Part shown: positions 1 through 64,000 of the stretch, piece by piece
How positions within the stretch are numbered: position 1 is the first letter of the stretch
Layout of the letters: every line of letters starts with the position of its first letter
Source of the DNA: Candidatus Iainarchaeum sp.
Lineage (GTDB): Archaea > Iainarchaeota > Iainarchaeia > Iainarchaeales > GCA-2688035
Assembly: GCA_017610205.1 (NCBI GenBank)
Contig: JAFCCL010000001.1
Coordinates: 81,883 to 145,882, forward strand
Direction of reading: 5' to 3'
DNA: 64,000 bases
The notes under the pieces: model-generated
Told to the model about the DNA's origin: nothing
Seen by the model: the letters and a program-made list of their open reading frames with translations, nothing else
Databases searched by the model: none
Program-made: the position numbers and the translations under genes

Positions 1-353
1 CCACTGCTTTTTCTTATTTTCTTTGGAGCTTTTTGGCATTTATTGAAGTTTATGTTTTGACAAGAATCCATCCTTATTCCAAGGCATATTTTGTTCCAAC
101 AATTTCAGCGTGCATTGCAATACTTTTGTTTTTTGTTTTAAAGAATACCCTGCCTCCATTTATATTGCTGAACTTTCCGGTTGATTTTATTATATTGTGT
201 CTTTTTGGTATTGGCTTTTTGGTATTTTATGGGGTGCTGTTTATCGTGTTTAAGGGGCTGCAGCCAGATGACCTTGAGATTTTGAAACAGGTTGAAGCTA
301 AGTTTGGTTTTAAGTTTAACTTTATAAGAAATTTTGTGAAAAAATTTATTTAA
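1..353 (+). CDS. C-terminal fragment of a multi-pass membrane protein (gene starts upstream of window); possibly polysaccharide export/flippase-like
   Basis: Open frame runs from window position 3 with no stop. The ORF-track start is a TTG. The protein is hydrophobic with predicted TM helices. There is no recognisable catalytic motif. Confidence 0.3.
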   Translation, partial: TAFSYFLWSFLAFIEVYVLTRIHPYSKAYFVPTISACIAILLFFVLKNTLPPFILLNFPVDFIILCLFGIGFLVFYGVLFIVFKGLQPDDLEILKQVEAKFGFKFNFIRNFVKKFI

Positions 354-387
354 TTCTATTAAATATTTTTTTAAAGAAAAAAATAAA

Positions 388-1542
388 TCATTTTTTTTTA
401 AAAACTATTTTTTCTTTGCTACTTTTTTTTTCTTTAAATCCTAGTTTTTTAAAAAGTTTTTTTGAAGCAGTATTTTTTGGTTTTATTTCTGCAATACACT
501 CCCTAATATTTATTCCTGATAATGCTATAAACGCAATGCCTTTTTTTCTAAAATTTTCATTGATTGCAATTGAAACTATTTTTTTGTCAATTCTTGCAAG
601 TCCAACTGGCGTTTTTCCTGAAAAAATTGCAAATGCCTTAAAATCATTATCTTTCAATTTTGTTTCCCAATATTTTGTGTTTTCTTTGACTTTTATTTTA
701 GCAGGGTTAAATGAGTTTTTTCTGACAGTTTTTTGGTTCATAATGTTCAAAATCCATTTTCTGTCATTAAAATTTACTGGTCTTAGTGTAATTTGCTCAA
801 TATTTCCTCTTTTGTCCCTGTATTTTTCTTCTTGAGTTATACTTATTTTTTTCAGTTTTGGATTGTTGTCAACAAACCCTATAACTTTTTCAACTTCTGC
901 GTTTGTTTCAAGCTTTGAAAAAATTGTTTCCATTAACTTAAGGTCTTTTTTTGTGTCAACACAAAACCTTAGCTCTGGTCTAAATAATTTTTTTCTTGCT
1001 TTTACATATCCCATTTTGAATTTTTTTGGGTTTGCATAAATATAATGAGTTACATGTTCTTTGTCAAACTTGCTTTTTGCTTCTTTAACTGTTTTTTCAA
1101 GTATTTTGAAAGAAAAGACTTCTACATCAAGGCCTCTTGGAAATGTTCTGAGTGCAATATTGCTTACATAATCAAATTTTTCTTTTAAAAATTTTTCAAC
1201 TGTCTGATCAACTGTTTTAGAATCAATTAGGGGACAATCTCCTGTTACTCTTATAACGACATCTAGCTCGTGTTTTTTTGCGCAATCATAATACCTTTTC
1301 AAAACATTATTTTCAGATCCTTTGTATACTTTAATTCCTTTTTTTTTGCAATAGTTTGAAATTTTATTGTCATTTCTTGCAGTGCTTGTAGCGACAATAA
1401 TTGTATCAAGTTTCTTGCATGCTGTAAGTCGTTCAATAATAATCCCAAGCATTGGTTTTCCTGCAATCTTTGTCATACTTTTTCCAGGGAGCCTTGTTGA
1501 TCCCATTCTTGCCTGTACTATACAGCCTATTTTTTTTCTCAT
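388..1542 (-). CDS. Sugar cytidylyltransferase (CMP-nonulosonic acid synthetase / SpsF-PseF-like) fused to a C-terminal GNAT-like N-acetyltransferase domain
   Basis: N-terminal CIVQARMGSTRLPGKSM is the hallmark of the acylneuraminate cytidylyltransferase / SpsF family. The C-terminal ~130 aa has a GNAT-like R-x-x-G-x-A pattern (RKKGIAFIAL). Confidence 0.7.
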   Translation of the reverse strand: MRKKIGCIVQARMGSTRLPGKSMTKIAGKPMLGIIIERLTACKKLDTIIVATSTARNDNKISNYCKKKGIKVYKGSENNVLKRYYDCAKKHELDVVIRVTGDCPLIDSKTVDQTVEKFLKEKFDYVSNIALRTFPRGLDVEVFSFKILEKTVKEAKSKFDKEHVTHYIYANPKKFKMGYVKARKKLFRPELRFCVDTKKDLKLMETIFSKLETNAEVEKVIGFVDNNPKLKKISITQEEKYRDKRGNIEQITLRPVNFNDRKWILNIMNQKTVRKNSFNPAKIKVKENTKYWETKLKDNDFKAFAIFSGKTPVGLARIDKKIVSIAINENFRKKGIAFIALSGINIRECIAEIKPKNTASKKLFKKLGFKEKKSSKEKIVFKKK

Positions 1543-1702
1543 GATTTTTCAAGCCTTAAACGTATTTTTTCTTAATTGGCTGATTTTTCTTAATTGCTTT
1601 TTTTGCCTTGTTGCCAATTTTGAATGAATTCATTTTTGCTTTCACTTACTTTCAGCTTTTTTTTTTTACTTTATTTTCATTTTCTCTCTTTTAAATATTT
1701 TT

Positions 1703-2908
1703 TCATTTCACTTCTTTTAAACCTTCTTTTACTTTTGCAATAACGTAATTTACATCATCTTCAACCATCTTTGGAAAAATTGGCAGGCTTAAAATTCTTT
1801 TAAAAACATATTCTGTGTTTGGAAAGTCCTTTGGATTCAAGTTATATTTTTTTTGGTAAAGACTGTGTCTGTAAATTGGAATATAGTGCACATTTACTCC
1901 AATGTTTTGCCCTCTTAGGAATTTGAATAGCTTGTCCCTGTTTTTTACAAGCACGCAATAAAGATGCCACGCATGTTTTATTCCCTGCATTGTTTTTGGG
2001 GTTTTAATTCCGTCAAGTCCCTCAAATGCTTTGTTATATGTTTTGGCAATTTCTTCACGTCTTTTCAAAAATGTTTCAATTCTTGAAAACTGGCTTAATG
2101 CAAGTGCGCATCCAATATCGCTTATTCTAAAATTTCTGCTAAGTTCTTTAACATCATATGCATAGTCGCCATTTTTTCCAAAACGTTTTTTTGCATCTCT
2201 ATCAATGCCGTGGTTTCTAAGCATTAAAATTTTTTTATAAATTTCTTCGTTGTTAACTGTTATTGCTCCGCCTTCACCTGAAGTAATATGTTTTACCGGG
2301 TGGAATGAAAAGCACCCTGCTTTGCCAAAAGAACCTGCTTTTTTGCCTTGAAATTTTGCTCCAAGTGCGTGTGCTGCATCCTCTATGATTGCCACGTTAT
2401 TGCTTTTTGCAATTTTTTCAATTTCGTTCATTTGACAGCATTGTCCTGCAAAATGAACCGGAATTATTGCCTTTGTTTTTTCCGTTATTTTTTTTTCAAT
2501 TTCACCAGGGTCTATGTTGAAGCTTTCTTTGTCGATATCTGCAAAGTCAACATCTGCCTGGTTTAGCAGGGCGGCGTTTGCAGATGCAACAAAACTAAGA
2601 GGGCTTGTTATTATCCTGGTTCCTTTTTCAACTCCACACGCTTTTGCAGAAAGTTCCAAAGCGGCGGTTCCGCTGTTTACTGCAACCGCATATTTTGTAC
2701 CAATATAATCTGCAAGTTTTTTTTCAAATTTGGCAATGGCTGGTCCGTTTGAAATCCAATCGCTTTTGAGAACTTGGTTTACTGCCAAAATGTCTTTATT
2801 ATTTATCCAATGCAAACCATATGGTAAATAGTTTTCTCTTTTTTTCATACAAATCTTAATCCTGTATTTTTGCTTATTGCAAATATTGTTTTTATTGTTT
2901 TGCTTCAA
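1703..2908 (-). CDS. DegT/DnrJ/EryC1/StrS-family PLP-dependent sugar aminotransferase
   Basis: About 400 aa with a typical DegT signature, including NSGTAALEL and a conserved Lys region. It overlaps the next gene by 17 nt, consistent with an operon. Confidence 0.85.
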   Translation of the reverse strand: MKQNNKNNICNKQKYRIKICMKKRENYLPYGLHWINNKDILAVNQVLKSDWISNGPAIAKFEKKLADYIGTKYAVAVNSGTAALELSAKACGVEKGTRIITSPLSFVASANAALLNQADVDFADIDKESFNIDPGEIEKKITEKTKAIIPVHFAGQCCQMNEIEKIAKSNNVAIIEDAAHALGAKFQGKKAGSFGKAGCFSFHPVKHITSGEGGAITVNNEEIYKKILMLRNHGIDRDAKKRFGKNGDYAYDVKELSRNFRISDIGCALALSQFSRIETFLKRREEIAKTYNKAFEGLDGIKTPKTMQGIKHAWHLYCVLVKNRDKLFKFLRGQNIGVNVHYIPIYRHSLYQKKYNLNPKDFPNTEYVFKRILSLPIFPKMVEDDVNYVIAKVKEGLKEVK

Positions 2909-3815
2909 ACATTCTTTTTAAACCTTCGTCTAAAGAAATTTTTGCTTCAAATCCCAATATCTTTTTTGCCAACTGGCCTGATGGAACCCTTTTAAAAATT
3001 TCTCTGGCGTTTGTTCTGTCACTATTTTCCATATTAACAAACTTCGGATTTAGTTTCTTTCCACTTAACTTAATAACTTTTTCTGCCAACAGTTTCATCG
3101 AAATTGGTTCTGAATTGTTGCATATGTTAAAAACTTTTTCATTAGCTTCCTTTTTTGTTAGTGCTAAAAGCACGCCATTGGAAGCGTCTTCTACATTACA
3201 AAAAGCCCTGATTTGTTCACCATTTCCAAAAACAACCGGGTTTTTATCGTTTAATACATTATCAACAAATATTGGAATCACAAATTTTTTAGCTTGATTT
3301 ATTCCGTATACATTAAAGAATCTAATAATTGAATAATTTAAATCATATCTTTGTTTATAAGCTTTTAGATATTCTTCACTTATTGCCTTAGTCAAACCAT
3401 AAACTGATTTTGGTTTCAGTTCATTTTTTTCTGTAATAGGAAAAACTGTTTGTTCGCCGTAAACTTCGCTTGATGAAGAAAAAACAATTTTTTTAACATT
3501 TTCTTTAACACATGCGTCTAAAACATTAATAGTTCCCTGAGTGTTTATAGTCAAACAGTCCAATCTGTTTAATTCAGTGTTTTTAACGCCAATCATTGCT
3601 GCTAAATGTACTACATAGTCACAGCCTTTAATTGCTTGTGATAGGCATGTTGAATCTAATATGCTTCCATAACAACATTTAATATTTTCTGAAAATTTCT
3701 TGTTTTTGAATTGATTAAAAAGGTCAAAAACGCATACTTCAAATCCTTCTTTAGCTAATCTTTCAGAAACATGGCTTCCAATAAAACCAGCTCCGCCTGT
3801 TACTAAAACTTTCAT
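2892..3815 (-). CDS. NAD-dependent nucleotide-sugar epimerase/dehydratase (extended SDR)
   Basis: N-terminal VLVTGGAGFIGSH Rossmann motif, a catalytic YxxxK region, and about 307 aa. Confidence 0.8.
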   Translation of the reverse strand: MKVLVTGGAGFIGSHVSERLAKEGFEVCVFDLFNQFKNKKFSENIKCCYGSILDSTCLSQAIKGCDYVVHLAAMIGVKNTELNRLDCLTINTQGTINVLDACVKENVKKIVFSSSSEVYGEQTVFPITEKNELKPKSVYGLTKAISEEYLKAYKQRYDLNYSIIRFFNVYGINQAKKFVIPIFVDNVLNDKNPVVFGNGEQIRAFCNVEDASNGVLLALTKKEANEKVFNICNNSEPISMKLLAEKVIKLSGKKLNPKFVNMENSDRTNAREIFKRVPSGQLAKKILGFEAKISLDEGLKRMFEAKQ

Positions 3816-3904
3816 ATTTTGTCACACACTCCTTTTTTTGCCTATTTTAATTTTTTTTATGCATTTTTAGGTAGTTATATTTCTAAATCGGATTTTTTTC
3901 TTAA

Positions 3905-4504
3905 TTATTTAAATTTTGCTTTGGTTTTTTCCGATATAATTTTTGTCAGCCCTTCTTTTATTATAATACCTGATAACACAATAGGTAACATTCCTGTTGT
4001 CAAAATTATTTTAGTGTAAAATAAACCTTTTCCTATTTTCTTTTTTAATTTTATTTTTGCCCTGTTAATTTTAGGGTGTTTGGTTTTGTGATAATATGAC
4101 CCTTCTTTCAAAATTGTTTGAAATTCTTTTTTTGTTTTGACCGGGGTATAACAATAATCCGGGACTTTTGTATAAAATTTTTTTTCTCCAACTGGAAAAT
4201 AAGCAATTGTGACAACTTTTAAAAGTAATCCTTCTAATACTACTGTTGAAATTCCTTTGTATGCAATTGTAACATTCAAATTTGCTTCAAGCATTTGCTT
4301 ATACAGTTTTGTTGTATTATCCAAGTAAACTCTCATGCCTTTTTTTTTGATATATGTTTTAATCTGTTTTTCGTTGCTACTTTTATGCAGCCTTACTGTT
4401 ATTTCTATATTTTTATCATTTAATTCTGAAATATCTTCGAGAGTTTTTGCAATTGGTTCAAAACCAGCGCAAGTTATGATTAAAACTTTGTACATTTTTT
4501 TCAC
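3905..4504 (-). CDS. hypothetical protein (Rossmann-like N-terminus; glycan-cluster associated)
   Basis: 199-aa ORF with good coding potential and a 4-nt overlap with the downstream PHP gene. I recognise no family. Confidence 0.3.
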   Translation of the reverse strand: MKKMYKVLIITCAGFEPIAKTLEDISELNDKNIEITVRLHKSSNEKQIKTYIKKKGMRVYLDNTTKLYKQMLEANLNVTIAYKGISTVVLEGLLLKVVTIAYFPVGEKKFYTKVPDYCYTPVKTKKEFQTILKEGSYYHKTKHPKINRAKIKLKKKIGKGLFYTKIILTTGMLPIVLSGIIIKEGLTKIISEKTKAKFK

Positions 4505-5400
4505 CTTTTATTTTCAAAACTTTTTAAGTTCAATGTTAACTGCGATGATTTTTTAATTTTTTTGAGAACCGAATCTGGAATTGTAACTGAATTAATTGTT
4601 TGCCTATCGCCCCCATGAAAATCGCTTCCTCCTGATTCAAGCAGGTTTTTTTCTTTTGCAATTTTCTGGAAAAATTTTATTATTTTCGTGTTTTCTTTTT
4701 TATCAATTTTTAATCTTGGGCAAATTATATAGTAAGGGTAATATGTTTCAATTCCTTGTCCTCCTTGTTTTTTAAAAAACTCGATTAATTTGATAGCCTT
4801 TTCTTTTGGAAAAATTCCAGGATGTGCAAGAAATGTTGTGCCACCAGCTTTTTTTATTATTGTTATTGCTTCTTTAATTCCTGACTTTGATTCCCTGTCA
4901 ACATAGGCTGGTTTGCCTGCTCCTAAATATTTTTCAAAAGCTTCTCTGATTGAGTGGATTTTGTTAGGGTATTTTTTCATAAGTAGCATGGCTATATGCG
5001 GTCTTCCCAATGTTCCTTTTACTCCTGATTTTAGTTCTTCAAAACTTATGTCGAAGCCAAGTTTTTGCAATTTTTTTACAATTTTTTTCTTTTGCTCAAG
5101 CCTGTCCTGTTTTGCCTTTTTGACAAATTTGTTTAGTTCATTGTTTTTGTAATCAACAAATAATCCAACAACTTCCGCTTCTTTGAATCCGTGTTTTTCT
5201 TCGTCGCAATTTATTTCTATTCCTGGAATAATCTCGATTCCTTTGCCTTTTGCATATTTGACAGCTGGTACAATGCCACTTATTGTATCGTGGTCTGTTA
5301 TAGCTATGGCATTAAGGCCTTTTTTTAATGACAGTTTAACCAATTCTTCTGGTGAAAGCCTTCCGTCTGAAGCTGTTGTGTGCATATGCAAATCTACCAT
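4501..5400 (-). CDS. PHP-domain metal-dependent phosphoesterase (TrpH/YciV-like); candidate 3',5'-bisphosphate nucleotidase (pAp phosphatase)
   Basis: N-terminal VDLHMHTTASDGRLSPEELV matches the PHP motif (DLHxHTxxSDG). The pAp-phosphatase role is inferred from the neighbouring APS kinase and sulfotransferase and from the known PHP-family Cv1693-type enzyme. Confidence 0.75.
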   Translation of the reverse strand: MVDLHMHTTASDGRLSPEELVKLSLKKGLNAIAITDHDTISGIVPAVKYAKGKGIEIIPGIEINCDEEKHGFKEAEVVGLFVDYKNNELNKFVKKAKQDRLEQKKKIVKKLQKLGFDISFEELKSGVKGTLGRPHIAMLLMKKYPNKIHSIREAFEKYLGAGKPAYVDRESKSGIKEAITIIKKAGGTTFLAHPGIFPKEKAIKLIEFFKKQGGQGIETYYPYYIICPRLKIDKKENTKIIKFFQKIAKEKNLLESGGSDFHGGDRQTINSVTIPDSVLKKIKKSSQLTLNLKSFENKR

Positions 5401-6023
5401 GTTTTTTCATCCTCTAGAATTTTAATCAATCTAACTGAAAGAATTTCAAGCCTTTTTTTTGGAATGTAAATTTTTTCAACAGGTTTCATTTTTACAAAAC
5501 TTTTTCCTGTTTTGTCATTGAATTCCTTTTTTTTCCCAAAAGAACTGTCAACAGTATAAGGCTGTCCTATATTTCCACTGAACGGGAAAATTTTTATGTG
5601 CAAATGCTCTTTTTTCTCTTTCCAGTTTGTGCATTTTCCATAAGTTGCTATTGAAATTGCAGAATACTTTGATTTAGCTGTTAGCTTGAATTTCTTGCTT
5701 TCTTCCGCCATTACTTTTGCCATTGCATGGTTTAGTTTTGCAAAGGCAATTCCATAGTTTTTTGCAAGTTTTGAATATTTTAAAAGTTGGGCAAAGTGTG
5801 TTAAATGTGAAAATGGCATGAGTTGTAGGCTGAAATCTTTTTCTAAACCCCCTGTTTTTGGAGACAATGTTGCAAACCACCCGTCTTCAGTTCCTGTTCC
5901 AATTCTGAATACAATTATAGATCCGTAATCAGTTTTTTTTCCTGTTTCAAGAGATGCTTCTTTGCACAAATTGCAACTTTTTTTTTGTTCAATGCTTTCT
6001 CCAACAAGTTTTTCTATTGCCAT
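5394..6023 (-). CDS. HIT/GalT-superfamily-like nucleotide hydrolase/transferase, atypical (HxHxK instead of HxHxH/Q)
   Basis: An N-terminal CNLC pair resembles the GalT zinc site. EHLHIKIFPF resembles the HIT histidine-triad position with the third His replaced by Lys. Confidence 0.35.
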   Translation of the reverse strand: MAIEKLVGESIEQKKSCNLCKEASLETGKKTDYGSIIVFRIGTGTEDGWFATLSPKTGGLEKDFSLQLMPFSHLTHFAQLLKYSKLAKNYGIAFAKLNHAMAKVMAEESKKFKLTAKSKYSAISIATYGKCTNWKEKKEHLHIKIFPFSGNIGQPYTVDSSFGKKKEFNDKTGKSFVKMKPVEKIYIPKKRLEILSVRLIKILEDEKTW

Positions 6024-6024
6024 A

Positions 6025-7107
6025 TTAAATTACCTTTATGAATTCTTTTTCCCGCTGGTCTGTTAAATATGAATCAAAATAGCCTGTTACAATACGGTGA
6101 TATGGATTTCCATTTTTTGGCTTAACTTTTTCAAGAATGCCGCATGCCCTTATTTTTTCTCCTGCATATGCCAGTTGGCTGTAGTCTCTTGAGTAAAACA
6201 CAACTTTTTCAACATTGCAGTCTTTGTCTGAATCAATTAACTTTGAATCTGTTAAGGTATAACATCCTGGTCTTACAACTGAACTGTGGTGGTCTTTTAC
6301 TGTCCCTTCAACTGTTGCCAGTCCGCATGAGGAATATTTTTCTTCTCCCCATTTAAACCAAACTTCTTCTTTTTTTTCTGCTGCAAAAATTACAAAAAGC
6401 AGGTTATCAAAATATCCTTCAGATTTTTTTCTTTCAAGCATATGTTTTAGAAATTTTTTTTCATCAAAAATGTTGAACCTGTTCCTTTTTTTGTAAAATT
6501 CAAGCCATTCTTTTTCGTTTTTCCATCTTAAGGATTTATGCCTGGTTTTTTCAAGATATTTCATAAGTTTCCAGAAGTTTTTTTTCCCGTATACAACGAC
6601 ATTTATGTCTGACATATTGTAAACATATTGTCCCATTAGTGTTGAGTAAGTTATTCCAAGGTCTTTAAGTCTGATTCCGCTTTCAAGCAGGAAATTTACA
6701 AATTTGTAGACTGTTGCAAGATGGTTGTCAAGTGCATTTTCAGGCATTGACATAAGTTCAGCAATTCCGGTTCTTGGAAAATAAATTCTTTCAATATCTT
6801 TGTTCTTTGCTAAAAAGAATAATCTTTCATTGTTGTGGAATTCGCTTTGGAAAATGTGGTTTGGATATGCCTTTTTGAATTTGTCAATATACTGAACAAG
6901 GCTGTTTTTTTCTGCCCACAGGTTTAGCCTGTTCATTTTTTGACCTGAGATAAAACGGTATTGCAGTGAATCACATTCTATTTTGTCTGTTGGAATGTAT
7001 TTTGGCTTTACTAAAATGCCCTGTTCAGGGTGCTGGTTTCCATAAACCTGACAATGAAGTCCGTCTTTTGTTGTTATCATTGATGACTCGTAGAAATGCA
7101 TTTTCAA
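6025..7107 (-). CDS. Pol-beta-superfamily nucleotidyltransferase-like protein, paralog A (motif SDIN, predicted catalytically altered)
   Basis: Clearly homologous over its full length to the adjacent ORF 7104..8204. It shares the N-terminal HFYES...KPKYIP block and the C-terminal VRPG.Y...ACG.LE.VKPK...YR.V.GYFD.YL..REKEFIK block. The central ITYSTLMGQYVYNMSDINVVVYG matches the hG[GS]-x(9-13)-[DE]h[DE]h nucleotidyltransferase motif with the second carboxylate replaced by Asn. Confidence 0.5.
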   Translation of the reverse strand: MKMHFYESSMITTKDGLHCQVYGNQHPEQGILVKPKYIPTDKIECDSLQYRFISGQKMNRLNLWAEKNSLVQYIDKFKKAYPNHIFQSEFHNNERLFFLAKNKDIERIYFPRTGIAELMSMPENALDNHLATVYKFVNFLLESGIRLKDLGITYSTLMGQYVYNMSDINVVVYGKKNFWKLMKYLEKTRHKSLRWKNEKEWLEFYKKRNRFNIFDEKKFLKHMLERKKSEGYFDNLLFVIFAAEKKEEVWFKWGEEKYSSCGLATVEGTVKDHHSSVVRPGCYTLTDSKLIDSDKDCNVEKVVFYSRDYSQLAYAGEKIRACGILEKVKPKNGNPYHRIVTGYFDSYLTDQREKEFIKVI

Positions 7108-8204
7108 ATCTCCGCTTTTATGAATTCTTTTTCCCTTCTCTCACTTAGGTAAGCATCAAAATATCCTATGACTACTCTGTAATATTTTTCCTCATGCTTT
7201 GGTTTGACAAGTTCAAGTAAACCGCAGGCTGTAATTGTTTCTCCTTTCAAAGCCTGTTGTACAAAAGGAATTGAATATGTTACAATTCTTTTTATTGGAA
7301 TTGCATTGTCAATTTTGGGTGTTTTGTGGTTGCCTTCTATTAACTTTGTTTTTTCCACTTCATAAAAGCCAGGTCTTACATGGCTGTTATAATGGTCGCT
7401 TACAATTGCTTTTATTGTTGCAAGTCCTTTTGGCTCATATTCTGCTTCTTCCCATTTGAACCATGTTTCTTCCTGTTCTTCAACAGTGAAAAGAGTAAAA
7501 ACTGTTTCTCCAAATAATCCTTCATATTTTTTTCTTTTCATATGTTTTACATATTCTTTCTCTGTAAAGTGTGAAGATTCAGATGTCTTATGTTCTTTGT
7601 AATATTCTGTCCATTCCTTGTCAGTTTTCCATTTGAGCTTTTCATGCTTTGCTTTTTTCAAAAAATCAAGTATTTTCCACCCATTTTCCTTTCCATAAAT
7701 TATCATGTCAATGTCAGACTTTCCAAAGGTGTAATTTCCAAGCAATGTTGAATGCGTTATTCCCATACTTTCAGATTTTACTCCGCTTTTTTCAAGCAGT
7801 TTAACTAATTCAATTACTAGTTTTAAATATCGGTCCAAATTCTTTTCTGGAACCTGAAGCAATTCCTGCAATCCCTTTCTTCCGTCATGTACTGTTTTTA
7901 TTTTGCTTTTTGGAACTACATAAAACCAGTTTTTGTGCAAAGGGCAATCATAGATATATTCCGGAAACTTTTTTTTGAATTCGTTTACGTATCCTTCAAG
8001 TTTGTTTTTTGGTGCAAACTGGTTAAATCTTACAAGGCATTTTTCAAACAAAAACCGGTATTTTAATCCTTTTCCAGAAATTGAATCTTTTGGAATATAT
8101 TTTGGCTTTACTATTACAAACCCTTCAGGATGTTCGTTTGCATAGGATTTGCATTGAAAGCCGTCAACAGTGTCTATTAGGGTTGATTCATAAAAATGTG
8201 GCAT
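7104..8204 (-). CDS. Pol-beta-superfamily nucleotidyltransferase-like protein, paralog B (intact GKSDIDMIIYG motif)
   Basis: The central ITHSTLLGNYTFGKSDIDMIIYG fits the minimal nucleotidyltransferase fold motif. The ~140-aa N-terminal and ~150-aa beta-rich C-terminal domains are not assignable from memory. It overlaps paralog A by 4 nt. Confidence 0.5.
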   Translation of the reverse strand: MPHFYESTLIDTVDGFQCKSYANEHPEGFVIVKPKYIPKDSISGKGLKYRFLFEKCLVRFNQFAPKNKLEGYVNEFKKKFPEYIYDCPLHKNWFYVVPKSKIKTVHDGRKGLQELLQVPEKNLDRYLKLVIELVKLLEKSGVKSESMGITHSTLLGNYTFGKSDIDMIIYGKENGWKILDFLKKAKHEKLKWKTDKEWTEYYKEHKTSESSHFTEKEYVKHMKRKKYEGLFGETVFTLFTVEEQEETWFKWEEAEYEPKGLATIKAIVSDHYNSHVRPGFYEVEKTKLIEGNHKTPKIDNAIPIKRIVTYSIPFVQQALKGETITACGLLELVKPKHEEKYYRVVIGYFDAYLSERREKEFIKAEI

Positions 8205-8340
8205 TGATTCACCTTAATCCTGATTAAAAAAATGTGGTTCGCAATTGTTTTAAAACACTGTTTTTTTATCTTTGTACTACTTGAAAAATGTTGTTCTATT
8301 AAAAGGATTATGACTATAAAAATTGTAAAGTAGTGATCTA

Positions 8341-8877
8341 ATGAACGTAAAATCTGGTACAATCTGGTTTTCGGGTTTACATGGTTCTGGAAAAACAACT
8401 ATTGCAAAAGCCATTTCTGAAAAACTTAGATTTAATGGCATAAAAGTTGTTGTATTGGATGGTGATGAATTGAGAAAAGGTCTTTCGGCAGACCTTAACT
8501 ATTCTTTGGAAGAACGCAACAAGCACTTAAAAAGGGTTGCAAACATCTGCAAGATTATTTCAGAAAATGATGTTTTGAATATTGCCTGTGTTGCTTCCCC
8601 AACTGAAAAAAGTAGAACTTATGCAAAAGGAATCATTTCTAATTTTTTTGAAGTTTATATTAAATGTCCTCTACAAGTGTGTGAACAAAGAGATGTCAAA
8701 GGACATTATAAACGTGCAAGGGCTGGAGAAGCTGGTTTTGAAAACTTTTTGGGAATAAATCTTACATTTGAAGAGCCAAAATCAGCAGATTTTGTTCTTG
8801 AAACCGACAAAGAGCCTGTTAATAATTCAGTTGAAAAGCTCTTCAATAAGATTTTGGAAAAAAACTGGCTCAAGTAA
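8341..8877 (+). CDS. cysC: Adenylylsulfate (APS) kinase
   Basis: WFSGLHGSGKTTIA P-loop and overall similarity to CysC; about 178 aa. It is divergently transcribed from the nucleotidyltransferase pair. Confidence 0.85.
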   Translation: MNVKSGTIWFSGLHGSGKTTIAKAISEKLRFNGIKVVVLDGDELRKGLSADLNYSLEERNKHLKRVANICKIISENDVLNIACVASPTEKSRTYAKGIISNFFEVYIKCPLQVCEQRDVKGHYKRARAGEAGFENFLGINLTFEEPKSADFVLETDKEPVNNSVEKLFNKILEKNWLK

Positions 8878-8892
8878 TAATATTTATCTTTT

Positions 8893-9858
8893 TCAATTTT
8901 TTTCCCATTTTTCTTCATATTGTTTTCCAAGTTCTAAAATAGCAGAATAGCATTCTTTGCTTGAATTTTTCTTTATAACATCTATTTTTTCTTTCCGTTC
9001 TGTTTTTGGATGTGGAATAAAACGTTCTTTTGCCATTAATAATTTCATTTCCGGTGTTATTTTTCTTTTCAAAAAATTTGAAATCTTTTCAAGTTCTGGT
9101 TCTGGTTTTGTTGACAATAATTCATATGTAAGAAAATGTATTCTTTTGCTATAGTTGTCAGGCAGTTTTTTTAAAGATTTTATACTCATTTTGTTCAAAG
9201 TTTGCATTGATGTGATTATTCGGTCCATTTCTGACATTTTTGCATATTTATCAGTCCATTGGTATGCAAACCATGGTACTGGTCCATTTTTTCCTTTTAT
9301 TGGAATGCTAAATACTTTTGGGTCTTTGCCCCATCTTTTTCCATAACCTCTTTTAAACCAAGAGTATGTTAGATCAACAGGGTTTCTTTTGATTTTAATT
9401 ACTTTTAATTTTGGGTAAATATCAAAAAAGAGTTTTATATTTGACATGGCTTCATGCAAAACAAACGGAAAAATTTTTTCGCTTTTTTTTATTTTTTGCA
9501 CTGCTGAATCACCGTCTTCTTCAAATAATCGTTTCATATAACTATCTGCCTTTGGAGAATTAGTGATGCTGCTTTTGTCAGAAAAACGAAAATTAAGATT
9601 TCGGCCAATTACCCTGTTATAAACAAAGTTATCAATTTGGCTTCCGATAATGGCTTTTGCAGTTTCTTTTTCAATAAATCCAAGCATATTTAGTTGTGAA
9701 ATTTGTTCAGGTATACTAAAATACAGGAATTTTTCGACATTTTCAAATCCTTCGATTAGGTTTGCTAAAAACATTTTTCCTGCTCTGGTGTGCCCGTCAA
9801 GAAAAATAATATTTTCAACAAGTTTTGCTCTTTCACTTAAATGAATTTCTTTTGACAT
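8893..9858 (-). CDS. PAPS-dependent sulfotransferase (glycan/lipid sulfotransferase family)
   Basis: A 5'-PSB-like FLDGHTRAGKMF motif and a strong 3'-PB motif, KRNPVDLTYSWF (RxPxDxxxS). It is convergent with and adjacent to cysC. Confidence 0.55.
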   Translation of the reverse strand: MSKEIHLSERAKLVENIIFLDGHTRAGKMFLANLIEGFENVEKFLYFSIPEQISQLNMLGFIEKETAKAIIGSQIDNFVYNRVIGRNLNFRFSDKSSITNSPKADSYMKRLFEEDGDSAVQKIKKSEKIFPFVLHEAMSNIKLFFDIYPKLKVIKIKRNPVDLTYSWFKRGYGKRWGKDPKVFSIPIKGKNGPVPWFAYQWTDKYAKMSEMDRIITSMQTLNKMSIKSLKKLPDNYSKRIHFLTYELLSTKPEPELEKISNFLKRKITPEMKLLMAKERFIPHPKTERKEKIDVIKKNSSKECYSAILELGKQYEEKWEKN

Positions 9859-9994
9859 TTATACAAACTCCTTTTTTGATAAGAAAATGTTTTTTAGTTA
9901 TCTTATTTTTAAAATTTAATTAACTAATAAATACTTTTTACTGCAAACATATATATATATTGATTTTTGGTGCATTTTCAATTTATAAATTTCT

Positions 9995-11779
9995 CTATTT
10001 TAACAATCTGATAATTCTTTCAGTTGCTTTTCCATCCTGTTTAAATCCAAATTCATATAAAAATTTGGCTACTTTTTTTTCATGGGCTTTTTTGTTATCT
10101 TTTTCTTTCAAAAACTTTTGAATTGATTTCTTAAAGTTGTCTTTTTTTCCGGTAATTCTTTTAATTCCTTCAAAAAGAGTCTGGTCTTTAGTTTTTCTAT
10201 AGATTGCTGTTGGCTTTTTTAAAGCCATTGCTTCAAGACCAATAATTGGTGAAATGGCTATTACTGCATCTGCACAGTTAATAAGCCGATGTAAATCTGT
10301 TTTATTTAAAAGAATTGCCTTTCCTTTGCTGTTTGTTATTATTTTAGCATAATCTTTTTTGTTTTCAAATGCGTGGATTTTAATAACAAGTTTTGTATTT
10401 TTGATTTCTTTTACTGCTTCCATTGCTGCAGAAGCAATTTCAATTGGCAAAACTTTGTTTTTTTCAACTGGTTGGGTTACAAGTACCACCAACTTTTCTT
10501 TTTTGGAAACACCAATGCTTTTTCTAAAAGAATACCCGTTGGTTTTCTTGTTATACAAAACATCAAAGCGCGGAGACCCTGTAATAGAAATTTTTTTGCC
10601 AGGGACCATTTTTTTTTCCAAATTTTTTTTGTAATGAGGTCCCCAAACAGCAATTTTGTCTGCTACAACTGGTGCAAACCCCCTTATGAAATCAGGTTGG
10701 TTTGTGTTTGCGCTGAAAAGTCCGTGTTGTACAACCACGCTTTTTGCATTAATTTTTTTTGCAAGAAGTACACAAATTCTTTCAAATGGAATCCAATCTT
10801 CCCAAACAACAACTGCACACGGCTTTTTTTCCTTAAACTCTTTCAAAAGCATTTCAATAAGGAAAACAAATTCTGGCCAGTCCCTTTCACTAAAGCGTGG
10901 CATGAATTTGAAAAAAACATCTGCGAAGTTAATGTCATTAAAAACCATTTTTTTTCTAAATTTTGATTTTTCAGAAAGTTCTTTGAAAAGTCCTTTGAAA
11001 AAAATTCTTTTTTCTTTTTTTGTTTTTACAAATCTTTTTGCATTCCATGGCATTAAAATTTTTCTTACAACAAAGTTGTCAAGTGAACTAACTGAAAAAC
11101 TATTGTTTTTTTCAACTTCTTTTGAAAAGCGGTCTAGATAGCCATTACTTTTTACAAAAACAATATCTGCTCCGTTTTTTATGATTATTTTTTCTTTCAA
11201 AATTGAAAAAACTTTTTTTTGAAAATCTGCAATTTTTTTCTTGTTAAAATTTAATTTTCTTTTTTTTTCTAATGGTTGTTCTATTTCAATTTCTTTAAAT
11301 CTTGCAGATGTTGCTTTTGCAACTGCCTTTGCGCAGTCACTTGAAAAACTGTCTTTAATGCCAATAAAAGTTTTGGTTTTTTCACACTTTGCGGCATTAA
11401 TGCCTGAGTTTATTGCAAGGAAAGTTTGTCTAAAAAGGTTGTAAATTGCAAAATCTGAAACAAAACCAAGTGAAATTTCTTTCATTGTGCTTGCCTGTTC
11501 GATTTTTTTGTCAAATTTGTACCAATTTCTTGAAAAAAACAATGCCTTTTTATTAATAAAATAAAGTTCTCTATCTGAAACAAGGTCTGTTTCTTCAAAA
11601 ACTTTAATGTTTTTTGCAAAAATTCTTTGCCCTGGCCAAAATTCAAGACAAATGCATTTTATTATTACATTTGGTTTTTTTGCAGCAAATTTGAGAACTC
11701 CATCAAATTCTTTTCTGTTTGAAGCAAACGCAATAATGTTTTCCATTTTTTTTCTGTTTGAAGAAGTGATTTTTTCCAT
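9995..11779 (-). CDS. GT-B-fold polysaccharide biosynthesis protein (CDP-glycerol glycerophosphotransferase TagF / KpsC-like)
   Basis: 594 aa. The C-terminal half has a VVQHGLF...WGPHY...ITGSPRFD...KIHAFEN pattern reminiscent of the TagF/Glyphos_transf and capsule-biosynthesis families. Confidence 0.4.
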   Translation of the reverse strand: MEKITSSNRKKMENIIAFASNRKEFDGVLKFAAKKPNVIIKCICLEFWPGQRIFAKNIKVFEETDLVSDRELYFINKKALFFSRNWYKFDKKIEQASTMKEISLGFVSDFAIYNLFRQTFLAINSGINAAKCEKTKTFIGIKDSFSSDCAKAVAKATSARFKEIEIEQPLEKKRKLNFNKKKIADFQKKVFSILKEKIIIKNGADIVFVKSNGYLDRFSKEVEKNNSFSVSSLDNFVVRKILMPWNAKRFVKTKKEKRIFFKGLFKELSEKSKFRKKMVFNDINFADVFFKFMPRFSERDWPEFVFLIEMLLKEFKEKKPCAVVVWEDWIPFERICVLLAKKINAKSVVVQHGLFSANTNQPDFIRGFAPVVADKIAVWGPHYKKNLEKKMVPGKKISITGSPRFDVLYNKKTNGYSFRKSIGVSKKEKLVVLVTQPVEKNKVLPIEIASAAMEAVKEIKNTKLVIKIHAFENKKDYAKIITNSKGKAILLNKTDLHRLINCADAVIAISPIIGLEAMALKKPTAIYRKTKDQTLFEGIKRITGKKDNFKKSIQKFLKEKDNKKAHEKKVAKFLYEFGFKQDGKATERIIRLLK

Positions 11780-12877
11780 TCAATCACCTAAAATTGAGGC
11801 ATATGCTGCAGCAGTTTGCTTTGCAGCCGCCTTCCAAAGGAATTTTTTTTCAATGTGCTTTCGCAATCCTGACTTGCTTCCGCTTACAAGAATTTTTTCA
11901 ATTTTTTCCCTGATGTCACTAATTCTTCCTGGATTAACGTAAAGGGCGTAGTTTTCAAAATATTCTTTGGTACAGCCTTCCTGTGTAATTATAATGTCTG
12001 CTCCTGCAAGTCCTGCTTCAAGAGCTGCAAGGCCAGGTGTTTCATACCAGCTTGGCAGTGCAAAAACCCTGCATGCAGCGTAGGCAGATGAAAGCAACTC
12101 ATCGTTATGTAGCATGGGTTTTAGAAATACAACATCTTTTCCTGCCACTTCAAGACATTTTTTGTAATATTCACTGCTGTTTGATGTAGGTCCTCCAATA
12201 ATTACAAGTTTTTCGTTTACTCCTTTCATTGCTTTAATCAGTGAAAGCACATTTTTTCTTTCCTCTATTCTTCCTACATACAGTACAAAATTCTTTAATC
12301 CAAATCTTTTTTCAAAAACTTCTGGTTTTGCTTTTGCAAACCTTGCATCAACACCGTTTCTTACAATGTGAATTTTTCTTTCATCTGCGTGAAAAATTTT
12401 TTTCAAAACATTTGCTTCTGCTTTGCTATTTGGTAGCAGAACATCTGCTGTTCTTACAATTTGTTTTGCTTTTGAAATTCCAATTCGTTTTGCAAGCTCT
12501 GCTGCAACAGCTTTTCCCTTTCCTTTCACTCCCTTGTTCCACAATATTGCGCTTTTAAGCGAAGGCCAGTAAATTGTACTTACTGCAATTGGAATTCCTG
12601 CTTTTTCTGCCTGCATTACAAATGGGTAATTGTCTCTGTGAATGTTAAAATTGTGAAACAAATCAAATTCGGAAAAATCAACGGCGTAATCTTGTTCTTC
12701 AAGAATTTTTACTTCAAAGCCAAGATTTTCCAGCTCTTTTTTTGTTTCAAGTAATTGTATTTCTCCTCCGCCAGGGCTTTTGAAAGAGCCTGGTGAAGTG
12801 TTGAACAAAATTTTCTTTGCAGCTTTTGAATTTTTCTTCATTGCTTTTGAATCTTTCGTCCTTTTAGAATCTTTCAT
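11780..12877 (-). CDS. Glycosyltransferase family 4 (GT-B, RfaB-like) with lysine-rich N-terminal extension
   Basis: GT4 C-terminal EX7E-type region and 365 aa. The N-terminus is MKDSKRTKDSKAMKKNSKAAKK. Confidence 0.7.
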   Translation of the reverse strand: MKDSKRTKDSKAMKKNSKAAKKILFNTSPGSFKSPGGGEIQLLETKKELENLGFEVKILEEQDYAVDFSEFDLFHNFNIHRDNYPFVMQAEKAGIPIAVSTIYWPSLKSAILWNKGVKGKGKAVAAELAKRIGISKAKQIVRTADVLLPNSKAEANVLKKIFHADERKIHIVRNGVDARFAKAKPEVFEKRFGLKNFVLYVGRIEERKNVLSLIKAMKGVNEKLVIIGGPTSNSSEYYKKCLEVAGKDVVFLKPMLHNDELLSSAYAACRVFALPSWYETPGLAALEAGLAGADIIITQEGCTKEYFENYALYVNPGRISDIREKIEKILVSGSKSGLRKHIEKKFLWKAAAKQTAAAYASILGD

Positions 12878-14943
12878 TACGTTCGCCCCATTGCCTTTTT
12901 TGCCTTGTGCTTTAGTCCTCTTTTCAATGAATCAATTCTTTTGTCTTTTTCTGATTTAAATATTCTAATTTCAAGCCCTGATTTTAGCACTGCTCCAAAC
13001 TTGGCTTTGTATGCAGGGCTTCCTCCAAGCAAATCAAATTCCTTAATGCCCCTGCTGCAGCAATATTCTATTGCCTTAATGAACAAAACATTTCCAATGC
13101 TCTGTTTTGGATTGTAATTTTTTCCAAATCCTATATTGAGTACACTAAATTTCTTTCCTTGTTCTATTGCCAAAAGAATTCCTGCAAGCTTGTTGTCAAG
13201 TTTTAGGTTTAGGAAACGCAATTTTCCCTCTGCTGCTGCATTAAAGCAGGATTGTTTGTAGATTGCCCGAAACTCTTCCTCTTCCAACACCGTTTTTTCG
13301 CCTTTTCTTTCCATATTTTCAAAATGCAGTCTTAGGAAATCCTTCCATTGCTTTTCAAATTCTTTTGCGTTTGAAACAATCTCCACTTTAATTTTAAATT
13401 CTCTTCCAAGCCTGTTTAAATCGTTTCTTTGATTTTTTCGCAGTTTTTTCTTAAGTCCTGCCCAATATTTTTCCATTGTATTAGGAAGTTCTACTACTGC
13501 GCAGGCATCGCCTTGTTCTAATGCAATTTCAATTCCTTCTTTTTTGCATTTTTCCTGCAGTGCTTTCATAAACAAGGGCTTGTCAACCAAATGTCTGAAG
13601 AAAATACTTTTCCAATCAGGGTTTGCAAAAACAAATTCAATAATTTTTTCAGCAACCTTTTTTTCTTTTCCTTTTTCTGACAAAAAGTCAAGGTGGTATG
13701 AAAAGTCCTGTGCCAACAGCCCAAGTTTTTTGTTTTCAACTGAAAAGAATGCAAGTCCCAATGGTTTTCCCTTGCTTCCTGCAATTGCAACCAATGCATT
13801 GCCTTTCTTTTCCTCTGCCATTATCCAGGGCATTAGCCAGGAGGGTGATAGGAAAAAATTGTCTGACTTTTTGGCAAGCGAATTCCATTCCCTTTCAATG
13901 TCTTTAACTTTTCCGCCTGCTTCAAAACTTTCAGCGCAGCCTGCCTTTGTTCCTGTCGCTTTTGTACTTTTTGCTTTTGCACTGCCTGCCATTGCAGCAT
14001 AGCCTTTGCTTTGGTAAAGCTTTCTTTTTGAAACAATGTCTTTTGTGTCCTTTAAATTAAGCCAGTAGGCTTCAATCAGCCATGGAAAGCGCATGCTGAA
14101 AGCATTTTTTCCAAGCCTTAGGCTTTCCCAAAATGCCGCCTTTGCAAGCCTTCTTTTTGGAAAATGCAAAAGCATATACCTTATTCTGTTTCTGTTCAAT
14201 GCCAAAAACTTCCATTTGCTTGGTTGTGCATTTGTTGCAGCTGATTCATAGTGAATTATTTTGCTTTTTGGAGTAAACATTATTTTAAATCCGGCTTTTC
14301 TTGCCCTTGCACAGTAGTCCGAATCCTCAAAATATATTGGAAAAAAGCCTTTGTCAAGTACTCCAATTGCATCAATTACTCTCCTTTTGACAAAAAATGC
14401 CCCTCCTGAAACCATTTCTGCTTCCCCTTCCTCTTTTTTGAAGCTGTCTCTTGAAATTCCCTTATTATCAACAAAGCCTGGTCCAAAAATCGTGTTTTTG
14501 TGCGCGGCGTTTGGAAACCATGGTCCAAGAATGCCAACATCCTGCCTTTTATCTGCAAGTTCAACCAATGGCTTAAGCCAGTTCTTTGTAACCTTTGTGT
14601 CATTGTTTAGCAGAAGAATAAATTCTCCTTCAGAAACTTTTATTCCTGCATTGTTGCCTCCGCCAAAGCCAAGGTTTTTGCCACTAAGCACGAGCTTTTG
14701 CACCTTTCCATTTTTTTTCATTTTTTTGAGCAGTTCAATGCTTCCGTCAGTGCTTCCATTGTCTGAAACAACAATTTCAAATTTTTTGTATGAGGTGTTT
14801 TTCAGAATTGAATCAATGCAGTCTTTTAGAAAGTGCTTTCCATTCCAATTTAGAATAATAATCGAAACAAGTCCCTCTTTCACTGGCTTCATTTTTGAAA
14901 CAATCCCTTTTTTCTCAGGCTTCATAGGCTCCATTTGCTTCAT
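12877..14943 (-). CDS. Bifunctional fusion: N-terminal GT2 glycosyltransferase + C-terminal FemAB/CelD (BioF2-like, Acetyltransf_6) acyl/aminoacyl-transferase-like domain
   Basis: The N-terminus (SIIILNWNGKHFLKDCIDSIL...VVSDNGSTDGS) is a GT2 signature with a DxD. The C-terminal ~350 aa (EWNSLAKKSDNFFLSPSWLMPW ... LGGSPAYKAKFG) resembles CelD/FemAB-like GNAT-related domains. Confidence 0.55.
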   Translation of the reverse strand: MKQMEPMKPEKKGIVSKMKPVKEGLVSIIILNWNGKHFLKDCIDSILKNTSYKKFEIVVSDNGSTDGSIELLKKMKKNGKVQKLVLSGKNLGFGGGNNAGIKVSEGEFILLLNNDTKVTKNWLKPLVELADKRQDVGILGPWFPNAAHKNTIFGPGFVDNKGISRDSFKKEEGEAEMVSGGAFFVKRRVIDAIGVLDKGFFPIYFEDSDYCARARKAGFKIMFTPKSKIIHYESAATNAQPSKWKFLALNRNRIRYMLLHFPKRRLAKAAFWESLRLGKNAFSMRFPWLIEAYWLNLKDTKDIVSKRKLYQSKGYAAMAGSAKAKSTKATGTKAGCAESFEAGGKVKDIEREWNSLAKKSDNFFLSPSWLMPWIMAEEKKGNALVAIAGSKGKPLGLAFFSVENKKLGLLAQDFSYHLDFLSEKGKEKKVAEKIIEFVFANPDWKSIFFRHLVDKPLFMKALQEKCKKEGIEIALEQGDACAVVELPNTMEKYWAGLKKKLRKNQRNDLNRLGREFKIKVEIVSNAKEFEKQWKDFLRLHFENMERKGEKTVLEEEEFRAIYKQSCFNAAAEGKLRFLNLKLDNKLAGILLAIEQGKKFSVLNIGFGKNYNPKQSIGNVLFIKAIEYCCSRGIKEFDLLGGSPAYKAKFGAVLKSGLEIRIFKSEKDKRIDSLKRGLKHKAKKAMGRT

Positions 14944-15794
14944 TTATGTAGCCTCCTTGAAATCTTTTTCTTTTCAACGCGCATTAACTGTCCTTTGTAA
15001 AATGATTTCATTTTCCTGTTTTTGCTTTTTTTGGCTTCTACAAAAACATTGTGTTCATTCCACGTTGTTTTTCTTTGCTTAAACTTTTTCTTTTTCCAAA
15101 AGTTAGCATACTCTGTCAGGTTTGTAAACCAAACGTCGTCAAGTTCCTTAACTTTTTCAAAAATCTTTTCAAGCACTTTTGGATGCGCTCCAATTCTTCC
15201 TGTGGGGTGCCCGTACAAAAATATCGGAATCTGTTTTTCGTAAAGCAGTTTAATTATTTTGTCAAAATATTCAATTGCCTCTTTTTCATTATAGCCTGAT
15301 TCAAAAAGGCTTCCAAGGCAGATTGGGTGAATTGGAACCTGAAGAACCTTTGACTTTTTTCCGTTACCCTTGGGGTAAAATGGAAATATGTTTTTTCCTT
15401 TTCTGAATTCACTGCTGTATTCATATCCTGTTTTTTCCAGTGCACTTCCAAGTTCTTTGTTCCAAAACCCAAACGGTGCAGCAAAGCCGCTGCATTTAAC
15501 ACCCATTTCCTGCAGCAATTTATCTCCCTTCATTATGTTCTCAAAATTTTTCACACTGTCCTTAAACGTTTCGTGAAGAAAAGCGTGGTTTTGCACATCC
15601 TGTGTTTTTGCAATTCTTTTTATTTCGCGTTCGTGAAATTGGCCCGTTTCCATATTCACAAACCAGGTCATATCGATTTCGTGCTTTTCTGCAGCCTTCA
15701 AAGTTTTTTCAACGTGCTTTGGGTGAAAAAAATCAAGGTCTATTCTGAATGCAAAAATTCCCTTGTGGCCGTTGAATTCTTTTTTCTTTTCCAT
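14940..15794 (-). CDS. Polysaccharide deacetylase-like (CE4-like) protein
   Basis: FRIDLD (a TFDDG-like position) followed by HAFLH (HxxxH) resembles CE4 motifs 1 and 2. This is a weak assignment. Confidence 0.4.
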   Translation of the reverse strand: MEKKKEFNGHKGIFAFRIDLDFFHPKHVEKTLKAAEKHEIDMTWFVNMETGQFHEREIKRIAKTQDVQNHAFLHETFKDSVKNFENIMKGDKLLQEMGVKCSGFAAPFGFWNKELGSALEKTGYEYSSEFRKGKNIFPFYPKGNGKKSKVLQVPIHPICLGSLFESGYNEKEAIEYFDKIIKLLYEKQIPIFLYGHPTGRIGAHPKVLEKIFEKVKELDDVWFTNLTEYANFWKKKKFKQRKTTWNEHNVFVEAKKSKNRKMKSFYKGQLMRVEKKKISRRLHK

Positions 15795-15796
15795 GT

Positions 15797-16894
15797 TTAT
15801 TCCCTCAAAATTATTTCAACAATCTTCTGGCTTGTCTTTCCGTCTCCAAAAGGGCATGGCTCTTTTTCAAGTCTTTTCTTCAATTCAGGGTAATTTTCCA
15901 TTGCCTTTTTGCTTTCTTCAACTATTTTTTCTTTGCAGTAGCCTGTCAGTCTTCCAAACTTTTCTAATATTTCTGGTCGTTCTGTATTGTCTCTTAGAAT
16001 AACAATCCATTTTTTGTAAACGCTTGCCTCTTCCTGAATGCCTCCGCTGTCCGACAGCAAAAACATTGCGTTGCTTGCAAGCTTTAGAAAATCAAAATAG
16101 CCAGCTGGCTCAATAAACTGCAGGTTTGGAATTGCTTTTGCTTTTTTAAGCAAGTTAAATGCCGTAAGGTTCTTCAAAGTTCTTGGATGGGCAGGGAACA
16201 CGACCTTTATGTCAATTTCTGCGATTGCTGAAAGTAATTCTTCCAAATTTTCTTTTTTGTCAACATATTCCTGTCTGTGGGCTGTAAGAACTGCATATTT
16301 TTCCGGCGTTAACCCAAGTGTTTCAAGAATTTTTGAGTCTTTTGCCTTTTCAAGGTTTTTTTGCACTGCTTCAACTATTGTGTTGCCTGTTAGGAAAATC
16401 TTGGCTTCCTCTATTTTATCATCCTGCAAATGTTTTACTGCAATATCTGTTGGGGCAAAAGCATAATCTGCAAGTTTGTCTGCTTCAATCCTGTTTTTTT
16501 CTTCCGGCATTCTTTCATCAAAGCTTCTTAGCCCTGCTTCAACATGGGCAAATTTTGTGCCTATATCTTTTGCTGCAAGGGCTGCTGCAAGAACACTGTT
16601 TGTGTCCCCTTCTGCAATCACAATTTCTGGTTTTTCTTTTAAAAAAAACTCACCCAGCTTTTTTTCCATTAGTGTAACCTGTTTTTCATTGCCTCCGCCG
16701 CTTATTCCTAAATTTATGTCAATTTTTGGCAGTTCAAGTTCTTCCATAAAAATCTGGCAAAGGTTGTAATCATAATGCTGTCCTGTGAAAGCAATTACTG
16801 TTTTTGCTTCATGATGTTCTTTTAAAAGTCTTATGAGCTCTGCGAGTTTTATTATTTCTGGTCTTGTTCCAAGGACAATTGCAATTTTTTTCAA
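15797..16894 (-). CDS. wecB: UDP-N-acetylglucosamine 2-epimerase (non-hydrolysing)
   Basis: N-terminal KIAIVLGTRPEIIKLAELI and full-length WecB/MnaA-like similarity over 365 aa. Confidence 0.85.
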   Translation of the reverse strand: MKKIAIVLGTRPEIIKLAELIRLLKEHHEAKTVIAFTGQHYDYNLCQIFMEELELPKIDINLGISGGGNEKQVTLMEKKLGEFFLKEKPEIVIAEGDTNSVLAAALAAKDIGTKFAHVEAGLRSFDERMPEEKNRIEADKLADYAFAPTDIAVKHLQDDKIEEAKIFLTGNTIVEAVQKNLEKAKDSKILETLGLTPEKYAVLTAHRQEYVDKKENLEELLSAIAEIDIKVVFPAHPRTLKNLTAFNLLKKAKAIPNLQFIEPAGYFDFLKLASNAMFLLSDSGGIQEEASVYKKWIVILRDNTERPEILEKFGRLTGYCKEKIVEESKKAMENYPELKKRLEKEPCPFGDGKTSQKIVEIILRE

Positions 16895-18336
16895 GCAACA
16901 ACCCCCTTTTCAAAAATTTCTTCCAAAATTCGTCCATCAAGTCCTTTTGGTTGTTTTACTTTCATAAGTTTCATTATTGTTGGAGCCAAATCAAATATGC
17001 TTGCCTTGCCTGCATCAAATCCTTTTTTTATTCCGTTGCCTTTTACTATAAAAACTCCGTCTTTGTGGTGTGTCGCAATCCATCTGCTTCCAAGTTCAAA
17101 TATTTCCTTGCCTCCAAGCGGGCTGCAGACTTCGCACCATGGTTTTGCAAGTGTTATTAGGTCAGGTGCTTTGTCTAAATAAGGTCCGTTGTAAATTTCT
17201 TCTTTTGAAAAAATTTTTTCAATTACTGTGTCGCCTGTTCCAGGAAGTCTTACTTCCAAAAGCTTTTCTTTAATCTCTTTTGCAATATGCTTTCGTTCCA
17301 CTTCTGAAAGATTTGGATTTATATAAAAGAGATTGCTTGCGTGGCTGATTACTTTACTTTTTTTCCAGTCAAACAAATATCCTTTGGCTTCGCCTCCGAT
17401 TAAACCATGGCTTGACTTGATTTTCTTAGTTACCTTTGCAGGAACAAGTTTTTTTACAATTTTTTCAAGACCGAGTTTTTTAAGAAGTCCAACTGCTGTT
17501 TCTTTGTTAATTCCCAATTTAAACAATGTGTTTGTCATACCCTCTTTTGTTTTTTGATAACCTTCTTTTTGCAGCCATATATTTGCCAAAAACATTGCCT
17601 TTAGTCTTGCAAAGCCATGGTCTGACATTATAATAAAAGTACAGTCCCTGCCTGCCTTCTGCATTGTTTTTCCAATGCATTCGTCAATTTTTTTGAAAAT
17701 CTTTTTGGAAAAGTCGTCATTCCAGTAAAAATGCATAATGTAATCTGTGAAAACAATTGTAAGATGCAAAAAGTCTGCTTTGTCAAGGTTTGCGTCCAAA
17801 ATGTCAAACCTTGTTTCAATCAATGAAAAAATCTCATCTTTTAGTTCGTCTGTAGGCAAATCAAGCCTGCCTTCAACGTCTGGTTTGTAGTTAAATTTTT
17901 CTTTGAGTTCTTTTTGAAGTTTTTTTGGATATGTGTAATTGTCATAATTTGGCGGTTCAATGCTTCCAATCATAAAACCGTTGATTTTTTTTGGAGGATA
18001 TGTTGTTGGCATGTCAATTACACCAACCTTTTTTCCTGCTGCTCCCAAATAATCCCAAATTTCTTTGCTTTTGTAATTTGTTGAATCAACCGGTGTAATT
18101 TTTCCGCTCTCAAAATCAATATCTGTTCTTGAGAACACCCCAAGCTTGGCTGCATTCTTTCCCGTGCTGTAATATTTCCAGGCAGGGCAGGTAAGTGGTG
18201 GTGTTTGTGTTTCCAAAATGCCCGCGCTTCCTTCTTTAACCATTTTTGCAAGGTTTGGAAGTTCATTTCTTTCAACCCACGGTTTTAGAATTTTCCAGGT
18301 AACCCCATCCAATCCAATTACTACAACTTTTGCCAT
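16891..18336 (-). CDS. Alkaline-phosphatase-superfamily type I phosphodiesterase / nucleotide pyrophosphatase (NPP family)
   Basis: VVIGLDGVTW ... TPPLTCPAWKYYSTG matches the NPP catalytic-Thr region. It is not a sulfatase: the CxPxR motif is absent. Confidence 0.65.
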   Translation of the reverse strand: MAKVVVIGLDGVTWKILKPWVERNELPNLAKMVKEGSAGILETQTPPLTCPAWKYYSTGKNAAKLGVFSRTDIDFESGKITPVDSTNYKSKEIWDYLGAAGKKVGVIDMPTTYPPKKINGFMIGSIEPPNYDNYTYPKKLQKELKEKFNYKPDVEGRLDLPTDELKDEIFSLIETRFDILDANLDKADFLHLTIVFTDYIMHFYWNDDFSKKIFKKIDECIGKTMQKAGRDCTFIIMSDHGFARLKAMFLANIWLQKEGYQKTKEGMTNTLFKLGINKETAVGLLKKLGLEKIVKKLVPAKVTKKIKSSHGLIGGEAKGYLFDWKKSKVISHASNLFYINPNLSEVERKHIAKEIKEKLLEVRLPGTGDTVIEKIFSKEEIYNGPYLDKAPDLITLAKPWCEVCSPLGGKEIFELGSRWIATHHKDGVFIVKGNGIKKGFDAGKASIFDLAPTIMKLMKVKQPKGLDGRILEEIFEKGVVA

Positions 18337-18369
18337 TTTTTCACTTCCAAAACATATATATCCTTTTTT

Positions 18370-19476
18370 TCATTTACTTACGCATTCTGCATAATTTTTT
18401 TCATACTCTTTTGTCTTTTTGCTCCAGTCAAAGCCTGAAGCAAACTCTTTTGCCTTACCTTCCAAAACCTTTTTCTCTGCAGCATTCATTGAAATTGATT
18501 TTGCAATCTGCACCGCTGCTTTTTCAGGTGTTTCAAAATTAATCAAAACACAACTTTCGCTTCTTTTGGAAAAATTTTCAAATACTGGGATTTTGTTAAG
18601 CAATGGAATAACTCCTGCAGCCATTGCTTCAAGAACTGTTATTCCAAAACCCTCATATTTTGATGCGCTTGCAAAAAATCCTGTTATTGACAAAAGGTCT
18701 GCAAGTTTTTCATTGCTTACTTTGCCTGTAAACAAAACGTTTTTTTCAATTCCTAATTCTTTTACTTTTTCTTTTAGCTTTTGAGTTATTTCTTCATTGC
18801 CGCTTCCTGCAATTACAAGCCGTCCGATTCCGTTATTTTTTTTAAACTCTGCAAATGCAGAAACAAGGTTGAATAGTCCTTTGTTTTTTGCAATCCTTCC
18901 AAAGTATAGAATCATTCCTTTTTCAGGAACTCTTTTAATTTTTGAAAATTTTGCAAAATCAATTCCGTTTTCAACAAGCACTAGTTTTTTTCTTGCTTTT
19001 GAAAAAAGTTCTTTGTCCTGTTTGCTTACTGCCACGATTTTGTCAAACCTTTCTGACAAAAACATGTTCCAGAGTTTGAAATAAATTTTTTTAACAGCTA
19101 TCATGTTTTTGGTGTGAAATATTCCGCCATGCGTTGAAAGAACAAGTGGTTTTTTGTGCAAAAACTTTGTTATTGCAAGAAAATCTGCAAAAAACCCAAG
19201 CCCGTGCATGTGAACAATATCAAATTCTTTTAACCTACCTAATCCAAACGGGGCAATTTTGTAAAAGCCAAGGTTTAGAAAACCAATTCTTTCAACTTCT
19301 GCTTCAGGAAAGCTTTCTTTTGCTGCAAGCTTTTTGTTTCCTGCAGTGTATTTGTTAAGGCAAAGCACACTGCATTGGTTTCCATTATCTTTTAACCTGC
19401 GGCATAGTTCAAAAATTACTGTTTCAATTCCTCCAATACATGGTTTGTAATGGTGGTATACATGCAAAATTCTCAT
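18370..19476 (-). CDS. Glycosyltransferase family 4 (GT-B)
   Basis: MRILHVYHHYKPCIGGIETV at the N-terminus with a GT4 C-terminal domain. Confidence 0.7.
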   Translation of the reverse strand: MRILHVYHHYKPCIGGIETVIFELCRRLKDNGNQCSVLCLNKYTAGNKKLAAKESFPEAEVERIGFLNLGFYKIAPFGLGRLKEFDIVHMHGLGFFADFLAITKFLHKKPLVLSTHGGIFHTKNMIAVKKIYFKLWNMFLSERFDKIVAVSKQDKELFSKARKKLVLVENGIDFAKFSKIKRVPEKGMILYFGRIAKNKGLFNLVSAFAEFKKNNGIGRLVIAGSGNEEITQKLKEKVKELGIEKNVLFTGKVSNEKLADLLSITGFFASASKYEGFGITVLEAMAAGVIPLLNKIPVFENFSKRSESCVLINFETPEKAAVQIAKSISMNAAEKKVLEGKAKEFASGFDWSKKTKEYEKNYAECVSK

Positions 19477-20447
19477 TTGCCAGTCACCTGCCTTATTGTT
19501 CCAAGTACAAATCCTGTGCTAAACAATACTGTTCTTGGAATTGCAATAAATGGAAATACAATCCCTACTGCAAGGTCTTTTTTTGCTGCCCAAAAAGCAA
19601 ATGGAATTCCTGTAAGAAAAAGCAATGCAAAAATTGTTGCCGTGTAAATCCACCCAAAGCCAAATAATGGCAGTGAAAGGCTTGCAATGAAAAGGCAGAA
19701 AAGTACAAGTTGGAGTTTAATTGTCTGGCTTGTGTAACTGTCTTTTATCATTTTGCCTTTGTGGCTTTTGTAAACTTTTGTTCTCCAAAATGCTCTGAAG
19801 AATTTTATTTTAAAATACTTGCGAAGGCTTGTTGGGTGGGTATGATAAACGTTTGCTTCCGGTCTGAAAACCATTTTGTATCCTGCTTCGTGAACTCTGA
19901 AGCTAAAATCAGTGTCTTCACCGCTTGCTATTGGAAAAGAGGTGTCAAAACCGCCGAGTTTTTCAAAAACGCTTTTTCTGTAAGCTGCGCTATAACTTCC
20001 TATAAAGTCAATAAATTTTTGTTTTGCCATTCTTGCATAGCTTGATTCAATTTCAAGCTGAATAAGTCTTGCAACAAGTTCTTTTTGTCTGCATTTATAC
20101 GTTCCCTGCACTCCTGCTACTCCCTTATTGGAAAATGGCTTTAGCATTTCTTCAAGCCAGTTTTTTTTAGGTTCGCAGTCTGAATCAGTAAAAATAATTA
20201 TTTCACCCCTTGCTTTTTTGGCTCCGTTGTTTCTTGCAAGTGCAGGTCCTGCATTTTTTTGCTGCAACAGCCTTACTTTTGAAAAGCTTTTGGCAATTTC
20301 GCTTGTTTTGTCAGAGCTTCCGTCGTCAACTACAATTATTTCAAACTCTTTGGAAAATATTTGTGCTTCAAGAGCTTTAACGCATTGCCTTATTGTTTTT
20401 TCCGCATTGAAAGCGGGGACTATCACGCTTGCTATGATTTTTTCCAT
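19473..20447 (-). CDS. GT2 polyprenyl/dolichyl-phosphate sugar synthase-like glycosyltransferase with C-terminal TM helices (DPM1/GtrB-like)
   Basis: VIVPAFNAEKTI ... IIVVDDGSSDKT, with two C-terminal hydrophobic helices. Confidence 0.7.
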   Translation of the reverse strand: MEKIIASVIVPAFNAEKTIRQCVKALEAQIFSKEFEIIVVDDGSSDKTSEIAKSFSKVRLLQQKNAGPALARNNGAKKARGEIIIFTDSDCEPKKNWLEEMLKPFSNKGVAGVQGTYKCRQKELVARLIQLEIESSYARMAKQKFIDFIGSYSAAYRKSVFEKLGGFDTSFPIASGEDTDFSFRVHEAGYKMVFRPEANVYHTHPTSLRKYFKIKFFRAFWRTKVYKSHKGKMIKDSYTSQTIKLQLVLFCLFIASLSLPLFGFGWIYTATIFALLFLTGIPFAFWAAKKDLAVGIVFPFIAIPRTVLFSTGFVLGTIRQVTGK

Positions 20448-20470
20448 AAAAAAACCATCTTTTTGCCTGT

Positions 20471-21406
20471 TTAGGTATCTGCAAACAGGTGATATACTCC
20501 GTGGTGGAATTTGTCTTCCGCAATCATTTCGTCAATAGTTCTTTCAAATCTTCCCTGTTCTGAAAGAACATTTTTTGAAAGGATTTTTTTAGAAAATTTT
20601 AGTATATCCATTGATTCCCAAACCACCAGGCATTTGCGAACGCCGTGTTTTTTCAAAAGCCTGTAAAACTCCTTTGTTTTTTCCACTCCCAAAAAATCAC
20701 AATGTACTTCAATAAACAGCTGAAGATGTCCTGTTTCCTTAAAAGTTTTTTTCATTCCTTTCAGTATCTCAAATTCGTATCCTTCAACATCCATTCTTAC
20801 AATATCTGGAAGCCGTTTGTCTTTGAGAAAAGAATCAAGGGTAGTAACTTCAACAGGAACTGTTTCCCCTGTTTGATCCAAATCAATATTTTTGCAAAAG
20901 GTTGACAGGTTTGATTGCTTTGAAACAAAAATATCCTGCTTTCCGTTCTTGTCTCCAACAGCTTTGTTAAAAACCTCAATGTTTTTGTAATTATTTGCAT
21001 CAATGTTTTTCTTCAGCAACTCAACATTTCCAATAATTGGTTCTATTGCGTAAACTTTTCCTTTTGGGCCAACAGCCTTTGCTTCCATTAGCACATAATA
21101 GCCAATGTTTGCTCCAATGTCGGCAATAACCTGTCCTGATTTCAGCCTTTTCTGGAATTCAACTGTTGCATGAGCTTCTCGTATTCCATTAAGGTATAAT
21201 TCTGATGAAAGCCCTTTGTCGTCTCTTATGTTAAGAAATATTTTGCTTCCCTGCACGTCTTTTAAGACAAAATCCTCTCTATGTCTCATTTTTGCAATTG
21301 CCATTTTTATTCCTGTAACACCTCGGTCAGCTTTTATTAGCATAATTTTTATTCCTCGTTGAATAAAAGTTGCAGGGCTGTCTTCTAAAAGTCTACTCCA
21401 ATTCAA
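20471..21406 (-). CDS. FkbM-family SAM-dependent methyltransferase
   Basis: VIADIGANIGYYV...VYAIEP motif typical of FkbM (Methyltransf_21). Confidence 0.7.
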   Translation of the reverse strand: MNWSRLLEDSPATFIQRGIKIMLIKADRGVTGIKMAIAKMRHREDFVLKDVQGSKIFLNIRDDKGLSSELYLNGIREAHATVEFQKRLKSGQVIADIGANIGYYVLMEAKAVGPKGKVYAIEPIIGNVELLKKNIDANNYKNIEVFNKAVGDKNGKQDIFVSKQSNLSTFCKNIDLDQTGETVPVEVTTLDSFLKDKRLPDIVRMDVEGYEFEILKGMKKTFKETGHLQLFIEVHCDFLGVEKTKEFYRLLKKHGVRKCLVVWESMDILKFSKKILSKNVLSEQGRFERTIDEMIAEDKFHHGVYHLFADT

Positions 21407-22872
21407 TCTTCTCTCCTCCTCTTTGATTTTACAACATACTTTATAAATGTCTTTCCTCCCTTCACTAATCTTGGTATTTCGCTTGGTTGTGTGACTGCCT
21501 GCAGTGCTTTTCCCATCATATAACTTGGTCTGAAATAAAATTCTTTTCTTGCTCTGTCACACCATTCAACCATTTCCTTGTTTGATAGTTCGGGCATTGA
21601 CACCATGCAATTATGCCACCCGTTTTCGTCAATCCACTGCCTAAAATCTTCTGATACAAGATGTCCTTTTTTTCTAAAATGTTCGTATGAAGCTGTTCCT
21701 GGATAAACCATAATTGGAAAAAATTGTGCTGAATCTGGGTTTAGTCTTTTTGCAAGTTCAATTGTTGCCCTGATTGTTTCTTTATTGTCCCCTGGGTTTC
21801 CAACCATAAAACACCCGTGTACAAGAACACCTGCTTTTTTTGCATCTTTTATAAATTGTTCCATTTTTGGAACAATTGTTCCTTTTGAAACATTGTTTAA
21901 AATTTCCTGGCTTCCTGATTCAAATCCAACACACAAAAGCCTGCAGCTAGCTTTTTTCATAAGTTTTAATGTTTCCAATGGCACATCAGCCCTTGCATTG
22001 CAGCTCCACTTTACTTTTATTCCTGCTTTTATTTTTTCTTTGCAAAAATTGTCAACTCTTTTGTGGTCTGCAGTAAAGGTGTCGTCTTCAAGGAAAACCT
22101 CTTTTATTCCTGGAAAGCTTTTCACAATAAATTCAAATTCTTTTATTACATTTGCAATGCTTCTTTTTCTGTAAGGACCTGGGTTAAGGTTCTGCACCCA
22201 GTTGCAAAACTTGCAGTTAAAAGGGCATCCTCTGCCTGTAACAATTGCAACCTCTGGATAAAGATTGGCACTATAAAAATAATCCTTATAATTCAAATGC
22301 TTTTTGTAAACCCTGCTGACAAAAGGCAGTTTGTCAAGGTTTTTTATTTTTTCCCTTAACTTGTTTTTTACAATTTTTGCACCTTGTTTAAATGCAATTC
22401 CTTTAACCTTTGCAAGCTTTGGCTTTTTCTTCTCCAGTTCTTTTGCCAACGCCCTTAAAGTGTAATCGTATTCCTGCATGCACACTGCATCAATTGCTTT
22501 GCTCATCTTCATTGTTTCAACAGGCAAAGCACTTACGTGTGTGCCAACCAATACTCCAAAGCACCTGTGGGCTTTCTTTACCTTTCGCAAAACTTCGACA
22601 TCATTGTGGATGCTTGCAGTGCTTGTATCCAACACCACCATGTCTGGTTTAAATTTTCTTACAATTGCAAGCACTTTCTTTTCGCTTAAAGGAATGGCTG
22701 GTGCGTCAACAAGCTTTACTTCGTGTCCTGCTTTTTCCAAAACGCCTGTGGCATATGCAAGCCACATTGGATAATAGATTGTTCCGCCTTTTGTAACGGC
22801 AGGCGACCTGCTGCTCCTGCTATACTTTGGAAAGAACGGGGGATTTAACATTAAAATTCGCATGAAATTCAC
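21403..22872 (-). CDS. B12-binding domain radical SAM protein (class B radical SAM, probable methyltransferase)
   Basis: An N-terminal cobalamin-binding-like domain and a GRGCPFNCKFC radical SAM cysteine motif. It overlaps the FkbM gene by 4 nt. Confidence 0.8.
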   Translation of the reverse strand: MNFMRILMLNPPFFPKYSRSSRSPAVTKGGTIYYPMWLAYATGVLEKAGHEVKLVDAPAIPLSEKKVLAIVRKFKPDMVVLDTSTASIHNDVEVLRKVKKAHRCFGVLVGTHVSALPVETMKMSKAIDAVCMQEYDYTLRALAKELEKKKPKLAKVKGIAFKQGAKIVKNKLREKIKNLDKLPFVSRVYKKHLNYKDYFYSANLYPEVAIVTGRGCPFNCKFCNWVQNLNPGPYRKRSIANVIKEFEFIVKSFPGIKEVFLEDDTFTADHKRVDNFCKEKIKAGIKVKWSCNARADVPLETLKLMKKASCRLLCVGFESGSQEILNNVSKGTIVPKMEQFIKDAKKAGVLVHGCFMVGNPGDNKETIRATIELAKRLNPDSAQFFPIMVYPGTASYEHFRKKGHLVSEDFRQWIDENGWHNCMVSMPELSNKEMVEWCDRARKEFYFRPSYMMGKALQAVTQPSEIPRLVKGGKTFIKYVVKSKRRRED

Positions 22873-23606
22873 TTTTCTTTTTTGCTTAGTTTCTTGGTTT
22901 CCAAATTTGCATTCAAAAGGTCTTCAAAGTCTCCTGCGTCAAGCCAGTTGCCTTTGAGTTTTGCTGCTGAAAGTTTTCCTTTTTCAAGGAAATGCCTTTG
23001 CACGTCGGTTATTTCTGTTTCGCCTCTTGCACTTGGCTTTATTCCCCTAATTGCTTTGAACACGCTTGGATTCATAAAATATATTCCAATAATTATGTTG
23101 TTGCTTGTGGGCTTTGCAGGCTTTTCAATTACTTGAGTAACTTTTTCTCCTTCAACATCTGCAACCCCGCTTTTTTTTGCCTCTTCTGTTGTTCCTTCGT
23201 ACAAAAGAATCTGCATTTCTGAATCTCCTTTTTCAAATTGTTCTGCAAATGGTTTCAGGCTTTCAAAAACAATGTTGTCTCCATTAATTGAAATAAATTT
23301 ATCGTCTCCGACAAAATCCTCTGCCAAAGAAATTGCGCTTGGAATTCCTCCTGCTTCATCCTGAACCCTGTAAGTGAATTTTACTCCAAAATCCTTTCCT
23401 GAACCCAAATGTGAAAAAATGTCTCCTGCATGGTATGTTCCTGTAATAATCAGAATATCTTTTACTCCTGCACTTTTAAGCATTTCAATCGGGTAATAAA
23501 TCATTGGCTTGTTGTAAACAGGCAAAAGATGTTTATTTGTTGTAAGAGTCAAGGGGCGTAAACGAGATCCTGTCCCTCCAGCAAGAATTACTCCTCTAAG
23601 TGTCAT
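22869..23606 (-). CDS. Sugar-1-phosphate nucleotidyltransferase (glucose-1-phosphate thymidylyltransferase-like, short form)
   Basis: GVILAGGTGSRLRPLTLTTNKHLLPV signature; 245 aa. Confidence 0.8.
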   Translation of the reverse strand: MTLRGVILAGGTGSRLRPLTLTTNKHLLPVYNKPMIYYPIEMLKSAGVKDILIITGTYHAGDIFSHLGSGKDFGVKFTYRVQDEAGGIPSAISLAEDFVGDDKFISINGDNIVFESLKPFAEQFEKGDSEMQILLYEGTTEEAKKSGVADVEGEKVTQVIEKPAKPTSNNIIIGIYFMNPSVFKAIRGIKPSARGETEITDVQRHFLEKGKLSAAKLKGNWLDAGDFEDLLNANLETKKLSKKEK

Positions 23607-24550
23607 TAACTTAACCTCCTTTTTATTTCAAGATATTTTGTATATTTTCTATCTAAATAATATGAGGGGTTTGAATAAAGCCAATCAAAAATTTTGATTG
23701 CTTGAAATCTTCCCCTATATCTTAGAGCAAAGTGATTAGTTAGTTTTGTATTTCTTGTTAATTTAGTCTTTCTTAACTCTAAATATTTCATCAATTGTAA
23801 TTGAATTCCTGTTAAAAGTTCTTTTGTTCCAACTATCTGAAAACATGGTGATTGTGTTTTTTCATCAAACAAAAGACTTCCGTCTCCTTCAAATATCCCT
23901 TGAATAAAATTTTTTATGATTTTTTCATTATAGGTTTCTTTAATTAATTTAGGAAATTTAATTTTAAGACTTTTATTTTTGACTATGCCATACTCTTTAA
24001 GTTTGCTTACAATTTTTTTACTTGTTATCTTTAGATGCATTTGTTCATATTCTTTACCTGTTTTTTCAAGTTTTACCGTTACCTCATAAACAGGCCCATT
24101 GTATTTGAGTAACTTTTTTATTTTTTGAATTATATCTGAATCTTTTTTTGATACTTTTATACCAACGCTTATTGCATTGCCACATTTATTAACAAATCCA
24201 TTGCTTGCAAGCCAACCTAATATCCATGCATTTAAGGGATTTAACTCTTCAAAAAAATTATCGTTCACCGAATACTTTCGCTTATGAATTTTCCATGTTT
24301 TTTCTTTAGCCTTTAAACCATACTTTTTCATTCTATGACTTATAACCCATTGAGAGGTTCCCAATTCGCTGGCTATATCTTGTTGAGATTTATTTTTCTC
24401 AAAATATTCTTGTTCAATAAATTCTTTGCTGATATCATATTTTTTAGGCATGTAATAATCAAAGTTTATCCCTTTAAAGACGCTTTCTAAAGAGTAGGTT
24501 TCCGGTGATTTGTTGTCTCCTTCTTCTACAAATAATTGATTCAATACCAT
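23606..24550 (-). CDS. Free-standing LAGLIDADG-family homing endonuclease-like protein with N-terminal HTH
   Basis: It has two LAGLIDADG-type motifs, NAWILGWLASNGFV (degenerate) and KNFIQGIFEGDGSLLF (canonical GxxxGDGS). An N-terminal helix-turn-helix-like segment precedes them. The gene is markedly more AT-rich than its flanking genes. Confidence 0.6.
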   Translation of the reverse strand: MVLNQLFVEEGDNKSPETYSLESVFKGINFDYYMPKKYDISKEFIEQEYFEKNKSQQDIASELGTSQWVISHRMKKYGLKAKEKTWKIHKRKYSVNDNFFEELNPLNAWILGWLASNGFVNKCGNAISVGIKVSKKDSDIIQKIKKLLKYNGPVYEVTVKLEKTGKEYEQMHLKITSKKIVSKLKEYGIVKNKSLKIKFPKLIKETYNEKIIKNFIQGIFEGDGSLLFDEKTQSPCFQIVGTKELLTGIQLQLMKYLELRKTKLTRNTKLTNHFALRYRGRFQAIKIFDWLYSNPSYYLDRKYTKYLEIKRRLS

Positions 24551-24849
24551 AAAATTGATCGCCTCTTAGTGGTTCTAAAGTATATTGCAAAAAAAGTACC
24601 GAGAATTGAAACGAAAACAAATCCTTGCAAAAATTGAATAGCCCAGTGTGGATAAACATAAGTTGCATTTACTAAGAAATAATTTGAATTAATTAGATCA
24701 AGAATGAAAAAAAAAGAAAGTCCAATTAAACACAATCCAACGACTGCTAAAGTTTTTTTTGGGTCCGTCCATGTATACTCAATTGCTTTTACAAATAACT
24801 GTTTAATAATAATTATTTTTTCGTTTGAGATTATTTTTTCGCCCTTCAT
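24541..24849 (-). CDS. small hypothetical membrane protein (2 predicted TM helices)
   Basis: 102-aa ORF that is AT-rich and adjacent to the HEG. I recognise no family. Confidence 0.3.
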   Translation of the reverse strand: MKGEKIISNEKIIIIKQLFVKAIEYTWTDPKKTLAVVGLCLIGLSFFFILDLINSNYFLVNATYVYPHWAIQFLQGFVFVSILGTFFAIYFRTTKRRSILWY

Positions 24850-24993
24850 TTGTACAAATTCCCCTCTTTTTTTAGAAAAAAATTGGTCTGCAATTTATAG
24901 TATATATTGTATTTATTTCCTCCAAACCTTCATTATAAAGGCTTTGGTACAGTTTTGGAAAACGACCTTAATTAACAAAAAAGAGCCACAATT

Positions 24994-25959
24994 TCAAGTT
25001 TGCTTGATTAAAGGCTTCCACCAGGCTTCGTTTTTTTTGTACCATTCAACTGTTTCTTTCAAACCTTTTTTGAAATCTGTTTCGGCTTTCCAGCTCAATT
25101 CCTTTTCAATTTTTGAACAGTCGAGGCTGTAGCGCAGGTCGTGTCCCAACCTGTCCTTAACTTTTTCAATCATTTCGTCGCCCTTGCCTAATTCTGCAAG
25201 AATCATTTTTGTAAGCTCGATATTCTGCAACTCGTTTCCGCCGCCAATGTTGTAAACTTCTCCAATCTTTCCCTTTTCAAGTACTGTATCAATTCCGCTG
25301 CAGTTGTCTAAAACAAAAAGCCAGTCACGAACATTCTTTCCCTCTCCATACAATGGAACTTTTTTGCCTGTAATGATGTTTGTTACAAAAAGCGGAACAA
25401 TTTTTTCAGGAAACTGGAAAGGACCATAATTATTGCTGCTTCTTGTTACAAGAACAGGCAATCCATAGGTTGTAAAATAGCTCATTGCAAGAAGTTTGCC
25501 TCCTGCCTTTGCTGCACTGTAAGGGTTTCTTGGGTTTAGCTTGTCTGTTTCCTTAAAGCTTCCTTCTGCAATTTGCCCATAGACTTCGTCTGTTGAAATC
25601 TGAATAAATTTTTTAACATCCTGTTTTCTTGCCTGTTCGCACAAAACTTTTACTCCAAAAAAATTTGTCCTTGCAAATGCATCCGAATCCTCAATTGACC
25701 TGTCAACATGGCTTTCTGCAGCAAAATTTATTACTGTTTCACATCCTTCCATTGCTTTTTTCACATCGCTAGGATTGCAAATGTCTCCTTTGAAAAACGT
25801 GTAATTTGTGTTGTTTTCAATGTCCTGAAGGCTTTCCTTTCTGCCTGCGTAAGTAAGCTTGTCAAGGTTTACAATTTGGTCTTCTGGAAATTTTTCAAGG
25901 CGTTGCCTGATATAATTACTTCCAATAAAGCCACAACCTCCTGTTACAAGAATCTTCAT
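24994..25959 (-). CDS. rmlB: dTDP-glucose 4,6-dehydratase
   Basis: MKILVTGGCGFIGSNYIRQ... and full-length RmlB-like similarity. The start is taken at the ATG at 25959; the ORF track extends to a TTG at 25971. Confidence 0.85.
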   Translation of the reverse strand: MKILVTGGCGFIGSNYIRQRLEKFPEDQIVNLDKLTYAGRKESLQDIENNTNYTFFKGDICNPSDVKKAMEGCETVINFAAESHVDRSIEDSDAFARTNFFGVKVLCEQARKQDVKKFIQISTDEVYGQIAEGSFKETDKLNPRNPYSAAKAGGKLLAMSYFTTYGLPVLVTRSSNNYGPFQFPEKIVPLFVTNIITGKKVPLYGEGKNVRDWLFVLDNCSGIDTVLEKGKIGEVYNIGGGNELQNIELTKMILAELGKGDEMIEKVKDRLGHDLRYSLDCSKIEKELSWKAETDFKKGLKETVEWYKKNEAWWKPLIKQT

Positions 25960-25961
25960 AA

Positions 25962-26038
25962 ATTCCACCAATTCCTTTTATCAATAACTCCTGTTAATTT
26001 TTTTGTCAATAAATTCCACTAATTCCTTTTATCAATAA
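25962..26038. repeat. Two copies of a 28-nt direct repeat (AAATTCCAC[CT]AATTCCTTTTATCAATAA) in the rmlB / radical-SAM divergent intergenic region
   Basis: The copies lie at about 25960-25988 and 26010-26038 with one mismatch, separated by a T-rich spacer. Confidence 0.4.
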
Positions 26039-26061
26039 TTGCATGAAATTTATATATATCG

Positions 26062-26123
26062 TTTGGTGCAATCCTCAAAGCCAGGCCGCCTGCAAAGGTT
26101 TTAAAACATCTCTTGAATTATTT
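26062..26123 (+). promoter_or_regulatory. Conserved 62-nt leader/promoter copy 1 (TTTGGTGCAAT...AAAGGTTTTAAAAC BRE/TATA) upstream of B12-radical-SAM paralog 1
   Basis: Near-identical to 27697..27758, with about 4 mismatches. It contains the TATA-like TTTTAAAA preceded by an A-rich BRE-like stretch. Confidence 0.4.
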
Positions 26124-26157
26124 CTCATATACTTATTAACTCAGGATTTGTTTGAAT

Positions 26158-27672
26158 ATGCAAAAAAAGCAAAAAGTTGTACTTTTTTTACCAAAAGCAA
26201 GAAAGCACACATTTCACGGAACTTTGCCTGTTGCCTTGCTTAAACTTGCTTCAATGGTTGACAGAAAAAAGTTTGATTTGGATTTAATTATTGCAAAACC
26301 AAATGTAGATTATGAAAAGCAGGTGGTTGAAGCATCCAAGGGTGCTATGTGTGTTTGTTTAAGTGTTCTGACTGGTAATGATATTACTAATGCATTGACG
26401 ATTACAAAAAAAATCAGAGTTGTTTCAAAGGCTACTGTTGTTTGGGGTGGCTGGCATGCAAGTATTTTTCCAGAGCAAACTCTTGAGAATCAATATGTTG
26501 ACATTGTAATCAGGGGACAGGGGGAAAGAACTTTTCAAAAGCTAATTGAACGTCTTGCTGAAAAGAAAAGCCTAAAAGGATTACTTGGTGTTTCCTACAA
26601 AGAAGGGGGAAAAATTAAGCGCAATGAAGACCGGCCTTTTGAGGACATAAACAATTTTCCGCCAATTTCCTACAATTTAGTTAATTTAGAAGATTATATT
26701 TCAACCTTTAATGGAATGCGTGGCATGGTTAGTTTTACCAGCCAGGGCTGTCCTTTCAACTGCAAATTCTGTGCAGAGCCATTGGTTTACAAACAGCAAT
26801 ATTCTGCGCTTTCAAATGACAGGATTCTTGACGAATGGGAATTTTTTGTTAAGGAACATAATATTAAGTTTGTTGGAATTACTGACGACAATTTTTTTGT
26901 TAATGAAGCAAAAATAATTGACTTTTGTCAAAAGCTTCTTAAAAGAAAGCTTGGAGTAAAATGGGGCAAGGCTTGTGGAAGGGTTAGACAAATGCTTGCG
27001 TTCAAAGACAGCACTTGGCAGCTTATTGCCGATGCAGGTTGTATGGATATTGAAATTGGAGACGAAAGTGGAATTCAGAGCACTCTTGATTTTATTAACA
27101 AACAGTTGTCTGTTGAAGAAATTGTGGAATTTACAAATAAATGCAGAAAGTATGGTTTTGAGGTAATGCACAATTGGCTTTATGGAATTCCTTTGCCTCA
27201 GTTCAAAACAATGAACAAAAAGGAAATTAATGCCTGGATTTGGAAAGAGTGGCTTGCAATGTTTGATGTAATGGATAAATGCCACCACAAATACAAGGAT
27301 TATGATGAAGTTAGAGTTTGTCCATACTATCCCTATCCTGGAAATCCACTCTTTGACCTGTCATGCGAGCTTGGGTTCAAACCGCCAACAAAGCTTGAAA
27401 ACTGGGCTAACCTCAAACCAGCTATATGGCTTGATGACTCCTGGAATGACAAGCGAAGAATGCTTTTGCATTTTATTTTTCCATATGCATCGGATTTTTA
27501 TGCTGAAAGGCACATGAAAAAATTTAGGCTGGTTCAAAGATTTTTCCACGAAACAGCAAAGTTTAGGTGGAAGTACAGATATTTTGGATTTCCATTAGAC
27601 TACAGGTTGTATGAGTTTTACACCAATTTCAGAATGAAAATCACAGGCGTTTCTGCAACTGAGCACGATTAA
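26158..27672 (+). CDS. B12-binding domain radical SAM protein, paralog 1
   Basis: SQGCPFNCKFC radical SAM motif and an N-terminal B12-binding-like domain. It is about 60% identical to the downstream paralog. The start is taken at the ATG at 26158. Confidence 0.8.
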   Translation: MQKKQKVVLFLPKARKHTFHGTLPVALLKLASMVDRKKFDLDLIIAKPNVDYEKQVVEASKGAMCVCLSVLTGNDITNALTITKKIRVVSKATVVWGGWHASIFPEQTLENQYVDIVIRGQGERTFQKLIERLAEKKSLKGLLGVSYKEGGKIKRNEDRPFEDINNFPPISYNLVNLEDYISTFNGMRGMVSFTSQGCPFNCKFCAEPLVYKQQYSALSNDRILDEWEFFVKEHNIKFVGITDDNFFVNEAKIIDFCQKLLKRKLGVKWGKACGRVRQMLAFKDSTWQLIADAGCMDIEIGDESGIQSTLDFINKQLSVEEIVEFTNKCRKYGFEVMHNWLYGIPLPQFKTMNKKEINAWIWKEWLAMFDVMDKCHHKYKDYDEVRVCPYYPYPGNPLFDLSCELGFKPPTKLENWANLKPAIWLDDSWNDKRRMLLHFIFPYASDFYAERHMKKFRLVQRFFHETAKFRWKYRYFGFPLDYRLYEFYTNFRMKITGVSATEHD

Positions 27673-27696
27673 AACAAAGTTGTTTTATCTTAAGAC

Positions 27697-27758
27697 TTTG
27701 GTGCAATTCTCAAAGCCAGGTTGCCTGCAAAGGTTTTAAAACATCTCTTGGATTATTT
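27697..27758 (+). promoter_or_regulatory. Conserved 62-nt leader/promoter copy 2 upstream of B12-radical-SAM paralog 2
   Basis: Duplicate of 26062..26123. Confidence 0.4.
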
Positions 27759-27794
27759 ATGCTATTGAATCACTTTTTTTTGGGTTTGACTAAT

Positions 27795-29312
27795 ATGCCG
27801 GTAAGACAAAAAATAATTCTTTTTTCTCCAAAACCAAGAAGACATACTTACAGCAACAGTATTCCTGTTGCATTGCTCAAAATTGCGTCAATGATTGACC
27901 GTAAAAAATACGAATCGGTAATTGTTTCAGCAACACCAAAATATGACTACGAAACCCAGATTTTGAAGGATTCAAAAGATGCATTGTGCTTTGCTGTTCG
28001 CGTGTTAACAGGACACGACATAATTGAAGCAATAGAGCTAATAAAAAAAATCAAAAAAGTTAACCCAAACCTTCCTATTGTATGGGGTGGATGGCATGGT
28101 GCAATTTTTCCAGATCAAACTCTTGAAAGCAGCTATGCTGATATAATTATAAGGGGTCAGGGTGAGCGCACTTTCAAAGAACTTGTTGAAAGGTTGGTTA
28201 CAAAAAAAGATCTTAAAGGATTACCAGGCATTATTTACAAAGACAAAAGCGGAAAAATAATTCACAACCCTGAAAGGCCTTTTGAAGACATAAATAATTT
28301 TCCGGACATTCCCTACGATCTCATTAACATAGACGATTACGTTGACAACTTTGACGGTTTGCGTGCGGCATTTTATGTCACAAGCCAAGGCTGTCCTTTT
28401 AAATGTAAATTTTGCGCGGAACCACTTGTATTCAAGCAACGATGGTCTTCCCTAAGCAACGAGCGCATTCTCAAAGACTGGGAATACCTTTCAAAAAAAG
28501 GCATTGAATTTATCATAATTGGTGATGACAACTTTTTTGTAAACGAAAAAAAAGTCAAAGACTTTTGTGAAAAATTCATTGCAAAAAAACTTCCGTTAAA
28601 ATGGGGCCGTGTTTCTGGAAGGGTTAGGCAAATGCTTGCTTTTTCTGACGAAACCTGGCAGCTTATCAAAGACACTGGCTGTACAGACATACAGGTTGGC
28701 GCAGAAACAGGCGACCAAAATGTGCTTGACTACATTGGAAAAGAGCTTACTGTTGACGAAATAGTGCAATTTATTGAAAGGGCAAGGAAATTCAAAATAA
28801 AGGCAACTCCTGCCTTCATTCTCGGTCTTCCAACAGAGGAATTCAGAAAAGCTTCATCAAAAGAAATTCAAAAACTTTTAGACAAACAGTGGAATGCATT
28901 TTTTGACGTAATGGACAGGTGCTATAAAGACCACAAGGACTATGACGAAATCCGTTTGTTTGCCTACGATCCTTATCCTGGAAACCCACTTTATGATTTA
29001 TCCTGTGAGCTTGGTTTTGACGCGCCAAAAAAGCTTGAAGAATGGGCAATAATTCGACCTGCTCCTTGGATAAAAGAAAGTCTTCGTGAAAAAATAAGAA
29101 TGCTTCAATATTTTTTGTTTCCCTATGCTCGCGATGGTTACGCAGGCAGACACATAAAAAAATTCAAGCTGTTGCAAAAGCTTTTTCACAAAAGCGCACA
29201 ATGGCGATGGAAGCACAGATTCTTTGCACTGCCAATAGAATACAAAATGTACCGGGCTTATACAAACCTTAGAACCAAAAAAACAGGGCAATCTGCAACA
29301 GACCATGAATAA
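27795..29312 (+). CDS. B12-binding domain radical SAM protein, paralog 2
   Basis: SQGCPFKCKFC motif. Its start is aligned to paralog 1 (MPVRQKIILF). It is preceded by the same 62-nt leader as paralog 1. Confidence 0.8.
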   Translation: MPVRQKIILFSPKPRRHTYSNSIPVALLKIASMIDRKKYESVIVSATPKYDYETQILKDSKDALCFAVRVLTGHDIIEAIELIKKIKKVNPNLPIVWGGWHGAIFPDQTLESSYADIIIRGQGERTFKELVERLVTKKDLKGLPGIIYKDKSGKIIHNPERPFEDINNFPDIPYDLINIDDYVDNFDGLRAAFYVTSQGCPFKCKFCAEPLVFKQRWSSLSNERILKDWEYLSKKGIEFIIIGDDNFFVNEKKVKDFCEKFIAKKLPLKWGRVSGRVRQMLAFSDETWQLIKDTGCTDIQVGAETGDQNVLDYIGKELTVDEIVQFIERARKFKIKATPAFILGLPTEEFRKASSKEIQKLLDKQWNAFFDVMDRCYKDHKDYDEIRLFAYDPYPGNPLYDLSCELGFDAPKKLEEWAIIRPAPWIKESLREKIRMLQYFLFPYARDGYAGRHIKKFKLLQKLFHKSAQWRWKHRFFALPIEYKMYRAYTNLRTKKTGQSATDHE

Positions 29313-29384
29313 AAGAAATTAATAAAACAGAAAAGAACAAAATAGGAGTTTACTGATTTTAAATTAGTACATTTTAAATAGTTT

Positions 29385-30635
29385 TTAAATTGGCACATTC
29401 CAAATTATATTTACGAGTATTGGGTTATAGTTTATTAACAACACTATATCAAACAAAAGCATACTGGAAAGAACAATCCAAACAAATGTCTTTGCCCATT
29501 TTTCCTGCCTGATTGTTTTCATAAAAGAAAGTAAACCTGCAATAAAAAGTATTGCGATAAGTCCAACTGTTCCAAACATCCATCTTGCATCAGGTCCTAC
29601 TACAAAAAAATTTATGTATGCAACTCCTGCAAGGTTTAAAAGAATTGGGAGAATAAGAACAGCTGTTATTAGTTTTTTTCTTTTGTTGTTCCATTTATTT
29701 CCAAGAATTAATTTTACAAACCCTATTAGTGCAACAATTGAAACAATTGCATAAAATCCAAAGAAAACAAATCTATATTCAGGAATTGTTGCAGTTCCAT
29801 ATTCCTGAAGCCACATTCCTGCAAATAAATATGTTAAAAAATAAGCAAGCCATTGAATATCAATTGCCATCATTGGCTTTAAAAAGCTTGGGAAAAAATT
29901 CCCCGATAGCAAAAGGTACCTGTAAAACGTGACTATTCCCAGCAATGGTACAGAACATGCCAAAATTCTTTTCCACAATTTTTCTTTTCCCTTAAATAAA
30001 AATACAAACCACGCAATTCCAAATGTTACTGCAACTGCAAGTCCTGTAAGCATCGTAAGTAAAACTCCAGCCATAAAAAGTCCGGCAATTGCCATATCTT
30101 TTGTCTTTTTTTCTTTAAACACTTTAATACTGTAGTATATTACCACTAGGCATAAGAGCCAGCTTAAAGTTCCATTACTGACTGTTGCGCTTGTAATTAT
30201 ATGTGTTGGAAGTAAAGCAACAAACATTGCACTTCCAAGTCTTACAATTTTTCCAAAATTCAGTTTTTTTGCAATAATATATGTTAGAAGAATGCAAGCA
30301 GTTCCAAACGCAACAGAAAGAAGCCTTAGAACATGCACAATAGTGTCAATGCTCTGGCTTGCGATTGGAATGTAAAAAATTGCTGCAATACTATGGAATA
30401 AAGGTGGTTGCGAAAGGCTTTCATTTGAAATGCTTGCAAGAGTTTCGTGTGTAAGCGGAATCATAGGCAGTCTGGCATTGTCTCCAATGAATTCAATGTA
30501 AAAAATATGAGCTCCTTCTTCAGGTCCAGACCAAACAGGAAAAAGTGCACTTCCTGCAAGTCTTAAACCCAACCCAAACAAAATTATAAGGACAATGACC
30601 TTAAATTCATTTTTTTCTCGCAATTTCAAAAACAT
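29385..30635 (-). CDS. GT-C-fold glycosyltransferase (ArnT/PMT-like, GT83/GT39-like), polyprenyl-phosphate-sugar dependent
   Basis: About 10-12 predicted TM helices. The first extracytoplasmic loop motif, SGPEEGAHIFYIE, resembles the DE.RYAE motif of ArnT/PMT. It is a functional analogue of AglS-type enzymes. Confidence 0.5.
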   Translation of the reverse strand: MFLKLREKNEFKVIVLIILFGLGLRLAGSALFPVWSGPEEGAHIFYIEFIGDNARLPMIPLTHETLASISNESLSQPPLFHSIAAIFYIPIASQSIDTIVHVLRLLSVAFGTACILLTYIIAKKLNFGKIVRLGSAMFVALLPTHIITSATVSNGTLSWLLCLVVIYYSIKVFKEKKTKDMAIAGLFMAGVLLTMLTGLAVAVTFGIAWFVFLFKGKEKLWKRILACSVPLLGIVTFYRYLLLSGNFFPSFLKPMMAIDIQWLAYFLTYLFAGMWLQEYGTATIPEYRFVFFGFYAIVSIVALIGFVKLILGNKWNNKRKKLITAVLILPILLNLAGVAYINFFVVGPDARWMFGTVGLIAILFIAGLLSFMKTIRQEKWAKTFVWIVLSSMLLFDIVLLINYNPILVNIIWNVPI

Positions 30636-30687
30636 TCACCTCCACTCAGAACTGAAGTCTTTTTTGAATGCATAATCTTAATCATAT

Positions 30688-30978
30688 CTACGAGTCCTCT
30701 TCAAATTCAATAAAATTACCGCTTTGAATTTTAGCCCTTGTGCTAATGCTTTCCTCTTCAGAATCGCATTTCAGGCGTTCAACTTCAATATTTTGATTAT
30801 ATATACAATCTTCTTTTTTGCCATAACACAAATACCTAGTATTTTTAACATGCCAGCAGGCAAAATTCTCTTCGAAACTGTAGTCAACAGGTCCTTGAAA
30901 CAAAATCAAAAAATCCACTGCAACTATGATTATTAGTATAACAAAAAAACAAATTAATCTAAAAAACTTAACCGGCAT
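30688..30978 (-). CDS. small secreted/anchored cysteine-containing hypothetical protein
   Basis: An N-terminal hydrophobic helix followed by four Cys and an acidic C-terminus. Confidence 0.25.
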   Translation of the reverse strand: MPVKFFRLICFFVILIIIVAVDFLILFQGPVDYSFEENFACWHVKNTRYLCYGKKEDCIYNQNIEVERLKCDSEEESISTRAKIQSGNFIEFEEDS

Positions 30979-31014
30979 TTAATATCACCACGCTCTTTTT
31001 TTCCAAAAAAACAC

Positions 31015-31935
31015 TTACACGTCCTTTTTGAATTTGGCAAAGCATCTTTTAATGCCTTCATCCAAACTAATTTTTGGCTTCCAATCCAATTCCGAACAAG
31101 CTCTTGAAATATCGCACACAAGTCGTTGCACTTCACAGGCTTTGTTAAGGCGATTTATTTCAATGTTGTTTCCAGTTGCCTTTTTAACTTTTTCAGCAAG
31201 GTTGTTTAGTGAAATAACCTTGCCTGATCCAAGATTAAAAATTTTAAATCTGCTTTTGTTAAAACCAGCTGCAATAACCCCGCTTGCAAGGTCTTCTGCA
31301 TGCAAAAAATCCTTTTCAGAGCTTCCGTTTCCATAAATCACAATCGGCTTGTTCCTTAATGCATTAAAAACAAAGTTTGCTATAACACCTGTTCCCTTGG
31401 AAACTACCTGCCTTTCACCATAGCTTGTTGTTGGCCTTAGAATTGCATAATCAATTCCGTAAACTCTGTTAAAGTATTCAATATATTTTTCAATTGCCAT
31501 TTTTGAAACAGCATATGGTGTCATTGGTTCAAGTCTGGCATTTTCTTTTGCCGGAATGGTTTTTGTGTTTCCGTAAACAACAATAGAACTCAAGTAAACA
31601 ATTTTTTTTACTCCAAGTTCACATGAATCCCTCAAAATATTAATGCTTGGCAAAATATTTGTTTCTGCGTCAAAAACAGGCTTTTCAATGCTTGTTCTTG
31701 GAACAGTTGTGTGAATGCAGTGAAAAACATATTCAATTCCATCCAATGCCTGCCTTACATCCTTTTGATTAATGTAATCTCCTTTAACCTTTTCAATTTT
31801 TGTTTCAATTGCCTTTAAGTTGTTCTTGCCAGTAAACTTGTCAAAGACTCTGACATTGCAGCCTTTTGCAACAAGCTTCTCTGCAACAAAGCTTCCAATA
31901 AGTCCGTTTCCTCCTAAAACAAGGCAATTATTCAT
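31015..31935 (-). CDS. NAD-dependent nucleotide-sugar epimerase/dehydratase
   Basis: NNCLVLGGNGLIGSFVAEKL Rossmann motif and an SDR fold over its full length. Confidence 0.8.
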   Translation of the reverse strand: MNNCLVLGGNGLIGSFVAEKLVAKGCNVRVFDKFTGKNNLKAIETKIEKVKGDYINQKDVRQALDGIEYVFHCIHTTVPRTSIEKPVFDAETNILPSINILRDSCELGVKKIVYLSSIVVYGNTKTIPAKENARLEPMTPYAVSKMAIEKYIEYFNRVYGIDYAILRPTTSYGERQVVSKGTGVIANFVFNALRNKPIVIYGNGSSEKDFLHAEDLASGVIAAGFNKSRFKIFNLGSGKVISLNNLAEKVKKATGNNIEINRLNKACEVQRLVCDISRACSELDWKPKISLDEGIKRCFAKFKKDV

Positions 31936-31976
31936 AAAAGTAATAGGACAGCTAAACCCTTATTAATTTTTCCAAA

Positions 31977-32984
31977 CTAAATCGTTATTTTTTTAGGGAA
32001 CAAAAGAGCCTGCGTTGTTCCAATACTGTATGCAATGTGTGTTATAAAAACAATAAAGATGCAAAATGGTACATGAACTGGTTTGACAGAATGCTCAAGG
32101 CAGTCAATTCCAATAGCGGTTGCATAAAACACAAAGCTGGCAGCATAAAAAATCCACAGTATTGGAAACACGATGGCAACAAATGGCATAAAAACAACGT
32201 AAAATAAGAATGCAATTACCACTGTGTTTGTAATTCTAAAAGAATCAGTTTCCTTCAATACATCTATTTTTCCCCTTCCATAATCTTTAAGTCTTGGAAT
32301 GTATTCTGAAAAACTTCTCTTGTTGTGATGGTGCACTGCAGTTTCTTTGTTGTACAGTATAAGCTTTCCTGTTTTTCTGAGTAGGATGCATGCTTTTACA
32401 TCCTCACCTGTTGGGCAATTTTCGTCAAACTTTCCTATCTGAAGTAAAAGGTTTCGTTTTATTATAATGTTGCTTGTTGGCAGTTCCTTGTATACTAGAA
32501 TTCCTTTATGTTTTTTGAAAGTACTATGCATTCCTGTATCTGTTACGTAAAGATGCATAGTTTTTATTGCAAGTGATTCCCAAAGTCCTATGTTTTTTGG
32601 TTCGAGGTTTGGTCCACCGACAGCGGCAACTTTATCATCCCTCAAAAATGGCAATGCACTTTCAAGCCATTTGGATTGCGGGTATGCATCTGAATCAATA
32701 CACGCTATAAATTCAGCTTTTGTGTTTTCAATTCCAATATTGCGTTTTGCTGAAGCAACTCCTTTTGGAAGGTTTTGCCCGGTAGGAATACATCTTATTT
32801 TCTCCGACTTTTTTTTACCAAACTTTTCAACCAGTGCCTGTTTTTCTATTTTGTTGTCTGGTAATAATATTAATTCAAAATCCTGTCTTGTCTGATTCAA
32901 ACAACCTTCAATACATTCCAAAACAAAACTGTCCAATGTCTTAAATGGTACAATTATTGCAAACAAAGGCTTTTTTTCCATCAT
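31977..32984 (-). CDS. GT2 glycosyltransferase with C-terminal TM helices
   Basis: FAIIVPFKTLDSF ... ILLPDN region of the GT2 fold, with a hydrophobic C-terminus. Confidence 0.7.
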   Translation of the reverse strand: MMEKKPLFAIIVPFKTLDSFVLECIEGCLNQTRQDFELILLPDNKIEKQALVEKFGKKKSEKIRCIPTGQNLPKGVASAKRNIGIENTKAEFIACIDSDAYPQSKWLESALPFLRDDKVAAVGGPNLEPKNIGLWESLAIKTMHLYVTDTGMHSTFKKHKGILVYKELPTSNIIIKRNLLLQIGKFDENCPTGEDVKACILLRKTGKLILYNKETAVHHHNKRSFSEYIPRLKDYGRGKIDVLKETDSFRITNTVVIAFLFYVVFMPFVAIVFPILWIFYAASFVFYATAIGIDCLEHSVKPVHVPFCIFIVFITHIAYSIGTTQALLFPKKITI

Positions 32985-34075
32985 TTCCCAACCTGAAGCT
33001 TGAGTCTAATCCATTGAAGCAGAACTTTCAAAAGTTCTGTTGCGTTGAATGCAACATTTGACGTGAGCTGGCATTCAAACGTGCAAAAACATTTGCTTTC
33101 TCTTATGGATTTTGCAATCTTTCTATTTTCTTTTGTTGAAAGCAGTTTTTTCAAATTAAAGTCAAAGTTTTTGAGATTTCCAAGAAAAAGATCCTGCCTG
33201 ATTTCACAGGCAAATACATTACCATTTGAATAAATGATGCAATTTGTTGTAGCAGCATAACATGGTAACTGAAATTTGTTTTCCTTCAAAGTTTTGAGAA
33301 TCACCTGCTTATATCTTTTGTTTAAACATGTATAAAAGTCCCCAAAGATTTGGTGGCCCTTATATTTCTTTTTTGCAAGATCTGTTGCAATTTCTTTGTT
33401 CACTTTCATATATTGTTCAATTGTTTCCTTTGATTTCCTTGCGTTTTTTGGTTCGCCTCTTAAAAAATTTATCTGAAACTGGTTTATATCAAAGTCTGAA
33501 AGCATTTTTTTGTACACAGACATCGTTTCTTGCGCATTGTCTTCACTAATAGTGTAAATTACTCCAATCTTTAGGTTTTTGAATCTTATTTTAAGTTCTA
33601 AAAGCTTTGCTAAAGTTTTGCACGCATTTGAGAATGCATTTTTTGATCCTCTTATTTGATTATGTATTTTCTCAGTGCCATCAATTGAAACTGAAATATT
33701 GAAAATTATATCAGGGTTTTCTTCAGCCATCTTGGTTGCTTTTGCTACAATTTTTTCAGTAAACGTGCCGTTTGTTGGAATTGAAATTATTTTTACACTG
33801 CTGTTTTTTGCAAACAATGCTGCGATTTTGTCAATGTCTTCTCTGAGAAATGGTTCACCCCCTGTTAGACTTACATGTATCAAACTCGGCATGCTTTTTG
33901 ATATTTTTTCAATTTCTTTGAGTGGAATTTCTTCAGGCTTGTTCAGTGATTTGTGAAAAAAACAGTGGCTGCATTTAAGATTGCATCTGCTTGTGATATA
34001 AAGAATCACATAAACAGGAAGCATGTTTTTCTTGAATAAGACATTTTTTGCCTGTTTCAATATTGAAATTTTCAT
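32981..34075 (-). CDS. Radical SAM / SPASM-domain protein
   Basis: YITSRCNLKCSHCF (CxxxCxxC) plus a C-terminal Cys-rich region (CYAATTNC...CEIR...CFCTFEC) typical of a SPASM/twitch auxiliary cluster. Confidence 0.75.
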   Translation of the reverse strand: MKISILKQAKNVLFKKNMLPVYVILYITSRCNLKCSHCFFHKSLNKPEEIPLKEIEKISKSMPSLIHVSLTGGEPFLREDIDKIAALFAKNSSVKIISIPTNGTFTEKIVAKATKMAEENPDIIFNISVSIDGTEKIHNQIRGSKNAFSNACKTLAKLLELKIRFKNLKIGVIYTISEDNAQETMSVYKKMLSDFDINQFQINFLRGEPKNARKSKETIEQYMKVNKEIATDLAKKKYKGHQIFGDFYTCLNKRYKQVILKTLKENKFQLPCYAATTNCIIYSNGNVFACEIRQDLFLGNLKNFDFNLKKLLSTKENRKIAKSIRESKCFCTFECQLTSNVAFNATELLKVLLQWIRLKLQVGK

Positions 34076-35484
34076 AAAAAACCGCCTCTTTTCAACAGCT
34101 TGTTTTTCCTGTTAATAAATTCTCTTTCCATCTTAAGCGACTGCTTGTTTAAAATAACATCAAAACACATTTTCAACACCTTTAGCGGGTGGAAAATTGC
34201 CTTGTAGAGTAGGAACGTAAAGTAAAGTTCTTTAACATATTTATTCACTTCCAAACTGTTTGGATACCATCCAGGTACTGTTCCTATATTTAGGTCGTCA
34301 ATTCCCTTTATATTTTTGTTAAAATATTTTTTCCTAATTTCTGTATTTGGATATGGAATACATGGAAACACACCAACTTCATCCACTCCAATCCTTGCAA
34401 GCCTTTTCAGATATGCCCTTGTCTTCTGTTTATCATCTTCAGTTTCAACTGGTAATCCAACGACAAAGAACGCGGTTGTTTTTATTCCAACATTCTTACA
34501 ATTTTTTATACAATTTGCAATGTTTTCAAGATCAATATGCTTGTTGTAAACTTCTTTAAGGATTCTTTGACTTCCTGATTCAGGTGCAAACACCAACAAT
34601 TTGCATCCGCTTTCTTTCATTAGCTTAAGTGTTTCAAGGTCAAGGTACTCGGATCTTACTCCGTTTGGTGTTGTCCAAGTTATCCTGAGTTTTTTTTTCT
34701 TAATAAGCCTGAAGATTTTTTTTGCTCTCTCAATATTAAGCGTAAGGTTGTCATCTTCTATTTCAAATTCAGTTGTGCCATATTTTTCAATACAATGTTG
34801 AATTTCTTTAACAAAATTTTCTGGTTTTCTTGCAACCCAATGCCTGCGCCAGAATACAGCGCTTGAGCAATAGGTACAATTGTATGGACATCCCCTTGAA
34901 GAAATTATTGGAGTGAATTTTTTGTTTACTGGCCCGTGGCTCCTTTTGGCTTTCCAGTAATTTTCTAATGGAAAAAGATGCCTTGCTGGAAATGGCAGCA
35001 TATCAAGATTTTCAATGAACTCTTTTTTTTCCCTGCTTACAATCTTTCCATTTTTTATATATGCGATTCCATTAATTGCCTCAATTGAACCACTTTTTTT
35101 TGACAGTTTGTCAATAAGTTTTAACAGAGTTTCCTCTGCTTCTCCAAGTACTGCATAGTCTACTCCCTTCTCAAGGAACCTTTTATAATTTGCTGTTGCC
35201 TCGTTTCCGCCAATTATTATCTTTTTTTTCGGAAATCTCTTTTTAAGTCTTGAAACCAGATCAAGATAAACCTTGTGCTGTGAAGTAAAGTTTGCTGAAA
35301 TGCAGATTAATTCACTTTCTTTAGGAATCATTTCGATTAATTCTTCAATATCAAGGCCTCTAAGGAATAATCTGTGTTTCCAATCGCTTACCTTCTCTAT
35401 CCCAAGCCCAAGAGCGTCAATTACCTTTACCTTAAAACCTTTTTTTAGAAGATAGGCTGCAAGGTATGCAAGGCCCAATGGCAT
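34072..35484 (-). CDS. B12-binding domain radical SAM protein
   Basis: N-terminal LGLAYLAAYLLKKGFKVKVID (B12-binding-like) and SRGCPYNCTYC radical SAM motif. It overlaps the SPASM gene by 4 nt. Confidence 0.8.
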   Translation of the reverse strand: MPLGLAYLAAYLLKKGFKVKVIDALGLGIEKVSDWKHRLFLRGLDIEELIEMIPKESELICISANFTSQHKVYLDLVSRLKKRFPKKKIIIGGNEATANYKRFLEKGVDYAVLGEAEETLLKLIDKLSKKSGSIEAINGIAYIKNGKIVSREKKEFIENLDMLPFPARHLFPLENYWKAKRSHGPVNKKFTPIISSRGCPYNCTYCSSAVFWRRHWVARKPENFVKEIQHCIEKYGTTEFEIEDDNLTLNIERAKKIFRLIKKKKLRITWTTPNGVRSEYLDLETLKLMKESGCKLLVFAPESGSQRILKEVYNKHIDLENIANCIKNCKNVGIKTTAFFVVGLPVETEDDKQKTRAYLKRLARIGVDEVGVFPCIPYPNTEIRKKYFNKNIKGIDDLNIGTVPGWYPNSLEVNKYVKELYFTFLLYKAIFHPLKVLKMCFDVILNKQSLKMEREFINRKNKLLKRGGFL

Positions 35485-35534
35485 AGTTGTAACAAAAATC
35501 TGGCTTCCTGGGATTTCTGCAACTGGTGGATTAA

Positions 35535-36407
35535 TTAAGACGATTGGTTTGCTGTAGCTCGTGCAATCACCACTTTTAACCTTTTTACTCTGTTTCTTAT
35601 AATGATTAAGTCAAGTAGCATTTTTGCTATATCAGTTCCTTTAACTTTGCTGTCCTTGTCATTGTCCCAATTTACTGGACATTCTTTGATTTTAAATCCA
35701 AGAGCTTTTGCTATTGCAAGTAATTCAGCATCAAAAGTCCAACCTTCTATTTTTTGCAGGCTAAAAACCTTTATTGCACAATCTCTTTTGAAAAGCTTGA
35801 AACCACATTGGCTATCGCTTATATCCAACTGTAATATAAATGAAACAAGTCCGGCAAAGCCTGTTCCAAGCATATATCTAATTAACCCCCTTGACTTGAT
35901 GTTTGACTCTGGCAGGTTTCTTGAACCGATAACAATATCATAATCCTTTATATACTGCAAAAAGTTATTCAAGAAAATTAATGGAGTACTTAAATCAACA
36001 TCTGTGAACAATATAATTTCTTTTTTGCTGGCAAGAACTCCTTTTTTCACAGAATACCCTTTGCCTCTGTTTTTTTTGTTCCTTAAAAGTCTTATGCCTG
36101 GTTGTTTTGCTTCCATGGCTGTGTTGTCTGTGCTACCATCATCAACTACAATTATTTCAAAATTATTCAAGTTATTTTTTTTCAGAAATTCTCTGATTTC
36201 ATCAAGCGTTTTGGAAATTTTTTTCTCTTCATTGAATGCAGGTACAACTATAGAAATTCCTGAAATTTGTTCTCTTTTTGCCTTTTGAATTTCAGCCGAG
36301 TTGAGTTTGGACCTTGTTTTATTTTTCATGTTATACTCCAATACAATTATCAATTTAAAATAAACTGCGACATTAAATAAGCAGCTTTCTAAATCTAATG
36401 CTTCCAA
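35535..36407 (-). CDS. GT2 dolichyl-phosphate sugar synthase-like glycosyltransferase (DPM1/AglD/AglJ-like)
   Basis: ISIVVPAFNEEKKISKTL...IIVVDDGSTDNT signature. Confidence 0.7.
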   Translation of the reverse strand: MEALDLESCLFNVAVYFKLIIVLEYNMKNKTRSKLNSAEIQKAKREQISGISIVVPAFNEEKKISKTLDEIREFLKKNNLNNFEIIVVDDGSTDNTAMEAKQPGIRLLRNKKNRGKGYSVKKGVLASKKEIILFTDVDLSTPLIFLNNFLQYIKDYDIVIGSRNLPESNIKSRGLIRYMLGTGFAGLVSFILQLDISDSQCGFKLFKRDCAIKVFSLQKIEGWTFDAELLAIAKALGFKIKECPVNWDNDKDSKVKGTDIAKMLLDLIIIRNRVKRLKVVIARATANQSS

Positions 36408-37263
36408 TAATTCTGTAAAATTTTATTGCAAAGACATATCCAATTCCTGCAATAACAATTGCAAGAAAGTGCAAAGGGCTTTTGTTTTCAAGCATTACAA
36501 TTCCGCGTGGCGATCCGAGTTTTAATTTTTTGCTGCTTCCCGCCCATTTATTAACAACAACCTTAAAGTCCTGCCTTGGATCAACCAAAAATCCTAGCTT
36601 AACATGCAAAAAATCTTTTGCAAGCTTTGAGTGCTTTTTGTAAAGAAGTGGGTCATTTTCGTGGTAATGCAGCCTTTTCAAAACATATCCAATCATTGCC
36701 TTTTTTCCCTTTGGTGCAATCTCTTTGTGGTCATGCTTGTAATCTGCCTTAACGACTTTGTATTCAAAACCCAAATCCATTATGCTGAATGTAAGATCGG
36801 TGTCTTCCCTGTAATAAAAGAACTTTTTGTCATATCCCCCAACTTTGTCAAGCAATTCTTTCCTGAAAGCTGTTGAAGTTCCACCAAAGCTTCCAAAACT
36901 GCTTACCACCCCGACTTTTGGGCCTTCAAATCCCTTTACCAAATCGCGCAGCCATTCCTTGCTTGGAATGCAGTCGTGGTCCATATTAACAACAATTGGG
37001 AATTTTGCAACCTTAATGCCTTCGTTTCTTGCAGTGCAAACGCCCATGTTTCTTCCATAGCTTATAACTTTTACCTTTTTGTTTTCTCCAAACTTTTTGT
37101 GCAGCATTTCAATTGTACCGTCTCTGCTTCCGTCATCCACCACAATTATTTCATACTCGTTTGGATAATCAAGTACCAGCATTGCATCCAAAACCCGCTC
37201 AAGCACAACCTTGTTGTTGTAAGACGCAATTACAATACTTGCTTTTGGAAAATTAAATGCCAT
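36373..37263 (-). CDS. GT2 glycosyltransferase with C-terminal TM helix
   Basis: IVIASYNNKVVLERVLD...EIIVVDDGSRDGT signature. Confidence 0.7.
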   Translation of the reverse strand: MAFNFPKASIVIASYNNKVVLERVLDAMLVLDYPNEYEIIVVDDGSRDGTIEMLHKKFGENKKVKVISYGRNMGVCTARNEGIKVAKFPIVVNMDHDCIPSKEWLRDLVKGFEGPKVGVVSSFGSFGGTSTAFRKELLDKVGGYDKKFFYYREDTDLTFSIMDLGFEYKVVKADYKHDHKEIAPKGKKAMIGYVLKRLHYHENDPLLYKKHSKLAKDFLHVKLGFLVDPRQDFKVVVNKWAGSSKKLKLGSPRGIVMLENKSPLHFLAIVIAGIGYVFAIKFYRIIGSIRFRKLLI

Positions 37264-37267
37264 GGTA

Positions 37268-38386
37268 TCACTTTTTCAATTCCTCTTCATAAATTTTTTC
37301 AAGCCTGTCAACACTTGCTTTAATACTGTAAATTTTTTCAACTCTTTCTCTTGCTTTTTTTCCAAGTCGTTTTCTTAATCCCCTATCTTCTATTAGCTTA
37401 ATGATTCCTTTAGCCATTGCTTTTTCGGTATTTGATTTTACCACCAATGCAGCATCTCCAACAAAAGACCTTACATTTCCTATATCATTTACTACACAAG
37501 CTTTTCCCATTGCAAGGTATTCAAGCAAGGAAATTGATGTTGAAAATTCATAAACATATCCATGTGGCGCAATTTCAGTAGCCGCCCAGACTTTTTTGCA
37601 GTCTTCAGGTTTTATTGGTCCTGCAACAATAACATTTTTTTTCAATCCGAGTTTTTTGACAAATTCTTTAAGCTCAAGCATTTCTGTTCCTCCTCCAAAA
37701 ATAACATATTTATATTTCGGGTGCTTTTTGCCAACAATTTTCATTGCCTTAACAATTGGCTTGAGGCCTTTGACATTTGTTCCCCACAATGTTTTAATTG
37801 AAGTAATCAAATGCTTTCCATATTTTTTTTTAATCTCATCCCCACTTACATTCAATGGGTAATTATCAAGATTTATGGCAGCTGGCATTACTTCTATTCT
37901 TTTTTCTTCAATTCCCCATGGCAAAAGGAATTTTTGCTTCATTTGCTCTGTCCAAACAACCACTCTGTTGTAATTAAGCCTTGGCAGGAAAACCCTTTCA
38001 GTAACATGAATAAATCTTGTATGCAGGTTTGCATTCTTTGAACTTAACAGCTCTATTAGCAAAACATGTGGCACTTTGAGTTTTCTTTTGAGAACATGTC
38101 CAATAAATCCCATCATGCTGTTGCTGTGGCTTTGAATTATATCCGGCTTAAATTCCCTTGCTGCTTTTAGTGCTTTTCTGTATGAAAAAGGTGCTTCAAA
38201 TTTCCAAAAGGCATGATGCCCTGCTTTAGGCAAGTAAACCATTTTTGCTCTCTTTATACTGTAATGGTTTGGAGTGCAAACCATTACCTTGTGACCTCTT
38301 TTAATTAATTCATTTATAAGGTCCCTTGTGTAAATTTCGCTGCCTCCGCTGTCTCCTAAAACACTTGTCAGATAAAATATTTTCAT
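37268..38386 (-). CDS. Glycosyltransferase family 4 (GT-B)
   Basis: MKIFYLTSVLGDSGGSEIYTRDL at the N-terminus with a GT4 C-terminal domain. Confidence 0.7.
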   Translation of the reverse strand: MKIFYLTSVLGDSGGSEIYTRDLINELIKRGHKVMVCTPNHYSIKRAKMVYLPKAGHHAFWKFEAPFSYRKALKAAREFKPDIIQSHSNSMMGFIGHVLKRKLKVPHVLLIELLSSKNANLHTRFIHVTERVFLPRLNYNRVVVWTEQMKQKFLLPWGIEEKRIEVMPAAINLDNYPLNVSGDEIKKKYGKHLITSIKTLWGTNVKGLKPIVKAMKIVGKKHPKYKYVIFGGGTEMLELKEFVKKLGLKKNVIVAGPIKPEDCKKVWAATEIAPHGYVYEFSTSISLLEYLAMGKACVVNDIGNVRSFVGDAALVVKSNTEKAMAKGIIKLIEDRGLRKRLGKKARERVEKIYSIKASVDRLEKIYEEELKK

Positions 38387-38438
38387 TCGTGTTCAGCCCA
38401 AACAAGGTCTTTTTTTCAGCAGATTTTTTCCAATCTTC

Positions 38439-39554
38439 TTAAATAAGGCCTTTTTTCTTTAATTCACCTGTTGCCTGGTCAAATTTGTCTTCAGACTTTA
38501 TGTTATGGCTCCATTCAATTATTTCTTTCATTCCTTTCTCAAAAGAAATACTTGGAGCAAAACCAAGCTTGTTTTTAATTTTTGAAATATCTGCAAAACA
38601 ATGTCTTACATCTCCTTTCCTGAACTTGTTTGTTATTTTTGGCTTGAGGTCTGAACCGTAAAGTTTTGCAATTGTTTCAGCAACCTCTTTGATTGAAATA
38701 GGGGTTCCGCTTCCAACATTTAAAATTTCATAATTTGCAGAATTGCTTTTCATTGCAAGAAGATTTGCAGCTGCAATATCTTTCACTGAAACAAAATCAC
38801 GAGTTTGCAGTCCGTCTTCATAAATAACCGGCCTGTTGCTATTTTTTATCCTGCTCATAAAAATTGCTGCAACACCTGTATAAGGATTGCTTAGGCTTTG
38901 CCTTGGCCCAAACACATTAAAGTAACGCAATGCAACAGCTTTTATCCCATAAGCCTTGCCCATCATTAGCACAAGCTCTTCCTGGTCTTTTTTTGTCAAA
39001 GCATAAACGCTGTTGCAATCCAAATGCTTTGTTTCAGGAGTTGGCATTGGCTTTAATTCCTTTCCACACTCCGGGCAAAATTGTTCAAACTTGCATTCAG
39101 CCATCTGCTTTTCGCCCCTTAAAGAGGGTTCAACCAAACCGCATTTTTCACATTTGTAAAGTCCTTCACCATACTCGCTCATTGAAGCAGCAACCATCAT
39201 CTTTTTTACATCGTGCTCTTCATTTGCAAGAAACTCCAAAATGTTTGCTGTTCCCCTTGTGTTTGCATCAACATAATAGTTTAGTTCATACATGCTTTGG
39301 CCAACACCAACAGCAGCTGCTTCGTGGAACAATATTTCGATTCCTTCCATTGCCTTTTTTACATCGCCCTTGTTCCTGACATCCCCTTTCATGAACTCTG
39401 CCTTTGCATTAAGCCACTCTGGTTTTTCCCCTGTTGGATGCACCTGCTTGTCCAAATTGTCAAGAATTCTTACTTCATAGCCTTTTTCCACAAGACCGTC
39501 AACAATAAACGAGCCAATAAAACCTGCTCCGCCTGTTACCAAAACCTTTACCAT
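38439..39554 (-). CDS. NAD-dependent epimerase/dehydratase with an inserted 4-Cys zinc-ribbon
   Basis: VKVLVTGGAGFIGSFIVDGL Rossmann motif. The insertion CEKCG...(x18)...CPECG lies within the SDR fold. Confidence 0.75.
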   Translation of the reverse strand: MVKVLVTGGAGFIGSFIVDGLVEKGYEVRILDNLDKQVHPTGEKPEWLNAKAEFMKGDVRNKGDVKKAMEGIEILFHEAAAVGVGQSMYELNYYVDANTRGTANILEFLANEEHDVKKMMVAASMSEYGEGLYKCEKCGLVEPSLRGEKQMAECKFEQFCPECGKELKPMPTPETKHLDCNSVYALTKKDQEELVLMMGKAYGIKAVALRYFNVFGPRQSLSNPYTGVAAIFMSRIKNSNRPVIYEDGLQTRDFVSVKDIAAANLLAMKSNSANYEILNVGSGTPISIKEVAETIAKLYGSDLKPKITNKFRKGDVRHCFADISKIKNKLGFAPSISFEKGMKEIIEWSHNIKSEDKFDQATGELKKKGLI

Positions 39555-39562
39555 TTTATCAC

Positions 39563-40612
39563 CTACAAATCCTTAAACATTTTTTTATTTTCTTTAACCC
39601 ACTCATAAAGTTTCTGAACTCCTTGCTTTGCTCCAATTTCGGGTTTCCAGCCTAAAATATTTTCTGCCTTTGAAATATCTGAAACATAAACAGGCTGGTC
39701 CCCAGGACGCCAGTCACTGTATCTGATATCTATTTTTTTTCCAAAAAATTCTTCAAGATATGCCAACAGCTCAAGCAATGACATTGTGTTTTTGGGGCCT
39801 CCGCCTATATTGAATATCTGGCCTTTTGCCTTTTCAATTTTTTGTGTAGCAATAGCGTATGCTTTTACAAGGTCGTCAATATGCAGCACATCCCTTACCT
39901 GCTTTCCGTTGCCGTAAATTGTAAGCTTTTTCCGAAGTGCTGACGCAATAGTAAACCATGCAACCCACCCCTGGTCTTCTATTCCAAACTGCCTTTGGCC
40001 ATAAATGCAGCTTTGCCTAAACACAACTGTGTTCATGCCATAAATTCTTGCATAATCCCTAGTATACTGGTCAGCACACCCTTTGCTGCAACCATAAGGG
40101 CTATGAAAATCCAAATTTGTTGATTCGGAAATTCCTTTTGGAAAATCTTCATATTCATACCTGTTATTTCTTTCAATAACCTTTACTTCTTCCATTCCGC
40201 CATAAACCTTGTTTGTGCTGCTGTAAAAAAATGCAGCTTTGTCAGCATTTTTTCTTAGGGCTTCAAGGACATTAAATGTTCCAAGTGCATTCTCTTCAAA
40301 GTCCTTTCTTGGTTCTGTTACACTTGTTGTAACCGCCACCTGTGCCGCAAAATGGTAAACAGCATCACTGCCTTTTACAGTTTCCTCAAGCTGCTTTTGA
40401 TCTGTTACAATATCTGCTTTAATAACTTTTATGTTTTCGTGTCTTTGTTTAAGCCATTCAACATTTTCTTTATAGCCAGGTCTTGAAAAATTATCAAATA
40501 TAATTACTTTTTTGCAGCTTTTTGCAAATTTATCCGCAAGGTTGCAGCCGATAAATCCTGCGCCTCCGGTAATAACTATTTTTTCCATCAATTCACCAAT
40601 TATTTTATTCAA
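39563..40612 (-). CDS. NAD-dependent nucleotide-sugar epimerase/dehydratase
   Basis: KIVITGGAGFIGCNLADKF Rossmann motif and extended SDR architecture. Confidence 0.8.
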   Translation of the reverse strand: MNKIIGELMEKIVITGGAGFIGCNLADKFAKSCKKVIIFDNFSRPGYKENVEWLKQRHENIKVIKADIVTDQKQLEETVKGSDAVYHFAAQVAVTTSVTEPRKDFEENALGTFNVLEALRKNADKAAFFYSSTNKVYGGMEEVKVIERNNRYEYEDFPKGISESTNLDFHSPYGCSKGCADQYTRDYARIYGMNTVVFRQSCIYGQRQFGIEDQGWVAWFTIASALRKKLTIYGNGKQVRDVLHIDDLVKAYAIATQKIEKAKGQIFNIGGGPKNTMSLLELLAYLEEFFGKKIDIRYSDWRPGDQPVYVSDISKAENILGWKPEIGAKQGVQKLYEWVKENKKMFKDL

Positions 40613-40672
40613 TTACTATCAATCTATTGGAAAATTCATCTTAAATACCATTTTGGTGCAATATTCAAATTC

Positions 40673-41386
40673 CTATTGCATTTTTTTAATGAACTTTTTG
40701 CCAACTGCCTTAACCTGTTTTGGCATTCCAAACCTGATGTTTGCCTTGCTTACTGTTGTAAAAAAATTCTTAAGAAGCAAAACATGCCTGTTTGCAATCC
40801 TTTCCCTAACACTGTTTTTTTCAACCTTTTCAGCAAACGTAATTGAGTCAACAAAACCAATGTTTCTAAAATGCCTTGATTTGAAAACACTGTCTTCCAC
40901 AACCCTTTTTGGCCCGTCTACAAGCATTGTGTCATGAAAAGCCATTATTCCCTGCTCCCTGACTTTTGGAAACCATAATTCAAAATCCTGCTTTGCATGC
41001 TTGTAAGAATGGTCCCCGTCAATGAAAATAAGTGCAATTTCTTTTCCAAATTCTTTTGCGGCATCTTCAGAGGTTTTAACAACAGGCTTTACTAAATCAA
41101 ATGCCTTTGCTGCCTTAAGGTTTTGCTTAAATTCCTTAAAGCTGTTTCCCTGCGGCATCTCCGGCGAGCTTGTATGGGGGTCAATTGCAACAATCTTTTT
41201 TCTCTGTCCATCCTTGCTTCCTTTTGCAAGCCATATGGTTGAACGGCCTTTCCAGCTTCCAATTTCTACAATTTCTCCATTTCCACTGCATTCCCTGGCA
41301 AGCCTGTACAAAAGAATTCCCTCTGGCTTTGAAAGAAAACCAGGTGCCTTCATTGCCCATTTTTCAGCTTCCTTTAATGACATCAT
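40673..41386 (-). CDS. Class I SAM-dependent methyltransferase (TylF/MycF-like O-methyltransferase fold)
   Basis: GEIVEIGSWKGRSTIWLA motif I-like region and about 237 aa. Confidence 0.55.
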   Translation of the reverse strand: MMSLKEAEKWAMKAPGFLSKPEGILLYRLARECSGNGEIVEIGSWKGRSTIWLAKGSKDGQRKKIVAIDPHTSSPEMPQGNSFKEFKQNLKAAKAFDLVKPVVKTSEDAAKEFGKEIALIFIDGDHSYKHAKQDFELWFPKVREQGIMAFHDTMLVDGPKRVVEDSVFKSRHFRNIGFVDSITFAEKVEKNSVRERIANRHVLLLKNFFTTVSKANIRFGMPKQVKAVGKKFIKKMQ

Positions 41387-41462
41387 ATCACTTTCATTAA
41401 TTTTTTCATTAATTTAAAACAATTTTTCCTTCCTTTTTTTCCAATCAGTTTTGCTTTCTTAT

Positions 41463-42389
41463 TTAGAACAATTTTGCCTTCCTTTTCTTTCTTTGTTTCA
41501 AAACTTCCTGCCAGTTTGCAATATTTTCCGCATATGTTCCAAGCAAGTGCATTGTCATTCCCTGTTCAAAACTGTTTAAAAAAATAAGTCCCAATCCAGG
41601 TACGTGTTTTGCCATATCACCCAGGCTTAAATTGTAAAGCATTACTCTAATCCTATTTCTTTCAAGCAATTTGTACCTTGCAATTGCCTTGATGCTTTTT
41701 GTTGTGTCCTGCCCGCCAATATGGTAAACTCTGCTTGCATTTGTTTCAACTACCTTAAACCCGGCATTTCTTGCCCTGTAGCACCAGTCCTGTTCCTCTC
41801 CATAAATGGGTGACCAAAGCCTTGCGTCAAGGTTTCCAACCCTCTTCAATGCTTTTTTCGAGTACATCATTGCCGCTCCGCACACAGCAAGCCTTTCCCT
41901 TACAACTTCCTGCCCTTTAAGTCCTTTCCCATAATTTTTTTTGCCAACAATAAGGCTTCCAACAGCACCAACCATTCCCTTTAGGTCTTCAGCTGCTTCA
42001 ACAGCCTTTGAAAGCCATTTTTTTTCAACAAGGGTATCATTATCCAAATGGTAAATATACTTTCCCCTGCTTTCCTTAAACCCCTGGTTTACTCCGTTGC
42101 TATAGCCAACATTTTTTTTGTTCAAAACAAGCTTTTTTACAATTCTCCTGCGCTTCATTTCCTTTAACATCTTCACGCTTCCATCAGTACTTCCGTTGTC
42201 TACAACAATAATTTCATAATTTGGATAGCTTGTGTTTTTTTGAACAGACTTAATACAATCAGCAGTAAGCTTTTTTCCATTCATGTTCAAAAGCATTACG
42301 CTTACAAGCGTATTTGCAACCCTGCTTGAGTTTTTTGAACCCTTGCTTGTTTTTTTTGTACTTTTGCTTGATTTTTTTGCAGCACTCAT
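41463..42389 (-). CDS. GT2 glycosyltransferase with lysine/serine-rich N-terminal extension
   Basis: VSVMLLNMNGKKL...EIIVVDNGSTDGS signature. Confidence 0.7.
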   Translation of the reverse strand: MSAAKKSSKSTKKTSKGSKNSSRVANTLVSVMLLNMNGKKLTADCIKSVQKNTSYPNYEIIVVDNGSTDGSVKMLKEMKRRRIVKKLVLNKKNVGYSNGVNQGFKESRGKYIYHLDNDTLVEKKWLSKAVEAAEDLKGMVGAVGSLIVGKKNYGKGLKGQEVVRERLAVCGAAMMYSKKALKRVGNLDARLWSPIYGEEQDWCYRARNAGFKVVETNASRVYHIGGQDTTKSIKAIARYKLLERNRIRVMLYNLSLGDMAKHVPGLGLIFLNSFEQGMTMHLLGTYAENIANWQEVLKQRKKRKAKLF

Positions 42390-42886
42390 GTTTCTTCCTC
42401 CAAAAAGAGGGAAATTCTTTTTATCAAGTTTTCCTTGTCTGACGAAAGCTCTGGCTTGAATGAAAAAGCCTGCAAAATTTGTTTCTCCAATTCCCTCGTG
42501 TCAAAAACTGTTTTTGCTTTGTTCTTTTTTTCAAGGGCTTTTGCAAGGTCAAGCTGGTGGTCGTTTGTGTGCTCTCCAAACTTTTTCAAACGAGGCACTA
42601 TAATCAACGGCTTTTTGTTCAAAAATGCATTTATTATTGTGCCTGCTCCGCCATGGCTTAGCACTATGTCAGCCCACTGCATTTTTTCATCAAATTCTTT
42701 TCCTTTAACAAATTTTTTAAAAGCAAAATTCTTTGGCTTGTAATTTGAATTGCCTGTTTGTCCAAAAATTTTCCACTCGCTGTGCTTTGCTGCAACAATG
42801 TCAAGTTCTTTAAGTAAACGGTCAAAGGGCTGTGAATGTGTTCCGACGCTTGCAAATATTTTTTTCACACCATTTCCAATCGCCAT
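42386..42886 (-). CDS. Alg13-like glycosyltransferase subunit (GT28 C-terminal domain; UDP-GlcNAc binding)
   Basis: IFASVGTHSQPFDRLL resembles the Alg13/MurG C-terminal domain motif VTVGTTxFD. The protein is 166 aa. Confidence 0.65.
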   Translation of the reverse strand: MAIGNGVKKIFASVGTHSQPFDRLLKELDIVAAKHSEWKIFGQTGNSNYKPKNFAFKKFVKGKEFDEKMQWADIVLSHGGAGTIINAFLNKKPLIIVPRLKKFGEHTNDHQLDLAKALEKKNKAKTVFDTRELEKQILQAFSFKPELSSDKENLIKRISLFLEEET

Positions 42887-43347
42887 TAAAACACACCTCC
42901 TTCATATTCTGCTTTTGGAAAAAACTTTTTGTTCTCAGGCCATTGAACAAGAAACAGGTCGGCCTTTCCGTACATTAATTTTCCGCTGAGGCTTGGCTTT
43001 TTTATTCTGCAAAAGGACTCAATAAACACAATTTTTTTTCCGAAAAATTTTGCAATAAGGCATGTTGGAATTGCGGTGTCTGCCCCTGTGCTTATAACTA
43101 CTGTTGGTTTTTTCCAAAGGAAAAGCCACAGTGACTGTACAAAGTTTATTGCCAGATTGATTGGATTTCTTTTAGGGCATGAAACAAAAAATACTTTTTC
43201 TTTTTTTGCCAGGTCAATTGCATTAAGCCTTTTGTCCGAAACAAAATAATGCGGTTTGCCCTGCCATGCTTTTTTAAGCTGAAGCAGCTCTGTCAAATGC
43301 CCTCCTGCACTGCAGGCAAGGCAGATTTTTTCCTGCATTAAAAACAC
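42886..43347 (-). CDS. Alg14-like glycosyltransferase subunit (membrane-anchoring/acceptor-binding partner of Alg13)
   Basis: CLACSAGGHLTELLQL resembles the Alg14 GSGGHTxEM motif. It is 153 aa and directly adjacent to the Alg13-like gene. Confidence 0.65.
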   Translation of the reverse strand: MFLMQEKICLACSAGGHLTELLQLKKAWQGKPHYFVSDKRLNAIDLAKKEKVFFVSCPKRNPINLAINFVQSLWLFLWKKPTVVISTGADTAIPTCLIAKFFGKKIVFIESFCRIKKPSLSGKLMYGKADLFLVQWPENKKFFPKAEYEGGVF

Positions 43348-44385
43348 CTAAAAAAGCCTGAAGTATGAAATTGAAAATACTATTATGCTTAGTATTGCTT
43401 GTGCAAGCAAAATTATTTCAACAACCTTTTTTTCAGTAAAGCGCCCTATTCCCATAATAATATGTGTTACGCTTGCAGTATATTTTGGAGCCTTTAAAAT
43501 TCCTGATTTTGTTGGAATTCCAAAACTTTGCCTTTGCATTCTGTATCTTGCCTTAAGCACTAGCTCAATAAAGTAAATTCCTAAAAGCAATATTCCTATT
43601 TTTTCCATGTTTCCCAAAATTGCTGTTGTTGCAATACTTGCCCCAATCATCAAAGTAAGCGAGTCGCCTCCAAACACTTTTGCCGGGAACCAATTAAATC
43701 GAAGGAATGCTATTAGTGCACCAAGCATTGCAATTGAAACAATCGCTGCCTCCATTTGTCCCTGAGTTAAGGCAACTGCGAGCATTGTGGTAGAAATTAT
43801 TGCACCAAGTCCTGCTTCAAGCCCGTTTAAACCAGCAAGCATGTTTGTTGCATTGCTTGCTCCGGTAACTCCTATTGGGACAAAAATAAGGCTGTAAATT
43901 AACCCAAAGCTTACCACTCCAATAAAAGGTATTACAATTTCTGCTGGTGCAAAGCCAAAAAACGGAATTGATATTGGAGGATTGCTTATTTCTATTGCCA
44001 TAAGTGGCAATGCTGCAAAGACAGGTATGAGAGCATGCTGCCATTGTCTTATGCCCTTTCTCCATCCTATAAGGTCGTCAATTACTCCCAAAAATCCAAC
44101 CATTACAATTGTGCTAAATCCTGCAAGCAAAAAGGTCAGGTTTATTTCAATCCATTCAAGGTATGAAAACATAAAAATGCTTACAATAATTCCCGCACTA
44201 AAGCCAAGCCAGACACATATTCCGCCCATTTCCGAAATTTTGGGCTTGTTAAACTTGTTCATGTCAATGCCGGTAATATGCCTTGCCTTCATTCTTGCAA
44301 TTAAAAACGGCAAAAATTTGTTTGTTACAATAAATGCTACAAAAAAACACAAAAGCAGTGTTGCAATAACAGCAGGCATAGGCAT
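43348..44385 (-). CDS. aglH: UDP-GlcNAc:dolichyl-phosphate GlcNAc-1-phosphate transferase (GPT/Alg7/MraY-WecA superfamily)
   Basis: Multi-TM protein with NATNMLAGLNGLEAG (NxxNxxDGxDGL-type motif). Confidence 0.8.
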   Translation of the reverse strand: MPMPAVIATLLLCFFVAFIVTNKFLPFLIARMKARHITGIDMNKFNKPKISEMGGICVWLGFSAGIIVSIFMFSYLEWIEINLTFLLAGFSTIVMVGFLGVIDDLIGWRKGIRQWQHALIPVFAALPLMAIEISNPPISIPFFGFAPAEIVIPFIGVVSFGLIYSLIFVPIGVTGASNATNMLAGLNGLEAGLGAIISTTMLAVALTQGQMEAAIVSIAMLGALIAFLRFNWFPAKVFGGDSLTLMIGASIATTAILGNMEKIGILLLGIYFIELVLKARYRMQRQSFGIPTKSGILKAPKYTASVTHIIMGIGRFTEKKVVEIILLAQAILSIIVFSISYFRLF

Positions 44386-44471
44386 AATTAATCAGCTTTA
44401 AGGATTTAAAAAGAAACCATTCTATTTTTGTAACAACCCAAAGCACATTTTTTCAGCAAAAAAGCCATTGC

Positions 44472-46634
44472 CTAATTTGCATAAAGTGCTTCTTTGTTTA
44501 CCTTGAATATTCTCATTCCGGCTGCATTAAAAACTTCGCCAAAGTATTTCATTGTCTCATCTTCGTGGAACCAAAGCTTTGAAAGCATGCTTTCGTTTAC
44601 AGCAGGATTTGTAATATAAAGCTCTGAATTGTCCTCTGCTCTATAAACATACAATGGAACAACTCCCTCATACATCTGGTTTGAAACACTTGTCCATTTT
44701 GCAGGAATAGTTCCCATTTGATCTGCAGGAATATTATTTGTTCCACATGCAAACCCTGCTTCGCTTTGACTGCAAGGCATTGCAGCATGCGGTGCAACAA
44801 GGAATTGTATTATGCGAGGGTCGCTGCTGTCCATTGTATCATACCCATAATTTCCAAAAGACCCGATTTTGAGGAATGTATCACTGTCAAGTACGATATA
44901 ATCAAAATCATAGTCTCTTGCAATTTTTAACGCATTTTCAAGGCTGCTTTCAATAACAAAAAGTGAAAAGTCGCGGTTTCCCTCAAAACTCATATTCCTG
45001 TTATCAGCAGAAACCGCCCTTTCTCCAATAAAACTAATCCAATGCCCTTCATCCCACCAGTTGAAAAATTTTGCATCCTCAGGAGTGTTTGCAGGGTCCT
45101 GCATCCAGTGCAGTGTTGCCTTCCAGTCAGGATAACCGCCTTCAATGTGCGGAACCTTGTCTGGCACAAAAATTGTAGCAGAAGCAATTCCAACCAAAAG
45201 CATAAAGCCAAGGCAAAGCACAACAAGCTTTTGCTCAAGGTCTGTTCTTCCTTTAAGGTAATAAAACATTTCTGCAGCAATCACACCAGCAGCTGCCGCT
45301 ATTGGCAGGCCAAAAGTGTAAGTGAATTTGAGCTTGTACCACGCCATAAAAAAAGTAATCATTATCCAAAAGAAAATCAAGACACTAAGATGGTCTTTTT
45401 TGTTCCTGTAAAACATTATTGGAATCAAAATCATTGCAAGCCATGGGAAAATAATTAATGCATTATATTTTATTCCAAAAAACTGGTGGCCGGTGTTTTC
45501 CTCCCCAACAGTCATTCCAAGAACCGAGTTTTCCTCAAACAATTTCGGGGTTGTCATAAAAGTAAGAGCCAGTGAAATTACTGCAATATAAAGCAAAACA
45601 ACTGCAATAATATTAATTGTTTTATTTCCTGATTTTCTTTTGCCAACCTCCCTGTTTGCATAAGCAAGATACACTATAAATGCTCCGATTGCAAGAACAA
45701 CTGCGACTGCTGCCGAAAAACCCATTGCTTCAGGCATTCCAAAAGCCGCTGCCGCCTTTGAAACAGAATTTGTTGCATAACTCAAAGCACTAGTATGCCA
45801 GTTTGCGCCATAATTTAATGCAGCAATTACCCAAAAAATAACAAAAGAAATTGCAAAAAGCTTAACAAAATCAACAAGCTTTTTGAAACCCATTTTTGTA
45901 TAAATCCCAATCACACCAAAGAAAACATAAAGCCCTAATACCAGAGGGATAAGCAAGTACATATCCCAGGTTATTGCCATTAATCCAAAGAAAATTCCAG
46001 AAAGCACTGCATTAATTATTCCCTTTTTATTAAACACAGGATTCTTAACTGCTCTTGCAAAGAAAACCAATCCAATCACAAGCCACAAAAACCCAAGGCT
46101 GTCTTCTTCAAAAAAACCTGCAAGCGTTCTGTAAACATAGCTTGGAATAACAGCCGCAATCAAGGCCATTACATAGCCTGCTTTTTTGTTGTAAAGTTCC
46201 TTTCCAAAGAAAAACATTGCAGCAACAGTTAATGCCCCAAAAAGAGCCGGCAAAATTTTAACAAACAATATCCAGGTGTCCTTATCATAAGGCGCTCCCA
46301 AAGTTGCAACCTTATAAATGCCTGCAGTAAACTGCCAAAAGAACTGGTTTCTTGGAGGAGCAACTCCTCCTTCAACAAAATAATATGCAGTTGGATCAAC
46401 AGCAGGAACAACCCCTGTTTGCAAAAGCTCTCCAGTCATCCTTGCATGGTAATAGGAATCAAAACCAAACATATACTCATACTTTAAAAGATGCCCTCTT
46501 ACGCCAAAAGCAAGAGCAAAAATCAAAAAAAGCAGAAAAAGCTGTTTTCTGTCAACATTCTTTATTTTGCCAACAATGTCAGATGCATTAACAAGCTCAG
46601 GCATTCTAGGTTCCCTCAATAAAAAAAAGAGCAA
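44472..46634 (-). CDS. aglB: Oligosaccharyltransferase AglB (STT3 homolog)
   Basis: 720 aa, with a multi-TM N-terminal domain containing FGFDSYYHAR (STT3 DxxY...R-type loop motif) and a periplasmic domain with FFNWWDEGHW (WWDYG variant). Confidence 0.85.
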   Translation of the reverse strand: MLFFLLREPRMPELVNASDIVGKIKNVDRKQLFLLFLIFALAFGVRGHLLKYEYMFGFDSYYHARMTGELLQTGVVPAVDPTAYYFVEGGVAPPRNQFFWQFTAGIYKVATLGAPYDKDTWILFVKILPALFGALTVAAMFFFGKELYNKKAGYVMALIAAVIPSYVYRTLAGFFEEDSLGFLWLVIGLVFFARAVKNPVFNKKGIINAVLSGIFFGLMAITWDMYLLIPLVLGLYVFFGVIGIYTKMGFKKLVDFVKLFAISFVIFWVIAALNYGANWHTSALSYATNSVSKAAAAFGMPEAMGFSAAVAVVLAIGAFIVYLAYANREVGKRKSGNKTINIIAVVLLYIAVISLALTFMTTPKLFEENSVLGMTVGEENTGHQFFGIKYNALIIFPWLAMILIPIMFYRNKKDHLSVLIFFWIMITFFMAWYKLKFTYTFGLPIAAAAGVIAAEMFYYLKGRTDLEQKLVVLCLGFMLLVGIASATIFVPDKVPHIEGGYPDWKATLHWMQDPANTPEDAKFFNWWDEGHWISFIGERAVSADNRNMSFEGNRDFSLFVIESSLENALKIARDYDFDYIVLDSDTFLKIGSFGNYGYDTMDSSDPRIIQFLVAPHAAMPCSQSEAGFACGTNNIPADQMGTIPAKWTSVSNQMYEGVVPLYVYRAEDNSELYITNPAVNESMLSKLWFHEDETMKYFGEVFNAAGMRIFKVNKEALYAN

Positions 46635-46684
46635 TAACTTTAAATAAGAAACTAAAAACTAGCATTTGCTTTAAACAGTATTAA

Positions 46685-47452
46685 TTATTTCTTCTTTGCG
46701 TCTTTGCCGGCATCTTTTCCTTTCTCTTCCTTTCCAGCTTCCTTCTTGCCGTCTTCTTTTCCTGTATCCTTTCCTTCTTCTTTCTTGCCAGCGTCCTTAC
46801 CTTTGCCTTCGCCTTCCTTGCCTTTTGCGTCCTTGTCTTCGCTTTCTTTACCCTTGGCTTCTTCTGCTGCCTTCTTCTCTTCCTTAATCATATCCCTTGT
46901 TTTCTTAGGTCTTGTTCCAATGCTTTTGACATCTGTGCCAACACTAATGCTTACTCCAAGGCCCAGTTTTGAATTAGCCCTTCTCAAAGCAGTTTTTGCA
47001 ACTTCAATGTGTTCCTTGTCAACCAAAACAGAAATAATCTTTTGACCAGGCCTTACTCTAACAGCCCTGCCAATATTTTTTCCAAAAGCGTGGCTCATTC
47101 CCTGCGAAACACGGTCTGCTCCAGCACCCTGTGCAAGCTTGTTTTCCCTCAAAACCTGAAATGGATAAACCCTAATTTTCATAAAATAGCCATCCTTGCC
47201 AACATTTTTGTTCAAAACCCTGTTAATTGCCATTCTAATACTTTCAATTGCATTGTCCCTAATCTGACCATGGGCTTCTACTTTAAGGTCAAGAATGTGC
47301 GAAAATTCTTTTACTCCATTTCCCATATTAAACTGCCTGGTTCTAATTCCAGGAATTGCACCAACAAAACTCTTCCTATGATTCTTAACCGCGTAACGCG
47401 TAAACGCCCTGTCTTCCTTGCTGTTATAGCAGTGCCCTGGCCTCAAACCCAT
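46685..47452 (-). CDS. rpl10e: Ribosomal protein L10e (uL16) with ~75-aa K/E/G-rich C-terminal extension
   Basis: MGLRPGHCYNSKEDRAFTRYAV...GIRTRQFNMGN matches L10e. The C-terminal tail reads KKAAEEAKGKESEDKDAKGKEGEGKGKDAGKKEEGKDTGKEDGKKEAGKEEKGKDAGKDAKKK. Confidence 0.85.
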   Translation of the reverse strand: MGLRPGHCYNSKEDRAFTRYAVKNHRKSFVGAIPGIRTRQFNMGNGVKEFSHILDLKVEAHGQIRDNAIESIRMAINRVLNKNVGKDGYFMKIRVYPFQVLRENKLAQGAGADRVSQGMSHAFGKNIGRAVRVRPGQKIISVLVDKEHIEVAKTALRRANSKLGLGVSISVGTDVKSIGTRPKKTRDMIKEEKKAAEEAKGKESEDKDAKGKEGEGKGKDAGKKEEGKDTGKEDGKKEAGKEEKGKDAGKDAKKK

Positions 47453-47653
47453 TCAAATCACTTTTAAAAAAAAATAACAAAATCCAAAAAAATAGGATTT
47501 CAACACAAATAATAGCCCAAGAAAAGCTTTAAAAAGCTTGAGTGAACACCCTCAAGCAAAATCTTACCCAAACATAAAAGATTTATCCAACTATAGAATA
47601 ATTTTGCCCCCAATAAAACATTTATTAAACAATTAAAAGAATAATACAATTAT

Positions 47654-48817
47654 ATGCAATACATTTTCATTACCGGCAGAAACCCAGAACTTGCCCTTGC
47701 AGAAGCACTTTCATTGCTTGAAAAACAAAACATTAACGCAATTCCCTCAACCCCCAAAACAAACGCATTCCTTCTTGACACCAGTAAAGGAATTGACACA
47801 AAACAAATTCTTCCAATGCTTGGAGGAACAATTGCAATAGGAAAAATTTTGTGCACAGGAAACCTTTCCAAAATAAAAAATTTCATTGAAACAGAAGAAG
47901 TATACTTTGGGCAAAAAAACAAATTCCTATATTCCTGCCTTAACTTTGCCAGCGAAGACAGCCTTAACACAATACTTGGCGCACTCAAGCAAAAATTCAG
48001 AAAAGAAAAAACCAAGGCAAGATTCAAGTCCGCAAGAGGCACAATCTTAATGCAGTCAGGCAAAGTTGTAGCAGGCACTCCCTCAAAAATTTCAGCAGCA
48101 GACACAACCTATTTTCTCTTCAAAAACAACAACTATTCATTCGGCTTTGTTCAGGCATTCTCGGATTCAAAAGAAACCGAAGCAAGGGACATGGGCAAGC
48201 CAGTAAGACGGGAACAATTTGCAATCTCCCCACGGCTTGCAAAAATCCTTGTAAATCTTTCCCAAACAAACCAAGGGAAAACACTGCTTGACCCATTCTG
48301 TGGAATTGGAGTAATCCTGCAAGAGGCAATACTGCAAGGAATTAACGTTGTTGGAGTTGACTTAAATTTAACAGCCACAACCGGTGCCAAAAAAAACATT
48401 GAGTGGATTAAGAAAAAATATCATGCAAAAGCAACGTCTGAAATTTTTACAGGAGATTCGCGCAAAACATCTCTGCAAAACATTGCCGGAATTGCAACAG
48501 AACCATCTCTTGGAAAACTTCTTAAAAAAATTCCCTCAAAAAAACAGGCAATACAAATGCAGTTTCGCTTTGAAAACCTAATGATTGAAGTTCTAAACAA
48601 TACAAAAAATTCGCTTGTTTCAAACGCAAAAATTGCTTTTACCGCCCCATACATTAACACCGGCAAAAGCAGGTTTGGCTGCAGCATTCAAAAAATCTGC
48701 AACAGCACAGGCCTTCAAATCCACGCACTTAAAACCCAAAAGTCAAAGTTTCCTGTTTGCGACTTTCGGCCAAATCAAATAGTCGGAAGGGAAATCTTTG
48801 TGCTGGAAAAAAAGTAA
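47654..48817 (+). CDS. Putative tRNA/rRNA guanine-N2 methyltransferase (Trm11/Trm-G10-like, THUMP-associated class I MTase)
   Basis: LLDPFCGIGVILQEA (DPFCGxG) SAM-binding motif and about 387 aa. Confidence 0.5.
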   Translation: MQYIFITGRNPELALAEALSLLEKQNINAIPSTPKTNAFLLDTSKGIDTKQILPMLGGTIAIGKILCTGNLSKIKNFIETEEVYFGQKNKFLYSCLNFASEDSLNTILGALKQKFRKEKTKARFKSARGTILMQSGKVVAGTPSKISAADTTYFLFKNNNYSFGFVQAFSDSKETEARDMGKPVRREQFAISPRLAKILVNLSQTNQGKTLLDPFCGIGVILQEAILQGINVVGVDLNLTATTGAKKNIEWIKKKYHAKATSEIFTGDSRKTSLQNIAGIATEPSLGKLLKKIPSKKQAIQMQFRFENLMIEVLNNTKNSLVSNAKIAFTAPYINTGKSRFGCSIQKICNSTGLQIHALKTQKSKFPVCDFRPNQIVGREIFVLEKK

Positions 48818-48831
48818 AAGAAATTGAAAAC

Positions 48832-48950
48832 GATTAGCAGCTTTAAGACCGCTCCAAGCAAAAACTCAGTGCAAAACCTTTTCCCCGCAGGTCTTAACTT
48901 CCGGGTTCGAGATGGGACCGGGTGTTTCCCCTGTAGCATGGCCGCTAATC
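48832..48950 (-). rRNA. rrf: 5S ribosomal RNA (unlinked to other rRNA genes in this window)
   Basis: The minus strand reads GAUUAGCGGCCAUGCUACAGGGGAAACACCCGGUCCCAUCUCGAACCCGGAAGUUAAGACCUGCGGGG...GCUGCUAAUCG. The loop-C region is universally conserved. The 5' and 3' ends form a 10-bp helix I (GAUUAGCGGC/GCUGCUAAUC). An oligo-T run follows. Confidence 0.75.
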
Positions 48951-48969
48951 AATTAGTATTGGGTTTGCT

Positions 48970-48985
48970 AAGCTTTAAATAGCTT
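48970..48985 (-). promoter_or_regulatory. Archaeal BRE/TATA promoter of the 5S rRNA gene (AAGCTATTTAAAGCTT)
   Basis: TATTTAAA lies about 23 nt upstream of the predicted 5S 5' end on the minus strand. The identical 15-mer AGCTATTTAAAGCTT recurs upstream of the rpl21e operon. Confidence 0.45.
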
Positions 48986-48995
48986 GCTTTTTGCT

Positions 48996-49382
48996 TTAAA
49001 ACTCTCTGTAGCGGGCATTTCCAGCGTGGCCAAAAACATCCAGCAAAAGGCTTTTGTTTGAGCCAAAATGTGATCTTTTAACATTTACTTTTTCTTTTCC
49101 GAGATTGGCTTCAATCCTATTTAAGGCAGATAATCCTTTCTCAGAGCCAGCTATCTTGTTTGACAAGTGTGCAAAAGGCACAAGCACTACATTTTCACTT
49201 CCGACTTCTTTGCACATTTTGATAATTTCTTCAGCAAGACCTTTTGCAACAAGAATTGGCTCGTCTTTTTTTTCAACGGTTACAAATGCAACAATGCAAT
49301 CATTGCATTCCTGCTTTTGGTCTTTCAAAGCCTCTGGTTTTATTTTAGCTGGCCTGTTGGAGAATGAATCAAACTCGGTCAT
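48996..49382 (-). CDS. Free-standing archaeal ThrRS N-terminal editing-domain homolog (tRNA-Thr_ED; D-aminoacyl-tRNA-deacylase-like fold)
   Basis: CIVAFVTVEKKDEP...VVLVPFAHLSNKIAGSEKGLSALNRIEANLG...VKRSHFGSNKSLLLDVFGHAGN aligns block by block with the Pyrococcus ThrRS editing domain (VLVAFISVEK...VYPFAHLSSELAKP...APFGYYK...CKGHP). The start is taken at an internal ATG (49382) after the TBP stop; the ORF-track N-terminal extension overlaps TBP. Confidence 0.55.
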   Translation of the reverse strand: MTEFDSFSNRPAKIKPEALKDQKQECNDCIVAFVTVEKKDEPILVAKGLAEEIIKMCKEVGSENVVLVPFAHLSNKIAGSEKGLSALNRIEANLGKEKVNVKRSHFGSNKSLLLDVFGHAGNARYREF

Positions 49383-49419
49383 ATAGTGCTTGCAGTGAAA
49401 GAGAAGGGTTCTCACAAAA

Positions 49420-50025
49420 TCACTTATTTTTTTTCTTTCCTGGCTTTTTTGCTGCAGATTTTTTTTTTGCTGGCTTTTTTGCAACCTTTTTCTTCTTGCC
49501 AATAACTAATTCCTCTGCAACCTTTAGGCCCTTTCTCAAAAGGCTTTCCCTTTTTGCACCTGCACAAATCATTTTGCCGTTTTTGAACAGCAAGAGCGTG
49601 AGCTTTGGGTCGGCAATTCTTAGGATTGCTCCTGGAAACTGTTCTGGCTCATACTCTACGTTGTCCAAATCCATTGCTGTTTGAAACAAGTCAAGGTTTT
49701 GGTTCAGGTTTGCTGTTGCAACCAAATTCACAACATTGTACTTTACAGTTTTTTGAATCTTTACCTGTTTTTGAATTCCGTGAATTAGCTTGCTTGCCTT
49801 TCTAATAGCCTGTGCAATCTGCTTTTCGCTGCTTGCACCGCTGCAAATAACCTTTCCGTTTTTGAACAAAAGCATTGAAACTTTTGGCTCCTTCAGTTTC
49901 AAAATTGCTCCAGGAAACTGCTCTGGCTCATACTCAATATTTGGAATGCTCACAGCTAAATTATATAAGTCAAGTGTGGCATTCAAATTGGATGAGGCAA
50001 CCAAATTCACAATAGTATACTTCAT
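49420..50025 (-). CDS. tbp: TATA-box binding protein with basic lysine-rich C-terminal tail
   Basis: Two imperfect direct repeats, KYTIVNLVASSNL... and KYNVVNLVATANL..., with EYEPEQFPGAIL present twice. The C-terminus is GKKKKVAKKPAKKKSAAKKPGKKKNK. Confidence 0.9.
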   Translation of the reverse strand: MKYTIVNLVASSNLNATLDLYNLAVSIPNIEYEPEQFPGAILKLKEPKVSMLLFKNGKVICSGASSEKQIAQAIRKASKLIHGIQKQVKIQKTVKYNVVNLVATANLNQNLDLFQTAMDLDNVEYEPEQFPGAILRIADPKLTLLLFKNGKMICAGAKRESLLRKGLKVAEELVIGKKKKVAKKPAKKKSAAKKPGKKKNK

Positions 50026-50098
50026 AAGGCATCAACTCCAGTGGTTCCAACCCAAAAAAAGGCCTTTATAAACCATTAATAAAAGGGTTTCGGAAGGT

Positions 50099-50767
50099 TT
50101 AAAAAGGCAAGCAAAAGCCACGAGGCGGTTTTGTCTTTGCTATTTTTTTGCTTGCGACTACAATTATTCCTTCGCTTAGTCTGCGTGGCATTGGAATGTT
50201 TTTGCTGATTTCCCTGCCGTTGTAACCCAAAATTGTTTCTACTTTGAATCCTGCCTGTTCAACTTCTTTGGCGATTGTTTTTGGGTTGAAGAAGCGAATG
50301 TGGGCCTTGTCTCCGCTGAGGAATATGTCGTTGCCGAACAAAAGGCGAATTCTGTTTGAATAGTTTATTACATTTGGTGTTGTGAGAAACAGAATGCCTC
50401 CTTTGTTTAGTGCATTGGAGCAGTTTTTGAGAAATGTTTGGGTGTCAAAAACGTGTTCAATTATTTCTGTTGCAAAAATTGAATTGTATTTTTTTCCGGT
50501 TTTAATTTTCTTTTTTCCAAAATCGCATTGGAAAAAACTTAGTTTTGGATTGTTTTTTTTTGCTCTTGCAATCGCTGCCTTGCTTATGTCGCATCCGTCA
50601 ACTTTGTCAAAATGTTTTGCCAGCCACTTTGTTTTTTGACCATAGTAACATCCAAGGTCTAAAACAGGGCTTTTAAGGAATTTTAGTGCAATCTTGTTTA
50701 CTTTTTTTGAATTGACCTGCACAAAGCCCTTTTCTGCATAGTCTTCGTAGAATTCTTCAAGACTCAT
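50099..50767 (-). CDS. Class I SAM-dependent methyltransferase
   Basis: VLDLGCYYGQKTKWLA (motif I) and about 222 aa. Confidence 0.7.
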   Translation of the reverse strand: MSLEEFYEDYAEKGFVQVNSKKVNKIALKFLKSPVLDLGCYYGQKTKWLAKHFDKVDGCDISKAAIARAKKNNPKLSFFQCDFGKKKIKTGKKYNSIFATEIIEHVFDTQTFLKNCSNALNKGGILFLTTPNVINYSNRIRLLFGNDIFLSGDKAHIRFFNPKTIAKEVEQAGFKVETILGYNGREISKNIPMPRRLSEGIIVVASKKIAKTKPPRGFCLPF

Positions 50768-50904
50768 AAAACGTACACCACTTTATTCATTTTAAATTAC
50801 ATCTTTCATACTTTTTAATGTTCTGGTGAATGTTTAAATTGAATTTGTTTTGTTTAACTTGAATTAATTTTTGTTTCAAAAAAGCTTTTTTGGGCTTTAA
50901 TGTC

Positions 50905-50919
50905 AGCTATTTAAAGCTT
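50905..50919 (+). promoter_or_regulatory. Archaeal BRE/TATA promoter of the rpl21e-rpoF-DUF655-ksgA operon (AGCTATTTAAAGCTT)
   Basis: Same 15-mer as the 5S promoter, about 70 nt upstream of the rpl21e ATG. Confidence 0.45.
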
Positions 50920-50989
50920 TCTTTGCTTATATTTTTAATTCAGTGTCTTAATTTAAGTAGTTACATTTCTGAAAAAATGGTGATTTAAA

Positions 50990-51289
50990 ATGGTAAACAA
51001 AAAAGCAAAGGGAAAAAGGGCCAAAACAAGGTCAAAGCTCAAAAACAAGGCGGGTAAAGCCTCTGTTAATGAAATTCTAAGACCTTTTGGGAAAGGAGCA
51101 AAGGTTCAGATAAACATAAGGCCTGACATGCACAGCGGAATGCCGCCTGCAATCTACCAAGGTAGTTTTGGTATTGTAAAAGGAATGCAGGGCACTGCAT
51201 ACAATGTTTCGGTTAAAAAAGGCAACCTTAAAAATACTCTTATAGTTCGTGGAATTCACCTAAAAGAACAGGAGGGGAAATTCAAATGA
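50990..51289 (+). CDS. rpl21e: Ribosomal protein L21e
   Basis: 99 aa, basic, with an L21e-like KGKRAKTRSK...GIHLKEQ sequence. It is the first gene of the conserved archaeal L21e-RpoF-DUF655-KsgA cluster. Confidence 0.8.
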   Translation: MVNKKAKGKRAKTRSKLKNKAGKASVNEILRPFGKGAKVQINIRPDMHSGMPPAIYQGSFGIVKGMQGTAYNVSVKKGNLKNTLIVRGIHLKEQEGKFK

Positions 51290-51621
51290 TTGGAGAAAAA
51301 TTCATTAACCAAAAGCCGGTTAGCCTGGCTGAAGTAAAGCAATTGCTTGCTGACAGAAAAAAAGAAAAAGACTTAACTTACGAACAGGATATTACTCTAA
51401 AGTTTGCAAAAAAGTTTTCAAAGCTTAGTTTGGCAAACGCAAAAAAGTTGCAGGCAGAGCTTGAAAAAATTGAAGAGCTTGATTCGGAAACAGTAACAAA
51501 GATCATTGACATTTTGCCGGAGAAAAAGGAAAAATTGCAGCTTCTTTTTATTAAGGAAACTGTGTTAAACGAGGTTGACTTGCAAAAAATCCTTTCCCTA
51601 TGCAAAAAGTACAGGAAATAA
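51286..51621 (+). CDS. rpoF: DNA-directed RNA polymerase subunit F (Rpo4/Rpb4-like)
   Basis: 111 aa. Its position in the conserved cluster and a 4-nt overlap with rpl21e support the call, and it is Rpb4/RpoF-like in length and charge pattern. Confidence 0.65.
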   Translation: MIGEKFINQKPVSLAEVKQLLADRKKEKDLTYEQDITLKFAKKFSKLSLANAKKLQAELEKIEELDSETVTKIIDILPEKKEKLQLLFIKETVLNEVDLQKILSLCKKYRK

Positions 51622-51651
51622 CTGATTTTTTTTTAAAAGCGGTGATATCCT

Positions 51652-52221
51652 ATGCCAAACGAAGAAGAAGCACTTGTATTAGATTACATGTCAAAAGGAA
51701 AGCCAAACAGCTTTAAGCCAGAGCCAATTGCCCAAATTTTGGGAAAGCAATTTTTTTCATTGCTTGAAGTGGTTCCAAAAGAAGACCTTAAGATAATGGA
51801 AACTGTTTATGTAGGCAAGGACGAAAGGGCAAAAATTGATTTTATTAAGCGAAGAATAAACTTTAACATGCTTACAAGTACGGCAATTGCAGAACTTCAA
51901 AAGGCTGTTGAAAAAATTGTAACCGATGACAAAAAAAGGTTTCTTGACTTTTTCAACAACGCACGTTCCATTACTCTTAGAAGGCACCAGCTTGAGCTTT
52001 TGCCAGGAATGGGAAAAAAGCACATGCTTGACATTCTAAAAGAACGTGAAAAAAAGCCATTTGAGTCATTTGAAGACCTGATTGCAAGAGTAAAGCTTTT
52101 GCCAGATCCTTCAAAAACAATTGTAAAAAGAATAATGCTTGAACTGGAGGACGAAACACTCAACCATTATATTTTTGCCAGACCACCTGTAAAAGAAAAA
52201 ACTTTTGGCAAAAGATTCTAA
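51652..52221 (+). CDS. DUF655-family archaeal RNA-binding protein (HhH-containing), conserved partner of rpoF/ksgA
   Basis: LLPGMGKKHMLDILKER is an HhH-like motif. Its conserved position between rpoF and ksgA supports the call. Confidence 0.6.
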   Translation: MPNEEEALVLDYMSKGKPNSFKPEPIAQILGKQFFSLLEVVPKEDLKIMETVYVGKDERAKIDFIKRRINFNMLTSTAIAELQKAVEKIVTDDKKRFLDFFNNARSITLRRHQLELLPGMGKKHMLDILKEREKKPFESFEDLIARVKLLPDPSKTIVKRIMLELEDETLNHYIFARPPVKEKTFGKRF

Positions 52222-52226
52222 ATTTT

Positions 52227-53045
52227 ATGAGCCTTTTTAACGAACTGCAAAACCTAATGGTAAAATACCGATTTAGGGCAAACAGAAAACTTTCACAAAA
52301 TTTTGCAATAAACGAACAACTTATTGAAAAAATTGTTGAACTTGCAGACTTAAAAGAAAGCGACACAGTTCTTGAAATTGGAGCAGGAACCGGTTTTCTT
52401 ACAAGAGTTCTTTTGAAAAAAAGCAAAGTTGTAGCTGTTGAAAAAGATAACGGGCTTTGCGCATTGCTTGAAGAAGAGCTTTCCAAAAAAAACCTCGCCC
52501 TTGTATGCGGTGATTTCTTAAAAGCAAAGCTTCCAAAATACAACAAAGTTGTATCGCTTCCGCCCTACTCGCAAAGTTCAGCCATAATCTACAAGCTTTT
52601 GGAAAATCCATTTGAATTAGGAGTTCTTGTTTTTCAAAAAGAGTTTGCAGAAAAGCTTGTTGCCTGGCCTGGTTTTGATGAATACTGTGCTTTAACTGTT
52701 TTAACCCAATGCTATTTTGATCCAAAAATTGTGCAAACAGTGTCATCAGGCTTATTTTTTCCAAAACCAAAAAGCGAAAGCGTAATTATTGTGCTCAAGC
52801 AATGTTCAGAACCTCCAAAAATCAAAGACAAAAAAAAGTTTGTTCTTTTTGTAAAAACTCTTTTCAGGTTCAGAAACAAAAATCTTGCAAATGCCTTAAA
52901 CAAAAGCAGGCAATTTTTACTACCCTCGTTTGGAATTAGTGCGGAAAAGTTCAACAAAAGAGTCGCCTCTATTGAACTGTCGGAAGAAAAGGTTGACCTG
53001 CTTCCAGTTGAATACTTTGTCGAAATATTTAATGAACTGGCTTAA
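52227..53045 (+). CDS. ksgA: 16S rRNA (adenine1518/1519-N6)-dimethyltransferase KsgA/Dim1
   Basis: LEIGAGTGFLTRVLL motif I and KsgA-like length and arrangement. Confidence 0.85.
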   Translation: MSLFNELQNLMVKYRFRANRKLSQNFAINEQLIEKIVELADLKESDTVLEIGAGTGFLTRVLLKKSKVVAVEKDNGLCALLEEELSKKNLALVCGDFLKAKLPKYNKVVSLPPYSQSSAIIYKLLENPFELGVLVFQKEFAEKLVAWPGFDEYCALTVLTQCYFDPKIVQTVSSGLFFPKPKSESVIIVLKQCSEPPKIKDKKKFVLFVKTLFRFRNKNLANALNKSRQFLLPSFGISAEKFNKRVASIELSEEKVDLLPVEYFVEIFNELA

Positions 53046-53051
53046 AAAGTT

Positions 53052-54584
53052 TCACGGCATTATTTCAATTATGTTGCGTTCCAATGCAACAATTTCGTTC
53101 TTTTTTGCATAGTCCAAAGCAAGCTTGAGCTTTCTCTTGTTTTTGCTAAAAATTCTAAACAACGGCTGCTTTTTTTTAAGAATGTTGCCTTCTTCAACAT
53201 AAAGATACAGTCCTGCTTCCTTGTCGGCAGGAGCTCCGGCAATTCTTGCAACCGTATTGCATTTTCTTACATTAATCTTGTCAATTGTTCCGGATCCTGT
53301 TGAAAGCACATCCTTTCCAAGCTTTAACTTTGGCATTTTACTGCTTTTAAGGTAATGTCTGCCCTGTGCTTTTATTATTTGCTGCATTTTTTTCAAAGCC
53401 CTTCCGCTTTCAAGAATTTCCTTTGCAATCGTATAACCCTTTCCTTTTTTTGCCTTGCCGCACAATTCCAAAAGAATTCCAGCAAGCTCACAGCTTTTTT
53501 GTGCAAGATCATCAAAAAACTCACCTTCCAAAATCTGCATTACATACTTTGCTTCAAGTGCTGGCCCAAAAACCTTTCCGCATGGATGCGTTCCGTCAGT
53601 CAAAACAGCCTGAACTTTTATTCCAAGGTGCTTTCCAACAGCAATAAATTTTCTTGCCATATCCTCTGCTTTTTCCTTTGTATGAATTTTTACATCTGGT
53701 CCAACAGGCAAATCAATTACAACAAACCTGCTTCCAACACTTGCTTTTTTTGCCATTACTGAAGCAATAACCTGCCCAGGTGGGTCAAGAGAAAAAGGGT
53801 GCTCTATTTTGATTATTTCGTCGTCAACAGGAGCAAGGTCTAATGCGCCACCCCATGCAATCACTCCTCCAATATTTTCAGTAATGCTTTTTATCTTGTT
53901 CATTGAAAGCGAAACATCTGCAAGCACTTCCATTACGTCGGCTGTTCCTGCAGCGCTGGTAATGCTTCTGCTGCTTGTTTTTGGAATAAAACATCCTGCC
54001 GAGGCAACAATTGGAACAACAATCATTGTAGTCCTGCCATTTGTTCCGCCAATGCAGTGCTTGTCAACAACCGGCTTTTTTGAAATTTTTATTTCCTTTC
54101 CATTTTCCGCCAATGCCTTTGTCATTGCAACCGTTTCATCCAAAGTGTATCCATGAACAAATACCGCGCTTACAAAAGCGCTTGTTTCAATTTCACTCAA
54201 AGCATTTTTGCCCATGTCGCTTATAATTTCTCTAATTTCTTTTTCTCGCAATTCCTCTCCGTTAAGCTTTTTTTTAATGTAAACAAGCGAAACAAGTTTT
54301 GGAACAGGGGTAACTCTTATCCTGCTTTTTCCATCAAGCGAAAGCTTTTCCTTAACGCTTTTGAATACTCCAAGTTGGTTTGGCTTTACCATTGAATCAG
54401 TAACATCCACAACTGTTACAATTTTTCTGCTGCTTCCAACTGCCTTTAATTCAACCCTGTCAAGTGGAAAAAGCCCAAGCTCGCCTGCATCAATTCTGTT
54501 CATTATGCAAATCATGCGCTGGGCTTCAATGTCAAAAGACTTCACAGACATTATCTGACTATATGCACTCTTGCTTTTTTTCAT
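53052..54584 (-). CDS. deoA: AMP phosphorylase (archaeal DeoA-like thymidine phosphorylase family with N-terminal extension)
   Basis: 510 aa, with the DKHCIGGTNGRTT phosphate-binding motif of the thymidine-phosphorylase family and the extended N-terminus typical of archaeal AMPpase. Confidence 0.8.
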   Translation of the reverse strand: MKKSKSAYSQIMSVKSFDIEAQRMICIMNRIDAGELGLFPLDRVELKAVGSSRKIVTVVDVTDSMVKPNQLGVFKSVKEKLSLDGKSRIRVTPVPKLVSLVYIKKKLNGEELREKEIREIISDMGKNALSEIETSAFVSAVFVHGYTLDETVAMTKALAENGKEIKISKKPVVDKHCIGGTNGRTTMIVVPIVASAGCFIPKTSSRSITSAAGTADVMEVLADVSLSMNKIKSITENIGGVIAWGGALDLAPVDDEIIKIEHPFSLDPPGQVIASVMAKKASVGSRFVVIDLPVGPDVKIHTKEKAEDMARKFIAVGKHLGIKVQAVLTDGTHPCGKVFGPALEAKYVMQILEGEFFDDLAQKSCELAGILLELCGKAKKGKGYTIAKEILESGRALKKMQQIIKAQGRHYLKSSKMPKLKLGKDVLSTGSGTIDKINVRKCNTVARIAGAPADKEAGLYLYVEEGNILKKKQPLFRIFSKNKRKLKLALDYAKKNEIVALERNIIEIMP

Positions 54585-54673
54585 GCTAACTAGTAAAGTG
54601 AAAAGAGGTATTTAATTCTATCCTGCCTTTGTGGCTTACAGCTTGCTTGTCAGTTCTTCCGTTACACTGGTTT

Positions 54674-55378
54674 TTATAATTTGCTTGTCAGTTCTTTTGC
54701 TGCCTTTGTTTTGTCTTCTGCATTGTAAATGCCTCTTCCAACAATAGCATGCCATCTTTTGCCTGCTGCCTTTCCGCTTTCACTGATTTCTCCACCTTGT
54801 GCTACAAGACCTGGGCTGTACAAAACAGGTTCAATTCCCTTGCTTTCAAAAAGTTCCTTGTAAGAAGCAATCTTCTCCGGTTTGTTTCCTGGAACAACAA
54901 AGTCTGTTACCCCTTCTTCAATTGCAATCTCGTACATTCTTTTTGGAGAAGAGTTGTCAATAAAACCACCGTTTTCTTTCAAGTAGGTTGGGTGGGTCAT
55001 CTCTCCCCCAACGATTACTCCAAGACCTTTGGCTTTTGCTGCTTCAATCCATGCCTTTTCTGTTTGAGGGCCGGCTTGTGGAAAAAATATCACTGCGTCA
55101 ATTCCTGCTTCACTGCAAACGCTTGCAAACTTTTCCCCCATTGGCGGAATGTCTGTTCCTGCCTTTTGATGGTCGTAAATAATTGGCTTGTCGCTGTACT
55201 CTCTTATTGTGCTTACAACCTTTCCCAAACCAAATCCAAGGCCCAAAGAAAAGCCAACTTTGTAGGCACCAATCTTTTTCACACCAGCAGTTGCTTTTAC
55301 AAGTTCATCAAGTTCTTGCAATGTTGCAACATCACAGGCAGGAATAATGCTTTTGTTTATTGGAATTATTTTGTTCAT
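54674..55378 (-). CDS. pyrF: Orotidine 5'-phosphate decarboxylase
   Basis: DHQKAGTDIP (DxKxxDIxx) and C-terminal VGRGIYNAEDK (GRxIxxAxDP-like). It is adjacent to pyrE. Confidence 0.75.
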   Translation of the reverse strand: MNKIIPINKSIIPACDVATLQELDELVKATAGVKKIGAYKVGFSLGLGFGLGKVVSTIREYSDKPIIYDHQKAGTDIPPMGEKFASVCSEAGIDAVIFFPQAGPQTEKAWIEAAKAKGLGVIVGGEMTHPTYLKENGGFIDNSSPKRMYEIAIEEGVTDFVVPGNKPEKIASYKELFESKGIEPVLYSPGLVAQGGEISESGKAAGKRWHAIVGRGIYNAEDKTKAAKELTSKL

Positions 55379-55379
55379 T

Positions 55380-56015
55380 TTAGTTTACCTCCTTGTCAGC
55401 CATCTTTTTACTCCATTCTTCTGAATTTGAAAGATAGTCTTTAATTGAATCAAATTGTTTCTGAGAAATTTTTCCTGTTTCAACCAGGTATTGTAGCAAT
55501 TCAGAAACCTTCAAAACAGCGTGCAACTCATAGCCCTTTTCCTTCAATTCTTCTGGACCGCCTTGCTCTCTGTCAATTAGCACAACAATGTCCTTTACTT
55601 TCAATCCTGCTTCTTCTAAGGGCTTTACTGCCTCAAACTTGCTTGTTCCTCTGGTAATCAAATCGTCTATTACCAGAACTGTTTCCCCATCCTTGAAAAC
55701 TCCTTCAATTGAGTTCTTTGTGCCGTGTGCCTTTATGTCCTTTCTGGGGTAAATCATTGACCATCCTGATTCTAAAGAAACGGCTGTGGCAATTGGCATT
55801 GCAGCATAGGGGATTCCTGCAATCCTGTCAAATTCCAAGCCTTTTCCAATTTCAACCAGTTTACTGGAAACCATTTTTAATGCATCTGGATACGAGGCCA
55901 ACAGCCTTAAATCAATGTAGATTGGACTAAGCAACCCGCTCTTTAGCGTAAACTTTCCAAACTTCACTGCTCCAATCTCAAACAGCTTTTCGCACAATTC
56001 CTGTTTTGAAGTCAT
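55380..56015 (-). CDS. pyrE: Orotate phosphoribosyltransferase
   Basis: PRTase motif VLVIDDLITRGTS; 211 aa. Confidence 0.85.
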   Translation of the reverse strand: MTSKQELCEKLFEIGAVKFGKFTLKSGLLSPIYIDLRLLASYPDALKMVSSKLVEIGKGLEFDRIAGIPYAAMPIATAVSLESGWSMIYPRKDIKAHGTKNSIEGVFKDGETVLVIDDLITRGTSKFEAVKPLEEAGLKVKDIVVLIDREQGGPEELKEKGYELHAVLKVSELLQYLVETGKISQKQFDSIKDYLSNSEEWSKKMADKEVN

Positions 56016-56140
56016 TTCAATTTTTCCTCCTGTCTTTTTTTAATATTACCCATACGTTTCACCTATAAATCTTAATCTTCTTTTCATTTTTAACACCTTT
56101 TCTGCAATTATAAGCAAATTAGAAACTCTTTTTTTAACTA

Positions 56141-56359
56141 CTAACTAATGTTTGTGCGGTTTCCATCAGTTTCGCCTTTTCCAATGTTATTTCTTCGTTT
56201 GGCCTCATTTTGCATTAACTTTTTTGCCAAAGGGTTTGTTTCCCTTTTAGCTTCATTAGCAACTCTTTCGGTTTCCCTTCTAAACAGCCTGTTTAACATT
56301 CTTCCAAATCTTCCACCAGGGCTAGGAGTTCTGCCAATTTTTTTTGGGAGCCTTCTCAT
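56141..56359 (-). CDS. small basic hypothetical protein
   Basis: 72-aa Arg/Lys-rich ORF between pyrE and pyrC. Whether it is truly coding is uncertain. Confidence 0.2.
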   Translation of the reverse strand: MRRLPKKIGRTPSPGGRFGRMLNRLFRRETERVANEAKRETNPLAKKLMQNEAKRRNNIGKGETDGNRTNIS

Positions 56360-56387
56360 AATTTATCACCATCCATTAATTATAATG

Positions 56388-57677
56388 TCAAGAAATGTTT
56401 CCATTGCTAAAAACAACTTTCCCCTTAACAATTGTATAAACAGCCTTTCCCTTTAACTTCATTCCTGCAAAGGGTGTGTTTCTTCCCTTTGATTCAAATT
56501 TTTCAGGGTCAACTTTTTCTTCTTTGTTCAAGTCAATTATTGTAATATCTGCGTTCGCTCCCTTTGAAAGCGTGCCCTTGTCAAGACCAAGAACCTTTGC
56601 TGGGTTGATTGACATTTTTGCAATTGCATCCTCCAAAGAAAGAATCTTTTCGTTCACAAGCTTTGTTAAAACCAATGGCAGTGTTGTCTCAAGTCCAACC
56701 ATTCCATTTTCGCACAAGTCAAACTCTCTAAACTTTTCAACAAGAGTGTGTGGTGCGTGGTCTGAGGCAATAACCTCAATTGTTCCATCCTTCAACCCTT
56801 CCTTTACTGCTTCAACATGTTCTTTGCTTCTCAAAGGAGGGTTAACCTTTGCGTTCACATTATAGCCTCTAACATCCTTGTCTGAGAGGGCAAAATAGTG
56901 CGGGCATGTTTCGGCTGAAACCTTTTGCTCAGCTTTCTTTGCTGTTCTAACAAGCTCAACGCTTCCCTTTGTGGAAACATGGCAGAAGTGAATTGGCCAT
57001 TGCACCATCTTGCTCAAAATTATTTCCCTTGCAACCATTACTTCTTCGGCTGCAGCTGGCTTTCCAGCCAAACCAAGTTCTGTACTAACAAGACCCTCGT
57101 GCATTACTCCGCCTGCAGCCAATCTGATGTCCTCTGAGTGCGACAAAACAGGCATATTCCACATCCTGCAATACTCTAAAGCTTTTCTCATAAGGTTTGC
57201 ATCCTGGACATCAGAGCCATCATCGCTTACTGCAACAGCGCCTGTTTTCTTTAGCTCTCCAATTTCTGCCAATTCCTTTCCCTTCCTGCCCTTTGTAATT
57301 GCTCCAACAGGCAGAACGTTTACAATTGCCTCCTTTGCTGCCTTGCTTTTCACAAACTCAATAACTGTCTGGTTGTCTGCATCAGGGGTTGTGTTCGGCA
57401 TTCCAACAATTGTTGCAAAACCTCCTTTTGCAGCAGCCTTTGAAGCAGTCCTAATTGTTTCCTTGTCTTCTCTGCCTGGTTCCCTTAAATGAACATGCAT
57501 GTCAATTAAGCCTGGAACAACAATTAATCCCTCTGCGCTAATTGTTTCATCAGCCTTTGCATCAATTCCTTTTCCAACCTCTTTTATTTTGCCGTTTTCA
57601 ACCAAAATGTCAAGTTTCTTGTCTATCTTGTTTGCCGGGTCAATTACTCTTCCTCCTTTTATTAGCAGGCTTGTCAT
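56388..57677 (-). CDS. pyrC: Dihydroorotase
   Basis: LIDMHVHLREPG metal-binding motif and amidohydrolase fold length (429 aa). Confidence 0.85.
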   Translation of the reverse strand: MTSLLIKGGRVIDPANKIDKKLDILVENGKIKEVGKGIDAKADETISAEGLIVVPGLIDMHVHLREPGREDKETIRTASKAAAKGGFATIVGMPNTTPDADNQTVIEFVKSKAAKEAIVNVLPVGAITKGRKGKELAEIGELKKTGAVAVSDDGSDVQDANLMRKALEYCRMWNMPVLSHSEDIRLAAGGVMHEGLVSTELGLAGKPAAAEEVMVAREIILSKMVQWPIHFCHVSTKGSVELVRTAKKAEQKVSAETCPHYFALSDKDVRGYNVNAKVNPPLRSKEHVEAVKEGLKDGTIEVIASDHAPHTLVEKFREFDLCENGMVGLETTLPLVLTKLVNEKILSLEDAIAKMSINPAKVLGLDKGTLSKGANADITIIDLNKEEKVDPEKFESKGRNTPFAGMKLKGKAVYTIVKGKVVFSNGNIS

Positions 57678-58693
57678 CTTCTATCGCCTCCCAATAGCAG
57701 GTAAAGCAATGCAAGCCTTAGGGCAAAACCGTTTTCGACCTGGGCTTCTACAGCACTTCTATCAGATTCCATTATCTCAGTTTTTAAATCAACCTCTCTG
57801 TTGATTGGACCAGGGTGCATGACAATTGCGTCAAATTTGGCAAGTGCAAGCCTTTCCTGATTAACACAATAACTTTTGCTGTATTCCCTTACTGAGGGAA
57901 TGTCTCCGCCTGCAGCCCTCTCTAATTGAATTCTCAAAGCATAAATTATGTCAACTCCCTTAACTGCTTCGTCCAGGTGGTTAAAGACCTTGCATTTGAA
58001 TACTTTTTCCATTCCGTACGGCATCAGGGTTGGTGGTCCAACAATGTGTGGCTTTACTCCAAACTTGTTTAAGGCTCTAATCAGCGAGCCTGCTACTCTG
58101 CTGTGTTTTATGTCTCCAACAAGAGCTACTTTTAATCCCTCAATTTGCCCTCTTTTATCAAGCATTGTATAAAGGTCAAGCATTGCCTGTGTTGGGTGCT
58201 CGTGCCACCCGTCTCCTGCATTGATAACAGGTGCATTAATCTGCCCTGCAATCATTTCGGGAGAACCAGCTTTTGCGTGCCTTAGAATAATTATATCCGC
58301 GTGCATTGCATTCAATGTTCTAACAACGTCGTTTAGTGTTTCGCCCTTTTTGTCAATAGTGCTTCCTGAACCAGAAACATTTATTGTGTCAATGCTTAGG
58401 TTTTTTCCAGCCAGTTCAAAGGAAACCCTTGTTCTGGTGCTTGCTTCAAAGAAAAAGTTTATTTGGCTCATTCCCTTCAAGAGATTAATTTTTTTGTCTG
58501 GCTTGATAATAAATTCTTTAAAAAGTTTTGTGCAGTCAAAAACAAGTTCCATATCTTCCTTGCTTAATTCATCAATGCTGATAATGTTTTTGCCTGGAAG
58601 TTTTCTGTTACCAATTACCTTAATTAATCTGTCTTCAAAGTCTTCCTGCCACTTTCCAATTTCTTCCCAGAGCTTTTGTCTTCTTGGATGCAA
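57674..58693 (-). CDS. pyrB: Aspartate carbamoyltransferase catalytic subunit
   Basis: FFEASTRTRVSFE (STRTR) and HEHPTQAM (HPTQ) motifs. It overlaps pyrC by 4 nt. Confidence 0.9.
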   Translation of the reverse strand: MHPRRQKLWEEIGKWQEDFEDRLIKVIGNRKLPGKNIISIDELSKEDMELVFDCTKLFKEFIIKPDKKINLLKGMSQINFFFEASTRTRVSFELAGKNLSIDTINVSGSGSTIDKKGETLNDVVRTLNAMHADIIILRHAKAGSPEMIAGQINAPVINAGDGWHEHPTQAMLDLYTMLDKRGQIEGLKVALVGDIKHSRVAGSLIRALNKFGVKPHIVGPPTLMPYGMEKVFKCKVFNHLDEAVKGVDIIYALRIQLERAAGGDIPSVREYSKSYCVNQERLALAKFDAIVMHPGPINREVDLKTEIMESDRSAVEAQVENGFALRLALLYLLLGGDRR

Positions 58694-58820
58694 CTATCTC
58701 CCACCTAAAATTACTTCCTCAATTACCCTTTTAAAACAATGCAGGGTTTTAGTCAAAACATCTTTTTTTATTAATTTTCAACTTTATTCTTCTTTTTGTC
58801 AACTACAAAATTTCTCCTAT

Positions 58821-59450
58821 TTACTTAATGTTTATACTTAAATCCAATATAAAAGCAGTAATCTTTTTTTCCTTTGTGTCAATTAAGAATTCCCATGCAT
58901 CATTAAGATCCAAACCCAATTCCTTTGCGCCATTTGTTTCTTTTTCAACATATTGCTTTACTTCTTCAATTGCATTTCCTTCAATGCCAAACTTTTCAGC
59001 AATCCTTTTAGCCAAAGAAAATGACTTTGCTCTTAAATCTCCAATTTTTGTCAAATCTGTTAGCGCAACATGCTTTTCTCCATTAATTTCAGCAATCCTT
59101 ATTGTTGATGGTACATGAAAGCCATTCTTTTTAAGTTTTTGAAATGTTTTGAATTCCTTTTCTGCAATGGTGCTTTGGGTTTCGCCCTTTGAGAATTGCC
59201 GAAGATTATACTTTTTCACAACAAGCCTTCTTACCCTAGGCCCCTCGAAAACAATTAAATCAAAGGCCTTGCCATGTCTGCCTCTTGCTGGAGTGGTATA
59301 TCGTTTTAGAATCTTTCTTCCATCTGGAACAGCGGTTGTACTCATTGATTTAACTCTCTTCACATTTCTGTCCACAGCCAAAGCACTTGCAGCAAAATCC
59401 CTTTTTCCGCCCTTTAAAACAGTTGATTTCTTTGCCTTCATTGCCTCCAC
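58821..59450 (-). CDS. hypothetical protein embedded in pyr cluster (possibly atypical kinase-like)
   Basis: 209-aa ORF overlapping pyrK by 13 nt. I can make no confident family assignment. Confidence 0.3.
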   Translation of the reverse strand: MEAMKAKKSTVLKGGKRDFAASALAVDRNVKRVKSMSTTAVPDGRKILKRYTTPARGRHGKAFDLIVFEGPRVRRLVVKKYNLRQFSKGETQSTIAEKEFKTFQKLKKNGFHVPSTIRIAEINGEKHVALTDLTKIGDLRAKSFSLAKRIAEKFGIEGNAIEEVKQYVEKETNGAKELGLDLNDAWEFLIDTKEKKITAFILDLSINIK

Positions 59451-60247
59451 TCCGCAAACTCCTTCAAAGAAACTTCCTTTCCTGATTTTAATAATGCCTT
59501 TTCTCCAAACTCGGGCATTTCACGCAATTGCTCGCTTTTGAAGACAGGTCCGTCCTTGCAAACAAGCCACTTGCCCAAAGCACAGGCTCCACAAACTCCA
59601 AACCCGCATCGCATATATCTCTCCAAATTCAGCTGGCATTCAATTCCTTTCCTTTCACAAATTTCAAAAGCCTTCTTCATCATTGGCTCTGGTCCGCAGC
59701 CAAATACAATGTCAAACTTTTGTTTGGCAAGCAGTTTTTCCAGCATGCTTGTGGCATAACCCTTTTCTCCAAGAGAACCATCATCAGTTGTTATGTATAA
59801 GTTCTTAGTGGTTTTGCCTAGTCTTTCCTTAAACAGGCATTCCTTGCCTGTTTTTGCGCCAAGGATTACACTCAAGTCAATGCCTTTTTTCTTAAACTGC
59901 TCTGCCAGAAGAAGAACTGGTGCAGCCCCGCATCCTCCTGCAATAATGCAGACTTTCTTCACTTCCTCTGTACTGAATCCGTTTCCGTATGGACCGCGAA
60001 TTCCAATCTTGCCTCCTTCTTTCAAATCACACATTGCTTTTGTAAATTTTCCCTTGCATTGCACTGTTACAGCGCACTCTTTTCCTTTGGCAGTAAGGGT
60101 AAATGGCTTTTCGTCAATGTCAGGAAGCCAGAGCATTGCAAATTGGCCTGGCTTTGCATTCATTTTGTGTTCAAGGTAGTATGTTTTGATGTTTGGGGTT
60201 TCCTGGACAATTCTCTTAATGGAAACCATTTTTGGCAGCTTGGTCAT
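59438..60247 (-). CDS. pyrK: Dihydroorotate dehydrogenase electron transfer subunit
   Basis: FAD/NAD-binding domain followed by the C-terminal CGFGVCGACA 2Fe-2S cysteine cluster. Confidence 0.85.
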   Translation of the reverse strand: MTKLPKMVSIKRIVQETPNIKTYYLEHKMNAKPGQFAMLWLPDIDEKPFTLTAKGKECAVTVQCKGKFTKAMCDLKEGGKIGIRGPYGNGFSTEEVKKVCIIAGGCGAAPVLLLAEQFKKKGIDLSVILGAKTGKECLFKERLGKTTKNLYITTDDGSLGEKGYATSMLEKLLAKQKFDIVFGCGPEPMMKKAFEICERKGIECQLNLERYMRCGFGVCGACALGKWLVCKDGPVFKSEQLREMPEFGEKALLKSGKEVSLKEFAEWRQ

Positions 60248-60879
60248 TCTTTTGCCTCCAGTTTTTCAATCAATTCAGGTAATTCTCCAATGTCTTGAAT
60301 AATAAAATCTGGTTTTGCCTTTTCTAGTTTCTTTTTGGAGTCATAGCCACATAAGACCGCAACACTTCTAATGCCTTCTTGTTGTGCTGTTTCCACATCG
60401 TGAACCATATCTCCAACATATAGCGTGCTTTCTTTTTCTATTTTGTGCCTTAAAACAATGGCTTCAATTTTTTTCCGCTTGTCTTCGTGGCTTGTATCCA
60501 CACAGTCAATTAATTCCTTCATTCCATAGTTTTCTATTTCTTTTTCCAGCAATGTTTGATTATGTGCGCTGAAAATTAGAATCTTTTTGTTGTGTTGTTT
60601 CAACCACTCCATTGCTTTTTTTGCAAACGGAAATGCTTTTACTAGGGGGTAGTATTTTGGAAACAGTCTTTCCCATTTATCATATTCTTCTTGAACTACT
60701 ATTTTTATGCCAAGTTTTTTGTAGAATCGCATCCAGGGCATTTCGTACAGTTCCCTGAACTTTTCTTCTGAAAGTCTTGGGTGGCCCCTTTCTTCAAGCA
60801 CATCATTTGAAGTAGCAAAGGTTGCTTCCCAGTCATTGCTTACTACTCCTGACCAGTCAAGTATTACAGCCTTAATCAT
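60244..60879 (-). CDS. HAD-superfamily hydrolase (non-canonical motif I: DxS instead of DxD)
   Basis: N-terminal AVILDWSGVV and C-terminal YVGDMVHDVETAQ (motif IV GDxxxD). Confidence 0.55.
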   Translation of the reverse strand: MIKAVILDWSGVVSNDWEATFATSNDVLEERGHPRLSEEKFRELYEMPWMRFYKKLGIKIVVQEEYDKWERLFPKYYPLVKAFPFAKKAMEWLKQHNKKILIFSAHNQTLLEKEIENYGMKELIDCVDTSHEDKRKKIEAIVLRHKIEKESTLYVGDMVHDVETAQQEGIRSVAVLCGYDSKKKLEKAKPDFIIQDIGELPELIEKLEAKE

Positions 60880-61550
60880 TATCTCATCGTTCCAAGTTTT
60901 CTGTCAACAATTTCTTCAATTACCTCAAAACCAGTCTGTGTTAATTCAGGCAGTTGGTTTGAAAGCTCTTGAATGCATTTTTCTCCTGTTTCAATGGCTG
61001 CACAAAGCCTTGCCCTGTTGAAGAGAACTTCTTTTTCTCCCTTTTCAGTGATTTCTGCCAGGTTGTTCCTTGCTTTTTTTGCTTCTTTTTTGTAATAATT
61101 GTCAATGCCATTTTTCTCGCTTTTAAAAATTGAATTGCCTGCTTCCATTATTTTTGCAATTGACTCATACATTTTTTGGGCGTTTTTAACGCTAAGCCTG
61201 CCGTATTTGTTTTCAATGAGAATTTTTTGAATAACCCAAGCACTGTTTGCAATGGCAATGCATTCCCTTTCAGCATTAAGTTTTTTTCCCATTCTGGTTG
61301 AAAACTTTTCCAAAACAAGCCTTTGCAGCAAAAGCCTCAGTATCTTTTTGCCCATTGGCCTGGTATATAATTCGTATTTTTCAACTAGTCCTCCAGCCAT
61401 TTCTTTCATTCCAAGCTTATTAATCTGTTTTCTGTAAGCGGTTTTTCTTTCATATCTCATAATCGCTTTTTTCTGTTTTTCCTTCAAATGCTTGGCAGTT
61501 TTAGTGCCCAGTGCCTTACTCCTTCTGTTAATCCATTTAGCCATGCGCAC
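60879..61550 (-). CDS. hypothetical protein
   Basis: 223-aa basic/helical ORF with good coding density. I recognise no family. Confidence 0.3.
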   Translation of the reverse strand: MRMAKWINRRSKALGTKTAKHLKEKQKKAIMRYERKTAYRKQINKLGMKEMAGGLVEKYELYTRPMGKKILRLLLQRLVLEKFSTRMGKKLNAERECIAIANSAWVIQKILIENKYGRLSVKNAQKMYESIAKIMEAGNSIFKSEKNGIDNYYKKEAKKARNNLAEITEKGEKEVLFNRARLCAAIETGEKCIQELSNQLPELTQTGFEVIEEIVDRKLGTMR

Positions 61551-62451
61551 AGCCCCTAATTTCTTCCAAGGACTTTACTTCATTTTCCTTTATCCATTCT
61601 TTCATTTCCCTGCAGACCTTTTCAAAAACTCCAATTCCCTGATAGTAAACTCCTGAACCAATTCCTACAGCTGTTGCCCCTGCCTGAATGTATTCAATTG
61701 CGTCTCTTCCGGAGGAAATTCCTCCCATTCCAAGAATTGGAATCTTCACTGCTTTGAAAATTTGGTAAACGCACTTTATTCCAACAGGCTTTATTGCCGG
61801 GCCTGATATGCCTCCAAACTTGTTGCACAAAATTGGCTTTCTTGCGTCAATATCTATTGCCATTCCTGCAACTGTATTAATTGCACAAATTGCGTTTGCT
61901 TCTGCTTTCTCACAGGCGCTTGCAATTGCTGCAATGTTTGGAGCCTGCGGAGTAAGCTTTGCAATTAGTGGAATTTTTCCAATTTCTTTTTTTACAGAGG
62001 ACACTACTTCTGCACTTGCTGTTTCATTTACTCCAAAAATCTGTCCGTGTTCCTGAGTATTGGGGCAACTGATGTTTACTTCAATTGCATCTGGCTTTTT
62101 TTCTGCAACAAATTTTGAAACCTCAACAAATTCTTCAACAGAGGCGCCGTAAATAGAGGCAATTAGTGGAAATTTTCTTTCCTCCAATTCGTTCCATTCC
62201 TCCTCCATATTTTTGTAGCCAGGGGACGGCAGGCCAACAGCATTTAGCAAACCATGCTCCAACTCCAAAACGCTTGGATTTGCATGCCCTGCTCTTTCCT
62301 CCGGGCCAATGCTTTTCATTGTTATTGCACCAGCGCCTCCTTCTTCAAAAACGCGTTTCATTAAGGCAGCGCTTGTTCCAAGCACGCCTGAAGCCAGAAC
62401 AGTTGGATTTTTCAATTTCAAACCAGCAAAATCGATTTCAAGAGACAACAA
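61537..62451 (-). CDS. pyrD: Dihydroorotate dehydrogenase (type 1B) catalytic subunit
   Basis: IEVNISCPNT active-site region and a TIM-barrel length of 304 aa. It pairs with pyrK. Confidence 0.85.
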   Translation of the reverse strand: MLSLEIDFAGLKLKNPTVLASGVLGTSAALMKRVFEEGGAGAITMKSIGPEERAGHANPSVLELEHGLLNAVGLPSPGYKNMEEEWNELEERKFPLIASIYGASVEEFVEVSKFVAEKKPDAIEVNISCPNTQEHGQIFGVNETASAEVVSSVKKEIGKIPLIAKLTPQAPNIAAIASACEKAEANAICAINTVAGMAIDIDARKPILCNKFGGISGPAIKPVGIKCVYQIFKAVKIPILGMGGISSGRDAIEYIQAGATAVGIGSGVYYQGIGVFEKVCREMKEWIKENEVKSLEEIRGCAHG

Positions 62452-62511
62452 AAACCCGCTAATATTAGATTTGGTTGTTTTTTTAAATTTAGTGCCCTTT
62501 CCTTTTTTTGA

Positions 62512-63168
62512 ATGAAAAAGATTGCTCCCTCAATTCTATCCTCTGACATCTGTGACCTTGCCAAGCTTTTGCCTTCTTTGGAGAAGGAAGCAGAGTGGCT
62601 TCACCTTGATGTAATGGATGGGCATTTTGTGCAAAACATTACCTTTGGATTTCCTATAATAAAGTCTTTGAGACCAAAGACAAAAATGTTTTTTGACACC
62701 CATTCTATGATTTCAAAGCCAGAGCGCTATTTTGAAAGGTTTGCAGAAGCCGGTTCAAACGCAATTACCTTTCACTTGGAAACCGTTGAAAAGCCCTTGA
62801 ATGCCATAAAGCAAATTCGTGCGCTTGGCTGCAAGGCAGGAATTGCTTTGAATAATCAAACAAGTGCAAAAAAGGCAATTCCTTTCTTGCACGAGGTGGA
62901 TTTGGTGCTTGTAATGGGAATTGAAGCGGGCTTTGGTGGCCAAAAGCTTATCCCAAAAGACCTTGAGAAGGTTAGGTTATTTAGGAAGGAAATTGATTCC
63001 CGGAAACTTTCAACACTAATTTCCTTTGATGGCGGAGTAAACAGGCAAACTCTCCCGGATGTAATTGAGGCAGGGGCTGACATTTTTGCAATGGGAAGCG
63101 CAATCTTTGGAAAGGAAAATCCTGCTGAGGAATTAAAGCTGTTGAAGAAAGAATTTGGATTTTGCTAA
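62512..63168 (+). CDS. rpe: Ribulose-phosphate 3-epimerase
   Basis: HLDVMDGHFVQNITFG and the C-terminal DGG region typical of Rpe; 218 aa. Confidence 0.85.
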   Translation: MKKIAPSILSSDICDLAKLLPSLEKEAEWLHLDVMDGHFVQNITFGFPIIKSLRPKTKMFFDTHSMISKPERYFERFAEAGSNAITFHLETVEKPLNAIKQIRALGCKAGIALNNQTSAKKAIPFLHEVDLVLVMGIEAGFGGQKLIPKDLEKVRLFRKEIDSRKLSTLISFDGGVNRQTLPDVIEAGADIFAMGSAIFGKENPAEELKLLKKEFGFC

Positions 63169-64000
63169 CGCTTTTTCTTCAGCATGTCAATAAGTCCTAG
63201 GAATGGTTCCTGTCTTGTTCCAAGTTCTAGTTTGTGGTACATTTCCAGTGCAAAGTTTTCCGGGTCAAAGACTCCTATTTCGGAAATTATTGCGTGAATG
63301 TAGAATGCGTCAACAATGTCAAAACCCGGGTTTTTTATTTTGACTTTTTTTGGCGGGTTTTTCCAAACCTCCTCAATGTCCCTTTCCTCTATTTCTTCTT
63401 CAAATCCAAAGTATGTTGCTGGGTCAAAGCAATGTGAAGAAGTGCAGACAAAGAACGGGTTGTGGTGCTTTTTTGCAGCGTGTGCAATGTGGGTTGTACC
63501 AATTTTGTTTACAATTTCGCCGTTGCTTAAAACTGCGTCACATCCAATAAATATTTTGTCAACTGGATGCATATATTTGTCTGCTGCAGAGTCAACAATT
63601 AGTGTAACCGGAATGCCTGCCTTTGCCAAATTTGCTGCAGTGATTCTTCCCTGAAACCTGGGTCTTGTTTCAGTGCAGTAAACCATCTTAATCTTCTTTT
63701 TTGCTTTTTTTAAAATTTCTTCAACTGTGTGGGAATGGCAGTGGGTCATTATTGTGTCGCCTTTTTCAATTAGCCTGCTTCCGTACAATGCTATTTTTTC
63801 CATTGCCTTTTTTCGATTTGCTTCATATTGCTTAATAGTTTGAATTGTGTTTTCTTTTACTTCCTGCAAATTCCTTGAATGAAGCGAAGCGGCTTTGAGA
63901 ATTATTCTTATGGCAGTTCTTGTCTCAGGTTCTGTTGGCCTGGTTTTTAAAAGCGCAAGGCAGTGTCTTTGAACTTCTCGCCTGAAGGCAGGCAGTGTTT
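63165..64000 (-). CDS. eIF-2B alpha/beta/delta-family protein; probable ribose-1,5-bisphosphate isomerase (partial, N-terminus beyond window end)
   Basis: C-terminal two-thirds of the e2b2 fold (CHSHTVEE...GCDAVLSNGEIVNKIGT). The reading frame continues without a stop to the window edge (TRPTEPETRTAIRIILKAASLHSRN...). The ORF-track start is a TTG. The function is inferred from the AMP phosphorylase nearby. Confidence 0.65.
   Translation of the reverse strand, partial: TLPAFRREVQRHCLALLKTRPTEPETRTAIRIILKAASLHSRNLQEVKENTIQTIKQYEANRKKAMEKIALYGSRLIEKGDTIMTHCHSHTVEEILKKAKKKIKMVYCTETRPRFQGRITAANLAKAGIPVTLIVDSAADKYMHPVDKIFIGCDAVLSNGEIVNKIGTTHIAHAAKKHHNPFFVCTSSHCFDPATYFGFEEEIEERDIEEVWKNPPKKVKIKNPGFDIVDAFYIHAIISEIGVFDPENFALEMYHKLELGTRQEPFLGLIDMLKKKR

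Follow-up and report, generated by a model that had tools for sequence, protein, structure and literature searches.

A conserved AglB-linked gene module with an Alg7-type transferase and a split Alg14/Alg13-like pair at the head of a glycan gene array in Iainarchaeota

Does a small uncultured archaeon of the phylum Iainarchaeota (Diapherotrites, DPANN) begin N-glycosylation as eukaryotes do, with an Alg7-type enzyme, a split Alg13/Alg14 transferase and a Dol-PP-GlcNAc-GlcNAc (chitobiose-type) core? The question is raised by 17 ORFs on the minus strand, read from 46634 to 29385, in the window analysed here, a 64,000-nucleotide stretch of an Iainarchaeota genome (Table 1). The order on that strand is AglB/STT3, an Alg7/AglH-type GPT, an Alg14-like gene, an Alg13-like gene and then 13 further glycan genes, such that the head order given in the original prediction is borne out by Pfam and NCBIfam matches and by motifs. 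We consider it likely that the first four genes form a conserved initiation module linked to AglB, with the split pair adding the second sugar onto Dol-PP-HexNAc.

Table 1. Features of the array in order of reading on the minus strand (positions are those of the window).
Feature	Coordinates	Strand	Properties
AglB/STT3 oligosaccharyltransferase	44472..46634	-	720 aa from TTG; ~11-13 TM helices; WWDEGH motif
GPT, polyprenyl-phosphate HexNAc-1-phosphate transferase, Alg7/AglH/DPAGT1 type	43348..44385	-	345 aa; ~8-10 TM helices
Alg14-like/PssD-type N-terminal, acceptor-binding half of split GT-B	42886..43347	-	153 aa; without TM anchor
Alg13-like/PssE-type C-terminal, UDP-sugar-binding half	42386..42886	-	166 aa
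GT2a glycosyltransferase	41463..42389	-	Pfam Glycos_transf_2 92.6 bits; 4-nt overlap with Alg13-like gene
Class I SAM methyltransferase, CmcI/rhamnosyl O-methyltransferase-like	40673..41386	-	Pfam Methyltransf_24 96.1 bits
SDR nucleotide-sugar 4,6-dehydratase/4-epimerase	39563..40612	-	Pfam GDP_Man_Dehyd, Epimerase
SDR nucleotide-sugar epimerase/dehydratase, internal insertion	38439..39554	-	Pfam Epimerase match in two stretches
GT4 (GT-B, retaining) glycosyltransferase	37268..38386	-	Pfam Glycos_transf_1, Glyco_transf_4
GT2b glycosyltransferase	36373..37263	-	Pfam 100.6 bits
GT2, Dol-P-hexose/polyprenyl-P-sugar synthase-like	35535..36407	-	NCBIfam dolichyl-phosphate hexose transferase 66.7 bits
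B12-binding radical SAM enzyme	34072..35484	-	Pfam B12-binding, Radical_SAM
Radical SAM enzyme, NirJ/SPASM-like	32981..34075	-	Pfam Radical_SAM, Fer4_12; 4-nt overlaps on both sides
GT2d, C-terminal TM helices	31977..32984	-	Pfam Glyco_tranf_2_3, Glycos_transf_2; 3-4 hydrophobic segments
SDR nucleotide-sugar epimerase/dehydratase	31015..31935	-	Pfam Epimerase 166 bits
96-aa ORF, one N-terminal TM helix	30688..30978	-	No family
GT-C-like membrane glycosyltransferase, PMT/ArnT-like	29385..30635	-	~9 TM helices

The assignment of an N-glycosylation cluster headed by AglB is supported by matches of the first protein to Pfam STT3 (56.8 bits, E 3.7e-15) and AglB_core-like (30.1 bits), with human STT3A as its best solved match (E 7.6e-11). 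The predicted WWDEGH variant of WWDYG is present in FFNWWDEGHWISF, and among relatives WWDxG has E at the variable position in 22 of 35, with DNRN conserved. The annotated starts of AglB (TTG), the Alg14-like gene (GTG) and GT2c (TTG) are those of the longest ORFs, and the true starts probably lie a few codons downstream, in AglB probably at an ATG 10 codons inside the TTG. The GPT matches Pfam Glycos_transf_4 (114 bits, E 7.4e-33) and carries IDDLIG, NATNMLAGLNGLEAG and VFGGD motifs, with AGLNGLEAG (AGxNGLEAG) at the position of MraY's DGLDGL; the equivalent MraY stretch NAVNLTDGLDGLA and the HHH motif were confirmed. In a PDB search human DPAGT1 was its best match (62 bits, E 7.5e-16) against 41 bits for MraY, with no match to WecA. 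Judged by these scores and the AGxNGLEAG motif, the GPT is of the eukaryotic and archaeal Alg7/AglH type rather than the WecA/MraY type, as had been predicted, and its identity across Iainarchaeota loci is 50-90%.

Directly behind the GPT lies the expected split Alg14/Alg13-type pair, its two ORFs joined at TAATG with a 1-nt overlap. The Alg14-like half matches NCBIfam PssD/Cps14F (145 bits, cut-off 110) and part of the Pfam Alg14 model (70.8 bits, E 1.9e-19) and contains SAGGHLTEL, its GGH, (V/I)ES and SLSGK aligning with yeast and primate Alg14. The Alg13-like half matches NCBIfam PssE/Cps14G (130.3 bits, cut-off 120) and Pfam Glyco_tran_28_C (75.9 bits, E 4.8e-21) and contains VGTHSQPFD, SHGGAGT and EHTNDHQ. 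Its AlphaFold model (pLDDT 88.7) resembles GT-B UDP-glycosyltransferases in their C-terminal nucleotide-sugar domain and is confidently predicted to be a GT-B C-terminal UDP-sugar domain.

The conservation of this arrangement was followed in 81 non-redundant related loci, mostly Iainarchaeota MAGs. The order AglB, GPT, Alg14-like, Alg13-like is colinear in 46 of them, the same four genes occur in 8 with AglB-GPT divergent from the pair, and in 6 more the GPT adjoins the pair and the contig ends before AglB. The linkage holds down to approximately 40% identity; synteny is strongly conserved over the four-gene head, and the tail is variable. Of 74 loci, 40 have overlapping or abutting halves, a stop codon always separating the two, and the Alg14-like gene is the most conserved of the module. 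Ten relatives of the pair with sufficiently long flanks (Aenigmatarchaeota, Methanobacteriaceae, Erysipelotrichaceae and a few unclassified archaea) have no GPT or AglB nearby, so the pair is not intrinsically tied to N-glycosylation. The gaps between GPT, Alg14-like, Alg13-like and GT2a are 0, -1 and -4 nt, whereas between AglB and the GPT there are 86 nt that include a T-run and a TTTAAA box, suggesting separate transcripts. As such the unidirectional array is probably not a single operon. Nor is it self-contained, since glycan genes run on leftwards to at least position 388. The region probably belongs to a large surface-glycan island, of which it makes up the head and the first variable block, with the four-gene N-glycosylation initiation and transfer module as its conserved core.

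The nature of the core sugar depends on the pair. The Alg14-like half scores 99-109 bits against bacterial halves, one divergent Rhizobium Alg14-like half (40 bits) excepted, and the Alg13-like half 83-102 bits, compared with 44-75 and 37-55 bits against eukaryotic Alg14 and Alg13. The signature PRLKKFGEHxNDHQ occurs in the Alg13-like half and in bacterial members, the PRLKKFGEH insertion being common to these only, and unresolved trees gave no support for a specific grouping with eukaryotic Alg13/Alg14. The affinity of the pair, set beforehand as a test, thus falls formally on the EpsE/EpsF side, with both halves passing the curated PssD/Cps14F and PssE/Cps14G cut-offs. Scored on these models, eukaryotic Alg14 and Alg13 themselves reach 76-106 and 62-98 bits, not far short of the cut-offs, so that the families form a continuum and the choice between EpsE/EpsF and Alg13/14 types is, on these scores, a false dichotomy. 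In keeping with this, eukaryotic Alg13/14 fall inside the EpsE/EpsF clade in published trees (PMC8993221). The GPT and the split architecture merit the description 'eukaryote-like', but the eukaryotic proteins are not the closest relatives of the pair. The sugar that characterised PssD/E, EpsE/F and Cps14F/G enzymes move from its UDP form onto lipid-PP-Glc is GlcA, Glc or Gal rather than GlcNAc; family membership therefore does not tell the donor sugar, and neither do the sequences of the pair. A true Alg13/Alg14 (equivalent to Agl24), acting as UDP-GlcNAc:Dol-PP-GlcNAc beta-1,4-GlcNAc transferase to build the N-glycan on a eukaryote-type chitobiose core, would suit the position of the pair (beside AglB and with an Alg7-type GPT directly in front, the functional setting of eukaryotes) and the catalytic His/Glu, SH(A/G)GxG(T/S) and (N/D)(D/N)HQ motifs common to Alg14/Alg13. 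A UDP-GlcNAc 2-epimerase encoded elsewhere in the island suggests a supply of UDP-GlcNAc, and several homologues are labelled ALG13 by JGI. Set against the nearer relationship to bacterial capsule enzymes, the predicted chitobiose core is allowed by its context and is plausible, though less likely than not.

Two further readings would detach the pair from N-glycosylation. The product of the GPT, the pair and the downstream transferases might be a lipid-linked surface polysaccharide, a lipoglycan or an O-linked glycan, with AglB sharing an 'envelope' neighbourhood and not the pathway; the pair's family was typed on bacterial exopolysaccharide and capsule systems, the island holds many further polysaccharide-type genes, the 86 nt before the GPT may hold a terminator and a promoter, and 8 loci have the pair divergent. 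This is improbable given that AglB adjoins the GPT in both arrangements over a wide identity range (54 loci), that 46 kb yielded no gene for Wzy, Wzz, Wzx, an ABC transporter (polymerase, chain-length or export) or an EPS-system tyrosine kinase, and that in many archaea agl clusters are normally linked to aglB (as the Agl24 preprint cites). Even harder to sustain is a recent acquisition of the pair from bacteria, with no conserved role and an incidental place in the window. The nearest non-archaeal relatives are from Erysipelotrichaceae (34-38% identity), some sequences of the split EPS-like clade have been described as 'certainly' from HGT (Lombard 2016; PMC4973528), and DPANN and euryarchaeal sequences are reported to be interspersed among bacterial ones (Meyer 2022). 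Against this, 60 or more Iainarchaeota-type loci, at 40-90% identity, have the pair in this place, and it is the most conserved part of the module (in locus L002, 69% identity compared with 41% for AglB), which argues for long vertical retention under selection within the phylum and makes recent transfer very unlikely.

For the favoured AglB-linked module, with its observed gene identities, motifs and conserved four-gene order, we infer substrates, linkage, heterodimer and order of steps as follows. Using a UDP-sugar, the GPT would load dolichyl phosphate with HexNAc-1-P (GlcNAc-1-P being the most likely), giving Dol-PP-HexNAc at the cytoplasmic face. The two halves would assemble as one GT-B enzyme, with the acceptor side and the catalytic residues (GGH, Glu) in the Alg14-like protein and UDP-sugar binding in the Alg13-like protein, and would add a second sugar with GlcNAc (giving the chitobiose core), Glc, Gal and GlcA as candidate donors. 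The linkage may be beta-1,4 by family precedent, in that lipid-PP-monosaccharides receive a beta-1,4 sugar from Alg13/14, from Agl24 and from EpsE/F alike (PMC8993221). Lineage-variable GT2/GT4, SDR, methyltransferase and radical SAM enzymes would then extend and decorate the lipid-linked glycan. After flipping, a sugar at the outer face may come from the Dol-P-sugar synthase-like GT2 together with the GT-C enzyme, before AglB would move the glycan onto Asn of secreted or surface proteins.

The tail only partly agrees with the gene tally that had been put forward. The GT4, three SDR, two radical SAM and one methyltransferase genes are all present by Pfam, whereas there are just four GT2 genes (41463-42389, 36373-37263, 35535-36407 and 31977-32984) in place of five GT2 plus two Dol-P-sugar synthase-like ones, and only that at 35535-36407 resembles Dol-P-hexose synthases, with its dolichyl-phosphate hexose transferase, PpgS and AglJ matches all under cut-off and a probable true start at an internal ATG at 36329. 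A multi-TM GT-C-like gene does end the array; its Pfam PMT_2 match (23.8 bits) is under the gathering score of 26.1 and its NCBIfam LA_3751/3752 match is 33 bits. The assignment gains indirect support from L001, a close relative, whose homologue (50% identity) carries both PMT and PMT_2 matches. The gene tally from which a long, heavily modified N-glycan was deduced is too high. GT2a, which may be translationally coupled to the pair and is a candidate for adding the third sugar, has a close homologue at the same position in near relatives only, while GT2b is the most widely shared transferase beyond the head (30 of the 81 loci have a homologue with 40% identity or more). NCBIfam matches are under cut-off for the SDRs at 39563-40612 (dTDP-glucose dehydratase and GalE), 38439-39554 (64-90% identity in relatives) and 31015-31935 (best match LegB-like), and far under it for the radical SAM protein at 32981-34075. 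The B12-binding radical SAM enzyme, whose best NCBIfam match is the Sden_1168 family (198 bits, under cut-off), is probably a C- or P-methyltransferase with a sugar substrate; no counterpart lies at the same position in related loci, and the sole match among those listed, at 30% identity, is in L026. This radical-SAM block is unique to the source genome among the related loci compared. The 96-aa ORF had no Pfam or NCBIfam match and no homologue in related loci.

The tail recalls the AglD/AglR/AglS late step of Haloferax volcanii in having a Dol-P-hexose synthase-like GT2 and a GT-C protein, the latter a candidate by analogy for adding a Dol-P-linked sugar at the outer face. In L001 these two genes flank an LPG_synthase_TM protein, whereas here they lie 5 kb apart; all matches are under curated cut-offs, no AglR/Wzx-like flippase was found in 46 kb, and the likeness is one of analogy alone. 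The closest family in sequence to the pair is that of the bacterial second-step EPS transferases PssD/PssE, Cps14F/Cps14G and EpsE/EpsF (fused in WelK/SpsK), which have the same split with overlapping ORFs and sit directly behind an initiating phosphoglycosyl transferase. The placement here follows the same logic, with a PNPT (HexNAc-1-P) replacing the PHPT (Glc-1-P), presumably dolichol as the lipid carrier, and AglB in an archaeal host in place of Wzx/Wzy/tyrosine-kinase export. In Sulfolobus acidocaldarius, AglH and Agl24 likewise act on Dol-PP, with an Alg7-type enzyme for the first step and one of the MurG/Alg14-13 superfamily for the second; both systems have the conserved His (GGH) and Glu, but Agl24 is a single fused polypeptide of approximately 327 aa in a separate clade (Crenarchaeota/Bathyarchaeota; PMC8993221). 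The Iainarchaeota enzyme is split and belongs to the EpsE/F-Alg13/14 clade, sister to that of Agl24, and its genes adjoin AglB, whereas those for AglH and Agl24 are not tightly clustered with aglB. With eukaryotic Alg7 (DPAGT1) and Alg13/Alg14 the module shares the PNPT subtype, the split GT-B with GGH...ES in the acceptor half and SHxGxG...NHQ in the UDP-sugar half, and completion by an STT3-family transferase. It differs in that no TM helix was predicted in the Alg14-like half, where eukaryotic Alg14 has an N-terminal anchor, in the bacterial-type insertion of the Alg13-like half, in the lower similarity of the pair to eukaryotic than to most bacterial halves, and in that the Iainarchaeota genes are clustered with the oligosaccharyltransferase gene while the eukaryotic ones are not.

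All 17 non-overlapping ORFs of at least 90 aa between 46634 and 29385 lie on the minus strand, headed by an AglB/STT3 homologue, a HexNAc-1-P-transferase homologue (GPT) and two genes that would encode the halves of a split GT-B enzyme, one Alg14-like and one Alg13-like (see the table). Every motif named in the original prediction (WWDEGH, NATNMLAGLNGL, GGHLTEL and VGTHSQPFD) was recovered in the translated ORFs, as was the 1-nt junction of the Alg14-like and Alg13-like ORFs, which have one base in common (TAATG). The downstream tally needed revision, with four GT2 genes counted where seven had been listed and a single GT2 gene rather than two resembling Dol-P-hexose synthases, with an NCBIfam score below cut-off. 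The GPT, Alg14-like, Alg13-like and GT2a genes are spaced by 0, -1 and -4 nt. Several further gaps in the array, of 41-86 nt and largest between AglB and GPT, contain T-runs and TATA-like boxes, such that a single 17-kb operon was rejected and several transcripts are probable. None of the NCBIfam matches of the SDR, radical SAM, GT4 and methyltransferase genes reached its curated cut-off, and these genes thus do not reveal the identity of any sugar.

Genes of the array, in order from its head, and further features of the window
Feature	Position	Strand	Family or match
Array gene 1, AglB	44472-46634	-	AglB/STT3 (Pfam)
Array gene 2, GPT	43348-44385	-	Glycos_transf_4, PNPT (Pfam)
Array gene 3, Alg14-like	42886-43347	-	Alg14 (Pfam)
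Array gene 4, Alg13-like	42386-42886	-	Glyco_tran_28_C (Pfam)
Array gene 5, GT2a	41463-42389	-	GT2 (Pfam)
Array gene 6		-	Methyltransf_24 (Pfam)
Array gene 7		-	SDR (Pfam)
Array gene 8		-	SDR (Pfam)
Array gene 9		-	GT4 (Pfam)
Array gene 10, GT2b	36373-37263	-	GT2 (Pfam)
Array gene 11, Dol-P-hexose-synthase-like	35535-36407	-	GT2 (Pfam)
Array gene 12	34072-35484	-	B12-binding radical SAM (Pfam)
Array gene 13		-	radical SAM (Pfam)
Array gene 14, GT2d	31977-32984	-	GT2 (Pfam)
Array gene 15		-	SDR (Pfam)
Array gene 16, 96-aa ORF		-	no family (Pfam)
Array gene 17, GT-C-like	29385-30635	-	multi-TM, sub-threshold PMT_2 (Pfam)
B12-binding radical SAM	27759-29312	+	
B12-binding radical SAM	26152-27672	+	
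SDR gene	24994-25971		
Island ORF	23606-24550	-	LAGLIDADG_3, weak (26.7 bits)
NTP-transferase gene	22869-23606		
B12-binding radical SAM, HpnJ-like	21403-22872	-	HpnJ, 419.8 bits (cut-off 577.6)
688-aa fusion	12877-14943	-	GT2 + FemAB-like GNAT (Acetyltransf_6)
APS kinase, sulfotransferase and PHP-domain genes	4501-5400, 8341-8877, 8893-9858	-, +, -	Pfam 157 bits (APS kinase), 40.6 bits (sulfotransferase)
Left-edge genes	388-3815	-	cytidylyltransferase-GNAT fusion (CTP_transf_3 + Acetyltransf_3), DegT-family aminotransferase, SDR
5S rRNA	48832-48949	-	Rfam 68.7 bits

When all 17 proteins were compared by tblastn with 81 non-redundant related loci, AglB, GPT and the Alg14-like and Alg13-like genes were colinear in 46, with eight more, including Ca. 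Iainarchaeum andersonii, in which GPT and AglB diverge from the pair, and another six in which GPT adjoins the pair on a contig that stops before AglB could appear. GPT or AglB was not found in ten loci with sufficient flank, from Aenigmatarchaeota, Methanobacteriaceae, Erysipelotrichaceae and a few unclassified archaea. A stop codon splits the two halves in 74/74 loci, where they are never fused, with the halves abutting or overlapping in 40. Of the four head genes, the Alg14-like one shows the highest conservation (69% identity in related locus L002 vs 41% for AglB), and the relatives of the Alg13-like protein come almost entirely from Candidatus Iainarchaeum/Diapherotrites MAGs (phylum Iainarchaeota, DPANN), one database relative being identical to it. 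Downstream, the block from GT2a to GT2b was found only in three close relatives (L001, L007 and L008) and for the radical-SAM/GT2/SDR/96-aa segment (35484-30688) none of the sampled loci had a counterpart. The conserved head and the falling similarity beyond it point to a lineage-variable tail, as is usual for surface-glycan loci. In L001, the closest relative, GT2, LPG_synthase_TM and PMT-type GT-C genes are consecutive (16910-19151), while in the window (29385-36407) the LPG_synthase_TM gene is absent and two radical SAM genes, a GT2, an SDR and the 96-aa ORF lie between GT2 and GT-C. The module is also carried by public MAG contigs whose titles read 'Chloroflexi bacterium', 'Falkowbacteria' and 'Thaumarchaeota' (L005, JAFCCG010000001.1; L022, JAFCBY010000057.1; L021, JAFCCH010000012.1; and L006), with AglB and GPT 68-90% identical to those of the window and, in L005, L10e and TBP as well, so that these titles look like mis-binning or mis-classification.

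By Pfam the GPT has the expected fold (Glycos_transf_4, 114 bits), with the patterns DDxxG, NxxNxxAGxNGLExG and VFxGD present as IDDLIG, NATNMLAGLNGLEAG and VFGGD and aligning to NAINILAGINGLEAG of DPAGT1. AGLNGLEAG takes the place of the DGLDGLA of E. coli MraY (motif NAVNLTDGLDGLA; MraY sequence checked against PDB 8G01), and the HHH motif of MraY is absent. Human DPAGT1 entries were the best matches in a PDB search (62 bits, E 7.5e-16) with MraY at 29-41 bits. WecA, the motif of which is also DGxDGL, gave no match to GPT in that search, and the NCBIfam WecA model reached 32 bits (cut-off 326). A WecA/WbpL-type enzyme, which would have spoken against the original prediction, is thus disfavored, and in this comparison with PDB structures and NCBIfam models, to which no archaeal AglH reference contributed, GPT classes as Alg7/AglH/DPAGT1-type, closer to the eukaryotic and archaeal GPT than to MraY, WecA or WbpL. 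A MurG- or pseudomurein-type role was rejected, the MraY, MraY_archaea and MurG models of NCBIfam all being far below cut-off.

Both the STT3 transmembrane domain (56.8 bits, cut-off 24.5) and the C-terminal soluble core domain (AglB_core-like, 30.1 bits, cut-off 27) of AglB were identified by Pfam, with about 11 hydrophobic segments and WWDEG at the expected position of the catalytic motif. Its GFDSYYH and FFEEDSLGF align with EFDPYFNYR and SYDNEGIA of STT3A, the acidic residues of the first external loops, and the NRDFSLFVIE that follows DNRN gives no clear fit to the DK or MI motif consensus. In a set of 35 AglB relatives, WWDxG varies at its fourth residue (E 22, Y 5, N 3, Q 3, K 1, V 1), with the GH that follows and the downstream DNRN nearly invariant. 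After DNRN the AglB of the window has an N-M-S sequon, at the position of the DNNT sequons in eukaryotic STT3.

The Alg14-like and Alg13-like proteins have the motifs of a split GT-B enzyme (N-half, GGH and Glu; C-half, SHxGxG(S/T) and NHQ), with Pfam matches to Alg14 (70.8 bits) and Glyco_tran_28_C (75.9 bits). In alignments the catalytic GGH, (V/I)ES and SLxGK are common to all Alg14-type halves and SH(A/G)GxG and (N/D)(D/N)HQ to all Alg13-type halves, while the PRLKKFGEH segment of the Alg13-like half is common only to bacterial PssE-type proteins. The Alg14-like half scored 145 bits on the NCBIfam PssD/Cps14F model (curated equivalog cut-off 110) and the Alg13-like half 130.3 bits on PssE/Cps14G (cut-off 120), with the eukaryotic controls all below cut-off (Alg14 75.9 and 105.8 bits, Alg13 62.2 and 97.6). 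BLASTP of the Alg14-like half gave 99-109 bits against bacterial halves from Lactococcus, Herpetosiphon and Erysipelotrichaceae and 40 against Rhizobium, vs 75 for primate and 44-47 for yeast Alg14, with no match to E. coli MurG; for the Alg13-like half the bacterial scores were 83-116 bits, vs human 55, yeast 37 and E. coli MurG 27. The bacterial pairs were taken from annotated plasmids, and the yeast and primate references were protein-database entries; the sequence behind the 55-bit score is assumed to be that of human ALG13. On fused-enzyme models the pair scored poorly (MurG 29.8 bits, cut-off 250; MJ1255 family 32.6, cut-off 195.9). Both similarity and the curated models thus class the pair as EpsE/EpsF-type.

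The original prediction had named a grouping with EpsE/EpsF-type halves, unrelated to a GlcNAc-GlcNAc core, as the result that would speak against it. Formally, that grouping was found, on NCBIfam cut-offs and similarity; the separation of EpsE/F from Alg13/14 on which that reasoning depended does not exist, given the 76-106 bits of eukaryotic Alg14 and 62-98 bits of Alg13 on the same models and a published phylogeny that places eukaryotic Alg13/14 in a clade with EpsE/EpsF-like sequences (PMC8993221). Each characterised enzyme of this superclade attaches a beta-1,4-linked sugar to a lipid-PP-monosaccharide, with UDP-GlcNAc as donor for Alg13/14, UDP-Glc or UDP-Gal for EpsE/F (PMC8993221) and GlcA as donor sugar for the fused WelK named by NCBIfam, such that the donor of the window pair cannot be deduced from its family. 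The phylogeny called for in the original prediction was run as neighbor-joining trees (200 bootstraps) of yeast and primate Alg14/13, four bacterial pairs and E. coli MurG, a set without Agl24, Asgard and Methanothrix references. Eukaryotes were monophyletic for both halves (100% and 88%), the sole supported group, and the window sequences fell outside the eukaryotic clade rather than with it, on a star-like backbone with less than 30% support that cannot place the pair. A PDB sequence search with the Alg14-like half gave nothing at E <= 1, and the Alg13-like half, modelled with AlphaFold (pLDDT 88.7), matched generic GT-B UDP-sugar domains, which does not tell one donor from another.

The genes on the right side of AglB are housekeeping genes (ribosomal protein L10e, 5S rRNA, TBP, KsgA and pyrimidine biosynthesis), with the lone 5S rRNA gene between a methyltransferase gene and ThrRS-editing-domain/TBP genes; a search of all 64 kb gave no tRNA genes. 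On the left, glycan genes run on to 388 at the window edge, so that the 17-kb array heads a surface-glycan island that spans at least 46 kb. The APS kinase, sulfotransferase and PHP-domain protein, the last resembling 3',5'-nucleoside bisphosphate (PAP) phosphatase (168 bits in NCBIfam, where the cut-off is 400), possibly form a complete sulfation module; if so, the surface glycan would be expected to be sulfated. Within 14 kb of the island lie four B12-binding radical SAM genes, in a DPANN host presumably unable to make cobalamin; one aligns full-length to HpnJ, the hopanoid enzyme that contracts the glucosamine ring to a cyclitol, making an unusual sugar rearrangement possible. The left-edge genes suggest that an acidic or amino sugar of nonulosonic or KDO-like type is made in CMP-activated form, and the island runs past the window. 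Directly to the right of the 688-aa fusion are polysaccharide deacetylase and UDP-GlcNAc 2-epimerase genes, and the LAGLIDADG_3-like ORF, right of the NTP-transferase gene, is separated from the next SDR gene by 443 nt. GC is 0.29-0.33 in the leftmost 12 kb (1-12000) vs 0.34-0.41 in the remaining window, and 0.34-0.35 in the array tail (30-36 kb) vs 0.37-0.39 at its head, consistent with exchangeable glycan-island segments.

Taken together, the module probably works in five steps, in which GPT would make Dol-PP-HexNAc, an Alg14-like/Alg13-like heterodimer would add the second sugar, the variable GT2/GT4 and modifying enzymes would build the rest of the glycan, flipping may be followed by the addition of a sugar by the GT-C enzyme and the GT2 that resembles Dol-P-sugar synthases, and AglB would transfer the glycan to Asn. 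No multi-TM Wzx/MOP-like flippase was found across the island. That the second sugar is GlcNAc is a tentative and somewhat doubtful proposal, and it is rather unlikely that Iainarchaeota as a whole phylum have a split Alg14/Alg13-type enzyme wired to an Alg7-type GPT and STT3/AglB to make the Dol-PP-chitobiose core put forward originally. Were it so, this would be the sole prokaryotic lineage with a eukaryote-style Alg7, Alg14 and Alg13 initiation set in its eukaryotic functional context, and recruitment of the split pair into N-glycosylation would have taken place in archaea, which bears on the dispute over a bacterial (Lombard, 2016) or archaeal (Meyer, 2022) origin of eukaryotic Alg13/14. 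The evolutionary question is whether the eukaryotic split enzyme was borrowed from bacterial EPS systems or was already in archaeal N-glycosylation. The gene neighborhoods show that at least one archaeal phylum encodes what is predicted to be the split form beside its OST and Alg7 homologue, with a chemistry that may be the eukaryotic one.

To our knowledge, DPANN N-glycosylation is essentially uncharacterised and the one biochemically known archaeal second-step enzyme is the fused Agl24 of Sulfolobus, such that the phylum-wide four-gene module offers a concrete second-step candidate in another archaeal lineage, with a split pair that, being small and soluble, is easily expressed. No component of the module falls outside a known family, archaeal clusters linked to aglB are well documented, and the presence of split EpsE/F-like genes in DPANN was already noted in 2022. 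In the literature searched, no description was found of a split pair that is physically coupled, as a conserved arrangement, to an Alg7-type GPT and AglB across Iainarchaeota/Diapherotrites; the survey of AglB clusters across Archaea by Nikolayev et al. (2020) may hold one.

Compared with known systems, the window pair has the split GT-B motifs of eukaryotic Alg14/Alg13 but differs from eukaryotic Alg14 in that no N-terminal membrane anchor was found, the 153-aa Alg14-like protein being without a hydrophobic segment and beginning at the GGH loop. It differs from Agl24 and MurG, which are single fused polypeptides of about 320-360 aa, in being two ORFs split by a stop codon. A Wzx/Wzy-type EPS or capsule locus built on und-PP-Glc fits poorly, with a PNPT as initiator, AglB as neighbor and no Wzx, Wzy, Wzz or kinase genes found in the 46-kb island. 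In gene order the window does resemble bacterial PssD/PssE-type systems, in which two adjacent or overlapping genes come right after the initiating phosphoglycosyl transferase (gaps of 0 and -1 nt here); in two bacterial examples (L085 and L087), however, the pair follows an initiating PHPT 'sugar transferase', whereas in the window it follows, without a gap, an Alg7-type PNPT.

Follow-up and report, generated by a model that had tools for sequence, protein, structure and literature searches.

Archaeal threonyl-tRNA synthetases (ThrRS) carry an editing domain (ED) whose active site has been dissected in the P. abyssi protein (Pab-NTD). Within 6 Å of the scissile bond lie the side chains of P80, F81, A82, H83, Y120, K121 and, from the partner subunit, E134 (Ahmad et al. 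2015, PMC4491819). E134 sits on the segment 131-136, which enters the partner pocket, and holds the L-amino group (PMC4491819); F117 is stacked on A76 (PMC3845328). Activity is lost or severely compromised in H83A (PabNTD) and in K121M, and Y120A and E134A are still active and specific, making Y120 and E134 dispensable (Ahmad et al. 2015, PMC4491819). Serine and threonine are told apart mainly via main-chain atoms (PMC4491819). Chemistry assisted by the tRNA 2'-OH has been proposed in papers on DTD (PMC3845328).

The domain is also known as a protein in its own right. Mukai et al. 2017 defined a stand-alone, single-domain 'tRNA-Thr-ED' (mBio, PMC5424206, Text S1). The members discussed there are linked to SepCysS, come from methanogens and MSBL1/Hadesarchaea, and keep the canonical motifs (PMC5424206, PMC8762117); DPANN members linked to SepCysS are mentioned in a 2022 follow-up (PMC8762117). 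Data Set S1 of the 2017 paper holds CPR members ending in ...HFGYHKSLLLEIKGHPGSFRYREFY, which is the signature of the subfamily described below (PMC5424206). A 2024 review of editing enzymes includes ThrRS-ed and DTD/ATD, and the single-domain form is absent from it (PMC11295145). Our own literature search on DPANN ThrRS or on characterised stand-alone EDs returned only the Mukai papers. NCBI names the homologues 'threonyl-tRNA synthetase editing domain-containing protein'.

Gene model and domain identity

The window (the whole stretch of DNA that we analysed, 64 kb long) contains an open reading frame on the minus strand whose longest version begins with TTG at 49502 and ends with TAA at 48998-48996. 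The features at this locus are:

48832..48949, minus strand: 5S rRNA gene (Rfam RF00001, 68.7 bits against a gathering threshold of 38), 46 nt downstream of the ED stop codon
48974..48981, minus strand: TATTTAAA, a TATA-box-like element read from the sequence, about 28 nt upstream of the 5' end of the 5S gene
48996..49415, minus strand: stand-alone tRNA-Thr_ED gene, 139 aa plus stop, from GTG 49415-49413 to TAA 48998-48996
49382..49384, minus strand: internal ATG, Met12 of the 139-aa protein and the start in the public gene call P0001 (128 aa)
49420..50025, minus strand: tbp, encoding a TATA-box-binding protein (TBP) of 201 aa (PF00352, 169.7 bits; also matched by NCBIfam TBP models)

[quoted passage not shown] Apart from the start coordinate, this was borne out. 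The 128-aa protein contains each of the motifs VAFVTVEK, VLVPFAHLS, HFGSNK and GHAGN, and it scores 80.3 bits against PF08915 (E 1.9e-22; gathering cut-off 30.2), with 82.3 bits for the long ORF. Given this score, the motifs and the tbp neighbour, the homology is far beyond chance. No other Pfam family matches the ED protein at E ≤ 0.01.

Structural comparison points the same way. A sequence search of the PDB matched the P. abyssi ThrRS editing domain (1y2q, E 4e-14), residues 1-130 aligning with residues 1-130, and also returned the M. jannaschii and A. pernix editing domains. An AF2 model built from 29 family members has a mean pLDDT of 90.4, and in Foldseek this predicted structure superposes on 3pd4_A with E 7.6e-16, a TM score of 0.92 and an rmsd of 1.4 Å, at about 30% identity to the P. 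abyssi domain (3pd4/1y2q). The M. jannaschii and A. pernix domains follow, and DTD and ATD rank far lower (TM 0.58-0.75). NCBIfam models for archaeal ThrRS and for the Ser-tRNA(Thr) hydrolase align with their N-terminal editing part only and score far below their cut-offs; for NF011500 the score is 57.6 bits against a cut-off of 362, with the ED part alone aligned. The protein consists of one Pfam domain and is without an anticodon-binding domain. Judged by its sequence, the gene encodes a paralogue of the DTD-fold editing domain found in archaeal ThrRS, one that is free-standing and has a single domain.

The most likely start of the gene is the GTG at 49415, giving a protein of 139 aa. The TGA of tbp occupies 49422-49420, the GTG follows 4 nt later in the ED frame, and from the tbp stop up to the ATG at 49382 the frame offers no other start codon. 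The long ORF overlaps tbp only in codons 1-28; its codons 30-40 (V-RTLLFHCKHY) lie past the tbp TGA and match the conserved strand β1, and PF08915 aligns residue 31 of the long ORF to profile position 2. Among 36 homologues, 29 span 99-100% of the 139-aa version (the other seven, left out of this count, are P0001 itself, four N-terminally shorter calls and two fragments); those that align are 137-142 aa long and begin M[KR]xLLFH. The first ten residues of the AF2 model have a pLDDT of about 95, and residues 2-18 form a strand. A start at ATG 49382 would cost residues 1-11, the strand β1 with H7 that is conserved both across the family and among cis editing domains, and is probably not the true start. 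We set the gene at 48996-49415 on the strength of the PF08915 alignment, the homologue lengths, the Pab-NTD register over residues 1-130 and the AF2 strand. The suggestion that the 40 N-terminal residues of the long ORF overlap tbp and go untranslated is therefore right for 28 codons and wrong for 11 residues, which are the conserved first strand.

A read-through fusion of TBP and ED is excluded because the two genes lie in different frames. Their 4-nt spacing suggests co-transcription, and tbp and the ED gene probably share one transcript. Two further observations concern this region. The TBP has a lysine-rich C-terminal tail after its two TBP repeats (KKKKVAKKPAKKKSAAKKPGKKKNK; window 49420-49500, the 3' end of tbp), and a similar tail is present on the TBP of the related locus L003 (9410-9997). 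Antisense to the ED gene, an ORF of 110 aa at 49054-49386 on the plus strand almost certainly just shadows the low-GC coding strand.

The editing pocket and the subfamily that shares it

In an alignment of 29 family members, whose numbering coincides with that of Pab-NTD, the residues P80, F81, A82, H83, L84 and S85, H116, F117, G118 and S119, and K121 are invariant in 29 of 29, and so are G129, H130, G132, R135 and R137. The window protein keeps all of the adenosine-binding and water-positioning residues (P80-F81-A82-H83, F117-G118 and K121). Two canonical pocket side chains, Y120 and the cross-subunit E134, are missing: the window protein has N120 and A134, and across the subfamily position 120 is N, H or D and position 134 is a small hydrophobic residue (A, V or I, once C). 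The pocket positions 119, 120 and 131-136 are swapped for the signature HFGS[NHD]K ... GHxGNxR[YF]RE[FY]. Loss of Y120 and E134 is compatible with activity, since both are dispensable in Pab-NTD.

The key residues argue that this is not a pseudogene. Moreover, comparison with L003, the closest relative for which we have DNA (71% amino acid identity), gives a dN/dS of about 0.16, and on these sequence data it is an intact gene evolving under purifying selection. A pseudogenised fragment with broken catalytic residues, which would have undone the original prediction, is not what the locus contains.

How widespread is the signature? A profile search of 1.84 billion cluster representatives returned 883 proteins at E ≤ 1e-3, 25 of them at E ≤ 1e-30. 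Among the best 150 of the 883, 55 have [HST]FG[SYTF][NHD]K ... GHxG[NS]x[RA][FY]R, none longer than 191 aa, and 47 have the canonical PYAHLS ... PFG[WY]YK ... GHPL[SA]ELSR. All proteins of at least 200 aa among these best 150 are canonical, being true ThrRS and ThrRS-ed-like proteins. Across three collections, all 93 loci (69 distinct ED sequences) have the signature, and their stand-alone proteins end at, or a few residues past, R[YF]RE[FY]. In a rough neighbour-joining tree they fall on one long branch, apart from the cis domains, with archaeal and bacterial members interleaved.

The stand-alone EDs form a subfamily of their own, about 139 aa long, with members in both DPANN archaea and CPR bacteria. 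Homologues that carry a name stem from 'Candidatus Pacearchaeota', Woesearchaeota and Nanoarchaeota metagenome-assembled genomes (MAGs), and full-length members at 40-48% identity from CPR/Patescibacteria MAGs (Paceibacterota, Nomurabacteria, Saccharimonadales, Parcubacteria and Peribacteria). At least one of the contigs, L034, is certainly bacterial: some 830 nt upstream of its ED gene lies a gene for tmRNA (Rfam, 107.7 bits).

The best identity to the window protein is 74% among GTDB species representatives and 70% among the 80 metagenome loci listed. The nearest GTDB relatives, at 72-74%, lie on contigs in bins labelled Chloroflexi and Falkowbacteria. JAFCCG010000001.1 (L015/L003), in the bin 'Chloroflexi bacterium AB_1215_Bin_59', carries archaeal genes (TBP, Rpb4, L21e, AglB and 5S) and is plainly archaeal. 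On JAFCBY010000076.1 (L016), in the bin 'Candidatus Falkowbacteria bacterium AB_1215_Bin_116', the 74%-identical ED is accompanied by a 5S rRNA gene. Both contigs are probably mis-binned or mislabelled.

ThrRS of the lineage and the genomic neighbourhood

The 64-kb window contains no thrS, as searched with Pfam on 10 of its 12 ORFs of at least 400 aa and with tblastn using ThrRS cores. We therefore put the question of cis editing to the lineage. Our seed was P0091, a ThrRS fragment whose ED scores best against the stand-alone profile; another ThrRS seed, P0124, is of the Tiddalikarchaeum type, and the Pacearchaeota clade is out of its reach. Members of the P0091 clade are named 'threonine--tRNA ligase' of Candidatus Pacearchaeota, Nanoarchaeota or Candidatus Nanoarchaeia archaeon, one bearing only the label '[archaeon]'.

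The complete members of this clade (about 560-620 aa) all combine PF08915, PF00587 and PF03129. Indeed, every one of the 111 ThrRS of at least 540 aa in this Pacearchaeota/Nanoarchaeota-labelled clade has a cis ED, with P80 present in 111 and H83, F117, G118, Y120 and K121 in 110 each, followed by GHPL[SA]ELS. Tiddalikarchaeum, Woesearchaeota and Aenigmarchaeota likewise have ThrRS with these three domains. The only ThrRS matches without PF08915 are truncated ones on contigs of 1.5-1.7 kb. Because ThrRS of the lineage edits in cis, the stand-alone ED is an additional paralogue; most likely it exists alongside a cis-editing ThrRS and does not replace one. The proposal that it edits Ser-tRNA(Thr) in trans for a split ThrRS devoid of editing finds no support, given the 111 cis domains and an ED protein that has no anticodon-binding domain.

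Among the ED and ThrRS matches we found no pair in one assembly. The nearest evidence for coexistence, suggestive only, comes from the Hainich H43 groundwater series, where two ED contigs (445,132 and 252,413 bp) are similar in coverage to a ThrRS contig (257,951 bp). As a separate observation, on a Hainich Nanoarchaeota contig (L013/L014, 2002-2322) a LAGLIDADG homing-endonuclease gene, encoded on the other strand, overlaps the thrS 3' end.

The immediate neighbours of the ED gene in the window are tbp, the 5S rRNA gene and methyltransferases. The order tbp then ED, with a gap of 3-4 nt, is found in the window and in L003 (3 nt), whose TBP shows an identity of about 92% across the full length and of 96.6% across a core of 175 aa; cluster data suggest the same order on the contig of P0002. 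The order ED then 5S is kept in the window (46 nt), L003 (46 nt), L095 (208 nt) and L016 (615 nt), and the full tbp-ED-5S order is limited to the closest relatives. The TATA-like TATTTAAA suggests that the 5S gene may have its own promoter. This 5S gene is an orphan, in that the window has no 16S or 23S gene, and on present evidence it is a mere neighbour with no share in the function of the ED protein.

Across the 69 distinct ED loci there is no conserved neighbourhood that could hint at a function, and the commonest neighbour family is shared by 5 of them. The 10 kb to either side of the stand-alone EDs are free of thrS. At a number of CPR and DPANN loci, tRNA genes lie 2-82 nt from the stand-alone ED on the same strand:

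L046, 9926-9999, same strand as the ED gene: tRNA-Ile
L032, 4422-4498, same strand as the ED gene: tRNA-Lys
L131, 9882-9954, same strand as the ED gene: tRNA-Gln
L041, 166-240, same strand as the ED gene: tRNA-Arg
L036, 10490-10641, same strand as the ED gene: tRNA-Arg and tRNA-Cys

By a rough estimate, tRNA genes stand beside the ED gene at about 7 of 60 loci, which is above chance. The identities of the adjoining tRNA genes vary, and none of them is tRNA-Thr.

Elsewhere in the window, positions 9995-46634 hold a long cell-surface glycosylation cluster of glycosyltransferases, epimerases and a nucleotide pyrophosphatase. It includes four B12-binding radical SAM proteins (21403-22872, 26152-27672, 27759-29312 and 34072-35484) and AglB/STT3 (44472-46634). 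At L007, positions 7834-10695 encode a predicted protein of 953 aa that combines the serine recombinase domains Resolvase, Recombinase and Zn_ribbon_recom with all three MnmA-type tRNA methyltransferase domains; it is either an odd fusion or a gene-call merger.

Proposed function and relation to known editing systems

We favour the reading that the window protein is a further deacylase acting in trans, whose substrate is probably different or broader, and put the probability of this reading at roughly 55%. The original prediction had offered a repurposed deacylase as its fallback, and it is this plausible version that we prefer. By analogy with the solved canonical domains, the protein would form a homodimer and bind A76 at the 3' end of an aminoacyl-tRNA; F117 would stack on the adenine, and the backbone of G118 would touch the ribose. 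K121 and H83 would place a water molecule, and this water, once activated by the 2'-OH of the tRNA, would hydrolyse the aminoacyl 3'-ester. We infer that the protein acts in trans because it has neither a catalytic core nor an anticodon-binding domain. What differs from the canonical enzyme, throughout the subfamily, is the amino-acid pocket, where S119, N/H/D120 and a C-terminal G-N-x-R-[YF]-R-E-[FY] take the place of the canonical residues, the last replacing P-L-[SA]-E-L-S-R.

The preferred substrate is probably not simply the Ser-tRNA(Thr) of the cis domain. We argue for altered specificity because the replacements at positions 116, 119, 120 and 131-136 are fixed and because the subfamily also occurs in bacteria. 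The ThrRS of CPR bacteria is expected to be of the bacterial type, with an unrelated N2 editing domain. The changed side chains are no proof of a changed specificity, since the canonical domain discriminates through its main chain and tolerates Y120A and E134A. A similar guess about altered specificity was made by Mukai et al. 2017 for stand-alone homologues generally (PMC5424206).

A bolder form of this reading, which we advance tentatively and would not yet back against the odds, is that the HFGS[NHD]K ... GNxR[YF]RE[FY] proteins are a distinct class of free-standing deacylase, with a substrate other than Ser-tRNA(Thr), that may have been exchanged between DPANN and CPR. The substrates of such a class could be other mischarged, D-, hydroxyacyl- or acidic aminoacyl-tRNAs; the acidic ones are candidates because two invariant arginines stand where the canonical Glu sits. 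If this is true, the exchange may be an adaptation of scavenging episymbionts to unbalanced amino-acid pools.

The most conservative alternative keeps the old substrate. The protein might be a redundant extra sieve: a Ser-tRNA(Thr) hydrolase working in trans that catches mischarged tRNA(Thr) which a cis-editing ThrRS has let go, in the way that AlaX supports AlaRS. Its adenosine pocket and both functionally important residues are intact, the two lost side chains are dispensable in the canonical enzyme, and U73 is present in the tRNA-Thr(GGU) of a Pacearchaeota MAG that carries the ED. On its own, the canonical domain is active and selects its tRNA via U73, according to Novoa 2015 as cited by later papers (PMC8762117, PMC11295145). 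Against it stand the non-canonical pocket signature, fixed throughout the subfamily, the absence of any genomic link to thrS or tRNA-Thr among our loci, and the occurrence of the subfamily in CPR bacteria, where position 73 of tRNA(Thr) is variable and the N2 domain is expected on ThrRS. We regard a simple extra sieve as unlikely, though worth keeping in view. The same bacterial members weigh against the idea that the stand-alone ED serves an ED-less catalytic protein and edits Ser-tRNA(Thr) as ThrRS-ed does. That arrangement has a precedent in Sulfolobus and Aeropyrum (Korencic et al. 2004, as cited in PMC5424206), and a free-standing, intact domain in a window devoid of thrS would fit it. 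The cis EDs of the 111 clade ThrRS of at least 540 aa, and those of Woesearchaeota, Tiddalikarchaeum and Aenigmarchaeota, make it highly improbable, as does the absence of the anticodon-binding domain of ThrRS-ed (the NF011500 result above).

Could the protein instead be a chiral proofreader that replaces DTD/DTD2 in reduced DPANN and CPR genomes, acting as a deacylase of D-aminoacyl-tRNA or Gly-tRNA(Ala)? The AF2 model has a DTD-like fold by Foldseek, the distribution is confined to two groups with reduced genomes, and loss of E134 could shift stereochemical selection. However, PF02580 has no match at E ≤ 0.01 and the structural similarity to DTD is far below that to the ThrRS domain, which leaves this role improbable. 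The least credible proposal is a decaying gene fragment or chance ORF. The N-terminally short public gene call of 128 aa might be taken to favour it, but the domain is full length with a usable GTG, a dN/dS of about 0.16, invariant motifs, a confident model and many full-length orthologues, and we consider it effectively refuted.

The direct value of the window gene itself is modest. It brings a corrected gene model (GTG start, 139 aa) and corrects the inference of a split ThrRS. The survey around it delimits a tight and widespread single-domain editing subfamily of DTD fold, spanning DPANN and CPR, with a fixed non-canonical pocket. Free-standing editing factors (AlaX, ProXp, YbaK, DTD, ATD and CtdA) have repeatedly been found to have substrates of their own, and the subfamily is for that reason a reasonable and cheap target for a deacylation screen.

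Among known systems, the archaeal ThrRS editing domains (Pab-NTD, 1Y2Q/3PD4; MjNTD, 4RRF; ApNTD, 4RR6) are closest. They share the fold (TM 0.89-0.92, rmsd 1.4-1.6 Å) and, at about 25-31% identity, the length and the register over residues 1-130. Unlike them, the window protein is not fused to a synthetase, and in its subfamily Y/W119 has become S, Y120 has become N, H or D, and P116 has become H. The canonical cross-subunit GHPL[SA]ELSR has given way to GHxGNxR[YF]RE[FY], which is also the end of the protein.

The window protein is neither ThrRS-ed nor DTD. ThrRS-ed is likewise a homologous editing domain acting in trans (NF011500; Korencic et al. 2004, as described in later papers), but it has about 390 aa, a degenerate core and an anticodon-binding domain, and its partner is an ED-less ThrRS-cat; here there are 139 aa and no such domain, in a lineage whose ThrRS has its own ED. 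A set of longer proteins deserves separate mention. Seven of them (P0154, P0155, P0120, P0139, P0148, P0153 and P0122; 510-584 aa) have a canonical ED, a ThrRS-type anticodon-binding domain and a middle without recognisable class II motifs; the contigs that carry some of them reach 384 kb. In appearance they are extended versions of crenarchaeal ThrRS-ed with canonical motifs, and they were the best-scoring longer matches; we set them aside as irrelevant to the window lineage. DTD and ATD are likewise free-standing, have a related DTD-like fold and deacylate aminoacyl-tRNA in trans. They differ from the ED protein in sequence (13-19% identity, and PF02580 does not match) and in structure, as their TM scores above indicate.

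The nearest kin are the single-domain proteins of Mukai et al. 2017. Like them, the window protein is a single ED with no anticodon-binding domain, and the equivalent of Mj Glu135 is not conserved (A134 here). Unlike the SepCysS-linked group, it follows tbp, has no SepRS or SepCysS neighbour and belongs to the divergent DPANN/CPR branch. Proteins of this kind have been known, with function uncharacterised, since that 2017 paper, and the window gene adds a member to them.
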